A stretch of DNA of 59,235 bases from a virus (IMGVR_UViG_3300017774_004719:1-59235); one strand, 5' to 3'; counted from the stretch's first letter, positions 1 to 59,235 are shown. The notes: generated by a model not told the origin, from the sequence alone. Numbers and translations are program-made.

Positions 1-123
1 CGGCCGCCGGCGGTGCGTTCGCCAGCTCGCAGGCCGGCACGGTTGCCAAGGCCGGCAGCGCGTGGCGCCGGCGCCGCAGCGGCATGGCGGTTTGACGTTC
101 CGGGCATGGCCTGATTCAAGCCC
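1..123. repeat. Terminal overlap, identical to 59113-59235 (circular assembly)
   Basis: The first 123 nt match the last 123 nt, and the overlap lies across the 3' end of the large terminase gene. Confidence 0.95.
96..110 (+). promoter_or_regulatory. Late-module motif CGTTCCGGGCATGGC, copy 1 (same site as 59208-59222)
   Basis: 15-mer directly after the terL stop and upstream of the AAGGAG RBS of the 143 ORF. Confidence 0.75.
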
Positions 124-142
124 CATCGACAAGGAGACTCCC

Positions 143-397
143 ATGGACATGAGTAAGCACAGCTTCTCCGCCGCCCTTGAAATGCTCAAGGATGGCGAGC
201 GAGTTGCCCGGCACGGCTGGAACGGCAAAGGCATGTGGGTTGCGCTCCAGCGTCCCGACGCGCACAGCAAGATGACGATGCCTTATCTGTTCATCGAGTA
301 CCCGGCTGGACATCCTGCCTACCCGCAGGGCTCGCGCGTTCCATGGCTGGCCAGTCAAACCGACCTGCTGGCCGATGACTGGGTGATGGTTTCATGA
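143..397 (+). CDS. DUF2829 / Tad2-like anti-defence sponge protein
   Basis: Signature F..AL..LK.G.RVAR.GWNGKGMW...PYL...VPWLASQTDLLADDW; AAGGAG RBS before ATG 143. Confidence 0.8.
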   Translation: MDMSKHSFSAALEMLKDGERVARHGWNGKGMWVALQRPDAHSKMTMPYLFIEYPAGHPAYPQGSRVPWLASQTDLLADDWVMVS

Positions 398-588
398 GCT
401 ACGCCGTCAAGGCCCTGGAGGATCGCTTCAATCGCCTGACGCGCGAAAGGGAGATCACGCAAGGCGAGGTGGATACCGCCAAAGAAGAACTGACAACCGC
501 CGAGCGGGAGTTGGCCGAGATTGACGCCAACATGCGGGCGGTTCTAGATGCCATTGAAGCGCTGCAGCAGGCAAAGGGCTCCCCATGA
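394..588 (+). CDS. Small coiled-coil hypothetical protein
   Basis: ATGA overlaps with both neighbours; heptad-like sequence. Confidence 0.7.
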   Translation: MSYAVKALEDRFNRLTREREITQGEVDTAKEELTTAERELAEIDANMRAVLDAIEALQQAKGSP

Positions 589-752
589 AGCCCATGACCC
601 TGACCATCTACCAAGCCGCCGACGGCTGGCGCTGGCGGCTGAAGGCCAGCAATGGCCGCATCGTGGCGGATGGCGGCGAGGCCTACCGCACCAAGGCCAA
701 CGCCCGGCGCGCGGTCAAGCGCCTGTTGGCAGCGGTGATCGTGCTGGAGTGA
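585..752 (+). CDS. DUF1508/YegP-like small protein (55 aa, not in ORF track)
   Basis: Hand translation MKPMTLTIYQAADGWRWRLKASNGRIVADGGEAYRTKANARRAVKRL matches the WRWRL.A.NG.I.A..GE.Y pattern. Confidence 0.8.
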   Translation: MKPMTLTIYQAADGWRWRLKASNGRIVADGGEAYRTKANARRAVKRLLAAVIVLE

Positions 753-766
753 GCCCAAGCCCGGGG

Positions 767-781
767 CGTTCCGGGCATGGC
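767..781 (+). promoter_or_regulatory. Late-module motif, copy 2
   Basis: CGTTCCGGGCATGGC in the intergenic gap ahead of the 814 ORF and portal. Confidence 0.75.
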
Positions 782-813
782 AATGTGCCGGCAGTCTCAA
801 AACCGGGGTTGCC

Positions 814-1266
814 ATGGGCGTTTCACTTGATCTGCGCAAGGCGCACCACTCGCGCGTCCACGGCGACATCGTGGCCGTCCAAACCTGGGTTAACGATGAG
901 CGCAGCCTGGTGCTGCTGCCCACGCACCGCAAGGATGCCGGCTGGTACATCCTGGGCGAGTCGGCTGCGTGGAAGTGGAACATCAACGCCATCGACCCGA
1001 CCGAGCGCAATACGGTCCTGACCCACGCCGACAACCAAGCCCGCATCGCTTGCATGATGCTGGGCATCGAGGCGACCCTGCGCAACCGCGCCCGGATCGT
1101 CAACATCATCACCGACACCCTGCCGGACTTGATCCGCATGCCTGCCGCCCCCGAGCAGGAGTTCATTGACGCGGCGTTCGGTGAGATGCGCCTGATGGCC
1201 GATGGCCAAGTCATCAAGGCCGAGGACATCAAGGTGCAGAAGGCCGCGGGCGCCACCTATGGCTGA
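814..1266 (+). CDS. Hypothetical phage protein preceding portal
   Basis: Phage-like codon usage; overlaps the portal start. Confidence 0.75.
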   Translation: MGVSLDLRKAHHSRVHGDIVAVQTWVNDERSLVLLPTHRKDAGWYILGESAAWKWNINAIDPTERNTVLTHADNQARIACMMLGIEATLRNRARIVNIITDTLPDLIRMPAAPEQEFIDAAFGEMRLMADGQVIKAEDIKVQKAAGATYG

Positions 1267-3934
1267 CCCGATCGACTTCAGCCAGGCCAAGGCCGTGCGC
1301 GGCCGAGCCCCCGGCGACCAATACCAAGGCGACATCGAAGGCCCCAACTCCACCGATGTCGTGGAGCTGCGCGCGCACGTCATGGACCAAGCGGCAGCCC
1401 GCAAGCTGCACCGCCAGCTGCTGGAGTGGTACTACATCGAGCGCGAGCGCCAAGCCATGAACCGGCAGGAGATGGCCACCGACGTGGACTTCTACGACAA
1501 CCTGCAGTGGAACAACGACGACGCGGTGGCTGTGCGCGAGCGCGGCCAGATGCCCCTGGTCTACAACGAAGTCGCGCCGATGGTGGACTGGCTGGTGGGC
1601 ACCGAGCGCCGCGCCCGCGTGGACTGGCGCGTGCTGCCCCGCACCGAGGATGACGTGGACATCGCCGACACCAAGACCAAGGTGTTGAAGTACGTGGCCG
1701 ACATCAACCGGACGGTGTTCAACCGCTCCCGGGCTTTCTCGGACACGATCAAGGCCGGCGTGGGCTGGGTGGACGACGGCGTGCGGGATGACCCGACCGA
1801 GGACATCCTGTACTCCAAGTGGGAGGACTGGCGCTGCGTGCTGTGGGACAGCATGAGCAAGGAGCTCGACCTGAGCGACGCGCGCTACCTGTTCCGCTGG
1901 CGCTGGGTGGACGTGGACATCGCCATCGCCATGTTCCCTGACCGTGAGCAGGCCATCCGCCGCGCAGCCGAGGACAACCCGGCTTGGTTCAGCGACGAGG
2001 ATGAGGACGAGTGGCAATCCGCCACCGGCCCGCTGGAGGCCGAGGTCAATGGCCGCCTGTACGCATCGGGCGCTGGCCTGGTGGTGGACGCTCGCCGCCC
2101 GCGGGTGAAGCTGATCGAGGCCCAGTACCGCATGCCGGTCAGGACCAAGGTGGTGGCCGATGGCCCGTTCCGCGGCGTGCCGATGGACGACCGGGACGCC
2201 GTGCTGATGGAAGCCGTGCGCTCTGGCGCCGTCACCAGCATCGTGGACAAGGTGATGATGCGCATGCACGGCGCGGTGTTCACCGAGGGCGCCATGCTCG
2301 CGGCCAGCCCGACGATCTTCCGGCACAACAAGTTCAGCCTCACGCCGATCTGGTGCTACCGCCGCGGGCGGGATCAGATGCCCTACGGGATCATCCGCCG
2401 GGTCCGCGACATCCAGCAGGACTTGAACAAGCGCGCATCGAAAGCGCTGTTCATGCTCAACACCAACCAAGTGGTGATGGACGAGGGCGCCGTCGATGAC
2501 ATCGAGGCCACCCGCGACGAGGTGGACCGCCCGGACGGGGTGATCGTCAAGCGGCAGGGCAAGGCCTTCGAGATCCGGCGCGACACCGATGCGGCATCGG
2601 GCCAGATCAACATGATGACGCTGGCGGCGCAGACGATCCAGAAGGCCGCCGGCGTGGCCGACGAGAACCTGGGCCGCCAGACCAACGCCGTGAGCGGCGA
2701 GGCCATCAAGGCCCGCCAGCTGCAGGGCTCTGTTGTCACCACCGAGCCGCTGGACAACCTGCGCTTTGCCACGCAGCTGCAGGGTGAGAAGCAACTGAGC
2801 CTCACCGAGCAGTTCTACACCGGTGAAAAGGTGATCCGCCTGACCGGCGCCAAGGGTGCCTTGGAGTGGGTGCGCATCAACGAGCCGGAGATGGCCGAGG
2901 ACGGTTCGGTGCGGTTCATCAACGACATCACCGCCAGCCAAGCCGACTTTCAGGTGAGCGAGCAGGACTACAGCGGCACGCTGCGCCAGGTCATGTTTGA
3001 GAACCTGAACCAGATGGCCATGAAGCTGCCGCCCGAGGTGAGCCTGCGCCTGCTGACCATCGCGCTGGAGTTCTCGGACTTGCCCAACAAGGACGAAGTG
3101 GCGGACATGATTCGCCGCATCACCGGCGAGCGCGACCCCAACAAGGAGATGTCGCCCGAGGAAGCCGCCCAGGCCGAGGAGCAGATGCGCCAGCAGGCCG
3201 AGGCGCTGCAGTTCCAACGCGAGCAGGCCATGGCCAGCCTTGAGGAACAGCGCGCCAAGGTGCGCCAGATCAACGCCCAGGCCGCCAAGCTGGAGGCCGA
3301 GGCCCAAGCAGCCTTTGGCGACGATGGTGTGGGCATGCCGCCTGAGGTGGCCCAGGCCTTTGACGAGATGCGTGAGCAGGCCATGCAAGCGCAGAAGCAG
3401 GCCGCCGACGAGATGGACCGCTTGGGCCAGCAGCTGGCCAAGGCACAGAGCGAGCTGGCGAACCGCACGCTGGCGCTGACCAAGGATGCCGACACCAAGC
3501 GCGAGGTGGCCCTGATCGACGCCGACACCCGCGTGCGCGTGGCCGAAATCCAGAAGGCCAGCGACGCCAAGCTGGACCCCATCCTCAAGCGGATGGACGG
3601 CCTGGTGCAGCAGGTGGCCGACGCCAACAAGCGCGCCGACGAGGCCGCAAGCCTGGCGGACAAGAACGCCAAGCTGGCCGAAAAGGCCGCCAAGGACGCA
3701 GCCGAGGCCAAGGCCAAGGCGATGGAGAAGCCCGAGCCGGCGCCTGCGCCAGCTGCAGCACCTGCAGCCGCACCGGCAGCAGCGCCCGCTGGCGACACCA
3801 CGATCCAAGTGAACGTAGGCGGCGAGGAGAAGGAAGTCGTCATCAACCGCGGCGCGGACGGCAAGATCGCCGGCGCGACCGTCAAACCCAAAGCACAGCC
3901 AAAGAAGGCTTCCTCCAGCAACAAGAAGGAGTAA
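1259..3934 (+). CDS. Portal protein with long C-terminal coiled-coil and Pro/Ala extension
   Basis: P22-like portal motifs (D.DFYDNLQW, RGQMPLVYN, RVRDIQQDLNKR.SK, NAVSGEAI.ARQ.QG); position after terminase. Start MADPIDF at 1259. Confidence 0.9.
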   Translation: MADPIDFSQAKAVRGRAPGDQYQGDIEGPNSTDVVELRAHVMDQAAARKLHRQLLEWYYIERERQAMNRQEMATDVDFYDNLQWNNDDAVAVRERGQMPLVYNEVAPMVDWLVGTERRARVDWRVLPRTEDDVDIADTKTKVLKYVADINRTVFNRSRAFSDTIKAGVGWVDDGVRDDPTEDILYSKWEDWRCVLWDSMSKELDLSDARYLFRWRWVDVDIAIAMFPDREQAIRRAAEDNPAWFSDEDEDEWQSATGPLEAEVNGRLYASGAGLVVDARRPRVKLIEAQYRMPVRTKVVADGPFRGVPMDDRDAVLMEAVRSGAVTSIVDKVMMRMHGAVFTEGAMLAASPTIFRHNKFSLTPIWCYRRGRDQMPYGIIRRVRDIQQDLNKRASKALFMLNTNQVVMDEGAVDDIEATRDEVDRPDGVIVKRQGKAFEIRRDTDAASGQINMMTLAAQTIQKAAGVADENLGRQTNAVSGEAIKARQLQGSVVTTEPLDNLRFATQLQGEKQLSLTEQFYTGEKVIRLTGAKGALEWVRINEPEMAEDGSVRFINDITASQADFQVSEQDYSGTLRQVMFENLNQMAMKLPPEVSLRLLTIALEFSDLPNKDEVADMIRRITGERDPNKEMSPEEAAQAEEQMRQQAEALQFQREQAMASLEEQRAKVRQINAQAAKLEAEAQAAFGDDGVGMPPEVAQAFDEMREQAMQAQKQAADEMDRLGQQLAKAQSELANRTLALTKDADTKREVALIDADTRVRVAEIQKASDAKLDPILKRMDGLVQQVADANKRADEAASLADKNAKLAEKAAKDAAEAKAKAMEKPEPAPAPAAAPAAAPAAAPAGDTTIQVNVGGEEKEVVINRGADGKIAGATVKPKAQPKKASSSNKKE

Positions 3935-3940
3935 GCCGAC

Positions 3941-4402
3941 ATGGCCAACATCGTTTTCAACATCGCCAAAGGGCGCGTCACCGAGCTCTATTCGCGGGTC
4001 AAGGGCAACGACCCGGCCAACTCGGCCTTCATCCTTGTGCCCATCGAGACGGCCGGCCTTGAGGCTGATTCGGTGCTGATCGACGCTGACACGCTGACCG
4101 CGCTGCTGGCCGGCACGACCAACGAGCAGACCACCATGGGCCGCAAGGTGCTGACCGATGCCGACTTGGCTGTGGTGCCGGCGCCGGACGACACCAACAA
4201 CTGGTACGAGCTGAGCCTGCCCACCGTGACGTGGGCGCTCGCCACCGGCAACCCCATCTCCAAGATCGCGGTCTGCTACGACGCCGACACCACGGGTGGC
4301 ACGGACGCCAACATCGTGCCGCTGACCATGTTCGACTTCGTGCAGACCCCGAGCGGCGGCGACATCCAGATGACGGGCGGCGCTTTCTACCGGGCAGCCT
4401 GA
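3941..4402 (+). CDS. Putative virion structural protein
   Basis: AAGGAG RBS; beta-rich Thr/Asp/Gly composition; lies in the late region. Confidence 0.65.
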   Translation: MANIVFNIAKGRVTELYSRVKGNDPANSAFILVPIETAGLEADSVLIDADTLTALLAGTTNEQTTMGRKVLTDADLAVVPAPDDTNNWYELSLPTVTWALATGNPISKIAVCYDADTTGGTDANIVPLTMFDFVQTPSGGDIQMTGGAFYRAA

Positions 4403-4404
4403 CC

Positions 4405-4893
4405 ATGATCGAGGTGTCCGGCAACCAAGTCCGCCCGCACATGGTGTTCGCCGTGGCGCGGCGCCGCAACCTGGGCTCGCTCATCACCCGATGGGCCGAC
4501 CCAGGCGCGCGCTGGGGGCACACCGCGTTCTTCGACCAAGAGCGCGGCGTGATGATCGAAGCGCTGCTGTTCAAGGGCGTTGTCGAGACGCCGGTCAAGC
4601 GGTGGGTGGCGCACTACCCGAGCTTCAAGTTCTTCGCGGTGAACGTGCCGCACCCGACGCTGGGCACGCTGTGGCAGCGCATGCAAGTCGGCAAGGGGTA
4701 CGACTACCTGGGCGCCACCTCCGTGCCGCTGCGCGCGTCCTGGCAAAACGACGACCGCTGGTATTGCTCGGAGAAGGAAACGATGAGCGTCATCAAGGCG
4801 GGCCGCAACTGGATCGTTGACCCGCAGCGCGGTGTGCACCCGCACGACTTCTGGCGCTTCGCCAGCGCCGACGCAGAGCACCAGACGGAGTGA
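4405..4893 (+). CDS. Permuted papain-like amidase (YaeF/YiiX, NlpC/P60-related)
   Basis: His before Cys order: WGHTAFF ... MIEA ... GKGYDY ... WYCSE. Confidence 0.75.
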   Translation: MIEVSGNQVRPHMVFAVARRRNLGSLITRWADPGARWGHTAFFDQERGVMIEALLFKGVVETPVKRWVAHYPSFKFFAVNVPHPTLGTLWQRMQVGKGYDYLGATSVPLRASWQNDDRWYCSEKETMSVIKAGRNWIVDPQRGVHPHDFWRFASADAEHQTE

Positions 4894-5339
4894 CCATGAC
4901 ACTCAAGACCGAACTGACCACCGACCCTGCGGGCCTGGGCTACGACCTGGGCGACCACGCGCAGATCGAGGCGCTCATCAACGCCAAGGACCGCAGCCAT
5001 GTGGTGAGCCACTTCGCTTCCGAGCGAGGCATCCTTGATCGCTACCCCGGCGGGCCTGCTGCTGCCGATGCGCTGCTGGTCAAGTTGGAGCAGTTCGCTG
5101 CGTCCGCGAACCCAATGGCCGGCATTGTCAAGCGAGCCCTGAAGTTCCTCGGCACGCCCGAAGGCATCGACCTGGGGAGTAACGGTGTGCAGAGCATGCT
5201 GACCGCGCTGACCCCCTCGCTCCTGACCACGGCCGAGCGCGATGGTCTGCGCTCAATGGCGACCCGAGCTTGCAGCCGTGCCGAGCAGATCGGCATGGGC
5301 TACGTCACCGACACGATGATCCGCGAGGCGCTGGCATGA
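4890..5339 (+). CDS. Hypothetical protein
   Basis: Translationally coupled ORF in the late block; start at 4890 or 4896. Confidence 0.7.
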   Translation: MTMTLKTELTTDPAGLGYDLGDHAQIEALINAKDRSHVVSHFASERGILDRYPGGPAAADALLVKLEQFAASANPMAGIVKRALKFLGTPEGIDLGSNGVQSMLTALTPSLLTTAERDGLRSMATRACSRAEQIGMGYVTDTMIREALA

Positions 5340-5836
5340 CGACGAACTACCGGGCATCAAGCGCCGTTGCCATCACGCTGGCTTCGCTCGCAAGCAGCAG
5401 CGGCCTGACCGTTGGCCGGTGCTCTGCTGCGGTGTCCAACGCCACCAACAAAGACGACTTCGTGCTCCCAGCGCTGCGCACCCGCAGTGGGGGCACCATC
5501 GTTGCTGGTGGTGGCATCGAGCTTTGGGCGTTCGCCCAGCGCGCCGATGGCAACTGGCCGGAGCTTTTCACCGCAGCCTACACGGGCTTGGATGCGGCTT
5601 TCACGGTCAACAACCGTGACGCCCTGCTTGCCGGCGCGGTGCTAGTTGGCAGCGTGGCGCAGACCGACGCAACCGCCCGCGACTATGTGATCCGTGGCCG
5701 TGAGTTGTCCCAGGTGTTTGGTGCGGTGCCTCAGAACTTCGCGTTCTTCGTGACGCACAACATGGGCGTCTCGGCCATCTTGGATGGCACCGCTGGCAAC
5801 CATGTGCTGACCATCAACCCAGGCAACTACACCTGA
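5336..5836 (+). CDS. Hypothetical beta-rich structural protein
   Basis: ATGA overlap with the upstream ORF; begins MTTNYRAS. Confidence 0.7.
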   Translation: MTTNYRASSAVAITLASLASSSGLTVGRCSAAVSNATNKDDFVLPALRTRSGGTIVAGGGIELWAFAQRADGNWPELFTAAYTGLDAAFTVNNRDALLAGAVLVGSVAQTDATARDYVIRGRELSQVFGAVPQNFAFFVTHNMGVSAILDGTAGNHVLTINPGNYT

Positions 5837-5839
5837 GCC

Positions 5840-6964
5840 ATGCCGCGCCGCGTTCATTACCGCGAGCGGGTCGATCAGCCGCAGGGAGCGGTTGGGGCGG
5901 CAGATGTGTTTGGCCTGCGAGTGACGTTCTTGCACACGCCGAGCATGGGCGCCATTGAAACCGGGAGCGGCCTACGCAGGAACGGCGTTCTTGGTGCAGG
6001 CGCATCCATCGAGTCCATGGGCGGCGGCGAAGCGGCGTATCGCTTCACTGGCGGGCAGGCTTCCGGCGCGTGTTCCTTTGGCGTGGCGCGGGCAACCCGC
6101 AGCAGCGGCTCTTTCGTGACCCTGGTTCGGTTTCGATTGAACGTGATGGGTGATGCGAAGCCTTTCTCATGCTGGGGCTCCAACGGCAACTTCCTGACCG
6201 CGACCAGCCCAGCCGGGGAAATCACCACCGCATGCGGTGATGCGGTCAACGGGTCCATCTATGCGCGGGCGACCAGCGGGCTCGGTTTGCAGGCCGGTGT
6301 TGTCTATACCGTCGCCCTTGGCTACGTGGGTGGAAACCCCCCAGCGTTTACCGGAGCGGTCAACGGACGGCCACTCACATTCCCGACGAGCGTGGTGGCG
6401 ATTGGCGATGCCAGCCTGCTTCGAGATTCGGCTGTCAGAACCACCCAAATCGGGATCGCGGATGACGGCAATCCGATGAATGGCTTCGCGTCCATTGCTG
6501 GCGTGCTTATCGGCCGCCACACGCAGGCGATGCTCAACACCATCAGCGCAAATCCTTGGATGGTTGCCGAGCTTGCCCGTCGCAACCTCAACCCCGTCGC
6601 CGCGATCACGGTCTACCGCCCAGGCTCGGACGTTGGTATCTCGGGCTGGACCGCCGTGGGCGCGGCCACGCGCGCCGCAGCCCTGGCCGACGAGAGCGGC
6701 GCCACTTACGCCGAGTCGCCAGACCTGAGCACGCCCGACACGCAGACGTGGATAACGCCGTTCCCCGCTGGGCCGGTGTCCCTTGAAGTCACGGCCGCGC
6801 GCACGGACACCGCTGGAGCGCTGCGCATCGTGTTCCTTGACGCGGGCGGCGCCGCAGTCGGCGCGACCGCTTGGCAGACCCTCACCGGCACGCCGACCGA
6901 CTACACGCTGACCGCCACGGTGTCGGCCGTGTCTCCCCAATTTCGCATCGAGGTTCAACCATGA
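5840..6964 (+). CDS. Possible ConA/LamG-like fibre or receptor-binding protein
   Basis: Beta-sandwich pattern (SFVTLVRF...YTVALGY...AVNG...QIG) ending in the I.ANPW motif often seen after such domains; central part has shifted codon usage. Confidence 0.5.
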   Translation: MPRRVHYRERVDQPQGAVGAADVFGLRVTFLHTPSMGAIETGSGLRRNGVLGAGASIESMGGGEAAYRFTGGQASGACSFGVARATRSSGSFVTLVRFRLNVMGDAKPFSCWGSNGNFLTATSPAGEITTACGDAVNGSIYARATSGLGLQAGVVYTVALGYVGGNPPAFTGAVNGRPLTFPTSVVAIGDASLLRDSAVRTTQIGIADDGNPMNGFASIAGVLIGRHTQAMLNTISANPWMVAELARRNLNPVAAITVYRPGSDVGISGWTAVGAATRAAALADESGATYAESPDLSTPDTQTWITPFPAGPVSLEVTAARTDTAGALRIVFLDAGGAAVGATAWQTLTGTPTDYTLTATVSAVSPQFRIEVQP

Positions 6965-8574
6965 CTTACGGAACCACCGAGTTCAACCCAGGTACTGGCG
7001 GCGACAGGCTGCTGAACGACGCCCTCGGCACCGTGGACGGCGCGGCTGCGCCGCTGAACGCCAAGGTGCAGGCTTCCAAGCTGGTCTACGGGGCATCGGG
7101 CGAGGCGATCAGCGTCACCGAAACCAGGGGCCTGCCGGTGGCGAACGTGTCCCCGACCTTCTGGCGCGTGGGCTTTGCCGAGTCGGGGTCCGGCCTGCAA
7201 GGTTTGGCCGCTGCCGAGATGACACTGGTGCAGACGGGCGCCGGCATGGCCGTTTCACAGTCGGGCGGGAACTTGGTCATCACCACCGGCACCACGGCAA
7301 ACAGCGAAACCGTGCTGCGGTCCAACCTGACATTCCGGGGCGCGCTGCTGGCGCGCTACAAGGCCATCCTGTCGCAGCGGATCGTCAACCAGACGTTCCG
7401 GTTTGAACTGGCCGACCTGATCGGCACCGGGCTGTCGTACACCATCAACAGCGCCACCAGCGTCACGGTAACCTTCCCCACGACCAACCCATTCACGGCG
7501 GCCAACGTGGGGCAGTTCTTGCGCCTTTCGGTCATCACGGGCGCGGCGGGCATCCCTGGGCGCTACGCCATCGCCTCAGTCTCGGGTCTGACCGTGACCT
7601 TCACGGTCGCAGCGTGGCCAGCCACCGGCACCGGCACGCTGACCCTGTACGGCCACAACTGGCTCGCCAACGAGTACAGCGGCACCACCGTGACCAACAG
7701 CAGCTTCGACTGCCAGCGGCGCGGCTGGAACAGTGGCAACACCACGGCGACGATTAGCACCACGGCGTCCCCCGGCCATGTCGCGCAAATTGCGTTCGAT
7801 GTGATGGCCGCGTCACTTGCCGACGCCCTGGTGGCGTCCAATGCGGGCTATCAGTGGTCCAACCGGGCCAGCCGCATCGAGAACGTCCCCGACGAGGATG
7901 TGAACCTGCATTTCTTTTTGGTTGTGCAAAACGGCTCCACCGCGCCGGCCAGCACCACCACCCTGACTGTGGGGTTCATGCAGGTCGAAGATCAGCCGCG
8001 CCAGAAGGTGCGCACCGCCTCGGCTGACCCCGTTGGTTCGCACCCGCAGCCCGTGCAGGTCATGAACCCGGTTGGCACTGTCGGCATTACCGGCTACCCG
8101 ACCGCTGCGGCTTTGGCGGATGCCCTCGCCAACCCGACCGTGACGCAGATGGCCATGCTGGGCATGCTGTGGAACAACGCCACTTGGGACCGCACGCGCG
8201 GCAACACCGCCCTCAGCGTTGAGGCGTCCAGCGCCAAGACCACCACCGGCCAAGGTGCGACGCAGACCAACCACAACGCACGCGGGGTGCAACTGGTGGT
8301 CAATGTCAGCGCGGCCACCGGCACCAGCCCGACCCTGGTGGTGCGTGCGCAGGTGCAAGACCCCGTGAGCAGCAACTGGGTGGACATTCCTGGCGCAGCC
8401 ACCGCGTCGATCACCGGCACCGGCCAAACCCTGCTGACGATTTACCCCGGCGCGAACCCGGTGGCCAACGCTGTTGTGAGCCAGCCGCTGGGCCGCAACT
8501 TCCGGTTGGCGTGGACGATTGGCGGAACCACGCCATCGTTCACCTTCAGCGTCGGCGCGCTGTTCATCCTCTAA
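6961..8574 (+). CDS. Thr/Ser/Gly-rich virion structural protein
   Basis: 537-aa beta-rich ORF coupled by ATGA overlap. Confidence 0.65.
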   Translation: MTYGTTEFNPGTGGDRLLNDALGTVDGAAAPLNAKVQASKLVYGASGEAISVTETRGLPVANVSPTFWRVGFAESGSGLQGLAAAEMTLVQTGAGMAVSQSGGNLVITTGTTANSETVLRSNLTFRGALLARYKAILSQRIVNQTFRFELADLIGTGLSYTINSATSVTVTFPTTNPFTAANVGQFLRLSVITGAAGIPGRYAIASVSGLTVTFTVAAWPATGTGTLTLYGHNWLANEYSGTTVTNSSFDCQRRGWNSGNTTATISTTASPGHVAQIAFDVMAASLADALVASNAGYQWSNRASRIENVPDEDVNLHFFLVVQNGSTAPASTTTLTVGFMQVEDQPRQKVRTASADPVGSHPQPVQVMNPVGTVGITGYPTAAALADALANPTVTQMAMLGMLWNNATWDRTRGNTALSVEASSAKTTTGQGATQTNHNARGVQLVVNVSAATGTSPTLVVRAQVQDPVSSNWVDIPGAATASITGTGQTLLTIYPGANPVANAVVSQPLGRNFRLAWTIGGTTPSFTFSVGALFIL

Positions 8575-8577
8575 GCC

Positions 8578-9723
8578 ATGTTCTTCTGGCGGCTCGGCCT
8601 CGAAAAGTCTGGCAAGGTCCGGGTCTACCGGCTCAGTGCCACGGTAGGGACTGGCGCTGCCATCGGCGATGTTGGGCTGGCAATTGAGGCCGACACCGCA
8701 CTGGCTCTGGCCGGCGTTCAGATCCGCGCTGCGGGCCTTGCGACCGAGGCAGATGCCGCCCTGGCACTTGCAGTGGTTGCGCGCCGCGCCGCAGGCCTGG
8801 CAGTCGAGGCCGACACCGCGCTGGCCCTGGCGTCAGGGGCTGGCGCCGCCGTTGGGCTGGCCACAGAGAGTTCGACCGCCCTGGCGCTTGGGGCGGTTGT
8901 CCGCAAGGCCGTCGGCTTGGCGACCGAGGCGGACACGGCGTTCGCTCGCGCGGGCATCGCCGTTCGGGCTGCAGGCCTTGCCACTGAAACCGACGCAGCC
9001 TTCGCGCCGGCCTCTGCAGGCGGCGCGGCTGTCGGCCTGGCGGTTGAGACTGATGCTGCGCTGGCTTTGGCTGGCCGGCAGGCCAAGGCAGTGGGGGTTG
9101 CCACCGAAGCCGACACGGCCCTGGCGCTGGGCTCCGGCGCCAACGCGCAAGTGGGCCTGTCGGTGGAGGCGGACACCTCGCTGTCCTTGGTTGGCCTGCA
9201 GCGCAAGGGCCTGGGACTTGCCGCCGAAACCTCCACCGCGCTGGCGCTGGAGCCGCTGGGCCTTGGCGCCCCTGGTGTGGCCGAGGAGGTGGACGAGGCG
9301 CTGGCGCTGTCGAGTCGCTTGGTCAAGGCGGTGGGGCTCGCCACCGAATCCGAGCAGGCGCTGGCGCTGGGCGCCATCACGATCCGGGTGGCCGGGCTCG
9401 CCATCGAGTCGGGCATTGCCATCGCACGCGGCGCTGTCGGGGTTCGCCCTGTCGGCCGCGCCAGCGAGGTGGACACCGCGTTTGCCCTGGCCCCGGTGGG
9501 CGCTGGCGCGACGCCTGAGGAGCTGTGGGCGCACGTCCTTTCCAACGGCATGACGGCCGGCGACACCCTGGCCGAGACGCACGCCATGCTCATGGACCTG
9601 GCGCGCACCCATGGCCTGGTGCTGGGTGAGGATCTGACCGTGACCCCGACCCTGCGCACGGCCGGCGCCGTGATCCAGGCGCTGGCCACCGCCGCCAACA
9701 CCGTGACCGTGACGAGGCAGTAA
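8578..9723 (+). CDS. Repeat protein with 14 copies of a 20-aa unit (AVGLATEADTALAL)
   Basis: Visible 60-bp periodicity from about 8668 to 9495; C-terminal domain is paralogous to the next ORF. Confidence 0.8.
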   Translation: MFFWRLGLEKSGKVRVYRLSATVGTGAAIGDVGLAIEADTALALAGVQIRAAGLATEADAALALAVVARRAAGLAVEADTALALASGAGAAVGLATESSTALALGAVVRKAVGLATEADTAFARAGIAVRAAGLATETDAAFAPASAGGAAVGLAVETDAALALAGRQAKAVGVATEADTALALGSGANAQVGLSVEADTSLSLVGLQRKGLGLAAETSTALALEPLGLGAPGVAEEVDEALALSSRLVKAVGLATESEQALALGAITIRVAGLAIESGIAIARGAVGVRPVGRASEVDTAFALAPVGAGATPEELWAHVLSNGMTAGDTLAETHAMLMDLARTHGLVLGEDLTVTPTLRTAGAVIQALATAANTVTVTRQ

Positions 9724-9944
9724 TGGCAACGCCCACCGAGTTCTGGAACCATGTGCCCACCGGTTTGGGCATGCCTGCAGGCGACGCCCTGGTGGAGTTG
9801 CATGAGCGGGTGGCAGAGCTGCACCTGATCCATGGCCTGACCACCGGCCAGCCGCTGACCGTGACCCCAACGAGTCGGCAGGCCGGCCCAGTGCTGCAGG
9901 CCATCGCCACAGCCGGCGAGACGGTGACGGTGAGCCGTGCTTGA
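9723..9944 (+). CDS. Small protein paralogous to the C-terminus of 8578-9723
   Basis: ATP.E.W.HV...GM.AGD.L.E.H...L...HGL..G..LTVTPT.R.AG.V.QA.ATA..TVTV.R is shared. Confidence 0.8.
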   Translation: MATPTEFWNHVPTGLGMPAGDALVELHERVAELHLIHGLTTGQPLTVTPTSRQAGPVLQAIATAGETVTVSRA

Positions 9945-10362
9945 TCCGCTTCGCATAGCGCTGCAGGGCCTGGGCTTTCCGCTCACGCCCATCGCCATCG
10001 CTGTTCAAGGCCTGATTGAGCAGATCCAAGAAGAGGCACGCGACGACGACACGATTGGTGGCGGCCGCGGGCGACCCGGGCGCCTGGCGTGGCTGTTCGG
10101 CGCACCGGCTGTGCGCACCCGGCAGCAGCCCGGCAAGGTGGGCGCCGATGTCACCGAGGCCGAGGTTCGTGCGCAGTGGGAGCTGCTGGAGGCGCGGCAG
10201 GCCGCCCAGGCCAAGCCGCCCGCGGCCAAGGCCGAAGTGCCGCAACCCCTTGCGCAACCCCTTGCGCCGCCCATCACCGCGCAGCGCGCCGAACCCGATC
10301 TAGTGGCCGCGTTGGAGGCCGACGACGACGAAGCCCTGGCGCTGATCCTGGCGCAGCTGTGA
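9937..10362 (+). CDS. Hypothetical protein with acidic DDDEALALIL tail
   Basis: Overlaps the upstream stop; ends just before motif copy 3. Confidence 0.65.
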   Translation: MLDPLRIALQGLGFPLTPIAIAVQGLIEQIQEEARDDDTIGGGRGRPGRLAWLFGAPAVRTRQQPGKVGADVTEAEVRAQWELLEARQAAQAKPPAAKAEVPQPLAQPLAPPITAQRAEPDLVAALEADDDEALALILAQL

Positions 10363-10363
10363 T

Positions 10364-10378
10364 CGTTCCGGGCATGGC
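10364..10378 (+). promoter_or_regulatory. Late-module motif, copy 3
   Basis: CGTTCCGGGCATGGC between the 9937 stop and the scaffold gene. Confidence 0.75.
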
Positions 10379-10432
10379 ACTGTGGTGACTTCAGCCCTTG
10401 GGTTTCCCATCCTTCTACCTGCGGAGTCGCGC

Positions 10433-11431
10433 ATGAGTGCAGACCAAACCAGCAACCCCAGCCAAGACTTGGCCGATGGCCTTGCCACCTTGACCGATGA
10501 AGAGCGCGCTGCGCTGACCGAGGACGTTGACGACCTCAAGCGCGATGACAGCGCCATCGAAGATGACGACGATGACGACGGCAAGGCGGACGACGCGCCC
10601 GCCGACGAAGCCGAGCCGGACGATCTGCCGGCGGACAAGCCCGCAAAGCCCGCGGTGCAGGACGAAGCCGCTGACGAAGCGGCCGAGCCCAGCGCTGATC
10701 CCGCTGCGGCCCAGGCCGACGACACCCCCGACCCCGACGCACGCAAGGTGCGCGTGCCCGCCTTTGAGGCGCAGCTGCCTGCCGACTTTGAGGAGCGCAA
10801 GACGGCGCTGCAGACCCGCGAGGACGAGGCCGAGCAGAAGTACGAGGACGGCGAGATTGACCGCGCCACGCTGCGCGCCACGCTGCGCGAAGTGGCAGCC
10901 GAGCGCGAAACCCTGGTGCGCATCCAGACCAAGGTGGAGCTCGCCCAGGAGATGGCCGAGCAGGAGGCAAGCCGCGAGTTGCGCAGCGCCGTGAACAAGG
11001 TGATGGAGCAGGGCAAGGCCGACGGCATCGACTACAACAAGGACGAGCACTGGGGCGAGCTCAAGGCCTTCGTCACTGTGGTGGAGGCGCGCAACCCCAC
11101 CAAGTCGGTGGATTGGGTGATGAGGGAAGCGCACCGCCGCGTGCTGCTGGCCAACGACATCGAGCCGGCCGCCGGCAGCAAGACCAACGCGCCGGCACCC
11201 AAGCCTGCAGCCAAGGCTGACCCCAAGGCCGAGGCGATTGCCCGCCGCAAGCCTGACGCCAGCAAGGCCCAGCCCACGCTGGCCCAGGTGCCAGGCGGCG
11301 ACGGCCCGGGCGATGTGGGTAGCGAGTTTGCTGACATCGACGCGCTGGACGGCGACAAGTACGAGGCGGCCCTTGAGCGACTGCGCAAGTCGAACCCCGC
11401 GGCCTACGAAAAGTACATGGCCGAAGCCTGA
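10433..11431 (+). CDS. Capsid scaffolding protein
   Basis: Acidic N-terminus, central coiled coil, C-terminal PTLAQVPG...EFADID.L; lies upstream of the capsid gene. Confidence 0.75.
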   Translation: MSADQTSNPSQDLADGLATLTDEERAALTEDVDDLKRDDSAIEDDDDDDGKADDAPADEAEPDDLPADKPAKPAVQDEAADEAAEPSADPAAAQADDTPDPDARKVRVPAFEAQLPADFEERKTALQTREDEAEQKYEDGEIDRATLRATLREVAAERETLVRIQTKVELAQEMAEQEASRELRSAVNKVMEQGKADGIDYNKDEHWGELKAFVTVVEARNPTKSVDWVMREAHRRVLLANDIEPAAGSKTNAPAPKPAAKADPKAEAIARRKPDASKAQPTLAQVPGGDGPGDVGSEFADIDALDGDKYEAALERLRKSNPAAYEKYMAEA

Positions 11432-11637
11432 TGGACACCGCGCGCTCTCAAATGATCGTTGACCTGCAGCCCGGCGAGGGCGTGCGGGTTGGCGATGTGG
11501 TGGTGGAGCTGGTGCACAAGAGCGGGCGCGCGGCGCGCCTGCGCTTGTCAGCCCCGCGAGAAACGCGGATTGACCGACGGCCGCTGCAAGCCGAAGCCGA
11601 ACCCGTTCCGGGCATGGCTCAATATCAACCAGGCTGA
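11431..11637 (+). CDS. Small CsrA/RsmA-fold-like protein
   Basis: MIVDLQPGEGVRVGDVVVELVHKSGRAARLRLSAPRETRIDR aligns by eye with CsrA (L.R..GE.L.IGD.V.V.VL...G.QVRIG..AP..V.V.R). Confidence 0.55.
   Translation: MDTARSQMIVDLQPGEGVRVGDVVVELVHKSGRAARLRLSAPRETRIDRRPLQAEAEPVPGMAQYQPG
11604..11618 (+). promoter_or_regulatory. Late-module motif, copy 4
   Basis: CGTTCCGGGCATGGC inside the 3' end of the 11431 ORF, about 80 nt before the capsid ATG. Confidence 0.75.
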
Positions 11638-11697
11638 AAACGACAGCCGTTCCGAGCGCAGGAGTGCTCTTTCAACTCACATTGAAGGAGTCTCCAC

Positions 11698-12846
11698 ATG
11701 GCACGCACCATCATTGGCGTGAATGACCCGAAAGCGGTCAAGAAGTACAGCGGCAACCTCGCCCTGGACGTTTCGCAAAAGAGCTACTGGAACCAACGGT
11801 TCATGGCCAAGGGTGACACCGCCGAGGTGCCCATCCAGATCCTGACCGACTTGGAATCGGACGCGGGTGAGCAGATCACCTATGACTTGCTGGCCGAACT
11901 GCGCATGGCGCCGGTCGAAGGCGAGGACAACCTTGAGGGCAACGAAGAGGGCCAGAAGTTCTACACCGACGCGGTGTATATCGACCAGGCCCGCTGCGGT
12001 GTGAACACCGGCGGCAAGATGACCCGCAAGCGCACGCTGCACAACCTGCGCCAGCGAGCTCGCCAGCAGCAATCCAACTGGTGGGCTCGCGTGATTGACG
12101 AGCAGCTGTTCATGTACGTGAGCGGCGCCCGCGGTATCAACCCGAACTTCTTGTTCCCGATCGGCTACACCGGCCGGGCCAACAACCCGTTCGCCGCCCC
12201 CGACGCCCAGCACGTCCTGTACGGCGCTGAGTTGAATGCTTCCGGTGCTGAAGTCAACGGCGCCACGGCCTTCAACAACATCGACGCGGCCGACCGCTTC
12301 AGCCTGAAGATCATCGACCGCGCCAAGACCCGCGCCGATGTCCAAGGTGGTGGCGCAACCGGCGTGCCGGTCCTGCAGCCCTGCAAGATCGACGGCAACG
12401 AAACCTTCGTGTGCGTGATGCACCCGTGGCAAGAGGACGACCTGCGCGCCCAAACCGCCACCGGCCAGTGGATGGACATTCAGAAGGCCGCCGCCGGTGC
12501 CGAAGGCCGCAACAACCCGCTGTTCAAGGGCGGCTTGGGGATGTACCGCAACGTCATCCTGCACTCGCACCGCAACGTGATCCGCTTCAACAACGCCGGC
12601 GCTGGCGGCAACGTGGAAGCGGCCCGCGCCCTGTTCCTGGGTTCGCAGGCTGCCGTGTGCGCCTACGGCTCGCCGGGCACCAACCTGCGCTTCGACTGGC
12701 ACGAAGAAACCCGCGACAACGGCGACAAGGTGGTGATCTCCAGCAGCTCGATCTTCGGCTGCAAAAAGACCCGTTTCACCATGGACGGCGTGGGCGACCA
12801 AGACTTCGGCGTGTTCGCTCTGGACACCGCTGCAGCTTCGCGCTGA
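11698..12846 (+). CDS. Major capsid protein (N4-gp56 / DUF4043 type)
   Basis: Strong GAAGGAG RBS; MARTIIGVNDPKAVKKYS, LESDAGEQITYDL, LEGNEE, IDQAR.GV, NPLFKG.LGMY, ARALFLG.QA. Confidence 0.9.
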   Translation: MARTIIGVNDPKAVKKYSGNLALDVSQKSYWNQRFMAKGDTAEVPIQILTDLESDAGEQITYDLLAELRMAPVEGEDNLEGNEEGQKFYTDAVYIDQARCGVNTGGKMTRKRTLHNLRQRARQQQSNWWARVIDEQLFMYVSGARGINPNFLFPIGYTGRANNPFAAPDAQHVLYGAELNASGAEVNGATAFNNIDAADRFSLKIIDRAKTRADVQGGGATGVPVLQPCKIDGNETFVCVMHPWQEDDLRAQTATGQWMDIQKAAAGAEGRNNPLFKGGLGMYRNVILHSHRNVIRFNNAGAGGNVEAARALFLGSQAAVCAYGSPGTNLRFDWHEETRDNGDKVVISSSSIFGCKKTRFTMDGVGDQDFGVFALDTAAASR

Positions 12847-12877
12847 TCTGCAACCGACACAGGACTAGGAGAGCAAC

Positions 12878-13345
12878 ATGCCTTTTGCTGCAACCAACGA
12901 CCAGATCACTGGCCGCCGCCCCATCCGAGTGCCTGCGGGCGCAGAGGTGGTTTCCGAGCGCTTCACCGTCAACGTGACGACTGGCGACCTGGCCCTCAAC
13001 AGCACCGGCGTTATCGGCATCCTGCCGGCCGGCTGCGTGCCTGTTGATGTGATCGTGGACGCCACCGACGTGGACTCGGGCGCTGCCGCCCTGGTGCTGC
13101 AGGTGGGCATCGCCAACGCTGCCGCAACCGACCTGAGCACGGCTGCCGCCGATGGCGGCGCGAACTGGGGCGCCACCACGGCCGCCAACACCGCGTTCAC
13201 CCAGCGCTTGGGCTTCAACGCTCAAGCACTGGTGTCGGTGCGCAAGGCCGATGTGGACCGCCCGCTGGGCATCAAGGTGGCCACCGCGCCGACCACGCCT
13301 GTGGCCGGCACCCTGGGCGTGACGCTGCTGTATCGCGCGGCCTGA
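12878..13345 (+). CDS. Putative capsid decoration/cement protein
   Basis: AGGAG RBS; directly follows the capsid gene and precedes a terminator; beta-rich. Confidence 0.6.
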   Translation: MPFAATNDQITGRRPIRVPAGAEVVSERFTVNVTTGDLALNSTGVIGILPAGCVPVDVIVDATDVDSGAAALVLQVGIANAAATDLSTAAADGGANWGATTAANTAFTQRLGFNAQALVSVRKADVDRPLGIKVATAPTTPVAGTLGVTLLYRAA

Positions 13346-13374
13346 CGCATCGCAGGCGGCAACGCCTTGTGACC

Positions 13375-13409
13375 AAGGGGTGGTGTGGCCAACGCGCCAC
13401 CCCTTTTTT
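13375..13409 (+). terminator. Rho-independent terminator
   Basis: AAGGGGTGGTGTG-gccaa-CGCGCCACCCCTT followed by a T run. Confidence 0.85.
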
Positions 13410-13432
13410 GTTCCTTTCACCTGGGGCCAGCC

Positions 13433-13786
13433 ATGAAGCTGCAAACCGACATCCAGCCGCGCCGCGACGGCAAGCTGACCGTGACCACTGCCGACAAGTC
13501 GGTGATCGTGTTTGAAAAGGACGAGGCGGGCGTGCTGACCGCCGAGGTGGCCGACGCCGCCGCCCAGCAGCAGCTGCTGCGCACGGGCAACTTCTACCCG
13601 GCCGACGAGCGGGATTTCAAGGCAGCCGAAAGCCTCTTGGCCGCCCCTGACGCCGACGACAAAGACCCCGACGACACCGACGACGACGACTTTGAGGGCA
13701 ACGACGACGCGCCCCTGCTGGACGCCAACACGCCGCCCAAGCCGCCGCGCGCCAAGCCCGGCCCGAAGCGTCAGGCCAAGCCCTGA
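13433..13786 (+). CDS. Hypothetical protein (acidic then basic tail)
   Basis: ORF after the terminator; start MKLQTDI. Confidence 0.7.
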   Translation: MKLQTDIQPRRDGKLTVTTADKSVIVFEKDEAGVLTAEVADAAAQQQLLRTGNFYPADERDFKAAESLLAAPDADDKDPDDTDDDDFEGNDDAPLLDANTPPKPPRAKPGPKRQAKP

Positions 13787-13797
13787 TTGGTTGAGCC

Positions 13798-14418
13798 ATG
13801 GCGCTGTGGTCAGACCTGTACCCTGAGCTGCTGATCGCGGCGCCCGGCGCGGCCGACCCGCTGCTGGATCGTTCGCTTGCGCGTGCGGCGCAGGAGTTCT
13901 ACCGCCGCACGCGGATCTGGCGCCAGTGGCTTGCCCCCATCACCGTGCTGGCCGCGACCCGCGGCTACACCCTGACCCTGCCGGCCGACACCAATGTGGT
14001 GCGGCTGGAGTTCGCCAAGCGCAACGATGGCGATTTCCCGATCCTGAGCCAGCGCAGCATTGACGTGGACCTGGGCTCGCACCAGTGGCGCGAACACGGC
14101 TTGGTTTCGACCGACCGGCGCACCATCACGTTGGCGCGCGACCTACCAGCCGGTGACGTGCTGCGCATCGAGGCGTCACTGATGCCCGACTTGGAAACGG
14201 CGACCGGCATTGCTGACGCCGACCTTGACCAGTACGGCCGGGACATCGCAGAAGGCGCAAAGGCGATCTTGCTCTCGCAGAACCGCGCACCCTGGGCCGA
14301 CCCAGCTGGCGCGGCTGAAGCCCGCAACAAGTTCGACATCGCCATTGGCTGCAAGGCCTGGGATTCGTACCGCGGCATGACCAACGGCGTGCCCCGCGCC
14401 CGACCCAAGTGGTGCTGA
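13798..14418 (+). CDS. Putative head-tail adaptor protein
   Basis: W.DLYPEL....PGA.DP....L..AA.EF..RT.IWR and PWADP motifs; position after capsid genes. Confidence 0.6.
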   Translation: MALWSDLYPELLIAAPGAADPLLDRSLARAAQEFYRRTRIWRQWLAPITVLAATRGYTLTLPADTNVVRLEFAKRNDGDFPILSQRSIDVDLGSHQWREHGLVSTDRRTITLARDLPAGDVLRIEASLMPDLETATGIADADLDQYGRDIAEGAKAILLSQNRAPWADPAGAAEARNKFDIAIGCKAWDSYRGMTNGVPRARPKWC

Positions 14419-14419
14419 C

Positions 14420-15088
14420 ATGAGTTTCCCCGCTCAAGACTTGGTTCAACGCGCAGCAACGACGCTGGCCGACGAGACGGGCACCCGGTGGGATGCCCGC
14501 GAGTTGGTGCGCTACCTGAACGATGGCCAGCTGATGCTGGTGGCCGATCGGCCTGACGCCTACGCGACCCGCGGCAACGTGAGCCTGGTTGCCGGTGTGC
14601 GGCAGACCGTGCCAGGCGCGAAGTTCATGGACTGCCTGGGCAACGTCAGCGGCGCGCCCTGCAGGCAGGTGGATCGCTTGGGGCTTGACGCAACCCGCCC
14701 AGGCTGGCGAGGTGAGGCCAGCACGGCCAGCCCGCGCAACTGGATGCACGACCCACGCGACCCGCTGGTGTTTGAGGTGTACCCGCCGGCGCTGAACACC
14801 GCGCAGCTGCAGCTGGTGTACGCCGTGACGCCAACGCCGGTGACTGAGCCCGCGGCCAACACCGGCCCCAGTGCTGTCACCGGCACGGTGAGCCTGAACG
14901 ACATCTTCTTTAGCCCGCTGGTGGACTACGTGCTGTACCGCGCCTACCTGAAGGACGGCGAGCACCCGGCCAACGCAGAGCGGGCCGACCGCCACTACGC
15001 CGCTTACCGCCAGGCCTTGGGGCTTGAGGTGCAGGCCACCGCCGCCGTCACCCCGCGCCCCGATCGCCCGGGGCAGCCCAACTCATGA
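14420..15088 (+). CDS. Putative adaptor / tail tubular A-like protein
   Basis: L.DE...RW...EL..YLNDG...RPDA, F.VYPP and LVDYVLYRAY.KD motifs. Confidence 0.65.
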   Translation: MSFPAQDLVQRAATTLADETGTRWDARELVRYLNDGQLMLVADRPDAYATRGNVSLVAGVRQTVPGAKFMDCLGNVSGAPCRQVDRLGLDATRPGWRGEASTASPRNWMHDPRDPLVFEVYPPALNTAQLQLVYAVTPTPVTEPAANTGPSAVTGTVSLNDIFFSPLVDYVLYRAYLKDGEHPANAERADRHYAAYRQALGLEVQATAAVTPRPDRPGQPNS

Positions 15089-15381
15089 GGCCCGCAATGC
15101 AGCAATCCGTCGTGGACGAAAAACACCTAGAGATGCTCTCCAGGCACATCGCCAATCTGGAAGAACGAATGATCGACCCGCGCGAGTTTGGCCGGATGGA
15201 GCAGGAGGTTAAGCAGCTGACCGCACAGGTGGCCGGCATGCAAGCCACGTTGACCGAAATCAACAACACGCTGTCGCAGGCAAAGGGTGGCTGGCGCACC
15301 TTGATGCTGTTGGGCGGCGCTGGCGCTGCCGCGGGCTCCCTGGTGACGTGGGCGCTGTCGCACGTCCGGTTGCTGCCATGA
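15085..15381 (+). CDS. Coiled-coil plus C-terminal TM protein (holin/antiholin-associated)
   Basis: IDPREFGRME...AKGGWRTLMLLGGAGAAAG; sits just before the holin. True start may be 15169. Confidence 0.6.
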   Translation: MRPAMQQSVVDEKHLEMLSRHIANLEERMIDPREFGRMEQEVKQLTAQVAGMQATLTEINNTLSQAKGGWRTLMLLGGAGAAAGSLVTWALSHVRLLP

Positions 15382-15617
15382 AGCTGCTGGACGACTGGAC
15401 CGTGATCTTGCGCCGCGCCTGGAGCGTGCGCTTGGCCCTGCTGTCTGCCGTGCTGGGCGCCGTGGAAATCGGCGTGCAGTTCCTGGCCGCGAGCCAACCA
15501 ACCCCGTACTTCGCCATCGCTTCCGCGCTGACCAGTTTGGCGGCAGCCATTGCCCGGATCGTGGCCCAACCGAAGGCGTTCCAGCATGAACAAGCCGATC
15601 CCGACCGCGCCGAGTAA
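15378..15617 (+). CDS. Holin
   Basis: MKLLDDW..ILRRAWSVRL, two TM segments, ARIVAQ; upstream of the lysozyme. Confidence 0.75.
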   Translation: MKLLDDWTVILRRAWSVRLALLSAVLGAVEIGVQFLAASQPTPYFAIASALTSLAAAIARIVAQPKAFQHEQADPDRAE

Positions 15618-16107
15618 GTTTGGTGCCAGCCCCAAGGGCAAGCTCGCCGCCGCAGCCGTGGCGCTGATGACGGCCGGGCTTGCGGGCCATGAGGGCGTGC
15701 GCATGGTGGCCTACGCCGACCCCATCGGCATTCCCACCATCTGCCTGGGCCAGACCAAGGGCGTGAAGCTGGGGCAGACCGCCACGCTGGAGCAGTGCTT
15801 GGCCTGGGCCGGCAAGGACGCCATGCGTGCGGTGGAAATCGTGCTGGACTGCAACCCCAACACCGAGTTCACCCCGCACCAGCTCGCCGCCTTTGCGGAC
15901 ATCGCCTACAACGTCGGCCCCCGGCCGGTGTGCGACCGCAAGAACAGCACCATGGCCCGGCTGCTGGAGCAGAACCGCGCGCTCGATGCCTGCTACGAGT
16001 TCCCCAAGTGGAACAAGGCCCGCTTGGCGGGTGTGCTGACCCCGTTCCCTGGCCTGACCAAGCGCCGCGAGGCCAACAAGGCGCAGTGCCTGACGGGGGT
16101 TGTATGA
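15586..16107 (+). CDS. GH24 lysozyme, probably SAR-type endolysin
   Basis: Ala-rich N-terminal anchor, then the E-8x-D-5x-T triad (HEGVRMVAYADPIGIPTIC), YNVG, GLTKRR. Confidence 0.9.
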   Translation: MNKPIPTAPSKFGASPKGKLAAAAVALMTAGLAGHEGVRMVAYADPIGIPTICLGQTKGVKLGQTATLEQCLAWAGKDAMRAVEIVLDCNPNTEFTPHQLAAFADIAYNVGPRPVCDRKNSTMARLLEQNRALDACYEFPKWNKARLAGVLTPFPGLTKRREANKAQCLTGVV

Positions 16108-16628
16108 CCCTTTCCCTCAAGCTGATCCTGGGCACGCTGATCGTGCTGATCGCCTTCGCAGGCGGCTACAGCGTGCGCGCCACCAAGGCCGAGGCCGAGA
16201 TTGCAACCCTGGTGGCCAAGCATGAGAAGGCCACCAAGGAGCGCGCCGAGCGCTACGCACGGGATCTGGCCCGCGCCGTGGCCGAAGAACGAGCCGTCAA
16301 CCGTCAACTCCAAGAGGCCCAAGATGCTGAAACCCGCCGCCGTGAGGCTGCTGATGCTGCCCGCCATCGTGCCAATGTTGCTGTTGTCGGGCTGCGGGGC
16401 GAGCTTGCCGACCTGCGAGCAGAGCTTGACGCCCTCAAAAACGATCCCCGCACTCCCGCAAGCTGCAAAGCAGCCGCCCAGGCCGGAGCAATGTGTGCCG
16501 TCCTGCTTGGACGGTGCAACGACCGACGCACAGAGCTGGCGGACTTTGCTGAACGCAGCGCGAGCGCCGGCCAGCTCTGCGTCGATGCCTACCAAGCCCT
16601 GACCCCTGTTGGGCCGCCAGCGCCATGA
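16104..16628 (+). CDS. Rz-like inner-membrane spanin
   Basis: N-terminal TM, coiled coil, C-terminal AG..C..AY.AL. Confidence 0.8.
   Translation: MTLSLKLILGTLIVLIAFAGGYSVRATKAEAEIATLVAKHEKATKERAERYARDLARAVAEERAVNRQLQEAQDAETRRREAADAARHRANVAVVGLRGELADLRAELDALKNDPRTPASCKAAAQAGAMCAVLLGRCNDRRTELADFAERSASAGQLCVDAYQALTPVGPPAP
16324..16602 (+). CDS. Embedded Rz1-like outer-membrane lipoprotein spanin
   Basis: +1 frame inside Rz; lipobox LLLSG|C; Pro-rich mature part. Confidence 0.75.
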   Translation: MLKPAAVRLLMLPAIVPMLLLSGCGASLPTCEQSLTPSKTIPALPQAAKQPPRPEQCVPSCLDGATTDAQSWRTLLNAARAPASSASMPTKP

Positions 16629-19231
16629 GTTCCCCACCCATCCGCATCAACCAGTTCGGCGGGCTGTCGCCCTCCGTGGACGAGCGCAACCTGTCGCCAG
16701 ATGGTGCCCAGGTGGCTCGCAACTTGGACATGCGGTTCGGGGACTTCCGACCCAGCAAGGGCTTGGGCACTTCGGTGGCCACCGTGCCGGCTGACACGCG
16801 CAGCATCTTCCGCACGCCCTCCGGTGTTTGGCTGAGTTCGTCCACCGACACCGACTACGTGAACGCGCAGATCAACGACGCGGCCACCGAGCGCGTGTAC
16901 CTGACGGGCCGCTCTGCGTTCCCCGAAGCCTGGGAGAACGGCACTTACCGCCGCCTTGGTGTGCCGCGCCCGGCCACCGCACCCCTGGTGTCGGCGCAGA
17001 CGCAAGACGAGTTCGACCAAACCGACGCCGACGCCGCGCAGAAGGCTGCCGCTGACGCCACCGTGGCCGACCTGCTGGCCGCTGACGCCCAGGTGTGGCT
17101 GGGCGCTGCGATTGCGGCAACTGGTGCACCGCCAACGGTGGACCCGCTGTACGACAAGGTGCAACTGCACATGCAGTTCAACACCGCGCCGGGCGGGAAC
17201 TTTGTGGACTCCAGCCCGCAGCAGCGCGTGCTGACCAACTCCGGCGCCGTGGCCTTGACGACCAACACCTCCGGCCCGCTGGGCACCGGGGGCGGGGCGG
17301 GGTACGGCACCTTCTCCGGTGGGCATGTGCTTGTGCCCTACATCGACCGCAAGAGCTTTGAGTCGGACCCGACGTGGACCGTAGATGCCACCATCCGGCC
17401 AACCGAGAACTTGGAGTGGGTGGTGCTGTTCGCCCGCAACGGGGGCCTGCGAGAAATCACGTTCCAGCGCGCCGGCCAGCCTGACGTGGTGGGCAACTAC
17501 CGCACGCTGACCAGCAGCGACTTCGGCGGGGCGTTCACGGCCATCATCCGGTGCAAGCGCCCGGACAACTCGCTGTTTTGCGCGGCCGGCGCATCGGCCC
17601 ATGTGTCGGTGCAGAACACCGGCAGCCGGATGGAGGTCTACATCGACGGGGTGCTGTGCGGCACCTACGCCGACCCGCAGCACTTGGAGATCCACAACGT
17701 CGGCCGCAGCAGCTTCACCGGCACGCAGGCTTTCCAAGGGCAGATTGACGAACTGCGCGTGACCTTCGCCGCGCGCAACACCGGCACCTTCACCAAGCCG
17801 ACCGGCGAGTACGGCCGGCTGGCCCAGGCTCCCGGCCTGTTCCTGGCGCACGCTGACGCCAGCGCTACGAGCCTGCCGACCAGCGACGCAGGCGACGCGG
17901 CCTACATCGTGCCCATGACCCTGGTGGGCGGGCAGTTCCAGATCACCAACGCGGCCGACCAGTACCTGAGCGATCCGAGCCTGCGCGGGGTGCAGATCAC
18001 TTACAGCGGCTCGCCGTATTGGGCCGTGCCGCTTGCCAACTGGCGCGCGTCCGGCCTGTCGCTGGCCCAGGCCACGGCGCAGACCGTGCTGGCCAACGTG
18101 ACCAACCCCGCTTCGCCACCGGCCAAACTGCTGACCGCACCGCAGGCCGCAGCCCTGGCACCCTTCGTGTTTGCCCTGTACGACCCCAGCGGCGCCAATG
18201 TGCTGCCCCTGGTGACGGCACTGAACAGCGCCCAGGCGGCCCTGCGCGCCCAACTGGCGGCCACGCCCGGCAATGCTGCGCTGACGGCCACCCGCGTTGC
18301 CGAAGTGGCCACCGCCTCCAAGGCCCTGGAGGACTACTTCGCGGGCATGGACGCCGAGCTGCGCAAGGTGCTGGCCGCCAACGCCTCGCTGATCTTCGGC
18401 GCCATCACCTCTCTGGTGGTGAGTCGCCTGCTGGAGACGCGCGGCTACATCGTCACCTACATCACCGACTGGGGCGAGGAAAGCCAGCCCAGCCTGCCGA
18501 GCGAGTTGCTGACCATCGACCAGAACGACGCGGTGCAGATCACCGTGCCCGCTCCACCGGCTGGCCGCAACATCGTGGGCTACCGGGTGTACCGCAGCAG
18601 CACGACCAACAACGGCGCCGCGTTCCAACTGGTAGACGCCAAGGATGCGAGCAACGCCGTGCTGCTGGAGGGCGCGTTCGACTACCTGACCTTCGCCAAC
18701 CGGGTGTACCTGGACACGGCCAAGCAGGAAGAACTGCAAGAGGAATGCCCCAGCCTGATTTGGGCCGAGCCGCCTGAGAACCTGCAAGGTTTGGTGGGCA
18801 TGCCCAACGGAATCATGCTGGGATTCTTCGGCAAGACCCTGTGCGCCTGCGTGGGCTACCGACCCCATGCGTGGCCCGTGGAGTTCCAGCAGACCCTGGA
18901 GTACGACATCGTTGGCATCGGCGTGTTCGGCCAGACCGCCGTGGTGCTGACCGAGGGCCACCCCTACTACGTCAGCGGCGCCGACGCGGCCAGCTTGAGC
19001 GCGCAGAAGATCGAGATTCCGCAAGCCTGCATCGCCAAGCGCACCATCGCAGAGGTGGAAGGCGGGGTGATCTACGCCAGCCCGGACGGCCTGTGCTTGG
19101 CTTCGCCCAGTGGGGTCGATGTGCTGACAAAGGGCGCATTCAGCAAGGACGACTGGCAGACCCTGGTGAATGCATCGGCCTTTGGCGGGTACAGCGATGG
19201 CAGCTACTACCTGTTTACGGATGACGCCTGA
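16625..19231 (+). CDS. Tail nozzle / tubular-B-like protein with inserted LamG/ConA domain, lacking its C-terminal module
   Basis: N-terminal I.QFGGL.P...R.L....AQ.A.N; C-terminal ETR.Y..TY...WGEES.PS, LVGMPNGIM.GF, PHAWP, YASPDGL. Internal DPLYDKV.L...FQGQIDELRVT at about 17141-17765. Confidence 0.65.
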   Translation: MSSPPIRINQFGGLSPSVDERNLSPDGAQVARNLDMRFGDFRPSKGLGTSVATVPADTRSIFRTPSGVWLSSSTDTDYVNAQINDAATERVYLTGRSAFPEAWENGTYRRLGVPRPATAPLVSAQTQDEFDQTDADAAQKAAADATVADLLAADAQVWLGAAIAATGAPPTVDPLYDKVQLHMQFNTAPGGNFVDSSPQQRVLTNSGAVALTTNTSGPLGTGGGAGYGTFSGGHVLVPYIDRKSFESDPTWTVDATIRPTENLEWVVLFARNGGLREITFQRAGQPDVVGNYRTLTSSDFGGAFTAIIRCKRPDNSLFCAAGASAHVSVQNTGSRMEVYIDGVLCGTYADPQHLEIHNVGRSSFTGTQAFQGQIDELRVTFAARNTGTFTKPTGEYGRLAQAPGLFLAHADASATSLPTSDAGDAAYIVPMTLVGGQFQITNAADQYLSDPSLRGVQITYSGSPYWAVPLANWRASGLSLAQATAQTVLANVTNPASPPAKLLTAPQAAALAPFVFALYDPSGANVLPLVTALNSAQAALRAQLAATPGNAALTATRVAEVATASKALEDYFAGMDAELRKVLAANASLIFGAITSLVVSRLLETRGYIVTYITDWGEESQPSLPSELLTIDQNDAVQITVPAPPAGRNIVGYRVYRSSTTNNGAAFQLVDAKDASNAVLLEGAFDYLTFANRVYLDTAKQEELQEECPSLIWAEPPENLQGLVGMPNGIMLGFFGKTLCACVGYRPHAWPVEFQQTLEYDIVGIGVFGQTAVVLTEGHPYYVSGADAASLSAQKIEIPQACIAKRTIAEVEGGVIYASPDGLCLASPSGVDVLTKGAFSKDDWQTLVNASAFGGYSDGSYYLFTDDA

Positions 19232-19689
19232 TGCCGCGCGTTTTCAAGTTCGACTTGGCGGCCAAGCGCTTGAGCGAGGAAACGCTGGCGCGCGAGGACG
19301 GGTTTGTGGTGTGGTCGAGCGCGCCCTACCCGTACCTTGTGGTCGAACAGATGGACCTGTCGCACGCCTTCGTGTCGGCCCGGCTGTTCGGCCCGGTGTT
19401 TTTGCCGCCGGAGCCGATGGACCTGACCCACTCGTTTGTCAGCGGCGTGTTGAAGCAGCCGCTCAAGACCTACGCAATGGTTCAAGAGCCCGTGGACTTG
19501 ACCCACTCGTTTGTGGGCGGCGTGCTGAAGCAGGTGCTCAAGACCTACGCAGACTGGCCCGCCGAGTCAATGGACATGAGCCATTCCTTTGTGGCCGGCA
19601 CGCTCAAGACCGTGCTCATCACCTACCCCAACTGGCCGGCTGAGTCGATGGACTTTGCCCACTCGTTTGTCTCCGGAGTGCTTTCATGA
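19231..19689 (+). CDS. Repeat protein (5 x MDLTHSFVSGVL) with tail-domain N-terminus
   Basis: Repeats start at 19351, 19417, 19492, 19570 and 19648; N-terminal FDLAAKRLSE resembles the 21635 ORF. Confidence 0.75.
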   Translation: MPRVFKFDLAAKRLSEETLAREDGFVVWSSAPYPYLVVEQMDLSHAFVSARLFGPVFLPPEPMDLTHSFVSGVLKQPLKTYAMVQEPVDLTHSFVGGVLKQVLKTYADWPAESMDMSHSFVAGTLKTVLITYPNWPAESMDFAHSFVSGVLS

Positions 19690-20696
19690 CGCAGTTCTAC
19701 CGATCCAAAGGCGGCGTGCTGCTGCCGTTCGCGCCCCACATCCTGAAGCGCCAGTACGCAGAGATGAGCGCTTCGTCCGGCATGGGCATGAAGGGCCTGT
19801 ACCGCATGCAAGTGCGCCGCGCAGACGGCAGCCTTAAAACCGACACCGGGTGGTTCGACAACATCATCACGGACGGCGGCTTGAATCGCTTGGGCACTGG
19901 CGCTGCGGGGAGTACTTGTGTCATCGGCACAGGTTCGGCTACGCCGTCGGTATCAGACTCCGCGTTGCAGGCGCTTGCTGCGGCGACAACCAACATCCCC
20001 AGCACGCAAGCCGCCAACTCAGGCTCGCCGGACTTCTATGTGTCCCACACGCGGACGTTTCGATTTGCTCTTGGAGCGCTCAACGGCAACTATTCCGAGG
20101 TGGGTGTCGGCTGGGCCAACAACGCCCTGTTTTCCCGGGCGCTGATTGTGGATGGCGGCGGTGCGCCGCTGCCCATAACAGTGCTGTCAGACGAGCAGCT
20201 TGACGTGATCTACCAACTGCGCACCTACATGCCGCTCACCGACTGGGGTGGGACGTTCACCATCGGCGGCGTGTCTACCACCGTTGTCGGGCGGCGGTAC
20301 AACCAAAGCAGTTTTGCAACGAATGCCAGCGGGGGCGGCCCGCTTACTGCCCCAGTACGCGCTGTTGATCAAAACAGTCTTGCCTACCAAGGGCCGATTG
20401 GCACCACTGCAAGCAGCGGGCCGACCGGTGCAAGTTCAATCTTGTTGACCGAGGCAGGCAGCGGCCAATGGACCGCAGCCGCGTACTCCAACAACAGCAA
20501 TCGGCGGGAAAGCTCGATTGCCGTCGGCCTCAACTGGGGCAACGTCAGCGGCGGCATTGGGGCAATTGACGGCTTCGGTGGAGAAAACGCCGGCCACGGC
20601 TTTTACTTTCAGTACGGGTTCACGCCAAAGATTGCCAAGGACGCGACCAAGACGCTGGCGCTGACCCTGGCCATCTCCTGGGCTCGCCGGCCTTGA
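19686..20696 (+). CDS. Putative tail-tip / adsorption protein
   Basis: TGWFDNIITDGGL, GNYSEVGVGW, LFSRALI.D..G.P..ITVLSDEQLDV.YQLR, SWARR end; Gly/Ser/Thr-rich. Confidence 0.55.
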   Translation: MTQFYRSKGGVLLPFAPHILKRQYAEMSASSGMGMKGLYRMQVRRADGSLKTDTGWFDNIITDGGLNRLGTGAAGSTCVIGTGSATPSVSDSALQALAAATTNIPSTQAANSGSPDFYVSHTRTFRFALGALNGNYSEVGVGWANNALFSRALIVDGGGAPLPITVLSDEQLDVIYQLRTYMPLTDWGGTFTIGGVSTTVVGRRYNQSSFATNASGGGPLTAPVRAVDQNSLAYQGPIGTTASSGPTGASSILLTEAGSGQWTAAAYSNNSNRRESSIAVGLNWGNVSGGIGAIDGFGGENAGHGFYFQYGFTPKIAKDATKTLALTLAISWARRP

Positions 20697-20699
20697 TCC

Positions 20700-21638
20700 A
20701 TGACGATCCCGAGCAACCTGCTGTCCAACGACAGGCCCGAGTTTGCGCTGCTGTCGCCTGACGACCGGCAGCGCTTGGACCCGCGCCGCGATTGGGAGCG
20801 GGGCGGGGTCGCACTGAACAACCCGAGCCAAGGGCTCAACGTGCGCGACTGGACCGTATGGACGGACGGCACGACGATCTGGGTGGCGCCTGACCCGGAG
20901 CAAGTCCCTGCGGTGTCGCTGATTACGGGGACGAACATCACCGAGGCTAGCGTCGCGTTTGACCAGAGCATGCAGCCCACGCTGGCCTATGTGGAGGCGG
21001 GCGTGACCAAGCTGTGGTGGTTCGACACCGTGGCAAACGCGATGACCACAACCAGCTTCCCAGGCTACAAGACGCCCATGCTGACGATGGACGACAAGCG
21101 CGACATCGCCACCACCAACGGCAGCAACGACATCATCTTTGCCTACGTGCGAGACGGGCTCTTGTGTTGGCGCCAGCAGCGTGATCGGTACGGCGTGGAG
21201 TACGAGCTTGGCTCGGTGCCCAGTGCGAACAGCCGCATCATGGGCATGGGCATGAGTCGGGGCAACCGCTTGCAGGTCAAGTTGAGCACCCCACCCGCCG
21301 CCGTCCACACCGACCTGCTGACCGACACCCTGTTCGTGGTCAGCGCCGACGACGTGCTGCCGGTGGCCACGGGCGCCGCCCAAACCGCCAACTGGCGCAG
21401 CAAGACCTTCGTGTTTGACGAACAGCCATCGTTCGGCTGGGCGCGCGTGGAAGGGGACTACCCGGTGGTGGTCAAGCTGTACGGAGACGGCGTGCTGTTC
21501 TTCACCAGCCCGCCGATCACCAGCCAGAAGCCGTTCCGCGTGCCGGCCCGCCGCTTCCGTGAGTGGGCGGTGGAGCTGGAGGGCGCCACGAAGGTGGTGG
21601 CGTTCGCCATGGCGCAGGACATTGGGGAGCTGCTGTGA
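20700..21638 (+). CDS. Fusion of a tail-associated domain and a nozzle C-terminal module
   Basis: D.E.GG.AL..PSQGL...W...DDKR...QRDRY.VEY.L, then from about 21297 AVHTDLLTDTLF...WRSK.F...YGDG...PFRVP...W.VELEG. Confidence 0.6.
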   Translation: MTIPSNLLSNDRPEFALLSPDDRQRLDPRRDWERGGVALNNPSQGLNVRDWTVWTDGTTIWVAPDPEQVPAVSLITGTNITEASVAFDQSMQPTLAYVEAGVTKLWWFDTVANAMTTTSFPGYKTPMLTMDDKRDIATTNGSNDIIFAYVRDGLLCWRQQRDRYGVEYELGSVPSANSRIMGMGMSRGNRLQVKLSTPPAAVHTDLLTDTLFVVSADDVLPVATGAAQTANWRSKTFVFDEQPSFGWARVEGDYPVVVKLYGDGVLFFTSPPITSQKPFRVPARRFREWAVELEGATKVVAFAMAQDIGELL

Positions 21639-22048
21639 AGGCCACGCGCTTCGACCTGTCCACCAAGCGCATCAGCGAGGTGCCCGCGCTGGGTGACGTG
21701 CGCGCCGTGCAAACCGACCTGCTGGCCGACCGGCTGTTCCTGGCCGAAGGAACGACGGTGAAGGCGCTGGGCGACGGCGCACCGGCCACCGCGATCTGGC
21801 GCAGCCGCGCCGTGATCCGCCCCAACCCTGTCACCTACGGCTGGCTCAAGCTCAACGGCCCCCTCACCGCCCCGGTGACGATGCGCGTGTACGCCGACGG
21901 CGTGCTGATCCACACCGCGACCGTGGCCGACCGCAAACCCCAGCGCCTGCCGGCCAAGCCCGGCCGAACCTGGGTGATCGAGTTGGAATCCACCAGCCGC
22001 GTGACCAGCGCGGCGATTGCGCAGACCGCTCCGGAGTTGAGCCAATGA
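21635..22048 (+). CDS. Stand-alone nozzle C-terminal module (paralogue)
   Basis: GTGA overlap and GGGGAG RBS; FDLSTKRISE...AVQTDLLADRLF...WRSR...YADG...PQRLP...WVIELE. Confidence 0.7.
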   Translation: MKATRFDLSTKRISEVPALGDVRAVQTDLLADRLFLAEGTTVKALGDGAPATAIWRSRAVIRPNPVTYGWLKLNGPLTAPVTMRVYADGVLIHTATVADRKPQRLPAKPGRTWVIELESTSRVTSAAIAQTAPELSQ

Positions 22049-22422
22049 GCCGCGACTTTTCCCGCTCCCCCTTTGCATCGGCGCCGGCCCGGCTGCCGGC
22101 CCTTCAAGCCCTGCGCCTGCAAGACCCCCAGGCTCAGAAAGCCATCGAAGCCCTGCGCGAGTGGGTGGAGGTGCGGCTTGGCGCCCGTGGCGACCCCAAC
22201 GAAAAGGCCGTGACCCTGCGCGAGTTCGAGATTCGGCTGGCCGAGGTGTTCCGCGTGACCGGGCTGCTGAAGGACTTCAACGGCGGCATAGAGGGGCTGA
22301 AGGCCACGCCGACCGCCACACTGCCCGATGACGTGCGCCTTGGCGGGTTCATCCTGCTGGAGAACGGCGAGTTGTACTTTGGGGCCTCACCAACCGCCTG
22401 GAGGCGGGTAACGCTGACCTGA
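22045..22422 (+). CDS. Putative tail-associated protein
   Basis: ALREWVEVR.G.RGDP..KAVT.RE motif; coupled start. Confidence 0.6.
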   Translation: MSRDFSRSPFASAPARLPALQALRLQDPQAQKAIEALREWVEVRLGARGDPNEKAVTLREFEIRLAEVFRVTGLLKDFNGGIEGLKATPTATLPDDVRLGGFILLENGELYFGASPTAWRRVTLT

Positions 22423-22425
22423 CGG

Positions 22426-22440
22426 CGATCCGGGCATGGC
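22426..22440 (+). promoter_or_regulatory. Late-module motif, copy 5 (CGATCCGGGCATGGC)
   Basis: One-mismatch copy followed by AATGTGCC as in copy 2; 11 nt before the cupin ATG. Confidence 0.75.
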
Positions 22441-22451
22441 AATGTGCCCGC

Positions 22452-22862
22452 ATGAGCAAACTGGAAAGCAAAGGGCACCCGGTGCCAGAACCCGCCGCGG
22501 GCTTGCCGGGCGCGGGCGCCTTTGCTCATGTGGACACCCTGGCGCAGCATGGCGTGGACGTGGCCCACTTTTTTGGGGCTGGCGTGTACGCCAAGGAAAC
22601 CCGCATTCCGGCCGGCGTGGTGCTGACCCAGCACACGCACCCGCACGACCACCTGTCCATCCTGGCGCATGGCATGGCGATGGTTGAGGTCATGGGCGAG
22701 CGGCGCAGCCTGAGCGGCCCGGCCTGCCTGACGATCAAGGCCGGCATGCCGCACAAGGTCATGGCCCTCACGGACGCGGTTTGGTACTGCCTGCACGCTA
22801 CCGAGGACACCGACCCGGCCACGGTTGACACCTCCATCCTGTCGGGGGGCTGCTGTGGGTGA
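22452..22862 (+). CDS. Cupin-fold protein
   Basis: GVYAKE..IPAG..L.QHTHPHDHLSIL..G ... I.AG.PH.V.ALTD.VWYC.H. Confidence 0.8.
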   Translation: MSKLESKGHPVPEPAAGLPGAGAFAHVDTLAQHGVDVAHFFGAGVYAKETRIPAGVVLTQHTHPHDHLSILAHGMAMVEVMGERRSLSGPACLTIKAGMPHKVMALTDAVWYCLHATEDTDPATVDTSILSGGCCG

Positions 22863-23394
22863 GCGCATCTGCCTGCTGGACTCCGGCCTTCAGGTGGCGC
22901 CGATTTACTGGGCGCTGCAGCAGCACCCGGAGTTGTGGAACCAGCACACCACCCGCACCGCCAACCCTGACAGCCCGCACCACGGGCTTGACGACATTTG
23001 GGCGCGGTTTGGCGACCCGGCCCGCGCCGAGGACGGTGGCGCGCATGACTCGTTTTGGTATCCAGCCGCCGACGTGCTGGGCATCAAGCCCATGTGCCTT
23101 GACCTGATGCGCGCCGTTCAAGGCGTGGAGCTGGGCGGCGTGCTCATCACCCGCATTCCACCAGGCGCCGAGTGCAAGCCGCACACAGATCCGGGCTGGC
23201 ACGCGCGCCGCTACGACAAGTTCGCGGTGCAGATCACCAGCGCACCCGGCCAGCGATTTCACTTTGATGGCGAGAGCCTTGAAACCAAGCCGGGCGATCT
23301 GTTTTGGTTCGACAACCAATTCACCCATTGGGTCACGAATCCGACCGCTTACGAGCGCGTGACCATGATCGTTTGCATTCGCAAGGAGGACTGA
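22855..23394 (+). CDS. Aspartyl/asparaginyl beta-hydroxylase-like 2OG-Fe(II) oxygenase
   Basis: ITRIPPG..CKPHTD (HxD) ... PGDLFWFDN..THWVTN....RVTMIV. Confidence 0.8.
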   Translation: MGERICLLDSGLQVAPIYWALQQHPELWNQHTTRTANPDSPHHGLDDIWARFGDPARAEDGGAHDSFWYPAADVLGIKPMCLDLMRAVQGVELGGVLITRIPPGAECKPHTDPGWHARRYDKFAVQITSAPGQRFHFDGESLETKPGDLFWFDNQFTHWVTNPTAYERVTMIVCIRKED

Positions 23395-23395
23395 A

Positions 23396-24310
23396 ATGCC
23401 CTGGGCCGCAGCAGCAACAGTAGTGAGCGCCGGTATCGGTGCATCGTCATCCCGCAAGGCACGCAAGGCAGCCAGCGCGCAGGCCAATGCCGCCAACGCG
23501 CAGGCCGAGCAGGCTGCACGCCTGGGCCGTGAGCAGTTCGATTGGTACAAGGGCGAGTACGAGCGCACCCGCCCCCAGCGCGAGCAAGAGGCATCGCGCG
23601 CAAGCCAGATCGCTGATGCCCAGTTTTCAAGCATGCTGCGGGCCAACCGGCGCGCCGACGAGTTGGACAGCCGGAACAAACTGGTCTACCAACCGCTTGA
23701 GGACCGCATCATTTCCGATGCGCAGAACTTCGACACCGAAGCAAAGCGCGAAGAGCTGGCCGGGCAGGCGATGGCCGGGACGCAGCAGGCTTTCGACAAC
23801 GCGCAGGGCCAGCAGATGCGCGGCCTGGTGGCCAGCGGCGTGAACCCCAACAGCGGCGCGGCGCTGGCCCTTCGCCAGCAGGGCACCTTGCAAAAGGCCC
23901 TGGGCTTGGCGGCTGCGGGCAACCAGGCGCGCACGCAGGCGCGAGCCGAGGGGTATGCCCGCAAGATGGACGCCAGCCGATTCGGGCAGAGCAACGTCGG
24001 CCAACAGGCCGGGATGATGAGCCTGTCCAGCGGCATGGGCACCTCGGCTGTTGGCTCCGGCATGGCTGGCCTGAACGCCACGTACTCCGGCTCCAACTTG
24101 ATGGGGCAGGGGTTTGGCGCGGCCATGCAGGGCATGGGGATGGGCAACCAATCTCGCCAGCTGGGCGGGCAGTTCCAGAACGCCGCGAATGAATGGCAGA
24201 GCCAGCAGGATGACGCGATCGGCTCCATGCTGGGCGGCGTTGGAACGGCGACCAAGAAAGGCGTTGACCTTTGGAACAGCCTTGGCCGTGCCGCCGGCGG
24301 CGGCGTATAA
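23396..24310 (+). CDS. Internal virion / DNA pilot (ejection) protein
   Basis: AAGGAGG RBS; Ala/Gly/Gln-rich; GVNPNSG motif. Confidence 0.65.
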   Translation: MPWAAAATVVSAGIGASSSRKARKAASAQANAANAQAEQAARLGREQFDWYKGEYERTRPQREQEASRASQIADAQFSSMLRANRRADELDSRNKLVYQPLEDRIISDAQNFDTEAKREELAGQAMAGTQQAFDNAQGQQMRGLVASGVNPNSGAALALRQQGTLQKALGLAAAGNQARTQARAEGYARKMDASRFGQSNVGQQAGMMSLSSGMGTSAVGSGMAGLNATYSGSNLMGQGFGAAMQGMGMGNQSRQLGGQFQNAANEWQSQQDDAIGSMLGGVGTATKKGVDLWNSLGRAAGGGV

Positions 24311-24320
24311 GGAGTAAGGC

Positions 24321-25640
24321 ATGAGCACCGGACCCGTTCGATCAATGTTCGCCACCATGGACCTGCTGCGCAAGCATGACAACGCAGGCTTTGAGGACGA
24401 CAAAGCGCGCTGGGATGACGAGCAGGCCCGCAAGAAAGCCAAGTGGGCGGACGAGGATCGCGCCTCGACCGTGAAGGAGCGCGCCCGCCAGGAAGAGCAG
24501 CGAACGGGCTTGATCGACGCGATGAAGGACGTGGATGTTGAAGATATCGACATCGCCACGCCCACAGCCGACCCGAGCACGCAGACCCTTTCCCGTGCGT
24601 TCAAGGTGGGCGGCAAGCAGTACAACACCCGGGCCGAAGCCGATGCGGCGCGCGAGCTCCACAACTCGACCGGCGCCAAGATGCAGCGGGCGGCCAACTT
24701 CACGCTCAAAAGCGGAAACCCCACGGGCGCGGCCACGATTTCCGAGACGGGCATGAAATGGGACAAGGCCATGCGCGACGACGTGAAGCGCAGGTTTGAG
24801 GACGACCTTTCCAAGAACGTGAAGCTGGGCGACTGGCAAGGGCTGGAGAGCTTCGTCAACAACAGCCCCATCTCACCGACCAAGGCGCGGTTCGTTCTTG
24901 GCCCGGATGGCAAGCAGCAGGCCATTGGCGAGGATGGCCAGCCCATCCCGGGCATGGCGTTCCCCAACACGCCCGAAGGCCACGCCACTGCGAGCAAGCT
25001 GCTGTTTGGGCAGCTGACGCCCGAGCAGCAGCTGGCCCACATTTACGGGCGGCAGAAGGCGGCAGCCGACGCCGAACAGCTGCGGGTCAAGAACGCCCAG
25101 GAGGAGCGGAAGGTCAGGGCCGACGAGCGACGGGTGCAGATCGCCGGCAATGCCGATGCACGCGCACAGGGTGAGTACGACGCCGGCGCCAGTGGCCGAA
25201 CCTTGGCGATGCAGATGGACAAGCTGCGCCTGGATGCAGCGAGCGACGACCCGGCGGTTGCAAACCGGGCCAAGGCCAAGCTGGTGGAGGCCGCGGCCAT
25301 CAGCGCGCTGGGCAAAAGCAAGCCCGCCGGCCAGTACAAGATCGAGATGAACGAGGTGGCCACCGCCCTGGGCAAGCCCAGCGGCAGGCCCGACCCGTTC
25401 ACCGGCCGCGAAACCGTGAACCGCGACATGGCGGAAGAGGCGCGGTTCTTTGAGTGGATGCAGGCCAACAACATGACCGACACCAACGAGGCCCTGGCCA
25501 AGTGGAAAGCCGGCGCGGGCAGGGCAGCGGCGCCATCTGGCGACTTGGTGCAGCAGGCGCGCGAAGCCGTGGCCCGGGGCGCCGACAAGGCCAAGGTGAA
25601 CGAGCGTTTGAAGGCCCAAGGACTCCCGCCACTCCCTTGA
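24321..25640 (+). CDS. Internal virion (ejection) protein
   Basis: AAGGAG RBS; helical; lies between the pilot and giant genes. Confidence 0.6.
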   Translation: MSTGPVRSMFATMDLLRKHDNAGFEDDKARWDDEQARKKAKWADEDRASTVKERARQEEQRTGLIDAMKDVDVEDIDIATPTADPSTQTLSRAFKVGGKQYNTRAEADAARELHNSTGAKMQRAANFTLKSGNPTGAATISETGMKWDKAMRDDVKRRFEDDLSKNVKLGDWQGLESFVNNSPISPTKARFVLGPDGKQQAIGEDGQPIPGMAFPNTPEGHATASKLLFGQLTPEQQLAHIYGRQKAAADAEQLRVKNAQEERKVRADERRVQIAGNADARAQGEYDAGASGRTLAMQMDKLRLDAASDDPAVANRAKAKLVEAAAISALGKSKPAGQYKIEMNEVATALGKPSGRPDPFTGRETVNRDMAEEARFFEWMQANNMTDTNEALAKWKAGAGRAAAPSGDLVQQAREAVARGADKAKVNERLKAQGLPPLP

Positions 25641-25642
25641 TC

Positions 25643-25657
25643 CGATCCGGGCATGGC
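25643..25657 (+). promoter_or_regulatory. Late-module motif, copy 6 (CGATCCGGGCATGGC)
   Basis: Intergenic, upstream of the AGGAG RBS of the giant gene. Confidence 0.75.
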
Positions 25658-25688
25658 TTACTGCCGGGGTTCATAGGAGAGCCACGGC

Positions 25689-28637
25689 ATGGGTGCTTTT
25701 GACGATCTGATCCCCCAAGACAAGCGCCCCGCCGGCGGCGCTTTTGACGACCTGATCCCGGCTGACAAGCCCGAGGGTGCTGGTGCCGGGCAGACCGCCA
25801 AGGCGTTGGTTGGAGCCGTGAACCAGGGCGGTCGCAGCGTTGCGCGCTTGGTGACGGACCTGAGCCAAGCGCCGATTGATACCGTCAACGAGACGCTGGC
25901 CAACATCCCGGCCGCCGCCGATCGCCTGCTGACCAAGGGCCTCAACGCCATCACCCCCGCCGCAGCGGGCCGCTGGCGCGAGAGCGAAACCCTGCAGAAC
26001 GTCGGCCGCGTCATGAGCGGCGTTGCCCAGGAGACGCGCGAGCGCAACCTGAAGCAAGACGACGAGAGCGGCAGCGCCTGGCTCAACCCGCGCACTGCAG
26101 CAGCCCGCGTCGGCAAGGGGCTGGAGGAGCGCATGCGCCAGGACGCGGAGAAAGACGCCGCGATCATGGCCGCCGAAACCCCCGATGTAACCCGGGCGGC
26201 CAAGGCCATCAGCGACGCCCAGGGCTTCACCGGCACGGCGAAGGCGATCTTTGACAACCCGAGCGGCATGGTGCCGGCGCTGGGCGAGTCCCTGCCATCC
26301 ATGGCGCTGGGCGTTGCTGGCGCAGGCCGATCGGCTGCAGCCACTATGCGCGCCGCAGCGGTGGACGCCGAGCGCGCCGCGCTGCGCGTGGCCAATGCTG
26401 GCGGCGACGCCGCGGCCCAGCAGGCTGCCCGCGAAACCGTTTTGAAGGCCGGGCAGGAGCTGGCCACCAAGCGCGCCGGTGCCGTTGGCGCCGGGACCGA
26501 GGGCGCAACGGCCGCATCGCAAGGCGGCAACCAGGCGTTTGAGCAGGTGATGGCCATGCCGCTGGAGCAGCTGGCGAACTCGCCCCGCTTCATGGAGCTG
26601 CAGGCGCAGCTGGGTTCGCCCGAGGCAGCGCGCGAGCGATTGGCCAACGAGGTGCGCGGCCAGTCCAAGGGCTTGACCGCGCTGGCCACCGTGGGCGGCT
26701 CTGCGCTGGTGAGCAAGATCGCCGGCGGCGACAAGACCGCGCGCCTGCTGTCTGGCGCCGAGCGCAGCCAGTTCAGCGACATCCCGAAGAACATGCTGCA
26801 GGAGGGCGCCGAGGAGGTGGTGCAGGGCGTTGGCCAGGACTTGGCCGAGTACGGCGCCATGACGCAGGCCGACCCCAACAAGGATCTGGACCTGGGCGGA
26901 TCTGCGGCGCAGAACTTCGCCGCCGGCGCCGCGATGGGCGGCCCTGGCACGGCCGGCAAGGTGTTGTGGGATCGCCGCCCAGGTGCCGACGCCCGCGCGC
27001 CGGCCGCCGAGCCCGCTGCAACTCCACCCGCCGCCCCGCAGCCAGCGCCAGCCCCAGCCGCCACGCCCACGCCTGCTGCAGCGCCTGCTGCCCAGCAGTC
27101 CGACCCGCTGGCAGCCGATGCCGCCACCCTGGTGACGAGCATGGGCAAGGCTTCGCTGCCCGCCATTCAGCGCCATTTCCGCATCGGCTACAACCGCGCC
27201 GCCGGCCTGCTGGCGCAGCTGGAGCGCGACGGCATCGTGTCGCCCCCGGACGAGCAGGGCGGGCGCACGGTGCTGGCCAAGGCCCCGACCGCAACGCCGA
27301 TTGAACCCACCGATGCCCAAGCCCCAGAAGCCGCAGGAACCCCCGAGCCGCAAACCCCGGCAGATCAAGCGGGAACGCCAACGGGACTCGATGCAGCAGC
27401 AGGAACCCCCGACAACGAGGTGGACGCCGGAGCCGGAAGCACCCCGGTGGAAGCCGCTGGGCTGACGCCCGCCGACGATGGCGTGCCGGAATCGCGCGAC
27501 CCGAGCGGCGTGCAGGCCAGCTGGGTCATCAAGAACAAGGAAACCGGCGAGGTCATCCTAGAAACCTTCGACCGCGAGAAGGTCAAGGCCTTGAACAAGG
27601 CCAAGTACGAGGCTGTGCCGATCCTTGAGCACCTGCAGAGCCTCAACGGAAAGCCGAAGCCTGCACCGGCGCCAGCGCCCACCACCGGCACCAACGCCAA
27701 CGGCCAGGACGTGAACCTGCAGAACCGCAACCGTGGCAGCGCGGCATCGGTGGCGCAGATGACGGCCATCGCCCGCGACCCGGATTACCTGCGCCTTGGC
27801 CCCAGCCGCACCCCCGACAGCGGGGCGCCCATGGTGTTTGCCGTGGGCAACGACTTGAACCGCATCGCGGTGGACGCCTACGGGCGCGAGGACGTGGCGG
27901 TGATGAGCGACGGCCAGCGCGTGCCGTTCCGCTACGCCGTGGCCGACGCTTCGACCCTGGAGCCCAGCCACTTCGCTGACGGCCGCACCAACCCGGCTTT
28001 CAGCCAGGACGTGAACGGCACCCTCAAGGCCTTGAACAACGGCCGCACCGCAGGCCTGCGCGCTGCGCATGAGATGGGCACGGCCGGCCCGTACTTGGAA
28101 GCCCTGCGCGCCGACGCTGGGCAGCACGGCGTGGACCCTGCGGTGATCGACCGCACGCCCAACCCGGTGCTGGTGCGCGTGTACGACGAGGCCAGCAACA
28201 CCAAAGGCATGGCGGCCAAGAGCCAGGGCCAGGGCGAGGCCCTGAGCGTGACCGAGCAAGCGGCCACCGATGCACCGTTGATCGACCTGGGGCTGCTGGG
28301 CCAGTACCGCGGCGGCGGCTTGGACCTGGCGCAGAACGCCGGCTTCGTGCGCGGCTTCGTGCAGCGCCTGCAGGACGCCGGCCAGCCGATCGGCAAGATG
28401 ATGTCCTCCGATGGGGGCCTGAGCGCTGACGGCCTGACCCGCCTGAAGGCCGCCATGATGCAGGTGGCCTACGGCGATCCGGCCCTGGTGGAATCCATGT
28501 TTGAGAGCATGGACGCCAACATCAAGGCCATCGGCGGCGCGCTGCGCGAGGTGGCCGGCGAGTGGGCAGTGATGCGCGCCAAGGCCGCCGACGGCACGAT
28601 CCCGCCCGACGTGGACGTGACGGGCAACCTGATGTAA
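25689..28637 (+). CDS. Giant polyvalent (DarB-like) protein, N-terminal part: FtsK-gamma and ParB-like domains
   Basis: GAFDDLIP twice; FtsK-gamma-like segment at 27102-27275; LQNRNR...GAP...NNGRT ParB/DdrB-like motifs. Ends at a TAA in frame with the next ORF. Confidence 0.75.
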   Translation: MGAFDDLIPQDKRPAGGAFDDLIPADKPEGAGAGQTAKALVGAVNQGGRSVARLVTDLSQAPIDTVNETLANIPAAADRLLTKGLNAITPAAAGRWRESETLQNVGRVMSGVAQETRERNLKQDDESGSAWLNPRTAAARVGKGLEERMRQDAEKDAAIMAAETPDVTRAAKAISDAQGFTGTAKAIFDNPSGMVPALGESLPSMALGVAGAGRSAAATMRAAAVDAERAALRVANAGGDAAAQQAARETVLKAGQELATKRAGAVGAGTEGATAASQGGNQAFEQVMAMPLEQLANSPRFMELQAQLGSPEAARERLANEVRGQSKGLTALATVGGSALVSKIAGGDKTARLLSGAERSQFSDIPKNMLQEGAEEVVQGVGQDLAEYGAMTQADPNKDLDLGGSAAQNFAAGAAMGGPGTAGKVLWDRRPGADARAPAAEPAATPPAAPQPAPAPAATPTPAAAPAAQQSDPLAADAATLVTSMGKASLPAIQRHFRIGYNRAAGLLAQLERDGIVSPPDEQGGRTVLAKAPTATPIEPTDAQAPEAAGTPEPQTPADQAGTPTGLDAAAGTPDNEVDAGAGSTPVEAAGLTPADDGVPESRDPSGVQASWVIKNKETGEVILETFDREKVKALNKAKYEAVPILEHLQSLNGKPKPAPAPAPTTGTNANGQDVNLQNRNRGSAASVAQMTAIARDPDYLRLGPSRTPDSGAPMVFAVGNDLNRIAVDAYGREDVAVMSDGQRVPFRYAVADASTLEPSHFADGRTNPAFSQDVNGTLKALNNGRTAGLRAAHEMGTAGPYLEALRADAGQHGVDPAVIDRTPNPVLVRVYDEASNTKGMAAKSQGQGEALSVTEQAATDAPLIDLGLLGQYRGGGLDLAQNAGFVRGFVQRLQDAGQPIGKMMSSDGGLSADGLTRLKAAMMQVAYGDPALVESMFESMDANIKAIGGALREVAGEWAVMRAKAADGTIPPDVDVTGNLM

Positions 28638-28649
28638 GCCCTGCGCCTG

Positions 28650-31600
28650 GTGCAAGACGCCCGGCAGAAGGGCCAAGCCCTGTACGACATGGCCCGCCAG
28701 ACCGACATGATGACGGGCGAAACCCCGGACGAATTGACGGTGCGCCTGCTGGGCCTGTTCTTCTCAGGCCAGTTCTTTACCCGCCCCGCCGCCCAATCCA
28801 CAATCCAGCAGCGCCTGGGCCGCTACATCGAGGCCTCCAGCGTGGCATCGGCCGAGCCCGATATGTTTGGCGAGGTGGTGGGCCGCGATGACATCCTGAA
28901 CACCCTCCTTGGAAGGGACACCCTTGAAGCCGACCCAACCCCAGAACCCGCCCCCGCCCCGGAAAGCCAAGGACAGCCCGACAGCGGCAGCCCTGTTGGG
29001 AGCCCTCCTGCTGCAGATCGGCAACGAGGAGGCGGACGAAAGCCAAAGGGCACGGGGACGAAGCCTGCTGCAGACCGCCAAGGACAACCCGGCGGCCAAG
29101 ACGGCCAAGTTCCAACGGGCAATCAAGAAGGCGGCCAAGGTGCTGGCACGCAAGCCCGGCCAGAAGTAGCCCCGAACACGATCTTCACTGAGGACGCTGC
29201 GGCAGCTGCGCGAGAACGCCTCAAGAAGAAGCTCGCCAACAAGAGCCAAGCCGGCACCAAGGGCCAGCGCGGCGCCCTGGACCCCGAGGAATTTGCCGAC
29301 GGCGTGACGCTGGCCGGCTACCACATCGAAAAGGGCGCGCGCACGTTCGCCGCCTACGCCCGCGCAATGCTGGCAGACTTGGGCGAGGCCGTAATGCCCT
29401 ACCTGAAGTCTTGGTACATGGGGGTGAAGTACGACCCCCGCAGCCAGGGCCTGACCGGCATGGATTCGGCGGCCGATGTCGATGCGGTTTCGGTGGAGTC
29501 GTTGACCCAGTACCTGCAGGAGAACCAAGATGATGACCAGCGCCCCGACGCCAATGCTCCAGAAGCTGGCCAAGATGGTGAGCGACCCCAACCTGAAGCG
29601 CCTGCTGGCGATGCCGGAGCAGGGGCGCCTGCAGGCGATGGACCAGACGTGGAAGCAGATGGTGGCCAAGGGGGCCGACGCGCAGGCGGCCAGCGCCGCA
29701 ATCGACCTGGGGCCGCTGCTGACGGAGAGCGAGGCGATCAGCAAGATGGTGCTGCAGACGGGCGACCCGGGCCTGCGGGCGATGCTGCCCGAGGTGATGA
29801 CGCCGCAGGAGCTGGGCCAGCTGATGGAGGCCGACCGGATGCTGAACCCGAAGCAGATCGAGCAGGCGCTGAGCCTGGTGGCCAACCCGCCCAAAAGCTG
29901 ACCCTGGCCGAGCGGCTGGCGGCCCAGGCTGCAGCCGCGTCGATCCCGGTCAAGCCGGGCATCGAGAACATCCGCGCCACCCTGCCGCTGCTGCTGGAGG
30001 GCCAGCAGAACGACGTGCTGTTTGCCGAAACCCGGTTCGCCAAGCCGGACGGCTACGGCGTGCTGTTCACCAACGGCACCGGCACCGGCAAGACCTATTC
30101 GGGCCTGGGCATCGTCAAGCGCATGCACATGCAGGGCAAGCGCAACGGCCTGATCGTGGTCCCGAGCGAGAAGATCGCCAACGACTGGATGGCCGCGGGC
30201 AAGAACCTGGGCCTGAGCATCACGGCCTTGGCCGACACCAGCGACGCCGGCAAGGGCATCGTGGTGACGACCTACGCCAACCTGGGCGCCAACGACGCCG
30301 TGATGCGGCGCGACATGGATTTCGTGCTGGCCGATGAAGCGCAGCAGCTGATGCAGAGCGCCGACGCCGCCACGACCGGCGCGCTGGACGCGGTGCGCGC
30401 ACTGACGCTGCACCCCACGTCAGCCATCGAGCGCTACAACCGCCTGAACCGCGAGGACATCGCCAAGCTCGCAGCGATGAACGAGCAGTACGAGGCTTGG
30501 TCCAAGCTGCGCAACCGCGACGACACCATGGACGTGATGCGCGACAGCCTGGCCGCCGACATGGCCAAGCTGGAAGCACAGATGAACCCGCTGCGCGACA
30601 AGCTGGCGAAGAAGCGCGCCGAACAGCAGGAACTGGTGAAGGACCGCCAGGGCGCCGCGCGCCCGCGCGCCGTGTTCCTGTCCGCCACGCCGTTCGCCTA
30701 CGAGGTCAACGTGCAGTGGGCCGCCGGCTACCTGTTTGAGTACCCCGAGGTCAAGGACACCGGCCGCTACAACCAGCCCAGCCCGTACCAGGCTTTCATG
30801 GTGCAGCACTTCGGCTACTCGATGCGCACCGGCAAGCTGAACAAGCCCAGCGCGGATGTCGATTCGGACCTGATGCAACGCAACTTCAACACCTTCCTGC
30901 GCAAGTCGGGTGTGTTGTCGTCGCGCATGCTGGACGTGGATTTCGACTACGAGCGCCGGTTCATCCTCATCAAAGAAGGCATCGGCCAGAAGATTGACGA
31001 GGGCATGAAGTGGCTGCGCGAGGCCGACAACGGCCGGTACTGGAAGCTGTACGACCAGATCAACGCGCAGTTCGACAGCCTGACCCGGCGCCGCCTGCTG
31101 GAAGCCATCAAGGCGCGCGAGGCCGTGCCGTTCATCAAGGCCCAGCACGACCTGGGCCGCAAGGTGGTGGTGTTCTACGACTTCAACACCGGCGGCGGCA
31201 TCAACCTGTTCAACGTGCAGGAGCTGCTGGCCCAGGTGCTGGCGGCCGAGGCCAAGAACACGGACCCGGCTCTCGCCACCATCAAGGTGCCCAAGCGCGG
31301 CCAGCCGCAGACCATGGGCAAGGTGGAGGAGGAAGAGGTTCCGTTCTCGCAGCTGCTGCGCGAGTTCATTGAGCTCCGCCCGGATCTGCAGGCCATCGAC
31401 TTCCGCGGCTACACCAGCCCCTTGGACACGCTGCGCACGGCGTTCCCTGGCGCCGGGGTCTACAACGGCATGCCCGAGTTCAAGAAGTCGCGCCTGCAGG
31501 CCATCGACAACTTCAACGACGACGCCCAGCCAGGCGCAAACCTGCTGTTGGTGCAGAAGAACGCCAACGCCGGGTGGAGCGGCCACGACACGACCGGCAA

Positions 31601-34600
31601 GCACCAGCGCGTGCTCATCAACCTGGGCCTGCCCACCGAGCCCACGGTGTCGATCCAGCAGGAGGGGCGCACCTACCGGGTGGGCCAAGCCTCTGACGCG
31701 ATCTTTCACTACTTCAACACCGGCACGACCTGGGAGCGGATCGCCTTCGCGTCCACGATTTCGCGCCGCGCCGGCACGGCCGAGAACTTGGCCATGGGCG
31801 AGGAGGCCCGCGGCTTGCGCGAGGCCTACATCCAAGGCTTTGAGGACAGCGACCCCGACTACAAGCCCAGCGCCGCGGACGGCAAGGGCGGCAAAGCCAA
31901 GGACCGCTCACTCGTCAAGGCGCTGACCGACTGGGACCGCGCCCGCGCGCTGTACTTCGCCAAGCAGAAGCGCAACAGCAGCAACAAGGCCCAGGAGGGC
32001 ACGGACTTCTTCGCCACCCCAGAGCCCGTGGGCTTGAAGATGGTGGAGTGGGCCGACATTCGCCACGGCGAGGCCCTGCTGGAGCCCAGCGCCGGTGATG
32101 GCGCGATTGCCCGGTGGTTCCCCGAGAAGCAAGAGCGCACGGTGGTCGAGCCCTCGCTGGAGCTGGGTTCGCGCCTGGCGCTGGCGACCGATGCCAAGTT
32201 GGTGGCAACCCGGTTTGAGGACTTCAACACGGTCAACAAGTTCGACGTGATCGTGATGAACCCGCCGTTCGGCCTGGGCGGCAAGACCAGCACCGAGCAC
32301 TTGGCCAAGGCCATCAAGCACCTGAACGACGGCGGCCGCATCGTGGCCCTGCTGCCCGATGGGCCGGCGGCCAACAAGCGCCTGGACGCCCTGCTGACGG
32401 GCAGCAGCGACGTTCCCGCCAAGCCGGTGGGCACCTTCAAGGTCAACGGCAAGGACGTGGCGATCTATGAGGGTGACACGGTTTCGGGCCTGATCGCCGG
32501 TTCGCCGGCTGAAGGCCTGGTGACGCGCGCCGAGGGGAACATCCTGTTCGTGAAGCGGCCCGGCGCCACCACCGCCAACGGCATGCCCTATCAGGCCATC
32601 CGCGAGGTGAAGCCCACGGGGTCGCGCACCCGCAGCGTGCCCAACGCCCCCCATGTGTACGAGGTGGCCCGCATCAGCCTGCCCATGGGCGCCTTTGAGC
32701 GCGCGGGCACGGATGTGAAAACCCACATCGTCATCTTGGACAAGACCCTGGACCCGCAGAAGGCCGCGGCCATGGGTCAATCCACGCGCGACCTGTCCGA
32801 CGTGAAAACCGTCAAGGATCTGTTCGACCGCCTGGAGAGCATGGAACTGCCCAAGCGCCAGAAGGCCGCACCGGCAGCGCCGCCGGCCATGGGTCAAGCG
32901 CCCAAGCCAGCACCTGCAGCGCGTGCCGAGGCGGTTGAGCGCGAGCAGGCCAGCGGATTCACGCCGGCCGAGCAGGGTGCCGCCACGTTCAATCTGGTGG
33001 GCAACAAGATCGAAACCGACGCCCCAATGGCGACGACGGAAACCAAGGCCGGCAAGAAGCTGCAGGGCGTGTTTGTTCCCGACGGCGCAATGGCCAAGGT
33101 TGCGGACAAGTTCACTTGGCGCGCTCAGGGCGGCGGCGGCCAGTGGTTCGTGCGCATGGAGCACGTTGTGCGCCCGGGTGCTTCCGGCGCACAATCGGTG
33201 AATGAACCCGGCGCAACCTACCAAGTTGACCTTTTCGGTGAGCCGCTTGACCTTATCGGCCAAGCCGTACCCGCTGCCACCAAGCGGGCTGGCGCTGGCC
33301 GACCCGCACAGCCCGCCAGCGCTGGGGACATGGACGCCGCCGGCGCCGTACCGGGTGACACCCCGATGCCCGCCGGCGAGTTTTTGGTCAACACCCTGGT
33401 TGGGGTCGAGCGCACGCACCAGCTCAGCGCCCGAAAAGTAGAGAGCTCCCGGGATCTGGCGCAGGCCATGCGCCACCTCTACCGCAGCGCGGTGGAGCGG
33501 TTCGACGCCCTGGTGACGGACAAGAGCGGCAAGCCGCTGGCAATCGTTGGCGGCTTCAAGGGCGCCATTTCTTCGGCCTCCGTGCAGATCGATACCCTGG
33601 TGGGCGAGGCTGTGCGCGTGCCCAACGCGGCCAACATCTGGTTCGCTCACAACCACCCCAGTGGCCGGGCCGACTTGAGCAATGCCGATCGGCGGCTGTA
33701 CGAGCGACTGCAAGGCGTGTTCACCGGCAGCGGCATTGAGCCCCAGGGCTTGATCGCGGTTTCGCGCAATGCCTACTCGTTCACCAACGCCTTCACCAAC
33801 GACGACGACGTGATGCCGCCAGCTGGCGAGCCGATGAACGTGCCGGGGATTGAGCGGGTGCTGGACGACCGGCGCGACTTTTCGCAGTCGCCCAAGGCGG
33901 ACAGCCCGCCGGCGGCGCTGCAATTGGGCCGGCAGCTGTGGGCCAAGGGCGGCAATGGTGTGATGCTGCTGGATGCCCAGATGCGGATGGCCGGCTGGAC
34001 GCCGCTACCGGAAAGCGTGGACAAGCTGCGCGACACCGGCGGCCTGAACACGCTGTACCGCGCGCTCAGCCAGTCAAACGCCAGTTCGGCCATCTTGGTT
34101 CATGACGGCGTGCTGGACCAGAAGATCAGCAACACCGGCGTGAGCACTGGCCAGAACGTGGCCGCTGCCCTGCAGCTGGCCGGCGTCAATGTGGTGGACA
34201 GCCTCAACGTCAAGTCTGGTATGTCTCAGGCCTCCATTGGCCGCGACATCGCCGACGGCCCGGTGTTCAGCCGCGCCGCAGGTGGCAGCACGCCGGCCTT
34301 CAAAAAGTGGTTTGGCGACAGCAAGGTGGTGGACGCCGCCGGCGCACCGCGGGTGATGTACCACGGCACCGCCCAGGACATCACCGCCTTCCGCCCGCAG
34401 CAGGCCAATGCGATCTTCGTCACCGATGACCCGGAGTTCGCCGCCGAGTTCGCGGCGAGCAGCGAGTTCAAGATGCTGACCAAGGCTGACGAGTGGGGCG
34501 AGCCCCAGTCCAGCCAGAACATCCTGCCGGTGTACGTCAAGGCCGAGAACCCGTTCGACTACGAGAACCCGGCGCACCGCAAAGCTGTTGCCGATGCCCT

Positions 34601-37600
34601 GCTGGCGGCCAAGGGTCGCGTGCGCCCCGATGGCGAGATGGCCCTGGCGCGTTCGGACGGGTCGCCGACCCTCTACACGGCGCCCGTCATTGAAGCCACG
34701 ATGGCGCGAGGCGACTGGAACTTTATTGAGCGAGCCGACGTGCAGGCCATCATCCGCTCGCAGGGCCATGACGGCTTCTACGTGGAAGAGGGCGGGCGCA
34801 AGAACCTGGGCGTGTACGAGCCGGCCCAGCTCAAGAGCGCGGTGGGCAACCGCGGCGCGTTCGACGGCAGCAACCCCGACCTGCGCGCCAGCCGTGGCGC
34901 TGGCCGCTCCGGCGTGGGGATGCAGCAGCTGCAGGCCCTGCGCGACCGCGTGCGCAAGGCCATGCCCAGCGCCCCGGAAATCGTGCTGCACGACAGCCCA
35001 TCCGAGGCCGAAATCGGCCTGCGCCTGGCGATCCAGCAAGCCGGGGCGTTCAACGACGTGGAGGGCGCGCTGTACCAAGGCCGCATCTACCTGTTCGGCC
35101 GCAACCTCGCCAGCCTGGACCGCGCCGAGTTCGTGCTGGCCGAGCATGAGGTGGCGCACGCCGGCCTGCGCGCCGTGCTGGGTGACAACCTGGCCCGCGC
35201 CATGAACACGGTGGCCGAGATGAACCCGGCCCTGCGCAAGCTGGCCGAGCAGAAGGTCAAGACCCAGGGCCTGCGCATGGCCATCGCCATGGAAGAGGTG
35301 TTGGTGGACATCCCCAGCGCCGAACTGCCCAAGCTCAAAGGCTGGCGTGGCCTGGTGAAGATGATGGCCGACGGCCTGGACCGCATGGGCCTGACCCGCG
35401 CCGCCGCGGTGCTGCGCAACTGGCTGGAGGGCAAGACCGACGCCGCCGACTTGGCCGAGGCCCTGGCCGGCGATCTGATCCGCGCCGCCCGCGACCATGC
35501 CCGGGCCAAGCCCAACGCACAGGCACGGGGCCAGATGGCCGCGCAGCGCCTGGAAGCCACGGCCGGCCGCGCCGAGTGGATGGACAAGGAGGCCCGTGGC
35601 CGCGGCTTCAAGGACGCAGCCGCCATGCTGGCGACCAAGCCCGAGGTGCACGCCAAGCTGCAGGATCTTTGGAGCCGCCAGAACCCTGGCGTGTTCAGCC
35701 GCGAGGATCGCCCCCGCTGGTACAGCGCGCTCACCCGCGAGGTGGGCAAGGTTGGCATGAACGCTGCGCCCGCCAAGGGTTGGGCCGACACCATCAAGGG
35801 CATGGTCCAGAAGGGCCAAGTCAAGCAAGACGAAATCGAGTGGACCGGCCTGGGCGACTGGCTGGCTTTGCAAGAGGGCAAGGTCAGCAAGGAGCAGGTG
35901 CTGGAGTTCTTGGACGGCAACGGCGTGCAGGTTCAAGAGGTGACGCTTTCTGACGTGCAGGCCCGCGCGCTGCCGCCCGGCTGGGAAATCGTGAGCGATG
36001 AGGACGGCATGTACGCCGTGCTGGACGAGGACGGCGAGGTGATGGGCGAAGGCGAAACCCGCCAAGAGGCCCTGGAGGACGCCCAAGACGAGGACGCGCT
36101 GCCCGATTCAGCGGGTGCACCCAAGTACGGCCAGTACACCCTCCCTGGTGGCGAGAACTACCGGGAGGTGCTGCTGACGTTGCCGACCAAGGACGCCGGC
36201 AAGCTGGCGCGCGCCAACGAGTTGAACCGGCTGGCGGGCGTGGCCGGTACACCGGGCGCAGAGCGAGTCCGCTTGCTGCAAGAGCGCGACCGCCTGCGAG
36301 ACGAGGCGGGCAACGGCCAGCAGTTCAAGTCGGGACACTGGGACCAACCCAACATCCTCGCCCACATCCGCGTCAACGACCGCACCGATGCCGATGGCAA
36401 GCGGGTGCTGTTCGTGGAGGAAATCCAGTCGGATTGGGGGCAGTCGTTCAAGAAGCAACGCGATTCGGAGGCGGCCATTGAGGCGCGCACCGATGCAATC
36501 CTGAGTGAGTTGGGCGGCCCGATTGGGCGAACCGACGCCGAAGGGTGGCACTTCCGCTGGATGGGCGAAAAAGTGGCCGCGAACGGCGCCAAGAGCTACG
36601 ACGAGGCGAAGGCCCAGCAGCGCGCCAAGGCCGAGAGGATGGCGCGCGAGCGCATGGGCAGCGGCACGACGCCGGCCGCCCCCTTCGTCACCAAAACCGA
36701 AGGCTGGCTAAATCTTGCCCTCAAGCGCGTGATGACCATGGCCGTGGAAGGCGGCTATGACCGGGTGGCGTTTGTCACTGGGGAGCAGAGCGCGGAGCGT
36801 TATGACCTGAGCAAGCAGGTTGACCAGCTTGTGGCCTACGAGGACAACACTCTTGTCGCCCGCCAGGGTGGCCGCAACGTGATCGAACGGAAGTTCAAGG
36901 ACGAGGCCGAGTTGGCGGACATGATCGGCAAGGAGGCTGCGAGAAAGTTGCTCGAAGCCCGGCCCGACATGAACAACCAGCGCGTCCTGTCAGGCCAAGA
37001 CCTCAAGGTTGGCGGCGAGGGCATGAAAGCCTTTTATGACGCCATCGTGCCCAACGCAGCCAAGGGGTTACTCAAGAAGGTGGGCGGCGGGCAGGTGGGC
37101 GCGGTGGACTTGAAGTTGACCGGCATGCCATGGAGCGAGTACGAAAAGTACGCCGTCGATCATCCCTACCGCAAGAAGAACGCGCCGCGTGTGCCGGGCT
37201 TCGACATCACCCCCGCCATGCGCGACAAGCTGGCCGCAGGGCTGCCGCTGTTCAGCCGCGCGCCCAAGCCGCGGATGACGCGCGCCGACACCCAGACGCA
37301 AGGCTTCGACTTCGACGCACCGGCGCCCGAGGACTTCGCCCTGACCGCTCCGACCCGCCAGGACGTGCTGGCCCAGCAGCAGGCTCGCGAGGATGAAACC
37401 AAACGCGAGGCGGCCCAGCGCCGGGCCGCGGAGGAACTGGCGCGCAAGGACGCCGAGCGCAAGGCCATCGCCGCGCGCATGGACGCCAGCGCCGAGAACT
37501 TCCAGCTCGGACAGAGCGCAGAGGATGCACTGTCCGGGCAGGGCGGGTTGTTCTCCCGCGCGCCCACCGTGGAGGAGCGCGCCGACACCATCATTGGCCA

Positions 37601-40358
37601 GAAGGCCGCGCGCAAGCAGCGGCTGGACAAGGCCCTGCAGACCCTCACCCGCCTGTCGGGCATCGAGTTTGTGGCCGGCCAGGTCTACGACACCGGCGCC
37701 TACCTGCTGAACCGGTTCACGCCGGGCTTCGTCAAGGCGGGCGTCATCTCGGATTACGGCCTGGCCGACGCGATCAAGGACCGCCGATCGGCCTTGGCCG
37801 GACGCCAGCGCAACCAGATCCGCGACGTGGGCAAGATGGTGCAGATGTTGTCCACCCTGACCCGCGAGGAAAGCCGCGTGGCCTACGAGTGGCTGAACGG
37901 GGACAACCAATCCACCGCCGAGGAAATGCTGCAGGCGTTGCCTGAGAGTTCGGTGAAGGTGCTGGAGCAGGTGCGCGAGCTCATCGACACCATGAGCCAA
38001 GAGGCCATGCGCCTAAAGCAGCTGACCCCGGATGCCTTTGAGCGCAACCGCTTTGCCTACCTGCACCGCAGCTACGCGAAGCACGAACTGGCGCAGACCA
38101 CCGAGGAGAAGCGCCAGCGCGCCGCCGGCGTCAAGATCGTGGGCGACCAGTACAAGGGCCGCGGCATCACCAAAGAAGCCGGGATGGCGCAGATCAAGAA
38201 CGGCGCACCGGAGTGGTGGGGCCGCCGACTGGAGCAGGGCAAGGCCGACACCAGCCTGAAGGGGCAGAAGTTCACCCGCCTGGAGAAGCGCGTGCGCGCG
38301 CCGGCGCGCGGCGCCAAGTCCACGATGGTGGACAGCGGCACGCAGCAGATGGATGGCTTCGACGCGCCGGGCAGCAAGACCCGCATTGCCGAGGTGGTCT
38401 ACATCCCCATGGGCCAGCCGATCCCGGCCAAGTTCTCCGAGTGGGACAACGCCGGCCTGTTTGAAGTGCGCGACGTGACCGGTGAGAAGGTCGAAATGTG
38501 GCGCGACTTCACCTACGAAGAACGCCAGGCCATGGGCGAGCTGGACGAAGTGCGCTACGCCATCGTCAACACCATGCACGGGATGATCCACGACATCGAG
38601 GTGGGCAAGTACCTAGAGTGGCTGGCGCAGAACTACGCCGAGAAGTCGGCCGACGATGTGCCGGGTGAACTGGTGCCTGACAACGAGGCATCGTTTGCCG
38701 GCCGCGCCAAGCCGCTGCAGCCGGGCCAGTGGGTGCGCGTGCCAGAAACCAAGATCCCCGGCACCCAGGTGCTGAAGTACGGCACGCTGGCCGGGCGCTA
38801 TGTGGAAGGCCCGGTGTGGAACGAAATCCGCCAAGTTACCGAGGGCAACTTCACCTTGGGCGGGCCGACGTGGAACAAGCTGCTGGGCTTGTGGAAGCTG
38901 TCCAAGACCGCACTGAGCCCGGGCGTGCACACCAACAACATCATGGCCAACATGGTGATGGCCGACTGGCACAACGTGCAGCCGGGCCATGTGGCCAAGG
39001 CCTTGCGCGTGCTGCTGGCCGCCAGCGAGCAGGATGGCAAGGGCGTGATGGGCAAAGCCGGGCGCGGCTTGGAGAAGGTGGGCGCGATCAAGGACACCGA
39101 CGCGGCGCGCGAGATCCTGAACCGCTACCGCGATTCGGGTGGTGACGTGGGCATGTGGGCCACCAACGAACTTGCCCAGGATCAGCTGACCCCGTTGCTG
39201 GAGGAACTGGAGGCCGAGGTGCGCAACAGCCGCGTGCCGGGCGCCGGCCAGCAGGTGGGCGTGATGGCCGCGCTGCAGCTGGCCCTGCAGCGCAAGCTGC
39301 CGGAATCCTTTGAGGCCCTGAAGGCCAGCAAGCCCGTGAAGGCGACCGGCAACGAGGCGCAGAAGCTGATCGACCTGTACCAAGCCGAAGATGATGTGTT
39401 CCGCCTGGCCGCCTGGCTGCGCGCCAAGGAGGAGGGCCAGACCGACATGGAGGCCGGCGACGCCGCGCGCACGTCGTTCTTGGACTACCAGATCAACGCC
39501 CCGTGGATTCAGGCGATGCGCTCCACGGCGTGGCCGTTCATCTCCTTCACCTACCGCGGCCTGCCCATGCTGCTGGAGACTGCAGGCAAGAAGCCGCACA
39601 AGCTGATGAAGCTGATGCTGCTGGCCGGCGCCGTCAACGCGATGGGGACCATGATCGCCGGCGGTGGCGATGAGGAAGAGGAGCGGGTTCGCCGCATGCT
39701 GCCGGACGAGAAGGCGGGCAAGGTGTGGGGCATCGTGCCGAAGCTGATCCGCATGCCTTGGAACGACGCCAACGGCAACCCGGTGTTCTTGGACATCCGC
39801 CGGTGGATTCCGCTGGGCGACATTGCCGACGTGGGCCAGGGCAATGCCGCGTTCGGCGTGCCCCCAAGCCTGATGCCCGGCGGCCCGCTGGCCATCTTCG
39901 GGGAACTGTGGGCCAACAAGTCGGCCTTCACCGGCCAGCCGATCACCCTGGAGTCGGACTCGGGTAGCGAGAAGGCAAGCAAGGTGTTCGCGCACCTGTA
40001 CCGCAGCGCGATGCCCAACTTCCCAGGTCTGCCCGGCACCTACGCCACCGATGGCATCGCCAACGCGGCCAAGGGCAAGACCGATGTGTTCGGCCGCGAG
40101 GGCTCTGTGCCGCAGGCCTTTGCTTCGGCGCTGGGGGTGAAGGTTGCCGGCTACGCGCCCGACGTGCTGGAGGCCAACTTGACGATGAAGGTCAAGAAGG
40201 AGGCCGACGAGGTGATGGCCGAGGTTCGCCGGGCAGCTCGCCAAGAAGCGCGCAAGGGCATCACCGCCGAGGAGTACAAGGACATCGAGGCCAAGCAGGT
40301 GAAGAAACTTGACGCCCTGATGGACGAGTACCGGGCCAAGACCGAGAGGGAGCGCTAA
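28650..40358 (+). CDS. Giant polyvalent (DarB-like) protein, main part: SF2 helicase, N6-adenine MTase, JAB/RadC, ART-like and zincin domains
   Basis: GTGTGKT (~30075), DEAQ, SAT, QQEGRTYR (~31656); EPSAGDG and NPPF (~32082, ~32259); HNHPSG..D.S.AD (~33648); FKKWFG..YHGT (~34299); HEVAH (~35145); EEIQSDW (~36417). Confidence 0.85.
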   Translation: MQDARQKGQALYDMARQTDMMTGETPDELTVRLLGLFFSGQFFTRPAAQSTIQQRLGRYIEASSVASAEPDMFGEVVGRDDILNTLLGRDTLEADPTPEPAPAPESQGQPDSGSPVGSPPAADRQRGGGRKPKGTGTKPAADRQGQPGGQDGQVPTGNQEGGQGAGTQARPEVAPNTIFTEDAAAAARERLKKKLANKSQAGTKGQRGALDPEEFADGVTLAGYHIEKGARTFAAYARAMLADLGEAVMPYLKSWYMGVKYDPRSQGLTGMDSAADVDAVSVESLTQYLQENQDDDQRPDANAPEAGQDGERPQPEAPAGDAGAGAPAGDGPDVEADGGQGGRRAGGQRRNRPGAAADGERGDQQDGAADGRPGPAGDAARGDDAAGAGPADGGRPDAEPEADRAGAEPGGQPAQKLTLAERLAAQAAAASIPVKPGIENIRATLPLLLEGQQNDVLFAETRFAKPDGYGVLFTNGTGTGKTYSGLGIVKRMHMQGKRNGLIVVPSEKIANDWMAAGKNLGLSITALADTSDAGKGIVVTTYANLGANDAVMRRDMDFVLADEAQQLMQSADAATTGALDAVRALTLHPTSAIERYNRLNREDIAKLAAMNEQYEAWSKLRNRDDTMDVMRDSLAADMAKLEAQMNPLRDKLAKKRAEQQELVKDRQGAARPRAVFLSATPFAYEVNVQWAAGYLFEYPEVKDTGRYNQPSPYQAFMVQHFGYSMRTGKLNKPSADVDSDLMQRNFNTFLRKSGVLSSRMLDVDFDYERRFILIKEGIGQKIDEGMKWLREADNGRYWKLYDQINAQFDSLTRRRLLEAIKAREAVPFIKAQHDLGRKVVVFYDFNTGGGINLFNVQELLAQVLAAEAKNTDPALATIKVPKRGQPQTMGKVEEEEVPFSQLLREFIELRPDLQAIDFRGYTSPLDTLRTAFPGAGVYNGMPEFKKSRLQAIDNFNDDAQPGANLLLVQKNANAGWSGHDTTGKHQRVLINLGLPTEPTVSIQQEGRTYRVGQASDAIFHYFNTGTTWERIAFASTISRRAGTAENLAMGEEARGLREAYIQGFEDSDPDYKPSAADGKGGKAKDRSLVKALTDWDRARALYFAKQKRNSSNKAQEGTDFFATPEPVGLKMVEWADIRHGEALLEPSAGDGAIARWFPEKQERTVVEPSLELGSRLALATDAKLVATRFEDFNTVNKFDVIVMNPPFGLGGKTSTEHLAKAIKHLNDGGRIVALLPDGPAANKRLDALLTGSSDVPAKPVGTFKVNGKDVAIYEGDTVSGLIAGSPAEGLVTRAEGNILFVKRPGATTANGMPYQAIREVKPTGSRTRSVPNAPHVYEVARISLPMGAFERAGTDVKTHIVILDKTLDPQKAAAMGQSTRDLSDVKTVKDLFDRLESMELPKRQKAAPAAPPAMGQAPKPAPAARAEAVEREQASGFTPAEQGAATFNLVGNKIETDAPMATTETKAGKKLQGVFVPDGAMAKVADKFTWRAQGGGGQWFVRMEHVVRPGASGAQSVNEPGATYQVDLFGEPLDLIGQAVPAATKRAGAGRPAQPASAGDMDAAGAVPGDTPMPAGEFLVNTLVGVERTHQLSARKVESSRDLAQAMRHLYRSAVERFDALVTDKSGKPLAIVGGFKGAISSASVQIDTLVGEAVRVPNAANIWFAHNHPSGRADLSNADRRLYERLQGVFTGSGIEPQGLIAVSRNAYSFTNAFTNDDDVMPPAGEPMNVPGIERVLDDRRDFSQSPKADSPPAALQLGRQLWAKGGNGVMLLDAQMRMAGWTPLPESVDKLRDTGGLNTLYRALSQSNASSAILVHDGVLDQKISNTGVSTGQNVAAALQLAGVNVVDSLNVKSGMSQASIGRDIADGPVFSRAAGGSTPAFKKWFGDSKVVDAAGAPRVMYHGTAQDITAFRPQQANAIFVTDDPEFAAEFAASSEFKMLTKADEWGEPQSSQNILPVYVKAENPFDYENPAHRKAVADALLAAKGRVRPDGEMALARSDGSPTLYTAPVIEATMARGDWNFIERADVQAIIRSQGHDGFYVEEGGRKNLGVYEPAQLKSAVGNRGAFDGSNPDLRASRGAGRSGVGMQQLQALRDRVRKAMPSAPEIVLHDSPSEAEIGLRLAIQQAGAFNDVEGALYQGRIYLFGRNLASLDRAEFVLAEHEVAHAGLRAVLGDNLARAMNTVAEMNPALRKLAEQKVKTQGLRMAIAMEEVLVDIPSAELPKLKGWRGLVKMMADGLDRMGLTRAAAVLRNWLEGKTDAADLAEALAGDLIRAARDHARAKPNAQARGQMAAQRLEATAGRAEWMDKEARGRGFKDAAAMLATKPEVHAKLQDLWSRQNPGVFSREDRPRWYSALTREVGKVGMNAAPAKGWADTIKGMVQKGQVKQDEIEWTGLGDWLALQEGKVSKEQVLEFLDGNGVQVQEVTLSDVQARALPPGWEIVSDEDGMYAVLDEDGEVMGEGETRQEALEDAQDEDALPDSAGAPKYGQYTLPGGENYREVLLTLPTKDAGKLARANELNRLAGVAGTPGAERVRLLQERDRLRDEAGNGQQFKSGHWDQPNILAHIRVNDRTDADGKRVLFVEEIQSDWGQSFKKQRDSEAAIEARTDAILSELGGPIGRTDAEGWHFRWMGEKVAANGAKSYDEAKAQQRAKAERMARERMGSGTTPAAPFVTKTEGWLNLALKRVMTMAVEGGYDRVAFVTGEQSAERYDLSKQVDQLVAYEDNTLVARQGGRNVIERKFKDEAELADMIGKEAARKLLEARPDMNNQRVLSGQDLKVGGEGMKAFYDAIVPNAAKGLLKKVGGGQVGAVDLKLTGMPWSEYEKYAVDHPYRKKNAPRVPGFDITPAMRDKLAAGLPLFSRAPKPRMTRADTQTQGFDFDAPAPEDFALTAPTRQDVLAQQQAREDETKREAAQRRAAEELARKDAERKAIAARMDASAENFQLGQSAEDALSGQGGLFSRAPTVEERADTIIGQKAARKQRLDKALQTLTRLSGIEFVAGQVYDTGAYLLNRFTPGFVKAGVISDYGLADAIKDRRSALAGRQRNQIRDVGKMVQMLSTLTREESRVAYEWLNGDNQSTAEEMLQALPESSVKVLEQVRELIDTMSQEAMRLKQLTPDAFERNRFAYLHRSYAKHELAQTTEEKRQRAAGVKIVGDQYKGRGITKEAGMAQIKNGAPEWWGRRLEQGKADTSLKGQKFTRLEKRVRAPARGAKSTMVDSGTQQMDGFDAPGSKTRIAEVVYIPMGQPIPAKFSEWDNAGLFEVRDVTGEKVEMWRDFTYEERQAMGELDEVRYAIVNTMHGMIHDIEVGKYLEWLAQNYAEKSADDVPGELVPDNEASFAGRAKPLQPGQWVRVPETKIPGTQVLKYGTLAGRYVEGPVWNEIRQVTEGNFTLGGPTWNKLLGLWKLSKTALSPGVHTNNIMANMVMADWHNVQPGHVAKALRVLLAASEQDGKGVMGKAGRGLEKVGAIKDTDAAREILNRYRDSGGDVGMWATNELAQDQLTPLLEELEAEVRNSRVPGAGQQVGVMAALQLALQRKLPESFEALKASKPVKATGNEAQKLIDLYQAEDDVFRLAAWLRAKEEGQTDMEAGDAARTSFLDYQINAPWIQAMRSTAWPFISFTYRGLPMLLETAGKKPHKLMKLMLLAGAVNAMGTMIAGGGDEEEERVRRMLPDEKAGKVWGIVPKLIRMPWNDANGNPVFLDIRRWIPLGDIADVGQGNAAFGVPPSLMPGGPLAIFGELWANKSAFTGQPITLESDSGSEKASKVFAHLYRSAMPNFPGLPGTYATDGIANAAKGKTDVFGREGSVPQAFASALGVKVAGYAPDVLEANLTMKVKKEADEVMAEVRRAARQEARKGITAEEYKDIEAKQVKKLDALMDEYRAKTERER

Positions 40359-40699
40359 AGGTCGATCCGGGCGGCGGCTTCACAGGTCAGGCTGTCGCCG
40401 CCCGCTCCGCGCCACAAGAAGCACCGGCGGCGCTCGTTGTACTTCGGCACGTTGGGGTCCGGGGCCACGATGTCCAGCACCACCACCTGCCCGCCGGGAC
40501 CGGGGTAGGTGGCGACGGTGTGGGCGCCGCGGGCATTCCGTGTAGACACCTCTGCAGCTGCGGCTGACCGCTGGCGCTGCTGGGCTTCCTCTTGCGCGTC
40601 AGTCCACCACCACCAACCGCCAAAGGCCAGGGCCAGAATCCAGAACAGGCCCAGGGCCACACGGCCGGCGGTGCTGGTCGGAAGGGATTGCGAGCTCAT
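40355..40699 (-). CDS. Small membrane-anchored protein
   Basis: N-terminal TM (VALGLFWILALAFGGWWWW); converges on the giant gene. Confidence 0.55.
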   Translation of the reverse strand: MSSQSLPTSTAGRVALGLFWILALAFGGWWWWTDAQEEAQQRQRSAAAAEVSTRNARGAHTVATYPGPGGQVVVLDIVAPDPNVPKYNERRRCFLWRGAGGDSLTCEAAARIDL

Positions 40700-40709
40700 G
40701 GCAGGCAGT

Positions 40710-40892
40710 CTACCCACGCCGCGCCGGCGCTGGAGCAGGGCGCGGGCTTTTGCGGCGCTCCCCGCCGGCCGCCAGCCACGCCCCGAAGGTGGAATCGGAA
40801 ACCTCCAGGCCTTGCAGCGAAGCGCGCGACGCCGGTGCGAGTGCGCGGCGCAGGGCTTGCGCCAGGTGCTTGATGTCGGTTCGGGCTTCCAT
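40710..40892 (-). CDS. Hypothetical protein
   Basis: MEARTDIKHL...LEVSDSTFGAW; sits in tandem with the previous ORF. Confidence 0.4.
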   Translation of the reverse strand: MEARTDIKHLAQALRRALAPASRASLQGLEVSDSTFGAWLAAGGERRKSPRPAPAPARRG

Positions 40893-40982
40893 GTGCCGAA
40901 CTTTGCGCCGCCCGGGGCGGTTCGGCCATCGCCCCTTGGGGGGATGAATGTGGGATTGCCCATGCGCGCACGGCGGCGCAGC

Positions 40983-41242
40983 TGTAGGCATCGGTGTAGG
41001 CATCGGCGCCAGAAATGGCACCTTTAGCCCTGGCTTCGCCTCTCTCCGACTCCGCCAGCTATCCCCCAACAAAGCCCGCTCTTGCGGGCTTTGTCACATC
41101 TAAACCCAAGCAAAATCAGCGGCTTGCGCGCCTTCTTGGCCCACGCTGACCCAACTTGACCCACGATCAAACAGGCTGCACCAACCGCAGCGCGTGGGCA
41201 CCGGTGTAGGCACTGGCGCGCTGGATGCCGCCGATGCCTACA
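40983..41242. mobile_element. attP region with integrase arm-type repeats and a tRNA-3'-like core
   Basis: TGTAGGCATCGG at 40983 and 40995, variants at 41193 and 41205, exact inverted copy at 41231-41242. Core candidate TCTCTCCGACTCCGCCA at 41041-41057. Confidence 0.7.
41069..41094. terminator. Symmetric (bidirectional) terminator hairpin
   Basis: ACAAAGCCCGC-tctt-GCGGGCTTTGT, an 11-bp perfect stem just after the CCA-ending core. Confidence 0.75.
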
Positions 41243-42382
41243 AACACCCTAACCGATGCCCGCGTGCGTGGCATCAAGCCCGCCGACAAGCCGCAGAAGC
41301 TGTTCGATGGCGGCGGGCTCTACCTCTACGTCAGCCCCACCGGCGCCAAGGTGTGGCGCTTGGCCTACCGGCTGGCCGGCAAACCACAAACGGCGGTGCT
41401 CGGGCCTTACCCGCTGCTGGGCCTGGCTGACGCGAGGGCCAAGCGCGACGAAATCAAGCGCGGGCTGCTGGACGGCCAGGCGCCGCAGAAGCGGGCCAAG
41501 CGCACCATCACCCTGGCCGAAGCCTGCGAAGCCTACCTTGCGGGCCGCAACGACCTGAGCGAGTCCTACCTGAGCAACGCCAGGCGTGGGCTGGAGATGC
41601 ACGTCCTGCCGGCGCTGGGCTCGGTGCCTGTGGCTGATCTGACGCGCGAGCAGCTGATGGGCGAGCTCAAGCGCATGGACGCGGCGGGGCTCTACACCTA
41701 CGTGCGCCGGGTGCGCATGTGGTCATCCCAGGTGCTGGACTGGTGCGTGGAGGGCGGGCACTGCGCGGCCAACGTGGCGGCCACGATCAAGGCCGACAAG
41801 GCTTTCGGTCGCGCACCGGTGGAGCACTTTGCTGCGCTGGCCCCGCATGAGGTGCCGGCCTTCGTGGAGCGGCTGGAGATGGAGGGCTCACTGCAAAGCG
41901 TGCTGGCCTGCAAGCTGATGGCGCTGACGTGGACGCGCACCAACGAGCTGCGGATGATGCGCTGGGATGAAGTGCGTGACGACACATGGACGATCCCGGC
42001 CGGCAAGATGAAGCGCCGGCTGGAGCATGTGGTGCCGCTGTCTGTGCAGGCGCTGGGCATCATCGAGGTGCTGCGCCAGCGCTCGCGCGGGTCGGAGTAC
42101 GTGTTCCCCGGTGAGCACACGCCCAAGCGGCCCATGAGTGAGAACGCCGTGCTGTACCTGCTGCACCGCATGGGCTACAAGGGCCGCATGACGGGGCACG
42201 GCTGGCGCTCGGTGGCCAGCACCTGGGCCAATGACGCCGGGTACAACCCCGACGCCATCGAGCGCCAGCTCGCGCATGTGCCCGAGGACGAGGTGCGGGC
42301 GGCCTATAACCGCGCGGCTTACCTCCCGATCCGGCGGCAGATGCTGCAGGCCTGGGCCGACTGGCTGGCCTTCAAAGGTTGA
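41225..42382 (+). CDS. int: Tyrosine integrase, P4/IntA type
   Basis: Arm domain KLFDGGGLYLYV.P.G.K.WR; catalytic R (TRTNEL), K (KMK), HGWR, LAH, AYNR. Start at 41225 or 41234. Confidence 0.95.
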   Translation: MPPMPTNTLTDARVRGIKPADKPQKLFDGGGLYLYVSPTGAKVWRLAYRLAGKPQTAVLGPYPLLGLADARAKRDEIKRGLLDGQAPQKRAKRTITLAEACEAYLAGRNDLSESYLSNARRGLEMHVLPALGSVPVADLTREQLMGELKRMDAAGLYTYVRRVRMWSSQVLDWCVEGGHCAANVAATIKADKAFGRAPVEHFAALAPHEVPAFVERLEMEGSLQSVLACKLMALTWTRTNELRMMRWDEVRDDTWTIPAGKMKRRLEHVVPLSVQALGIIEVLRQRSRGSEYVFPGEHTPKRPMSENAVLYLLHRMGYKGRMTGHGWRSVASTWANDAGYNPDAIERQLAHVPEDEVRAAYNRAAYLPIRRQMLQAWADWLAFKG

Positions 42383-42554
42383 TCCCGGCCGCGCGCAGGG
42401 TGCTCAACTTCCAGCCGCGGGCCTTCAAGCTCAGGTCCACATCCGGCGGCGGCAGCTTCTTGGCCTTGAGGTACTTGCGCACCGTCTCGCTGCTGACGCG
42501 CAGCATGGCCGGCAGGTCAGCGCGCCAGATGATGGGGTCTTGTTGTTGGCTCAT
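42372..42554 (-). CDS. AlpA-like HTH / excisionase
   Basis: L...L.VSSETVRKYLK.KKLPPPD...GW; converges on int. Confidence 0.7.
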   Translation of the reverse strand: MSQQQDPIIWRADLPAMLRVSSETVRKYLKAKKLPPPDVDLSLKARGWKLSTLRAAGINL

Positions 42555-42817
42555 GGCTTTGGCTCCGTGGCCGGCAGATCCTTGCCGCTGTCAGGGTCGA
42601 GCCCGAACCTGCGGCAAAGCTGCGCCGCGAAGGTCGAGCCAAGCCCGAAGGCGTCAGACACTGCGGCCCATGCGAATTCTTGGCGGCGCGGGCGCTTCGT
42701 GACGATGTTGTGCACGACCCGGCGCAGCAGATCGGCGTCTGGAATCTCGTGCACCGTGCGGCGCATCTGCGCCCGCATCTCCGCTTCAGCTTCGATGGGC
42801 ATGATTTCTTCAGCCAT
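42551..42817 (-). CDS. Hypothetical protein
   Basis: AGGAG RBS; WAAVSDAFGLGST.A..LCRRFGLDPD. Confidence 0.7.
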   Translation of the reverse strand: MAEEIMPIEAEAEMRAQMRRTVHEIPDADLLRRVVHNIVTKRPRRQEFAWAAVSDAFGLGSTFAAQLCRRFGLDPDSGKDLPATEPKP

Positions 42818-43037
42818 TGCCCTCTCCTTTCTCAGCCCGCTCGGCTGCGCGCCCAATGACGTAGCCGATCCACGCCGGCACCACACCCAGCGCGACCCCC
42901 ACCAGCCACGTCCAGGCCGTGAAGGTGTAGGCCGGGTACTGCTCGCCGATGTCGAACAGCAGCGGCACGAAGATGGCTGTGAAGAAGCAGACCAGCAGGA
43001 CTCGGTAAAACCGGAGGTCGAAGTTGTCGAAGTTCAT
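42810..43037 (-). CDS. Small two-TM membrane protein
   Basis: Two hydrophobic segments; AAGGAG RBS. Confidence 0.65.
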   Translation of the reverse strand: MNFDNFDLRFYRVLLVCFFTAIFVPLLFDIGEQYPAYTFTAWTWLVGVALGVVPAWIGYVIGRAAERAEKGEGNG

Positions 43038-43558
43038 GGTGTTTGCTCCTTGCTGGCCGCGATGGCGGCGGCCTCTAGTTGCGTAATCTGCTTCTTTAGT
43101 CTTTCGATTTGCTCAAGCCGCATGCGCTCCTTCTTTGCCGCGTCTGCGTCCGACTTCCATCCCTTCAGCATTTCGACCTGTTTGTCGTTTGGCAGCAGCA
43201 GTTGAGCCGCGACAACAGTAATGCGCCTTTCACGCTGACACTCTCTGGACTCCGTGTGATAGCCATTGGAGTTGTCGGCACCCCAGCTTTCGCTAAACGA
43301 TTCGTGGTCTAGCGAAAGGTAGTCAGCCACCTGCCATGTCTGGTGCTCTGTCCAGACCAAGGCGAACTCAATTCGCGGAACTTCGATGGTTCCTTTAACG
43401 CCCACCGGCACGACAACAAACGGCTCATCTGGCACTACGACGCCGTTGACGCCATTGGCGTATTTCCTTTGGTTCAGAAAAAAGTTCGCTGCCATTGCCT
43501 GAAGGTCTTTAGCAGCGTTCGCAGCGCGAATAAGGCAGCCAATAGTTAGCAGGCTCAT
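43034..43558 (-). CDS. Hypothetical protein, visibly lower GC
   Basis: Coupled ORF with more A/T-ending codons than its neighbours. Confidence 0.65.
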   Translation of the reverse strand: MSLLTIGCLIRAANAAKDLQAMAANFFLNQRKYANGVNGVVVPDEPFVVVPVGVKGTIEVPRIEFALVWTEHQTWQVADYLSLDHESFSESWGADNSNGYHTESRECQRERRITVVAAQLLLPNDKQVEMLKGWKSDADAAKKERMRLEQIERLKKQITQLEAAAIAASKEQTP

Positions 43559-44082
43559 TTGCGCGCCCCCTTGCTGGCCGCCCCGATGCCGTGGGCGCGT
43601 TCGATGGCGCGGGCGAAGTTCGTAAGGTTGTAGCGGCACTGCGGGTCGCCGTTGAACGCCCAGCAGTCGTTGTGCATGTCGTAGTCGCCTTCCGTGCGCG
43701 CCATGTCCTCGATCTGCTCATCCGTCAGCGGCTGTGCCTCGGCCTGCTTGTCCTGCCAAGCGCGGCAGCTACCACGCGAAGGCCAAAGGCAATGCGGGCT
43801 TGGCACCTGGGCAGGCGCTGCCGGCTCATAAGCCGTGAAGTCCTCGCTCCCACACATTGGACAAGTGCCCTCAGCGCCCATATCTCCAAAGTCGTGCCCG
43901 CAGGCAGCGCAGTGATGGGCTAGGGTCATCGGCACCAGGGCAGGCGCTGCGGGTGCGGCCTCGATCCGGTCGGCAGCTTCCCGCGCACGGTCGCGGAACT
44001 GCAACCAAGTCAGCGCATCCAGGTCTTTCGGGTCATCCGGCAGCGGCATGCGCAGCACGCCAAGCAACATCAGATCGCTCAT
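43555..44082 (-). CDS. Mosaic early protein with a CxxC-CxxC zinc ribbon
   Basis: CAACG...CPMCGS flanked by APAAPA linkers. Confidence 0.7.
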   Translation of the reverse strand: MSDLMLLGVLRMPLPDDPKDLDALTWLQFRDRAREAADRIEAAPAAPALVPMTLAHHCAACGHDFGDMGAEGTCPMCGSEDFTAYEPAAPAQVPSPHCLWPSRGSCRAWQDKQAEAQPLTDEQIEDMARTEGDYDMHNDCWAFNGDPQCRYNLTNFARAIERAHGIGAASKGARK

Positions 44083-44285
44083 GCTGCGCCTCCCTTGCTG
44101 GCCTCAAAACGCACCCATGCGGGCGCCAGTACCACTCCGATCAGCGCGGCAAAGCAGGCTTTCCAGACGTGGCCCTCGTATGCTGCATTTAGGTGCCCAA
44201 GGGCCGCCAAATTCGCGCAAGCAACGACGCCAGCCAAGAAAGACATTAGGCAGGCAAGTGTCAGGATGATGTAGCCGCGCTTCAT
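44079..44285 (-). CDS. Small two-TM membrane protein
   Basis: Hydrophobic segments; ATGA overlaps. Confidence 0.6.
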   Translation of the reverse strand: MKRGYIILTLACLMSFLAGVVACANLAALGHLNAAYEGHVWKACFAALIGVVLAPAWVRFEASKGGAA

Positions 44286-44467
44286 GCTTGCTCTCCCTTG
44301 CTGGCCGCCCGGCGTGCCCGCTTCTCGGCTTTCTTCTCGGCCTTGTTCATCTTGGGTTGGCGCCGCTCTTTAGGCGCGGCTTCTTGGGCGGCATGCACCT
44401 GTGCGGCGTGCATTAGGGCAAGTGCCGCTAGGACGCCTCGCAGGCCGTAGCCTCTTGAACTACGCAT
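44282..44467 (-). CDS. Small basic hypothetical protein
   Basis: Fills the gap between coupled ORFs; GGGAGG RBS. Confidence 0.5.
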   Translation of the reverse strand: MRSSRGYGLRGVLAALALMHAAQVHAAQEAAPKERRQPKMNKAEKKAEKRARRAASKGEQA

Positions 44468-45395
44468 CGGCGCCTCCCTTGCTGGCCGCGATGGCGGCGT
44501 GGCTTGCGGCGTTAGAAGCCGAGCGCGAAATGCCCGTGTCTACAGCCGCATCCATGTCGGGGCCGCGCAAGCTCCCGGAGCTTGCCATCACCCAAGTGTG
44601 CTGGCCGCCCATGTTCAGGCTCATCACGCGAAATTGCTGCTTGAGCCACCGATACCGCTCCGCGTCCTTGGTGTCAGCGTGCGGGGCAGGCGCTGCGGGT
44701 GCGGCCCACTCCACATCCAGCCCAGTCACATCAAGGATGGCGCGGGCGGCTTGTTCGTGTGTGCAGGTGATGCGGGGGTCGCTGCCGTCAGCCTCGGACC
44801 GCGTTGCCGCGCCGTGGGCAATCAGTCGGCCAAGCAGGTCGGTGTGCTTTGCATGCTCTAGGCCGTCGAAGAATCCAGTGGTGTACGCCTCACCCATTTC
44901 TTCGGTGTAGTTCTCAGGGATGGGCACGGGCTGGGTAGGCGCTGCGGGTCCTGCGGCCACGGCTGAAAGCAGCGCCTCGACAAGATCGCGGCACTCTCGC
45001 GCCCAAAAGTTCTTGCGCTCGACCGTGGACAGGTCGAAGTCGCGCCGCATGTAGTGGATGCGCTTTGCGACTTCCACGGGTCCGGCAGGCTTTGCCTCTG
45101 CCTGGGCCTTCCAGCCCTTGCAGTGCTCCCGGTGCTGGCAGGCGTTGTGCGGGCTTTCGATGTTGGTCATGTCGGCCTGCTGCGGCTCGGCAGGCTTTGC
45201 CTCTGCCTGGGCCTCAAGTGCTGCGCGGGCAACGGTCGCCCGGCTGTTGGCGTAGCCGCGCACTTGGTCAAAGTGGCGCAGGTAGTTTTCCTGCCCATCG
45301 GTGTCGAGTGCCTTGCCCGCGTTGCGTGCGATGGTTTCCAGCGACTGCGCCGCTTCGCGCAGCGCTTCGGCCAGGGTGTTGGTGTTGGTGGTCAT
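44460..45395 (-). CDS. Mosaic early protein (Ead/Ea22-style)
   Basis: DAERYRWL motif; short modules joined by AQAEAKPA and PAAP linkers. Confidence 0.65.
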   Translation of the reverse strand: MTTNTNTLAEALREAAQSLETIARNAGKALDTDGQENYLRHFDQVRGYANSRATVARAALEAQAEAKPAEPQQADMTNIESPHNACQHREHCKGWKAQAEAKPAGPVEVAKRIHYMRRDFDLSTVERKNFWARECRDLVEALLSAVAAGPAAPTQPVPIPENYTEEMGEAYTTGFFDGLEHAKHTDLLGRLIAHGAATRSEADGSDPRITCTHEQAARAILDVTGLDVEWAAPAAPAPHADTKDAERYRWLKQQFRVMSLNMGGQHTWVMASSGSLRGPDMDAAVDTGISRSASNAASHAAIAASKGGADA

Positions 45396-45901
45396 GCTGC
45401 TGCTTTCATTGCGGCGTTCAAAGCCAGGAGAACGTGCTTCCAGCGATCACTGGTGGTTGTTTGGTGCGAGAGGTAGGCGTGCATGAGGTCTTGGGCCTGC
45501 TCAACAGCTCGGCGCAGCGCCTGCACTTCGGTCTCGGCTTCTTTGCAGCGCAGTGCCAATCCAATGTGCGCGTCGTCGTCTGCGCGCTGGAGGGCGTACC
45601 AGTTCCCATCCATGTGCTGTGGGAAGGTCGTCATGAGCCAGCCTCGCTTGTTGAGCGAGAACTTGTAGCGAATGGCGTCCTCGCCAAAGTGCTCCTCGGC
45701 GGCCTTCACGGCGCGGTCCATGCGAGCGCGGAGGTTGTCGCGTTCGCGCTCAATCGCGGGCAGCATGGCGAGCTCTCGCACTGCCACATCAATCGCGTGG
45801 CCCAACTCAGTAGGGTCGGCCATCGTGGTCATGTCGGTTGTGTCATCCCTGCGCCATGCGTTGTGCGCGGCGAGGATTTCGGCGGCTTCTGTGGGGGTCA
45901 T
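45392..45901 (-). CDS. Hypothetical protein
   Basis: MTPTEAAEILAAHNAWRR...LG.AID.A; GGAGG RBS. Confidence 0.65.
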   Translation of the reverse strand: MTPTEAAEILAAHNAWRRDDTTDMTTMADPTELGHAIDVAVRELAMLPAIERERDNLRARMDRAVKAAEEHFGEDAIRYKFSLNKRGWLMTTFPQHMDGNWYALQRADDDAHIGLALRCKEAETEVQALRRAVEQAQDLMHAYLSHQTTTSDRWKHVLLALNAAMKAAA

Positions 45902-46128
45902 CCGAAGTACCTCCAGATCGCACTGATGGCAATGAAGGCCACCACCCACAGCAGCAGGATGGCGCCGCCGAAGCGGGCGCGCGGCTCGCGGTAGCCATCG
46001 CTGGGCTTCCAGGCGCTCACGGGGCCTTTGGGCCAGCGGGTGTGGTCGTGAGAAAGGCCGCCCATGTAGTCGCTGTCGGCGTGGCGGCTGCCGTCTTTGT
46101 CGGCCAGGGTCTTGTCGCGCCAGCTCAT
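45898..46128 (-). CDS. Small protein with C-terminal TM
   Basis: GAGG RBS; hydrophobic C-terminus. Confidence 0.6.
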   Translation of the reverse strand: MSWRDKTLADKDGSRHADSDYMGGLSHDHTRWPKGPVSAWKPSDGYREPRARFGGAILLLWVVAFIAISAIWRYFG

Positions 46129-46277
46129 GCAGGCACCTCGTCAAACGCGGCTTGCACGGCTTCCACGGGAAGGCCCTTGGTCTGGGCCACGCTGGCAATC
46201 GCCTCGTCGTGCGTGGCGCCAATGGCGATGGCTCGGGCGTAGGCTTCTTTGATGCTGGTCTTGGAGTAGATGGTCAT
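46125..46277 (-). CDS. 50-aa hypothetical protein (not in ORF track)
   Basis: Hand translation MTIYSKTSIKEAYARAIAIGATHDEAIASVAQTKGLPVEAVQAAFDEVPA; ATGA overlap with the next gene. Confidence 0.6.
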   Translation of the reverse strand: MTIYSKTSIKEAYARAIAIGATHDEAIASVAQTKGLPVEAVQAAFDEVPA

Positions 46278-46290
46278 GGTGTGGAGGAGA

Positions 46291-46373
46291 AAAAAGGGGC
46301 CGGCCCGGGTGGGCGCATCAGGGAATGGAACGGCTCAGGGAGGAGAAGCCTTGTGTCCTGATGCAGCGGCCCG
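46291..46373 (-). ncRNA. Candidate structured RNA or attenuator (branched hairpin ending in a U run)
   Basis: Nested pairings GGGCCG/CGGCCC, GCCC/GGGC, GCATCAGG/CCTGATGC and GGCT/AGCC. Confidence 0.4.
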
Positions 46374-46382
46374 TGAAAGGGG

Positions 46383-47180
46383 TCAGGCGGCCAGCGGCAG
46401 CGGTGCGCGCAGCGCGCGCTCGCAGTCGTTGACGATGCGGATGAAGCGGATCAGGTCGCGCTCAAGGGCCTCAATGCGGGCTTCGTCGCGGTGGACGCGG
46501 TGGATGAACAGTTCGCGGCCCACGCTGGCCAGCCAGGGCGTGTAGATCACCAAGTCGATCCACTGCCAGCCTTCAATCCACATGCCGCCGTCGATCTGGT
46601 CTTGGTACTCGGCAATCACCTGGGCGGGGTCAAGCCACACGCCGGCCACCTTGTCCGCTGCGCTGGGGCACTTGATTTCGATGCCGCCCTTCTGGCCGTA
46701 CACGGCGCCATCGGTGGAGTAGCCGAACCAACGATCCGGGGTCAGCACCACGCCGGCCTCGTCAACGATGTAGCCGGTTCGGGACTGGTACAACTCGCGG
46801 GCGATGGGCTCCAGTTCTTGGCCGCGCTTCATGGCCCAGGTCTGGAACGTGTCGTCTTGGGACTGCCCGCTGATGCGCTCGATGGCCAGGAGCTGGGCGT
46901 ACTTGATGGCCGCGTCGCTGGGGCGCCCAACAGGCTCGCCGGCCAGGGCCTTTGCCACGGTGCTGCTGGTGGGCTTGGCCTTGTAGCCAGCCGCCGCCAC
47001 GGCTTCGGCCTCGGTCTTGCCAGCCTGGATGGCGCTGACGTAGGTGGCCTGTTGGTCGGTCAGCCCGTCAACCATGGAGCGGGCCACGGCAAAGCGGCTT
47101 GCGGTGCAGGCGCCTGCGCGCGCAGCGAACCACTCGGGCACGCCCTGCGGGCAGCTAACGCGGATGAGGTCGTCGCGCAT
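46383..47180 (-). CDS. YqaJ / lambda-exonuclease family recombinase
   Basis: QG..EW...RAG..TAS, M.RG.ELEP.AR, STDG, IEIKCP, Y..QI. Confidence 0.9.
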   Translation of the reverse strand: MRDDLIRVSCPQGVPEWFAARAGACTASRFAVARSMVDGLTDQQATYVSAIQAGKTEAEAVAAAGYKAKPTSSTVAKALAGEPVGRPSDAAIKYAQLLAIERISGQSQDDTFQTWAMKRGQELEPIARELYQSRTGYIVDEAGVVLTPDRWFGYSTDGAVYGQKGGIEIKCPSAADKVAGVWLDPAQVIAEYQDQIDGGMWIEGWQWIDLVIYTPWLASVGRELFIHRVHRDEARIEALERDLIRFIRIVNDCERALRAPLPLAA

Positions 47181-48007
47181 CAGTTCGCTCCCTTCTGGTC
47201 AGCAGCGCGGGCAGCCGCGCGCAGCCCTGCGAAGCTGGGCGTCATGGCGGTGCGCTGCGCTTCGGTAAGGCCGCCCCACCATGCGTTGAGGGCCTTGGAG
47301 CCCTGCAAAGACGCAATGCGCCCGGCATCGGCCAGTTCTTTAGGCACTTGGTCCTGGGTGTTGCCAGCCTGCTGAGACTGTCCTTTGCCGACGGTGCGGC
47401 CCTTGGCGGCGCGGCCGTCGTCGTCGTCACCTTTCTCACTCAGGCCAAGGGCTGCCTTGAGCGTGTGGCGCTCCAGATAGGTGATGGTGCTGGCAACCTG
47501 CTGAATCGGGTTCTTGTTGCCGGTGTCGTCCGGGTCGGCGGTCAGGCTGACGTTGATGCTGTGTCCCATCGCGTGGGACACGATGCAGGTCACGGTGATC
47601 TTGCGCGCCTCTTGCTTCACGTCCCAGCGGTGCGACAGGCCGTGCTTGGCCATGGCCGGCTGTGCGGCCTCAATCACGTCCGACAGTTCGGCGTGCTTGT
47701 AGTCGGTGGTGCCCTTGCTGCTGGTGAAGTGGACGCGCTTGCGCTTGACGACTTCGATCGCCTCGGAGCGCAGGCCGGACAGGGCTGCAAAGAATGCCTT
47801 CTCGGCCTCGCGGCGCTCAAAGCGCTCTTGCAGGTCCATCATCTTCTCGACCTGCTCCAAGGTCGCGCCGCGCTCCATGGCGGCGAGCATCATGGCGGCG
47901 GGGCTGTTGGCAGCCAAAGCCAGGGACTGCTGGGCCAGGGCCACGGGCTGCGCCTCGGTGGGCACCAGCTCCATGACGGCGTGTTCGGCGGAGGTTTGGG
48001 CGTTCAT
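47180..48007 (-). CDS. ERF-family single-strand annealing protein
   Basis: YKHAELSDV...HGLS...H..GH...KNPIQ...STITYL.RHTL.AALGL...DDDG. Confidence 0.85.
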   Translation of the reverse strand: MNAQTSAEHAVMELVPTEAQPVALAQQSLALAANSPAAMMLAAMERGATLEQVEKMMDLQERFERREAEKAFFAALSGLRSEAIEVVKRKRVHFTSSKGTTDYKHAELSDVIEAAQPAMAKHGLSHRWDVKQEARKITVTCIVSHAMGHSINVSLTADPDDTGNKNPIQQVASTITYLERHTLKAALGLSEKGDDDDGRAAKGRTVGKGQSQQAGNTQDQVPKELADAGRIASLQGSKALNAWWGGLTEAQRTAMTPSFAGLRAAARAADQKGAN

Positions 48008-48010
48008 GGC

Positions 48011-49132
48011 TTAGGCTTTCTGGATGTGGGTGACCAAGGCGGCCTTGATGGCGCCCCAATCGGATTCGTTGAACAGGCGTGCGTTGCGCTCGACCACTGC
48101 GGTGAAGCCCAACGAAGCCAAGAAGTCGGCGGTCAGGACAAAGCCCAAGCGCGTGTTGATGTCGCCCAGCTTGAGCGTTGGCGCCGGTGTGGCTGCTGGC
48201 GCTTGCTCGGGCTCGGCCGCGCCCTTGACCATGGCTGCTGCCAGCGCCTGGGCGTCCACCTCGCGGGCTTTGGCGGCGGCCAATTGGTCGGCTATGGCCT
48301 GCGCATCGCGCTCGGCCTGCGCGGCGGCGCGCGCTTCCTCGGCTTTGCGCTGGGCATCGGCGGCTTCGCGTTGGGCTTTGGCCATGGCCTCTTGCGCGCG
48401 GCGCAGCTCGGCTTGCTGGGCTTCCAGTTCGGCGCGCTGCGCGGCCAGCCGGGCGGCCTCTTGGCGCTGGGCCTCGCGTTCGGCGGCGAGCCGCGCGGCC
48501 TCGGCCTCGCCCTGGGCTGCGGCGTCATGCAACTCGATCAGCTTGGCCTGCACTTCGGCCTTCACGCGGGCGGCCGTGATGCTGAACTCCTCCAGCAGCG
48601 CCTCGCTGGTGTCCACGGTGGCCAAGCCTTCTTGCAGCGTGCGGATGTGGGCGCTGGATGAGCCAATAGCCGACGTGACGTAGCCCCGGATCAAGCCGAT
48701 GGCATGTTCATGCTTGGCCACTCGCGCAGCTTCAGCGCGGCGCTTCGCTTCGCGTTCGGCTTCGCGGCGCGCTTCGTCGGCCTTGATCTGCGCGTCGATG
48801 GGATCTTCCAGGCCCTTGATCTGGTCGGTGATGCGCTTGGCCTCGGCGTCGATCTTCTTGCCGAACTCCATGGCCGGGGCTTTCAGCTCCTTGCGCTTGG
48901 CCTCCAGGCCGGTGCGCAGCGCCACCAACTCCATCCGTGCGGCGCGTGCGTCCTTGTCGCCTGCCGTGGTGGTCAGGTCGTAGGTCTTGCCGGCGTACTT
49001 CGCGGACAAGGTGGCCAAGGCCGCCTCGGTGCGGCTGTAGGCCACGATCACATGACCGTCGCTGGTGACTTCAGCGCGGTCAATCACTTCGGCGGCCACG
49101 GCGTCAGCCTCGGCGGTGGTGTTTGCGTTCAT
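48011..49132 (-). CDS. Coiled-coil early protein
   Basis: LE.KRKELKAP....GK.IDAEA..I...I..LEDP; GGGAGG RBS. Confidence 0.75.
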   Translation of the reverse strand: MNANTTAEADAVAAEVIDRAEVTSDGHVIVAYSRTEAALATLSAKYAGKTYDLTTTAGDKDARAARMELVALRTGLEAKRKELKAPAMEFGKKIDAEAKRITDQIKGLEDPIDAQIKADEARREAEREAKRRAEAARVAKHEHAIGLIRGYVTSAIGSSSAHIRTLQEGLATVDTSEALLEEFSITAARVKAEVQAKLIELHDAAAQGEAEAARLAAEREAQRQEAARLAAQRAELEAQQAELRRAQEAMAKAQREAADAQRKAEEARAAAQAERDAQAIADQLAAAKAREVDAQALAAAMVKGAAEPEQAPAATPAPTLKLGDINTRLGFVLTADFLASLGFTAVVERNARLFNESDWGAIKAALVTHIQKA

Positions 49133-49133
49133 C

Positions 49134-49421
49134 TCAGAACCCTCCCAGTTCAAGGTGGTCAATCTGCGCTTGGATGGCCTTGACGCGCTTCTCGTCGCTG
49201 ACCAGCACCAAGCGTTCTTCTTGCAGGCGCAGGGCTGCCAAGCGCTTGCCGGCGTCGCTCATGTTTTCGTGGGGTGCGCCCTCCAGGGCTTTCACCTTGG
49301 ACAGCGAGCGCTCGTAGTCGTCGTGTGCTCCGGCCAGCCTGCTGCGCAGCTTCTTCAGGCGCAGGAGGCGCTTGAACCGGGCTAGCAGGGTGGGGCGGGT
49401 GAGGGTGATGAGGGTGGTCAT
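49134..49421 (-). CDS. Hypothetical protein
   Basis: Coupled ORF in the left operon. Confidence 0.6.
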   Translation of the reverse strand: MTTLITLTRPTLLARFKRLLRLKKLRSRLAGAHDDYERSLSKVKALEGAPHENMSDAGKRLAALRLQEERLVLVSDEKRVKAIQAQIDHLELGGF

Positions 49422-49762
49422 GCTGCTGCTGGTAGCCGTTGGAAGTTGTTGACGATTTCGACCATCAAGGCCGCCATGCGCGCTTGGTGCTCGGGGTCCA
49501 GTGCCTTGCGGTCGGCCTCGGCGCGCTGCTCGGCCAAGAACCGATCAAAGGCGATGCGCAGGGCTTCCAGGGCCACGATGCGCGTGCGCTGGGGCTGGCC
49601 TTCGTCCATGGCCAGGGCCAAGATGGAGGGGATGGGGAAGTTGGCGAAGTCGTCGGCGGTCACGTCGCGCAGCGGCGGGCCGAAGTCGGGATCGCGGGCG
49701 CTCATGCAGGCCGCGCCCAGCCAATCCGTGAAGTCGTCAGCGGGAAAGGTGCCGAAGCTCAT
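49418..49762 (-). CDS. Hypothetical protein
   Basis: Start MSFGTFPADDF with ATGA overlap. Confidence 0.6.
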   Translation of the reverse strand: MSFGTFPADDFTDWLGAACMSARDPDFGPPLRDVTADDFANFPIPSILALAMDEGQPQRTRIVALEALRIAFDRFLAEQRAEADRKALDPEHQARMAALMVEIVNNFQRLPAAA

Positions 49763-49881
49763 GCCGCCCCCATGGCCCACTGGGCAAGCAGTTCGGCCAG
49801 GGCCAAGCCCAAAACCACCGCCACTGCGGGCGATGCCCAGCGCGATTGCTGGGGCTTGGGGGTGTAGTTCTGTCGGTGCAT
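49759..49881 (-). CDS. 40-aa membrane peptide, first gene of the left operon (not in ORF track)
   Basis: MHRQNYTPKPQQSRWASPAVAVVLGLALAELLAQWAMGAA; GGGAGGA RBS. Confidence 0.55.
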   Translation of the reverse strand: MHRQNYTPKPQQSRWASPAVAVVLGLALAELLAQWAMGAA

Positions 49882-49923
49882 CGTGTCCTCCCGCTTTGCC
49901 GTCCTTGGCAACGTGAGGGCACT

Positions 49924-49990
49924 CTAGCAAAACACTAGTTATGCGACAAGTGAAACGCTAGAAAAAGCGCAAAAAAGGGTAAACCACTAG
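49924..49990 (-). promoter_or_regulatory. PL/OL-like region with 15-bp operators
   Basis: AT-rich; CTAGCAAAACACTAG (49924), CAAGTGAAACGCTAG (49947) and a weaker site at 49976. Confidence 0.7.
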
Positions 49991-50024
49991 GTTCGGCGGG
50001 TGCCGCGGCTTGTGGGTGGGGCGC

Positions 50025-50050
50025 AAAAAAGCCCGCTCGCGGCGGGCTTT
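50025..50050 (-). terminator. Terminator of the cI-lipoprotein transcript
   Basis: Minus strand reads AAAGCCCGCc-gcga-GCGGGCTTTTTT. Confidence 0.8.
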
Positions 50051-50064
50051 CGGGGTGTGGCCGG

Positions 50065-50427
50065 CTATCGCCAGCCCTTGGCCATCATGCAGTTCCGCCA
50101 GGCCATTTCATGGTTGTGCTGGGCGTCCGCGGCTGAGAGTTTTGCCATGGTTTCAAACATCGCATCGGTGGCTGTTCGCCTTGGCGCTACCGCCTGGGTG
50201 GTGCATTGGGCGCCGCCCATGAGGTCGCGCTGGCAGTTCGTCACCAGCGTGCTGGGCTGCTGGGCCGGTGCAGGCGCTGGGGCGGCAGGCGCCGGCATGC
50301 TGGCAACGGCTTGCTGGCAGGCCCAGCGGTCAGCGGCGAAGTTTGCGGCCGGGTTGGGGTTGGTTGGTGGCTGCGGCGCGGCGCAGCCGGTCAGCAGGAT
50401 CGCGCCTGCAATGATTGTTGCCCTCAT
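50065..50427 (-). CDS. Lipoprotein downstream of the repressor
   Basis: Lipobox ILLTG|C; D...C...NCM..KGW; GGGAG RBS. Confidence 0.75.
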   Translation of the reverse strand: MRATIIAGAILLTGCAAPQPPTNPNPAANFAADRWACQQAVASMPAPAAPAPAPAQQPSTLVTNCQRDLMGGAQCTTQAVAPRRTATDAMFETMAKLSAADAQHNHEMAWRNCMMAKGWR

Positions 50428-50437
50428 GGGGTTCTCC

Positions 50438-51022
50438 CTATCGACTCAGTTGCGCCCAGCCGCCGCCGAGCGATTCAAGAACCGCCACCACCCTGACTCC
50501 TGACATAGAGCCGGTGAAGGTGGCGAAGGCGGGATTGGGCGCGACCCCCTCCCAATCGTGCTCCAGGCTTTGCCGGTAGACACGGACGTGCGGATGGCCC
50601 TTGGCATCAATCAGCAGCACAGCATCCCCCCAGCCTGGCGCACGGCGTTCGAAGGTGGCCCGTGTCCCTTTGGGTGCCTTGGCGCCCATGGCGTCGTCTG
50701 GCAAATCAATCTTGAAAGCGTTGGGCAGGTCTTTGCCTGTCATCAGTTCCTCCCTGGTTAGGTAGGGAACTTTGTCAGGTTGGTAGCTCAAGCCGTGAGC
50801 CACCAAAGGCGCGTCAGTGGCCGATCGCCAGCCGGGGAAATGGGTGTCCAGCTTGGCGCGAAGTTGAGGCCCGACACCCTTGGGTCGCCCGGACGGCAGC
50901 TTGACCCCTGAGTAGACCTGGTAGAGCGATTGGTCGTTTGCCGAGATGCGATCGGCCAGGGCTTTATAGCCACCTTCCGCATCACAAATTCGGCGGAACG
51001 CCAGTACCAACGGGTCATCCAT
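50438..51022 (-). CDS. CI-like repressor (HTH plus degenerate S24 domain)
   Basis: GG.KALADRI....QSLYQV..G...G...R.KL HTH; C-terminal AF.I.LPDDAM...KG...GDAVL...APNPAF; divergent from cro. Confidence 0.8.
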   Translation of the reverse strand: MDDPLVLAFRRICDAEGGYKALADRISANDQSLYQVYSGVKLPSGRPKGVGPQLRAKLDTHFPGWRSATDAPLVAHGLSYQPDKVPYLTREELMTGKDLPNAFKIDLPDDAMGAKAPKGTRATFERRAPGWGDAVLLIDAKGHPHVRVYRQSLEHDWEGVAPNPAFATFTGSMSGVRVVAVLESLGGGWAQLSR

Positions 51023-51031
51023 CTCGCTATT

Positions 51032-51093
51032 CGAGCAGAAGGCTAGTGGCGGTCGAGTTCGAAACGCTTGCGCTGTCGATAGCGAAACGCTAG
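51032..51093. promoter_or_regulatory. OR-like operators between cI and cro
   Basis: CGAGCAGAAGGCTAG (51032), AGTTCGAAACGCTTG (51056), ATAGCGAAACGCTAG (51079); same family as the OL sites. Confidence 0.7.
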
Positions 51094-51104
51094 GATTGCT
51101 CGCC

Positions 51105-51344
51105 ATGAGCGAAGCAAAACCCCCAGTGACCCCGACCGAGCGCGCTGAGATTGCCGCAACCGTGGGCATGAATGAGCAGTACCTGTATCAGTGCATCACT
51201 GGCCGGAAGGCGATGAAGCCAACCGAGGCCGTGCGTGTTGAGCGCATGTCGCGTGGCCGGCTGAGGCGCCAGGACCTGCGGCCAAACGACTACTGGGAGG
51301 TCTGGCCTGATCTGCCGGCGCCGGCCAGCGCAGGAACTGATTGA
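51105..51344 (+). CDS. Cro/YdaS-like regulator
   Basis: RAEIAA.VG....YLYQ...GR....P..A.RVE..S.G.L.RQDLRP.DYW.VWPDL. Confidence 0.85.
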   Translation: MSEAKPPVTPTERAEIAATVGMNEQYLYQCITGRKAMKPTEAVRVERMSRGRLRRQDLRPNDYWEVWPDLPAPASAGTD

Positions 51345-51446
51345 CCTTCACGGCCGCCCCACGCGATTGGCGATGCCCTGCAACTCAGTCGCCCCCAGCA
51401 GCAGCGCCCGCCGCACCACGTCCACCACTTTGCGATTTGCCCACCC

Positions 51447-51713
51447 ATGAATGACCTTGCTATGTCCCGAAGCGGGATCACCGACCCCGCCGGAAAGTTG
51501 ACCGCCAGGCTGGACATCCCCGTGACGGAAGAGATGGCCGATGCGGTGGGGCTGATGGCTGCGGCTCATGGCATTCCTCGCTCTGAGTGGGTTCGTCGGC
51601 TGCTGGAGCGCGAAATGTTCGGCTCACTGCGGACGATTCAAAGGTTAGCGGGCATCCACCTCCCGCAGCAAAGGGATCAAAGCCCGGAAGTCGTAACAGG
51701 CGGTGATCGGTGA
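51447..51713 (+). CDS. Ribbon-helix-helix-like regulator in the cII position
   Basis: RLDIPVTEEM...V..MAA..G..RSEWVRRLL. Confidence 0.6.
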   Translation: MNDLAMSRSGITDPAGKLTARLDIPVTEEMADAVGLMAAAHGIPRSEWVRRLLEREMFGSLRTIQRLAGIHLPQQRDQSPEVVTGGDR

Positions 51714-52060
51714 TGGCGGCGGACATCGGTCAGTGGATGGCCGCCGAGCTCGTCAAGCGCCCAGCTGCAACAGCGGGCAACCCCGACCGGCCCAAGGCCG
51801 CGCCGTACCAACCCAACCCGCCCGGCGTGCCGTTCCAGAACGCTGCCAGCGCCGCGGTGCTGGAGCTGCTGCAGAACCACAAGGGCATGCCCCTTCGCCG
51901 CTGGCAGATCGTGGCCAGGACTGGCCGAACCGACAAGGCCGTGCAGTGGGCGCTGGCCTACCTGCAGGCGATCCACCTCATTGAAGCCCACAGCGACGGC
52001 AGCCACTCGCGCTATCGCCGCTACCAGATCGCACGAAGCAAGGAGAGCAAACGTGCCTGA
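51710..52060 (+). CDS. Winged-HTH protein
   Basis: VLELL....G...RWQIVARTGRT.KAV.WAL.YL.A..LIE. Confidence 0.6.
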   Translation: MMAADIGQWMAAELVKRPAATAGNPDRPKAAPYQPNPPGVPFQNAASAAVLELLQNHKGMPLRRWQIVARTGRTDKAVQWALAYLQAIHLIEAHSDGSHSRYRRYQIARSKESKRA

Positions 52061-52361
52061 GCAAATGACCATTGACCTGTCGCCCGCGCCGCTCGCTCGC
52101 GCGACCGACCCCCGCACCAGTTTCATGGCCGCAGCTGAAGCCGGCGCCATGGCTGCCAACCACCGCGCCCGCGTGCTGGCTGTGCTGAAGGAGGCCGGCA
52201 AGCCCCTGGGTGCCGAGCAGATCGCAGACGCCATCGGCTTGGACGCCTACCAGACCCGCAAGCGCTTGCCAGAGCTCCAGGGGTTGCGCCTGGCGGCCTT
52301 GGCTGATGGCCAGCGCACCACGCGCACCGGCCGGGCTGAACGGTTGTGGGTTGCGGCATGA
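52053..52361 (+). CDS. Winged-HTH protein
   Basis: AR.TDP.TS..AA...VL.VL....P....QIA...RKRL.EL...RTTRTGR...LW; AGGAG RBS. Confidence 0.7.
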   Translation: MPEQMTIDLSPAPLARATDPRTSFMAAAEAGAMAANHRARVLAVLKEAGKPLGAEQIADAIGLDAYQTRKRLPELQGLRLAALADGQRTTRTGRAERLWVAA

Positions 52362-53137
52362 GGCTTGCCGTCAAGAACTGGGCTCAGTTCCAGCACTACA
52401 AAGACCGCGCGCCGCCCTGGATCAAGTTGCACAAGGGGCTGCTGGACGACTTCGCTTTTCAGCGCTTGCCGGTTGCTAGCAGGGCGCTAGCGCCCATGTT
52501 GTGGCTGCTTGCAAGTGAGTCGGCAGACGGGACCATTGAGCACGATGTGCCCGAACTGTCCTTTCGCCTTCGGGTGTCCGAGTCCGAGGTGGACGAAGCA
52601 CTTAAGTCGTTGATTCGTGCGGGTTTTTTTGTGCCGGTGCAAGCTGCTAGCACGCCGCTAGCGCCATGCAAGCCTGATGCTTGTCTAGAGACAGAGGTAG
52701 AGGCAGAGAAAGAGGCAGAGGTAGAGAAGAAAGCCCCTCCTCGCTCTCGCTCGGCCTGGGCCTACACCCCTGAGTTTGAAGCGGCATGGGGTGCGTACCC
52801 CAAACGCCCCGGCGACAGCAAGGTGGACGCCTTCAAGGCTTGGAACGCCCGCCTCAAGGCCGGCGCCACCGCCGAGGCCATGACCGAGGGCGCCAAGCGC
52901 TACGCCGCCTACTGCGTGGCCGAGCAGACCGAGCCCAGGTTCATCAAGCAGGCCGCCACCTTCTTCGGCCCCAGCAACCACTTCGCCGCCGACTGGACGC
53001 CATCGCCCAAGGCTGCCCGGCCAGAAACCCGGCGCGAACGGCAGCTAGCCACGGCTGGCGCCCTTGTGACCCCACAAGCGGCCCCGGCTGACGATTTCAT
53101 TGACATGGAGGCGGGTGATGCATACCTCTCTGCCTGA
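52358..53137 (+). CDS. Replication initiation protein
   Basis: KNW.QFQHYKDR.PPWIKL, LWLLASE, ETEVE linker, FE.AW.AYPKR...K..A.KAW, IKQAATF. Confidence 0.8.
   Translation: MRLAVKNWAQFQHYKDRAPPWIKLHKGLLDDFAFQRLPVASRALAPMLWLLASESADGTIEHDVPELSFRLRVSESEVDEALKSLIRAGFFVPVQAASTPLAPCKPDACLETEVEAEKEAEVEKKAPPRSRSAWAYTPEFEAAWGAYPKRPGDSKVDAFKAWNARLKAGATAEAMTEGAKRYAAYCVAEQTEPRFIKQAATFFGPSNHFAADWTPSPKAARPETRRERQLATAGALVTPQAAPADDFIDMEAGDAYLSA
52475..52731. other. Putative replication origin (GCTAGC iterons plus purine-rich tract)
   Basis: GCTAGCAnnncGCTAGCG at 52475 and 52646, then an AG-rich run, inside the initiator gene as in lambdoid O genes. Confidence 0.6.
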
Positions 53138-53621
53138 CGCCGTTGTGAGCCGCCTGTTCGCGGCGCTGCGCGCCAACTACGGCAGCGCGTTTGATCGACT
53201 GTGGGAATGCCCTGCAGGCGAGTCGCCCGAGAAGCACGCCGTTGGCATCAAGGCGCTGTGGGCGAAGGAGTTGGCCGGCTACAGCGAGAACCTGGGCGCC
53301 ATTGGCTACGCGCTGGAGAACCTGCCGGAGCAGGTGCCGAACCTCCCCCAGTTCAGGGCGATCTGCCGCCGCGCGCCGGCCAAGGTGGTGCCCAGGCTGG
53401 AGGCACCCAAGGGAACCAGCGACCCCGAGGCCGTGGCCGCCGCCATCGCCGCCGTGCAGGGCAACAGCCTGGACCCCAAAGCCTGGGCCATTGCCCTGCG
53501 CGACCGCGAGCGCGCACAGCGCCGCAACCCCGGTGCCTACACCCGCAACGAACTGATGACCCAAGCCCAGCGCCATATGTGGCGGCAGGCCCTGGGCCTT
53601 GCCTTGAACACGGAAGCCTGA
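53118..53621 (+). CDS. Replication-associated protein (helicase-loader position)
   Basis: V.RLF..L...YG..F...W...W..EL.G...PNLPQFR.ICR; follows the initiator gene. Confidence 0.55.
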   Translation: MHTSLPDAVVSRLFAALRANYGSAFDRLWECPAGESPEKHAVGIKALWAKELAGYSENLGAIGYALENLPEQVPNLPQFRAICRRAPAKVVPRLEAPKGTSDPEAVAAAIAAVQGNSLDPKAWAIALRDRERAQRRNPGAYTRNELMTQAQRHMWRQALGLALNTEA

Positions 53622-53625
53622 ACCC

Positions 53626-54522
53626 ATGACCACCAACTGGACCGGCAAGGACGCCGGAGTGAGACAACCGATGACCGGAGAAACCCCTTTGAGCCCCGCC
53701 GAAGTCGGCGTGGGCCTGCGCGAAGGCCACTTCAACGTGCGCCCTGTACCCGCGCCGGCTGTGCAAACCAGCGGCCCGCGCCGTGGCCCCCGCAGCGACA
53801 TGCCCGAGTTGATGCTGCCCATCATTCGCCAAGCCGGTGAGGAGGGCATCGAGAACGCAGAGCTGGCTGATCGCCTTGGCCTGCACCGCTGGAACGTGAA
53901 CCACCAGAGCCAGACCATGCGCCGGTTGGGCTTGATCCACACCTACAGCACCGGCTACGCGATCCGCCACTTCGACGCTTCGGTGTCCGTGGTGGTTGCC
54001 AAGGCCACGATGGAGCGGCTTGCGGCTGAGAAGGTCATCGAGCGCCGCAAGGCGAAGCGCGATGCCAAGCAACGGTGGCAAGTCAACGCCCGCGCCAAGG
54101 CTGCCGAGCAGGCCGCGCAAGAGGCCGAAGAAGCCCGCCGCCTGGCCCTGGCCGTGACCGCTGAGGACCGCGCCGCCGTGCGCCGCCAGATTGCCGAGGC
54201 CCGCCAGCTGTCCGAGGACTTGAAGCGCCTGGACAAGCAGGCTGCCAAGCCCAAGGCGAAGGCATCGCCATCGACCCGCAGGGCGACCCGCAACATCAAC
54301 AAGATCGCGGACAAGTACCGGGGCACGGTGAGCGTGAGCCCAATCCCGCAGCCCAAGCAGAAGCCGGTCGCCGGCCCTATCGACTTCCCCGACCACCTGA
54401 TCCAGCGCGCACCGGCAAAGCCTGACCGCTGGGCCGCCGTGCAGGGTGCTGGCGTCATCAGCAGCAGGATTGGCGAGTACGAGGGCGAGGCAAGCCCCTG
54501 GGTTCAGGCGGTGGCCGCATGA
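53626..54522 (+). CDS. Winged-HTH plus coiled-coil protein
   Basis: GIENAELADRLGL...NV......M.RLGLI. Confidence 0.55.
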   Translation: MTTNWTGKDAGVRQPMTGETPLSPAEVGVGLREGHFNVRPVPAPAVQTSGPRRGPRSDMPELMLPIIRQAGEEGIENAELADRLGLHRWNVNHQSQTMRRLGLIHTYSTGYAIRHFDASVSVVVAKATMERLAAEKVIERRKAKRDAKQRWQVNARAKAAEQAAQEAEEARRLALAVTAEDRAAVRRQIAEARQLSEDLKRLDKQAAKPKAKASPSTRRATRNINKIADKYRGTVSVSPIPQPKQKPVAGPIDFPDHLIQRAPAKPDRWAAVQGAGVISSRIGEYEGEASPWVQAVAA

Positions 54523-55043
54523 CCCGCAAGCAATCCGCCTACGCCCGCAAGCTGAAGCTGGCCGAGCAGCGCGGCCTGGCCCCTGTCCACCCGCGTGCCC
54601 ACGAAATGGCGCTACGCGGCGTGCTGCTGCTGACACCCGCCGACCGCGAGGCTTTCCTGGCGCCGGCCCGTGACGCCGCCGAGCGCCTGATCGCCAGCAC
54701 CGGCACCATGGACGACTGGCGCCCCATCACCCGCGCACACGGGTATTTCACTGGCTTGGCCCGCCTGCCCCTGGTGCGCAACGCCAGGGGTTTCGTGGAC
54801 GCGAGCCATGCCCTTCTGGTGGCCGCCATCCAGCGCCAGCGCGACACCGGCAGCACCTGCCTGCGCCCGGTCGAGGTCGAGGCCCTGCGCGACCTGATTG
54901 CGGTCTATCAGGACGTGCTGGCTGTTGTGACCTGCGCCGAAATGCACCAAGCCATCCAGTTCTACGAGGCGTGCGGCGCGGATCTTGCGCGCGGAGCCAA
55001 GCGGCCGGGTGCGGTTTTGATCGAGGTGGCCGCATGTTTTTGA
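54519..55043 (+). CDS. Hypothetical protein
   Basis: Coupled helical ORF. Confidence 0.65.
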   Translation: MTRKQSAYARKLKLAEQRGLAPVHPRAHEMALRGVLLLTPADREAFLAPARDAAERLIASTGTMDDWRPITRAHGYFTGLARLPLVRNARGFVDASHALLVAAIQRQRDTGSTCLRPVEVEALRDLIAVYQDVLAVVTCAEMHQAIQFYEACGADLARGAKRPGAVLIEVAACF

Positions 55044-55264
55044 AACTTGCAGAGATTCACATTCAGATATTGCTGCAACAGAGCGAGGCCAATGCGAGAG
55101 GGGAGCGCCTTTCGAGACTGGCCGCCGCCGCCCGCGCCCAACAACAAGCCCAAGAACAAGCGCTGCTGTATTCGAAATTGCGGCGCACCAACAAGGAATG
55201 CCAGGGCTGCGGTGCGCCGCTTGGGCTTGCGAAGTTGTGCAGCTACTGCGGGACGGCCGCATGA
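55034..55264 (+). CDS. Small zinc-ribbon protein
   Basis: CQGCGAP....CSYCGT; GAGG RBS. Confidence 0.6.
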   Translation: MFLKLAEIHIQILLQQSEANARGERLSRLAAAARAQQQAQEQALLYSKLRRTNKECQGCGAPLGLAKLCSYCGTAA

Positions 55265-55464
55265 GCCGCTGGACCTGCCTCCTGTGCGGCCGCGCCACCG
55301 TGCCCGCCGTCACCATCGGTGATCGAGTGGTAGGCCCCAAGTGCGCTCGCCGCATGGGCCTGACCCAGCAGACCGCCAAGCGAAACCGCCGCATCAAGTT
55401 CCACCAACCCAAGCCCCAGCCCGCCAGCGCGGAGCAGGGGGAACTGTTCGCAGAAGCAGCATGA
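55261..55464 (+). CDS. Small Cys-containing protein ending QGELF
   Basis: CLLCGR...GPKCARR. Confidence 0.6.
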   Translation: MSRWTCLLCGRATVPAVTIGDRVVGPKCARRMGLTQQTAKRNRRIKFHQPKPQPASAEQGELFAEAA

Positions 55465-55979
55465 CCATCCCCACGATCAACTTGGAAGTGATGCTTGCCG
55501 GCTGGACCGAGAGCCACAGCGGCGGCGCCAAGCTGACCTTCTGGCTACCTGACGGCGCCGACCTTGAGCCCTTCCGGGCCATGACCGCCAAGAAGGGCGG
55601 CACCGCCGGCCAGCGCTTCATGGCCGTGCTGGCGCTGCTGGGCGACGACGAGAAGCCCGTAGACCCCGCAGCGTGGCCTGAGCGCAAGAAGCCCCCACTT
55701 GGTCCCAAGGCCAAGCTGGCGGTGCAACTGTGCAAGAACCCAGAGTTTGGCCGCTGGCTTCGGCCCATCTACGACCGGCACCTGGGTGGAAGCGGCACAG
55801 CCTGGGGCGACGTGACGCCGGCCGACGACTTCAATGGCAGCCTGGAGCAGTGGACCCGCCATGCCATCTTGGTGCTGTGCCAGTGCCAAGAGAGCCGGCG
55901 CGAGCTTGACACCAGCGTGCAGTGTGGTGCGCTGTTTGAGTCCCTGATCCGCGCACCCTGGGCGGAGGCCAACCGTTGA
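55461..55979 (+). CDS. Hypothetical protein
   Basis: GQRFMAVL, LC..P.F..WL, C...SRRELD motifs. Confidence 0.7.
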   Translation: MTIPTINLEVMLAGWTESHSGGAKLTFWLPDGADLEPFRAMTAKKGGTAGQRFMAVLALLGDDEKPVDPAAWPERKKPPLGPKAKLAVQLCKNPEFGRWLRPIYDRHLGGSGTAWGDVTPADDFNGSLEQWTRHAILVLCQCQESRRELDTSVQCGALFESLIRAPWAEANR

Positions 55980-56170
55980 TCTACCAGGGCCACCTGTACG
56001 CCTACCGCCACCAGCGCGTTATCGCCGTCCAAGCCAACCCAGGGCGCGGCACGGTGCGCTGTGTCCGCATCGAGCCCACCCACCCCAGTGGCATGGGGCC
56101 GACCTTTTGGGCCACGGCCGTTGAACTGGTGGCCCTGCCCATGAAGTACCACCGGGACCAAATCCCATGA
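55976..56170 (+). CDS. Hypothetical protein
   Basis: GGAGG RBS; coupled; LPMKY end. Confidence 0.55.
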   Translation: MIYQGHLYAYRHQRVIAVQANPGRGTVRCVRIEPTHPSGMGPTFWATAVELVALPMKYHRDQIP

Positions 56171-56793
56171 AGCGCAGCACCGAGTTGAAGCGGACGCCGT
56201 TCAAGCGCAAGGCCCCGCTGCGGATGGCGCCAACCGATGCCAAGGCCACGGTCAGCCCCAGGGAATGCGATGTCTGCACCAAGGCGTTCTTCCCGGCCAG
56301 GACGACGCAAGTGGTTTGCAGCCCCAAGTGCGCGACCAAGAAGGTGAAGCTGGCCAGGAAAGCCCAGCAAGAAGCCGACCGGGAACACCGGCGCAAGCTG
56401 GCTGCTAGCAAGCCGCTAGCGCACTGGCACGAACTGACCAAGACATCCGTGCACGCCCTGATCCGCCTGCGCGACCACGACGACCCCTGCATCTCCTGCG
56501 GCACCCGCACCACCGCCTGCTGGCAGGCCGGGCACTACCTGTCCGTGGGGGCGCACCCCGAAATCCGCTACCACCCCGACAACATCAACAAACAGTGCCT
56601 GCGCTGCAACGTGAACCTGTCCGGCAACCAGGCCATGTACCGCCTGGGCCTGGTGGCCAAGATCGGCGCCGCCCGCGTGGAGGCCCTGGAAGGCCCGCAC
56701 CCACCCGCCAAGCACACCCGCGAGGCCTTGGCCGGGATTCGCAAGGAGGCAAACGCCAAGGTGCGCCAACTCAAGAAGGAGAAGGGACTGTGA
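56167..56793 (+). CDS. ninG: NinG/Rap recombination nuclease
   Basis: C.VC...F...Q.VCS..C; IRLRD..DPCISCG; AGHY.SVGA.PE.RY...NI.KQC..CN..LSGN...YR..L..KIG. Confidence 0.9.
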   Translation: MKRSTELKRTPFKRKAPLRMAPTDAKATVSPRECDVCTKAFFPARTTQVVCSPKCATKKVKLARKAQQEADREHRRKLAASKPLAHWHELTKTSVHALIRLRDHDDPCISCGTRTTACWQAGHYLSVGAHPEIRYHPDNINKQCLRCNVNLSGNQAMYRLGLVAKIGAARVEALEGPHPPAKHTREALAGIRKEANAKVRQLKKEKGL

Positions 56794-57038
56794 TCCACCA
56801 ACTGAAAGACCACGTTGGCGCCTGGACGGCGACGCTGGAGCCCCTGCCGTTCTTCGGCAAGCTCACCCGCTACCTCGTCACCATCACCTCCGCCCACGGC
56901 GTGACCGAGCGCGTCATCGGCGTGCCAAGCGCCGGCTGGCTTCGCTCCTACGACCAGATCAACGCCCTGTACGCCCTGGTGCGCGGCGTTCGGGCGGAGC
57001 AATGGCCGGCCTACATCAAAGAGAGCGACGACGCATGA
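56790..57038 (+). CDS. Hypothetical protein
   Basis: GTGA and ATGA coupled to its neighbours. Confidence 0.55.
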   Translation: MIHQLKDHVGAWTATLEPLPFFGKLTRYLVTITSAHGVTERVIGVPSAGWLRSYDQINALYALVRGVRAEQWPAYIKESDDA

Positions 57039-57631
57039 CCAAAGAACTGACCCCCCAGCAAGAACGATTCGCCCGCAATGTCGTGTCCGGCATGACCCAG
57101 GCCGACGCCTACCGTGACGCCTACCCTGCCGCCAAGCGGTGGAAAGACGACTCGATCCACAACAAGGCGAGCGCCCTGATGCGCAACGCACAGGTTGCGG
57201 CTAGGGTGGCCGATGGCACAAAGGTTGCTAGTGAGCGCGCCAGCATCACCAAGGCCGACGTGCTCATGGAAGCCGCCCGCTTGGCCCGGTTCGACATCCG
57301 CAGGCTCTACAACGAGGACGGCGGCCTCAAGAAGATCCACGAACTGGACGACGAAACCGCCGCGGCGATCCAGGGCATCGAGCAGGTGGAGCAGTACGAG
57401 GGCAGCGGCAAGGACCGGGTGTTCGTGGGCTACCTGCACAAGTACAAGATCGCGGACAAGAACGCCGCGCTGGAGAAGCTGTTCAAGCACTTCGGCCTGT
57501 ACGAGAGGGACAACGAGCAGAAATCCAGCCCGCTGACCGCGCTGCTGTCGCTGCTGGGCGGCAATGTGGTGGGGCCGGTGGCCGAGGGCGCTGCAAAGGC
57601 TGGCCAGGACGATGACGATGGCGATGACTGA
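57035..57631 (+). CDS. terS: Terminase small subunit
   Basis: LTPQQERF.....G..QADAYR.AY; A.FDIR.LY.EDG.L...ELD; DK.AALEKL.KH.GLY. Confidence 0.9.
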   Translation: MTKELTPQQERFARNVVSGMTQADAYRDAYPAAKRWKDDSIHNKASALMRNAQVAARVADGTKVASERASITKADVLMEAARLARFDIRRLYNEDGGLKKIHELDDETAAAIQGIEQVEQYEGSGKDRVFVGYLHKYKIADKNAALEKLFKHFGLYERDNEQKSSPLTALLSLLGGNVVGPVAEGAAKAGQDDDDGDD

Positions 57632-59207
57632 GCCGACACCGGCACAGATTGCCGAGCTCGCCCGCCACCTTGATGACCCCATGTGGAGGCTGACGCACCT
57701 CTACAAGATCGTGTCCAAGGGGGATGACGAGGACAGCGAAGGCCTGGTAATGACCTTCAAGCCAAACCGGGCGCAGCGCCGGCTGCTGGCCCGGCTGTGG
57801 CACCGGTCGCTGATCCTCAAGGCGCGGCAGATGGGTTTCTCCACCCTGATCTGCATGCTGTGGCTCGACACCGCGGCCTGGGCCAAGGAGCCCATGAAGT
57901 GCGCCATCATTGCCCAGGACAAGGAGGCGGCCGAGGAACTGTTCGGCAAGATCACCTTCGCCTACGAGAACCTGCCGGACGACGTGCGCGCCATGCTGCC
58001 GCTGCGCCGGCGCACCACGTCCATGCTGGAGTTCGGGCACAACGGGTCCAAGATCATCGTGCGCACCAGCGTGCGGGGCGGCACGACGCACCGGCTGCAC
58101 ATCTCCGAGTTCGGCAAGATCTGCGCGAAGTACCCCGACAAGGCCAAGGAGGTGGTGACAGGTTCCATCCCCTCCGTGCCCAAGAGCGGGATCTGCGTCA
58201 TCGAGTCCACCGCCGAGGGCCAGGACGGCAAGTTCTACGAGTACACGAAGCAGGCCATTGCTGCCCAGCAGCAGGCCAAGGTGCTGACGCCCAAGGACTG
58301 GCGGTTCCACTTCTTCCCCTGGTGGGACATGCCCGAGTACACGCTGGACGCGCCTGGCATGGTGCTGACGCTGCCCGAGCTCAAGTACGTGACCGAAACC
58401 GAGGGCAAGATCGGCCAGCGCCTGACGCAAGGGCAGTGGGCTTGGTACTTCGCAACGCTGCGGGGTGAGTTCAGCGGCGACGCGCCCATGATGTGGCAGG
58501 AGTACCCCAGCTACCCGGACGAGGCGTTCCAAGTCAGCACCGAGGGCTGCTACTACGCGACCCAGCTGGCGCTGGCGCGCACGCAGGGCAGGGTGGTGGC
58601 GCAGCTGCCCATCGAGTCGGCACCGGTCAACACCTTCTGGGACATCGGCCGCGGCGACATGACCAGCATCTGGTTCCACCAGCGCATCGGCCCGGAGAAC
58701 CGGTTCATCCGCTACTACGAGAACAGCGGCGAGGACTTGAGCCACTACGTCACCGAGCTGCAGAAGCTGGGCTTCGTGTGGGGCCGCTTCTACCTGCCTC
58801 ACGACGCGGCGGCCAGGCGCATGGGGGAGTCGCCCGACACGAACAAGACCATCGAGGACATGCTGCTGAACCTGATGCCGGGCATCCGCACGGAAATCGT
58901 GCCGCGCGTGACCACCATCGCAGCGGGCATTGAGGCCACCCGGTCAGCGTTCGGTTCGGCCTGGTTCTGTGAGTCGGGCGCAGCCAAGGGCATCCAGCGC
59001 CTGAGCAACTACCGCAAGAAGTGGAACAAGGTCCTGGGCTGCTGGAGCGATGAGCCGATGCACGACGACAACAGCCACGGCAGTGACGCCTTCCGCCAGT
59101 TCGGCCAGGTATCGGCCGCCGGCGGTGCGTTCGCCAGCTCGCAGGCCGGCACGGTTGCCAAGGCCGGCAGCGCGTGGCGCCGGCGCCGCAGCGGCATGGC
59201 GGTTTGA
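57624..59207 (+). CDS. terL: Terminase large subunit
   Basis: ILKARQMGFST (Walker A), LHISEFG (Walker B), IESTAEG, QEYP, WDIG, LPHDA, SHGSDAFR. Confidence 0.95.
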   Translation: MTEPTPAQIAELARHLDDPMWRLTHLYKIVSKGDDEDSEGLVMTFKPNRAQRRLLARLWHRSLILKARQMGFSTLICMLWLDTAAWAKEPMKCAIIAQDKEAAEELFGKITFAYENLPDDVRAMLPLRRRTTSMLEFGHNGSKIIVRTSVRGGTTHRLHISEFGKICAKYPDKAKEVVTGSIPSVPKSGICVIESTAEGQDGKFYEYTKQAIAAQQQAKVLTPKDWRFHFFPWWDMPEYTLDAPGMVLTLPELKYVTETEGKIGQRLTQGQWAWYFATLRGEFSGDAPMMWQEYPSYPDEAFQVSTEGCYYATQLALARTQGRVVAQLPIESAPVNTFWDIGRGDMTSIWFHQRIGPENRFIRYYENSGEDLSHYVTELQKLGFVWGRFYLPHDAAARRMGESPDTNKTIEDMLLNLMPGIRTEIVPRVTTIAAGIEATRSAFGSAWFCESGAAKGIQRLSNYRKKWNKVLGCWSDEPMHDDNSHGSDAFRQFGQVSAAGGAFASSQAGTVAKAGSAWRRRRSGMAV

Positions 59208-59235
59208 CGTTCCGGGCATGGCCTGATTCAAGCCC
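59113..59235. repeat. Terminal overlap, identical to 1-123
   Basis: Direct sequence identity. Confidence 0.95.

Follow-up and report, generated by a model that had tools for sequence, protein, structure and literature searches.

Candidate phage-specific late promoters, with a possible winged-helix activator, in a temperate phage and its relatives

Motif copies in the phage genome and in related phages

The window is the whole stretch of viral DNA analysed here, 59,235 nucleotides in length. Its positions 1-123 are identical to 59113-59235, so that the two ends overlap by 123 bp, and the record is labelled "direct terminal repeats" in IMG/VR. The 15-bp motif CGWTCCGGGCATGGC has seven exact matches, all on the + strand, starting at 96, 767, 10364, 11604, 22426, 25643 and 59208. 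None is expected, and none was found in 100 shuffles. Because of the terminal repeat, the match at 59208..59222 (+) is the same copy as that at 96, a product of the 123-bp overlap, and the distinct copies number six per 59,112-bp unit. The original prediction had reported these six + strand copies and had missed only the duplicate at 59208. A relative with two mismatches, at 24944, falls within ORF 24321..25640 and has no T at the downstream position described below; it was not counted.

All six copies stand ahead of late genes on the + strand. The first (96..115, with the T at 115) begins 0 nt past the TerL stop codon and 32 nt 5' of ATG 143, the start of a Tad2-like gene (Pfam PF11195, E = 2.6e-22). 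The second (767..786) is found 14 nt past the stop of ORF 585..752 and 32 nt 5' of ATG 814, which opens a 150-aa ORF preceding the portal gene (1202..3934). The third (10364..10383) lies 1 nt past a stop codon and 54 nt 5' of ATG 10433, whose gene occupies the scaffold position (phrog_8246). The fourth (11604..11623) is inside the tail of a CsrA-like ORF (11431..11637, +) directly 5' of the capsid gene, 79 nt from the capsid ATG at 11698. The fifth (22426..22445) is 3 nt past a stop codon and 11 nt 5' of ATG 22452, the product of which has a weak cupin match. The sixth (25643..25662) is 2 nt past a stop codon and 31 nt 5' of ATG 25689, which encodes a 982-aa FtsK-gamma/ddrB-ParB protein; next comes a 3902-aa giant polyvalent protein with helicase, MTase, RadC and ART-PolyVal domains. 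These positions agree with the earlier description of five copies just past stop codons and one in the tail of the pre-capsid ORF. It was also borne out that the copies head late genes and are absent from the early and replication regions, as the interval 25.7-59.2 kb holds none apart from the terminal duplicate.

The CsrA-like ORF matches phrog_8397, "CsrA-like regulator" (E = 1.1e-13), and scores 22.1 bits against Pfam CsrA, where the cut-off is 27; its place beside the capsid gene is conserved. The capsid leader (11632..11690, +) lies 3' of the fourth motif copy and contains a stem-loop (11632-11648), a hairpin with an AGGA loop (11654-11669) and a Shine-Dalgarno sequence (11684-11690).

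The exact CGWTCCGGGCATGGC sequence is private to this phage. A variant motif family with the consensus CGTG[G/C]CAAGCATGGCA-NNN-T is present in all 12 whole relatives, the capsids of which are 74-80% identical, at 4-11 copies each; the conservation that the original prediction proposed to look for in related genomes is thus found. In the window and the 12 relatives the PWM gave 88 matches, 81 of them on the structural-gene (capsid) strand, compared with one match in the reversed-sequence control. Each of the four top-scoring opposite-strand matches precedes a gene lying on that strand, and 71 of 90 instances were placed between genes by a crude ORF caller. Equally frequent matches in coding or minus-strand positions, which had been named as grounds for giving up the promoter reading, were therefore not observed. 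In 9 of the 12 relatives the 814-like gene is preceded by a copy at a distance of 28-35 nt; the nearest copy is 63-96 nt before the capsid gene, and the giant-protein module has one about 30-33 nt ahead. The motif family is variant, clade-wide and co-oriented with genes, and orthologous late genes are repeatedly preceded by it. In four lysogen genomes (4.3-5.8 Mb), 27 of the 28 motif matches sit in prophage contigs or regions (0 matches in the scan control), and so the motif marks no host regulon.

More distant relatives, the Bcep22/Lessievirus and Gervaisevirus podophages (capsid identity about 48%), have the same genome plan as this phage: the portal gene is preceded by an 814-like gene and the capsid gene by a CsrA-like gene, and a giant DarB-like polyvalent protein is encoded. 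They differ in carrying no member of the motif family. Instead, putative sigma70-type promoters are found at the orthologous capsid-upstream site: TTGTAA-N17-TATAGAAT in Bcep22 and TTGCAA-N17-TAATAAAAT in Gervaise, each about 90 nt before the capsid ATG and ahead of the same leader hairpin. Contig L322/G021 has TTGATT-N17-TATGGT at this site. The word "promoter" did not occur in the portion of the JC1 paper covered by a term search (PMC9144972).

Promoter-like anatomy of the motif

In the 77 family instances, TGGC (positions 12-15) and the T at position 20 show no or almost no variation, and 69 instances have A16. Lineage differences fall within positions 1-11, and the sequence upstream of the box is not conserved. 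The T at position 20 is found in 77/77 instances, a count to be read with the fact that the PWM that picked them includes this column, and in 6/6 window copies. What had been taken for an A/T-richer patch after the motif is better described as this invariant T, five bases past ...GGC.

TGGCAnnnT, the invariant 3' half, is similar to an extended -10 element. When the invariant T is set as -7, the TG of an extended -10 element falls at -15/-14, and positions 12-13 are indeed T and G in 77/77 instances and 6/6 window copies. Compared with the hexamer TAnnnT, T is present at -7 in 77/77 and A at -11 in 69/77, with C at -12 in 77/77. In the window only 3/6 copies have A at -11, and the "NNN" of the motif is G+C-rich. 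The -10 reading of the invariant half is imperfect.

The spacing to start codons gives a second indication. In the fifth copy, the invariant T (22445) stands 7 nt before the A of ATG 22452, which has no Shine-Dalgarno sequence, and a leaderless mRNA is predicted for this gene. Similar geometry was found in 11 instances from 10 genomes and at least four unrelated gene families. All 11 ORFs start with ATG, the A being 7-11 nt past the invariant T, and show a GC3 of 0.77-0.91 and no Shine-Dalgarno sequence. This arrangement fits leaderless mRNAs.

Taken together, the six copies are probably the cores of phage-specific late promoters. Promoter activity, start sites and the polymerase used are what we infer here; the motif statistics, family conservation, gene co-orientation, geometry and prophage confinement were computed. 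The six promoters would fire rightward into the late gene modules, each having no -35 element and consisting of two adjoining halves. The upstream half, a lineage-specific box at about -27 to -16 (CGTTCCGGGC in this phage and CGTG[G/C]CAAGC in most relatives), would be read by a phage-encoded factor. The invariant half, (A)TGGC(A)-NNN-T, would serve the host sigma70 RNA polymerase as an extended -10 element, though a weak one, with TG at -15/-14, A at -11 and T at -7. Transcription is predicted to start about 7 nt past the invariant T, namely near 122, 793, 10390, 11630, 22452 and 25669, the start near 11630 being just ahead of the structured capsid leader. In public RNA runs, just 5-7% of the sampled words were present, and these as contigs alone. 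The original prediction of distributed late promoters served by a phage-encoded activator is supported by comparative evidence, namely the motif family, its extended -10-like invariant half, the leaderless-gene geometry, the orthologous sigma70 sites and the prophage confinement.

Candidate reader of the motif and alternative readings

Pfam scans of 60 ORF translations and PHROG scans of 20 gave no sigma factor, RNA polymerase or Q, in line with the earlier reading of the genome; this absence is as seen by Pfam and PHROG, and many ORFs have no match of any kind. A single-subunit phage RNA polymerase (T7-like or N4-like) was rejected as the reader, as the 60 ORF translations contain no polymerase domain, ORFs without a match aside. 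Late control of the lambda Q type was rejected as well, there being no Q family match and six motif copies over 26 kb. The NinG gene is directly followed by terS.

Four ORFs had been put forward as possible activators, and one of them stands out. The candidates at 52053 (ORF 51981..52361) and at 53626..54522 occur in only 2/12 and 1/12 relatives, respectively, and the 814 ORF is also present in relatives without the motif and is itself a recurrent motif target. The remaining one, a 116-aa winged-helix protein (wHTH) of an unannotated family (51710..52060, +), has homologues in all 12 motif-bearing whole relatives (31-45% identity). It is the only early gene kept in 12/12; the other genes at 40.4-57.0 kb (early and replication regions) are kept in at most 8/12. 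The cI/cro switch assigned to this region was loosely labelled: the cro-like gene is a YdaS-family ORF (51105..51344), and the putative repressor ORF has no family match.

The fold and phyletic pattern of the wHTH were computed. In the AF2 model, pLDDT exceeds 90 over residues 46-107, which form three helices and a beta wing, and Foldseek returned MepR, MexR and ArsR (MarR/ArsR-type) at E-values of 2.4e-4 to 2.4e-3 with a query TM-score of about 0.5. From this model, the protein can be assigned a winged helix-turn-helix fold with confidence. It matches no curated family model in Pfam or PHROG, a PDB profile search gave ArsR at E = 0.062 only, and its own family comprises 443 cluster representatives. 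Searches of Bcep22 (bases 1-52539), of Gervaise and of 50,697 GenBank phage records gave no wHTH homologue, and contig G021, which covers the early region, has neither the gene nor the motif. Conversely, 37 of the 50 viral loci found via the wHTH and 12 of the 17 prophage loci carry same-strand motif copies downstream. Twelve of the 50 loci have no motif, eight of which extend less than 6 kb downstream and four 7-10 kb.

A search for the ORF that co-varies with the motif had been among the checks proposed; the covariation tests do not support the link between this gene and the motif. Distances between motif variants correlate with those between capsids (Spearman r = 0.68-0.70, P about 0.002) and with those between scaffolds (r = 0.73, P = 0.001), but no significant correlation was found with the whole wHTH (r = 0.27-0.29, P = 0.11-0.13), with its recognition helix and wing (r = 0.25, P = 0.16), or with the wHTH in a partial correlation given the capsid (r = 0.17, P = 0.22). 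Nine of the 10 longer wHTH contigs carry this capsid type. The co-occurrence of wHTH and motif may thus reflect ancestry, the two having been inherited together with the capsid lineage. Furthermore, the early operon has the wHTH gene close to its start, a position that gives no built-in delay. We infer that this protein, encoded in the early rightward operon, is the likeliest factor to read and activate the motif, and put that role at slightly less than an even chance. The statement as a whole, late promoters with a 116-aa winged-helix activator, is weighted to the promoter claim and seems to us somewhat better than an even bet.

It is also conceivable, though unlikely, that the copies are promoters and that the wHTH either represses them, using the box as an overlapping operator, or has nothing to do with the motif. 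Repression is the usual role of MarR/ArsR-type proteins, about half of the instances show a partial palindrome in the 16-mer (TGCCA-N4-TGGCA), and the covariation tests gave no wHTH signal. If the wHTH is unrelated, the box would have another reader encoded by the phage, for example a sigma-like or polymerase-modifying factor; many ORFs match neither Pfam nor PHROG. However, no other early gene is kept across the 12 relatives, so that any other reader must be non-homologous among phages sharing the box. A symmetric dimer operator does not fit either, because the lineage changes are asymmetric and affect the left half only. In addition, a promoter that lacks a -35 element and has CAnnnT as its -10 should be very weak unless activated.

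A role in RNA is more doubtful still. On this reading a long late transcript would be processed at the motif, or bound there by an RNA-binding protein, for instance the phage CsrA-like protein, and cleavage just 3' of the motif would yield leaderless and short-leader mRNAs. The copies have the sense orientation and occupy spacers between genes, in a region that leaves no space for terminators; a conserved CsrA-like gene adjoins the capsid gene, and cleavage could also account for the ATGs 7-11 nt downstream. In some lineages the box reads CCAAGGAUGGCA, which we take to resemble CsrA sites, with GGA in a hairpin loop. Yet most lineages have GCA rather than GGA, the putative 5-bp stem is complete in only 18/77 instances (its central pair in 38/77), the window copies fold no better than shuffled sequence, and no Rfam family matches. 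The invariant half also looks like a -10 element suitably spaced from the leaderless ATGs, and the distant relatives have predicted DNA promoters at the same place. The original prediction had kept an RNA processing or translational element as an alternative only, and the folding test and Rfam search do not favour it.

It is very improbable that the host supplies the reader, be it an alternative sigma (sigma54, for instance) or a regulator, and that no phage protein is needed. TGGCA presumably resembles the sigma54 -24 element and GGCA its -12 element, and no phage sigma was found. Compared with the sigma54 consensus TGGCAC-N5-TTGC, however, the GG-to-GC spacing is 2 bp too short, and about half of the instances, as well as this window, lack the left GG, the left element being GCC in 40/77 instances and TCC in the window copies. 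A sigma54 (-24/-12) promoter was rejected on these grounds. The confinement of the matches to prophages and the variation of the box among phage lineages also argue against a host reader. Hardly credible at all are CII-like sites driving leftward antisense transcription into the preceding late genes while lysogeny is being established: the wHTH gene is 3' of the cro-like gene, roughly in the lambda cII place, and the bottom-strand box is a direct repeat (TGCC-N5-TGCC) that we assume to be reminiscent of the lambda CII site TTGC-N6-TTGC, but no copy precedes the integrase gene or repressor-side genes, conservation reaches downstream, to the invariant T, but does not reach upstream, the downstream starts follow at fixed distances, and relatives have putative sense-strand sigma70 promoters at the same site.

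Comparison with known late control systems

Like lambda, this phage is temperate and has a cro-like early operon, a NinG gene and, in the capsid leader, a boxB-like stem-loop. It differs from lambda Q/qut and N/nut in having no detectable Q or N homologue, six distributed sites instead of one late promoter, and a motif that is itself not a hairpin. In T4 middle promoters (MotA box) and those served by P2 Ogr, Mu C and phi29 p4, a small phage activator binds an element that replaces the -35. The promoters proposed here would likewise join a host sigma70 -10 to a phage-specific upstream element, but the box, at about -27 to -16, directly adjoins the -10-like element and is not centred near -30, -55 or -82, and there is no sequence or family relation. 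We know of no AsiA-like co-factor for the late promoters of this phage.

P1 late promoters reportedly have no -35 element and a conserved element adjoining the -10. The sequence features of the P1 Lpa kind are found here: a conserved phage-specific element at several late operons, in place of a -35, and missing from the host genome (27/28 matches in prophages). According to the part of the P1 article available, P1 late genes have specific promoter sequences that require Lpa, an RNA polymerase-binding factor (PMC8198154), and to that extent both systems have many scattered late operons, each with a special promoter, with a phage-encoded factor proposed in our case. Differences from P1 are that the box is unrelated in sequence, that the candidate factor comes from an unannotated winged-helix family, that the -10-like half (CAnnnT) is rich in G+C, and that the hosts are Burkholderiales. 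In the available part of the RinA article, a small phage-encoded DNA-binding protein is needed for the late operon of staphylococcal phages to be transcribed and acts at one promoter upstream of terS (PMC3152322). On that description, our candidate is also a small, predicted DNA-binding protein for late genes, but belongs to an unrelated family, and the motif has six or more copies across the late region and none before terS.

The motif copies would therefore belong, by their sequence features, to the activator-dependent phage late promoters, with a box and a candidate reader differing from the known ones. The group of related phages most likely shares such promoters in variant forms. As the gap from upstream stop codon to motif is 0-14 nt and leaves no room for a terminator, the promoters would add to read-through transcription and would not define insulated units. 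If the wHTH is the reader, its early expression would give a simple cascade, from an early protein to the late genes that it switches on.

Motif copies and gene order in the window

The 15-bp motif CGWTCCGGGCATGGC has seven exact matches in the window, all seven on the + strand, and none in shuffled sequences, which confirms what the original prediction said of its strand. In this complete IMG/VR virus record, bases 1-123 recur at the end, so the match at 59208 is the same as that at 96 and the distinct copies number six (96, 767, 10364, 11604, 22426 and 25643). As also predicted, five of them are intergenic, lying in short spacers, and the copy at 11604 falls in the tail of the CsrA-like ORF before the capsid gene. 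The copies begin 0-14 nt after the upstream stop codon, the next ATG follows 11-79 nt after the copy, and a T is found at +5 after the motif in all six. With up to three mismatches allowed, 26 matches were observed in the window versus 9.7 expected; the sole site with two mismatches, at 24944, is inside an ORF and without the downstream T.

The gene map, based on third-position GC together with Pfam and PHROG searches, places the late region on the + strand from terS (57002) to 40358 and the early genes at 40.4-57 kb. The late order is terS, TerL, a Tad2-like gene, the 814 ORF (150 aa) and portal, then a 6-kb block without relatives, a gene in the scaffold position, the CsrA-like gene and capsid, and last the adaptor, lysozyme and tail genes and the genes for a 982-aa protein and, up to 40358, a 3902-aa polyvalent protein.

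Several of these genes merit description in their own right. The Tad2-like (anti-Thoeris) gene at 143-397 (Pfam E 2.6e-22) lies just past TerL with its own motif copy, and no homolog is found at that place in any of 12 relatives. Between portal and the scaffold-position gene (3941-10362, about 6.4 kb) are nine ORFs without a Pfam match, most of them also without a detectable homolog in the 12 relatives; the exceptions are three with a homolog in one relative (G018) and one with a homolog in another (G009). One of the nine, at 8578..9723, contains six tandem 120-nt repeats, and the whole stretch may be an accessory or anti-defence island. The phage lysozyme gene (15550-16107, Pfam E 1.2e-25) is within the structural module, and no holin/spanin cassette was recognised beside terS. 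At 25689-40358, the 982-aa protein carries FtsK-gamma and ddrB-ParB domains and the 3902-aa protein carries helicase, methyltransferase, RadC/JAB and ART-PolyVal domains; the latter is DarB-like, as is Bcep22 gp75. In the early region, the long minus-strand ORF 50438-51169, which has no Pfam match and was taken as the repressor, is overlapped at its 5′ end by a YdaS/Cro-like ORF (51105-51344, Pfam E 2.2e-7); the start of the putative repressor is probably a codon internal to the long ORF.

A motif family among relatives

Megablast found no close relative among GenBank phages; of cultured phages, those with the most similar capsids (identity about 48%) are Bcep22/DC1, the Ralstonia Gervaise/GP4 group and Erwinia PEp14. 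In IMG/VR there are 125 capsid relatives, and 80 of these loci were analysed. All but one of the 80 lack the exact motif; the exception is L084, a 4-kb fragment and the only near-identical relative found when IMG/VR was scanned for the exact motif. The other matches in that scan were mostly single chance matches, and three promising contigs of about 59 kb had one copy apiece only.

Many capsid relatives nevertheless have repeated 11-mers of their own with the same shape, and a loose family pattern occurs some 90 nt ahead of the capsid ATG in 38 of 64 distinct upstream regions. A weight matrix gave 88 matches across the window and 12 whole relatives, with 4 to 11 per genome and one in the reversed-sequence control. 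Conservation in related genomes, which the original prediction had set as a test, takes the form of a variant family present in all 12. Nor are the matches equally frequent on the two strands: 81 of the 88 are on the capsid strand, and the four best opposite-strand matches (in relatives G008 and G009) lie ahead of genes that share their strand. The family consensus is CGTG[G/C]CAAGCATGGCA-NNN-T, and lineage variants include CGTGCCAAGGATGGCA, CG[A/T]GGCAAGCGTGGCA, CCACCAAGCATGGCA, CGTGCCTAGTATGGCA and CGTGACAAGCACGGCA. Differences between lineages (for example CGTTCCGGGC versus CGTGCCAAGG) fall within positions 1-11, the box; the TGGC of positions 12-15 and the position-20 T are invariant.

Upstream of the capsid gene, several relatives have tandem motif pairs about 21-34 nt apart, with 22 nt in most (L255, L261, L275, L278, L280, L286, L293, L296 and L298). 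A further lineage (L254, L310 and L317, capsid about 78% identical) has CGCGCCTAGCCTCGTAACGT at the motif position in this region. Its left half is like the variant in relative L410 and its right half is a better TAnnnT hexamer (TAACGT), a possible transitional form linking the motif type with ordinary promoters.

Promoter-like features and leader structures

The invariant half reads TG-G-C-A-NNN-T. When the T is set as -7, TG falls at -15/-14 and A at -11, which are the key bases of a predicted extended -10 element, with C rather than T at -12. Eleven instances in 10 genomes precede ATG-start ORFs of at least four unrelated families that have no Shine-Dalgarno sequence, and the A of the ATG in these ORFs is 7-11 nt after the invariant T. 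In the window, A22452 is exactly 7 nt past T22445, the look expected of a leaderless mRNA from that predicted promoter. In both Bcep22 and Gervaise, the orthologous site upstream of the capsid gene holds a canonical -35/-10 pair, after which comes the same leader hairpin; at this site the relative L322/G021 has TTGATT-N17-TATGGT. Of 28 matches in four lysogen genomes, 27 are in prophage contigs or regions (control, 0), so the element does not belong to a host regulon. When 50.0-59.2 kb was scanned for early promoters with a strict sigma70 consensus, no sites were returned. In five RNA runs only 5-7% of sampled words were present, and these were contigs, which cannot show 5′ ends.

The idea of distributed, phage-specific late promoters is supported by the clade-wide family, the -10-like half, the leaderless geometry, the promoters at orthologous sites, the co-orientation with genes and the confinement to prophages. 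These sequence comparisons support the motif family as a clade-wide, phage-specific late-promoter code. The alternative that the motif acts as an RNA element is disfavoured: a hairpin was rejected on fold analysis of the instances, and Rfam gave no match to a known RNA family. Reading by a host factor or sigma54 fails on wrong spacing and on the lysogen matches; sigma54, ECF and sigma28 styles were all rejected for spacing and missing elements, by instance counts and by inspection against consensus sequences. A CII-like antisense role fails because the placement of the copies does not fit. The systems compared were T4 MotA, P2 Ogr, Mu C, phi29 p4, lambda CII and the sigma54 consensus. Late control by P1 Lpa (PMC8198154) and RinA (PMC3152322) was also used for comparison.

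The leaders have structures of their own. A CsrA-like gene is directly upstream of the capsid gene in the window, Bcep22 and Gervaise (gene and leader sites: window 11431-11697; L324, 19711-20000; L325, 7014-7724). The capsid leader of the window contains a hairpin with an A(G/T)GA loop (GAGCGC-AGGA-GTGCTC, 11654-11669), then a Shine-Dalgarno sequence containing GGA; the hairpin is found in 59 of 64 distinct leaders of relatives, 37-55 nt before the ATG. The JC1 paper treats the CsrA-like gene as a 'moron' (PMC9144972); the arrangement looks instead like a CsrA-type two-site translational control of capsid. A second stem-loop (window 11632-11648 and capsid leaders of relatives), of type GGCTGAAAAGCC or CGGCTGAGCAAGCCG, is similar to the lambda and P22 boxB hairpins and would lie at the extreme 5′ end of the predicted capsid transcript. 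The 814-like gene has a short leader (window 787-813 and relatives) with a conserved hairpin, CCCCAG...CTGGGG or CCGG...CCGGGG. The sole Shine-Dalgarno-like G-run is the 3′ arm of this hairpin, which may therefore mask the ribosome site.

A winged-helix protein as candidate activator

As originally predicted, neither Pfam searches of 60 ORF translations nor PHROG searches of 20 recognised a sigma factor, RNA polymerase or Q. A tblastn comparison of 66 window genes with the 12 relatives showed an early region that is almost wholly mosaic. Of the activators originally suggested, the 116-aa winged-helix protein (wHTH) at 51710..52060 is found in all 12 relatives at 31-45% identity; as for the others, 51981..52361 is in two, 53626..54522 in one, and the 814 ORF is in all 12 and in Bcep22 and Gervaise as well. 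An RHH gene adjoining wHTH is in 8 of 12. It is because wHTH alone survives the early-region mosaicism that it is argued to be the reader.

wHTH has no family match in Pfam or PHROG. In its structure model, an N-terminal helix is joined by a conserved proline-rich linker to a confidently modelled winged helix, and the closest structures are MepR, MarR and ArsR. The family comprises 443 cluster representatives, unannotated, with no members among GenBank phages; a word-index protein search gave only three close homologs, none functionally named (one a 'hypothetical protein'). Among 50 viral loci found via wHTH, 37 have same-strand downstream motif copies, one has copies on the reverse strand alone, and the remaining 12 lack the motif, eight of them having less than 6 kb of downstream sequence. 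Motif copies also occur at 12 of 17 prophage wHTH loci. None of the five contigs of motif-less capsid relatives, which are all 24-62% complete, carries wHTH; the early region is covered in G021 alone, which has neither wHTH gene nor motif.

Covariation does not single out wHTH, as the original prediction had hoped for one ORF. Motif-variant distance tracks capsid and scaffold distance (r ~0.7, p ~0.001-0.003), and its correlation with wHTH distance is not significant in Mantel tests on the whole protein or on the recognition helix and wing, nor in a partial Mantel test controlling for capsid distance. In a residue-to-base table the unusual boxes each go with their own wHTH clade, with no clean rule. 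The same capsid type is found on nine of the 10 longer contigs that carry wHTH; the wHTH gene, motif and capsid lineage form one clade, so that co-occurrence cannot separate function from descent. wHTH could still act as a repressor, or have no connection with the motif. Its role as activator is plausible but unproven.

We tentatively propose, rating it somewhat below an even chance, that the wHTH family is a new class of late activator that, with a 20-bp code, replaced sigma70 late promoters, yields partly leaderless mRNAs and contacts RNA polymerase through its N-terminus. In one Burkholderiales podophage clade, wHTH and the co-inherited code, a specificity box joined to a G+C-rich extended -10 element, would stand in for ordinary sigma70 promoters throughout the late region, and some late mRNAs made from it would be leaderless. 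The most conserved part of wHTH, a disordered N-terminal RFNPRPPGVIR motif, would be the contact with RNA polymerase. Literature searches on the Bcep22 group, Gervaisevirus/Lessievirus promoters and leaderless late promoters turned up no description of the element, nor any account of promoters or late-gene control in these phages, and among the literature matches listed for the motif string only unrelated primer or gene contexts appear.

If the proposal is true, the 20-bp element and the 116-aa protein would be a compact, portable promoter-activator pair that works in high-GC Burkholderiales and is silent in the host background, the latter judged from the prophage-borne lysogen sites. A further prediction is that a proteobacterial phage makes leaderless late mRNAs, which is directly testable because several lysogens are cultured (Hydrogenophaga intermedia S1, Mitsuaria chitosanitabida, Roseateles chitinivorans and Quisquiliibacterium transsilvanicum). 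It would also give a function to an unannotated protein family and account for the activation of late genes in the large, entirely uncultured group of Bcep22/Gervaise relatives.
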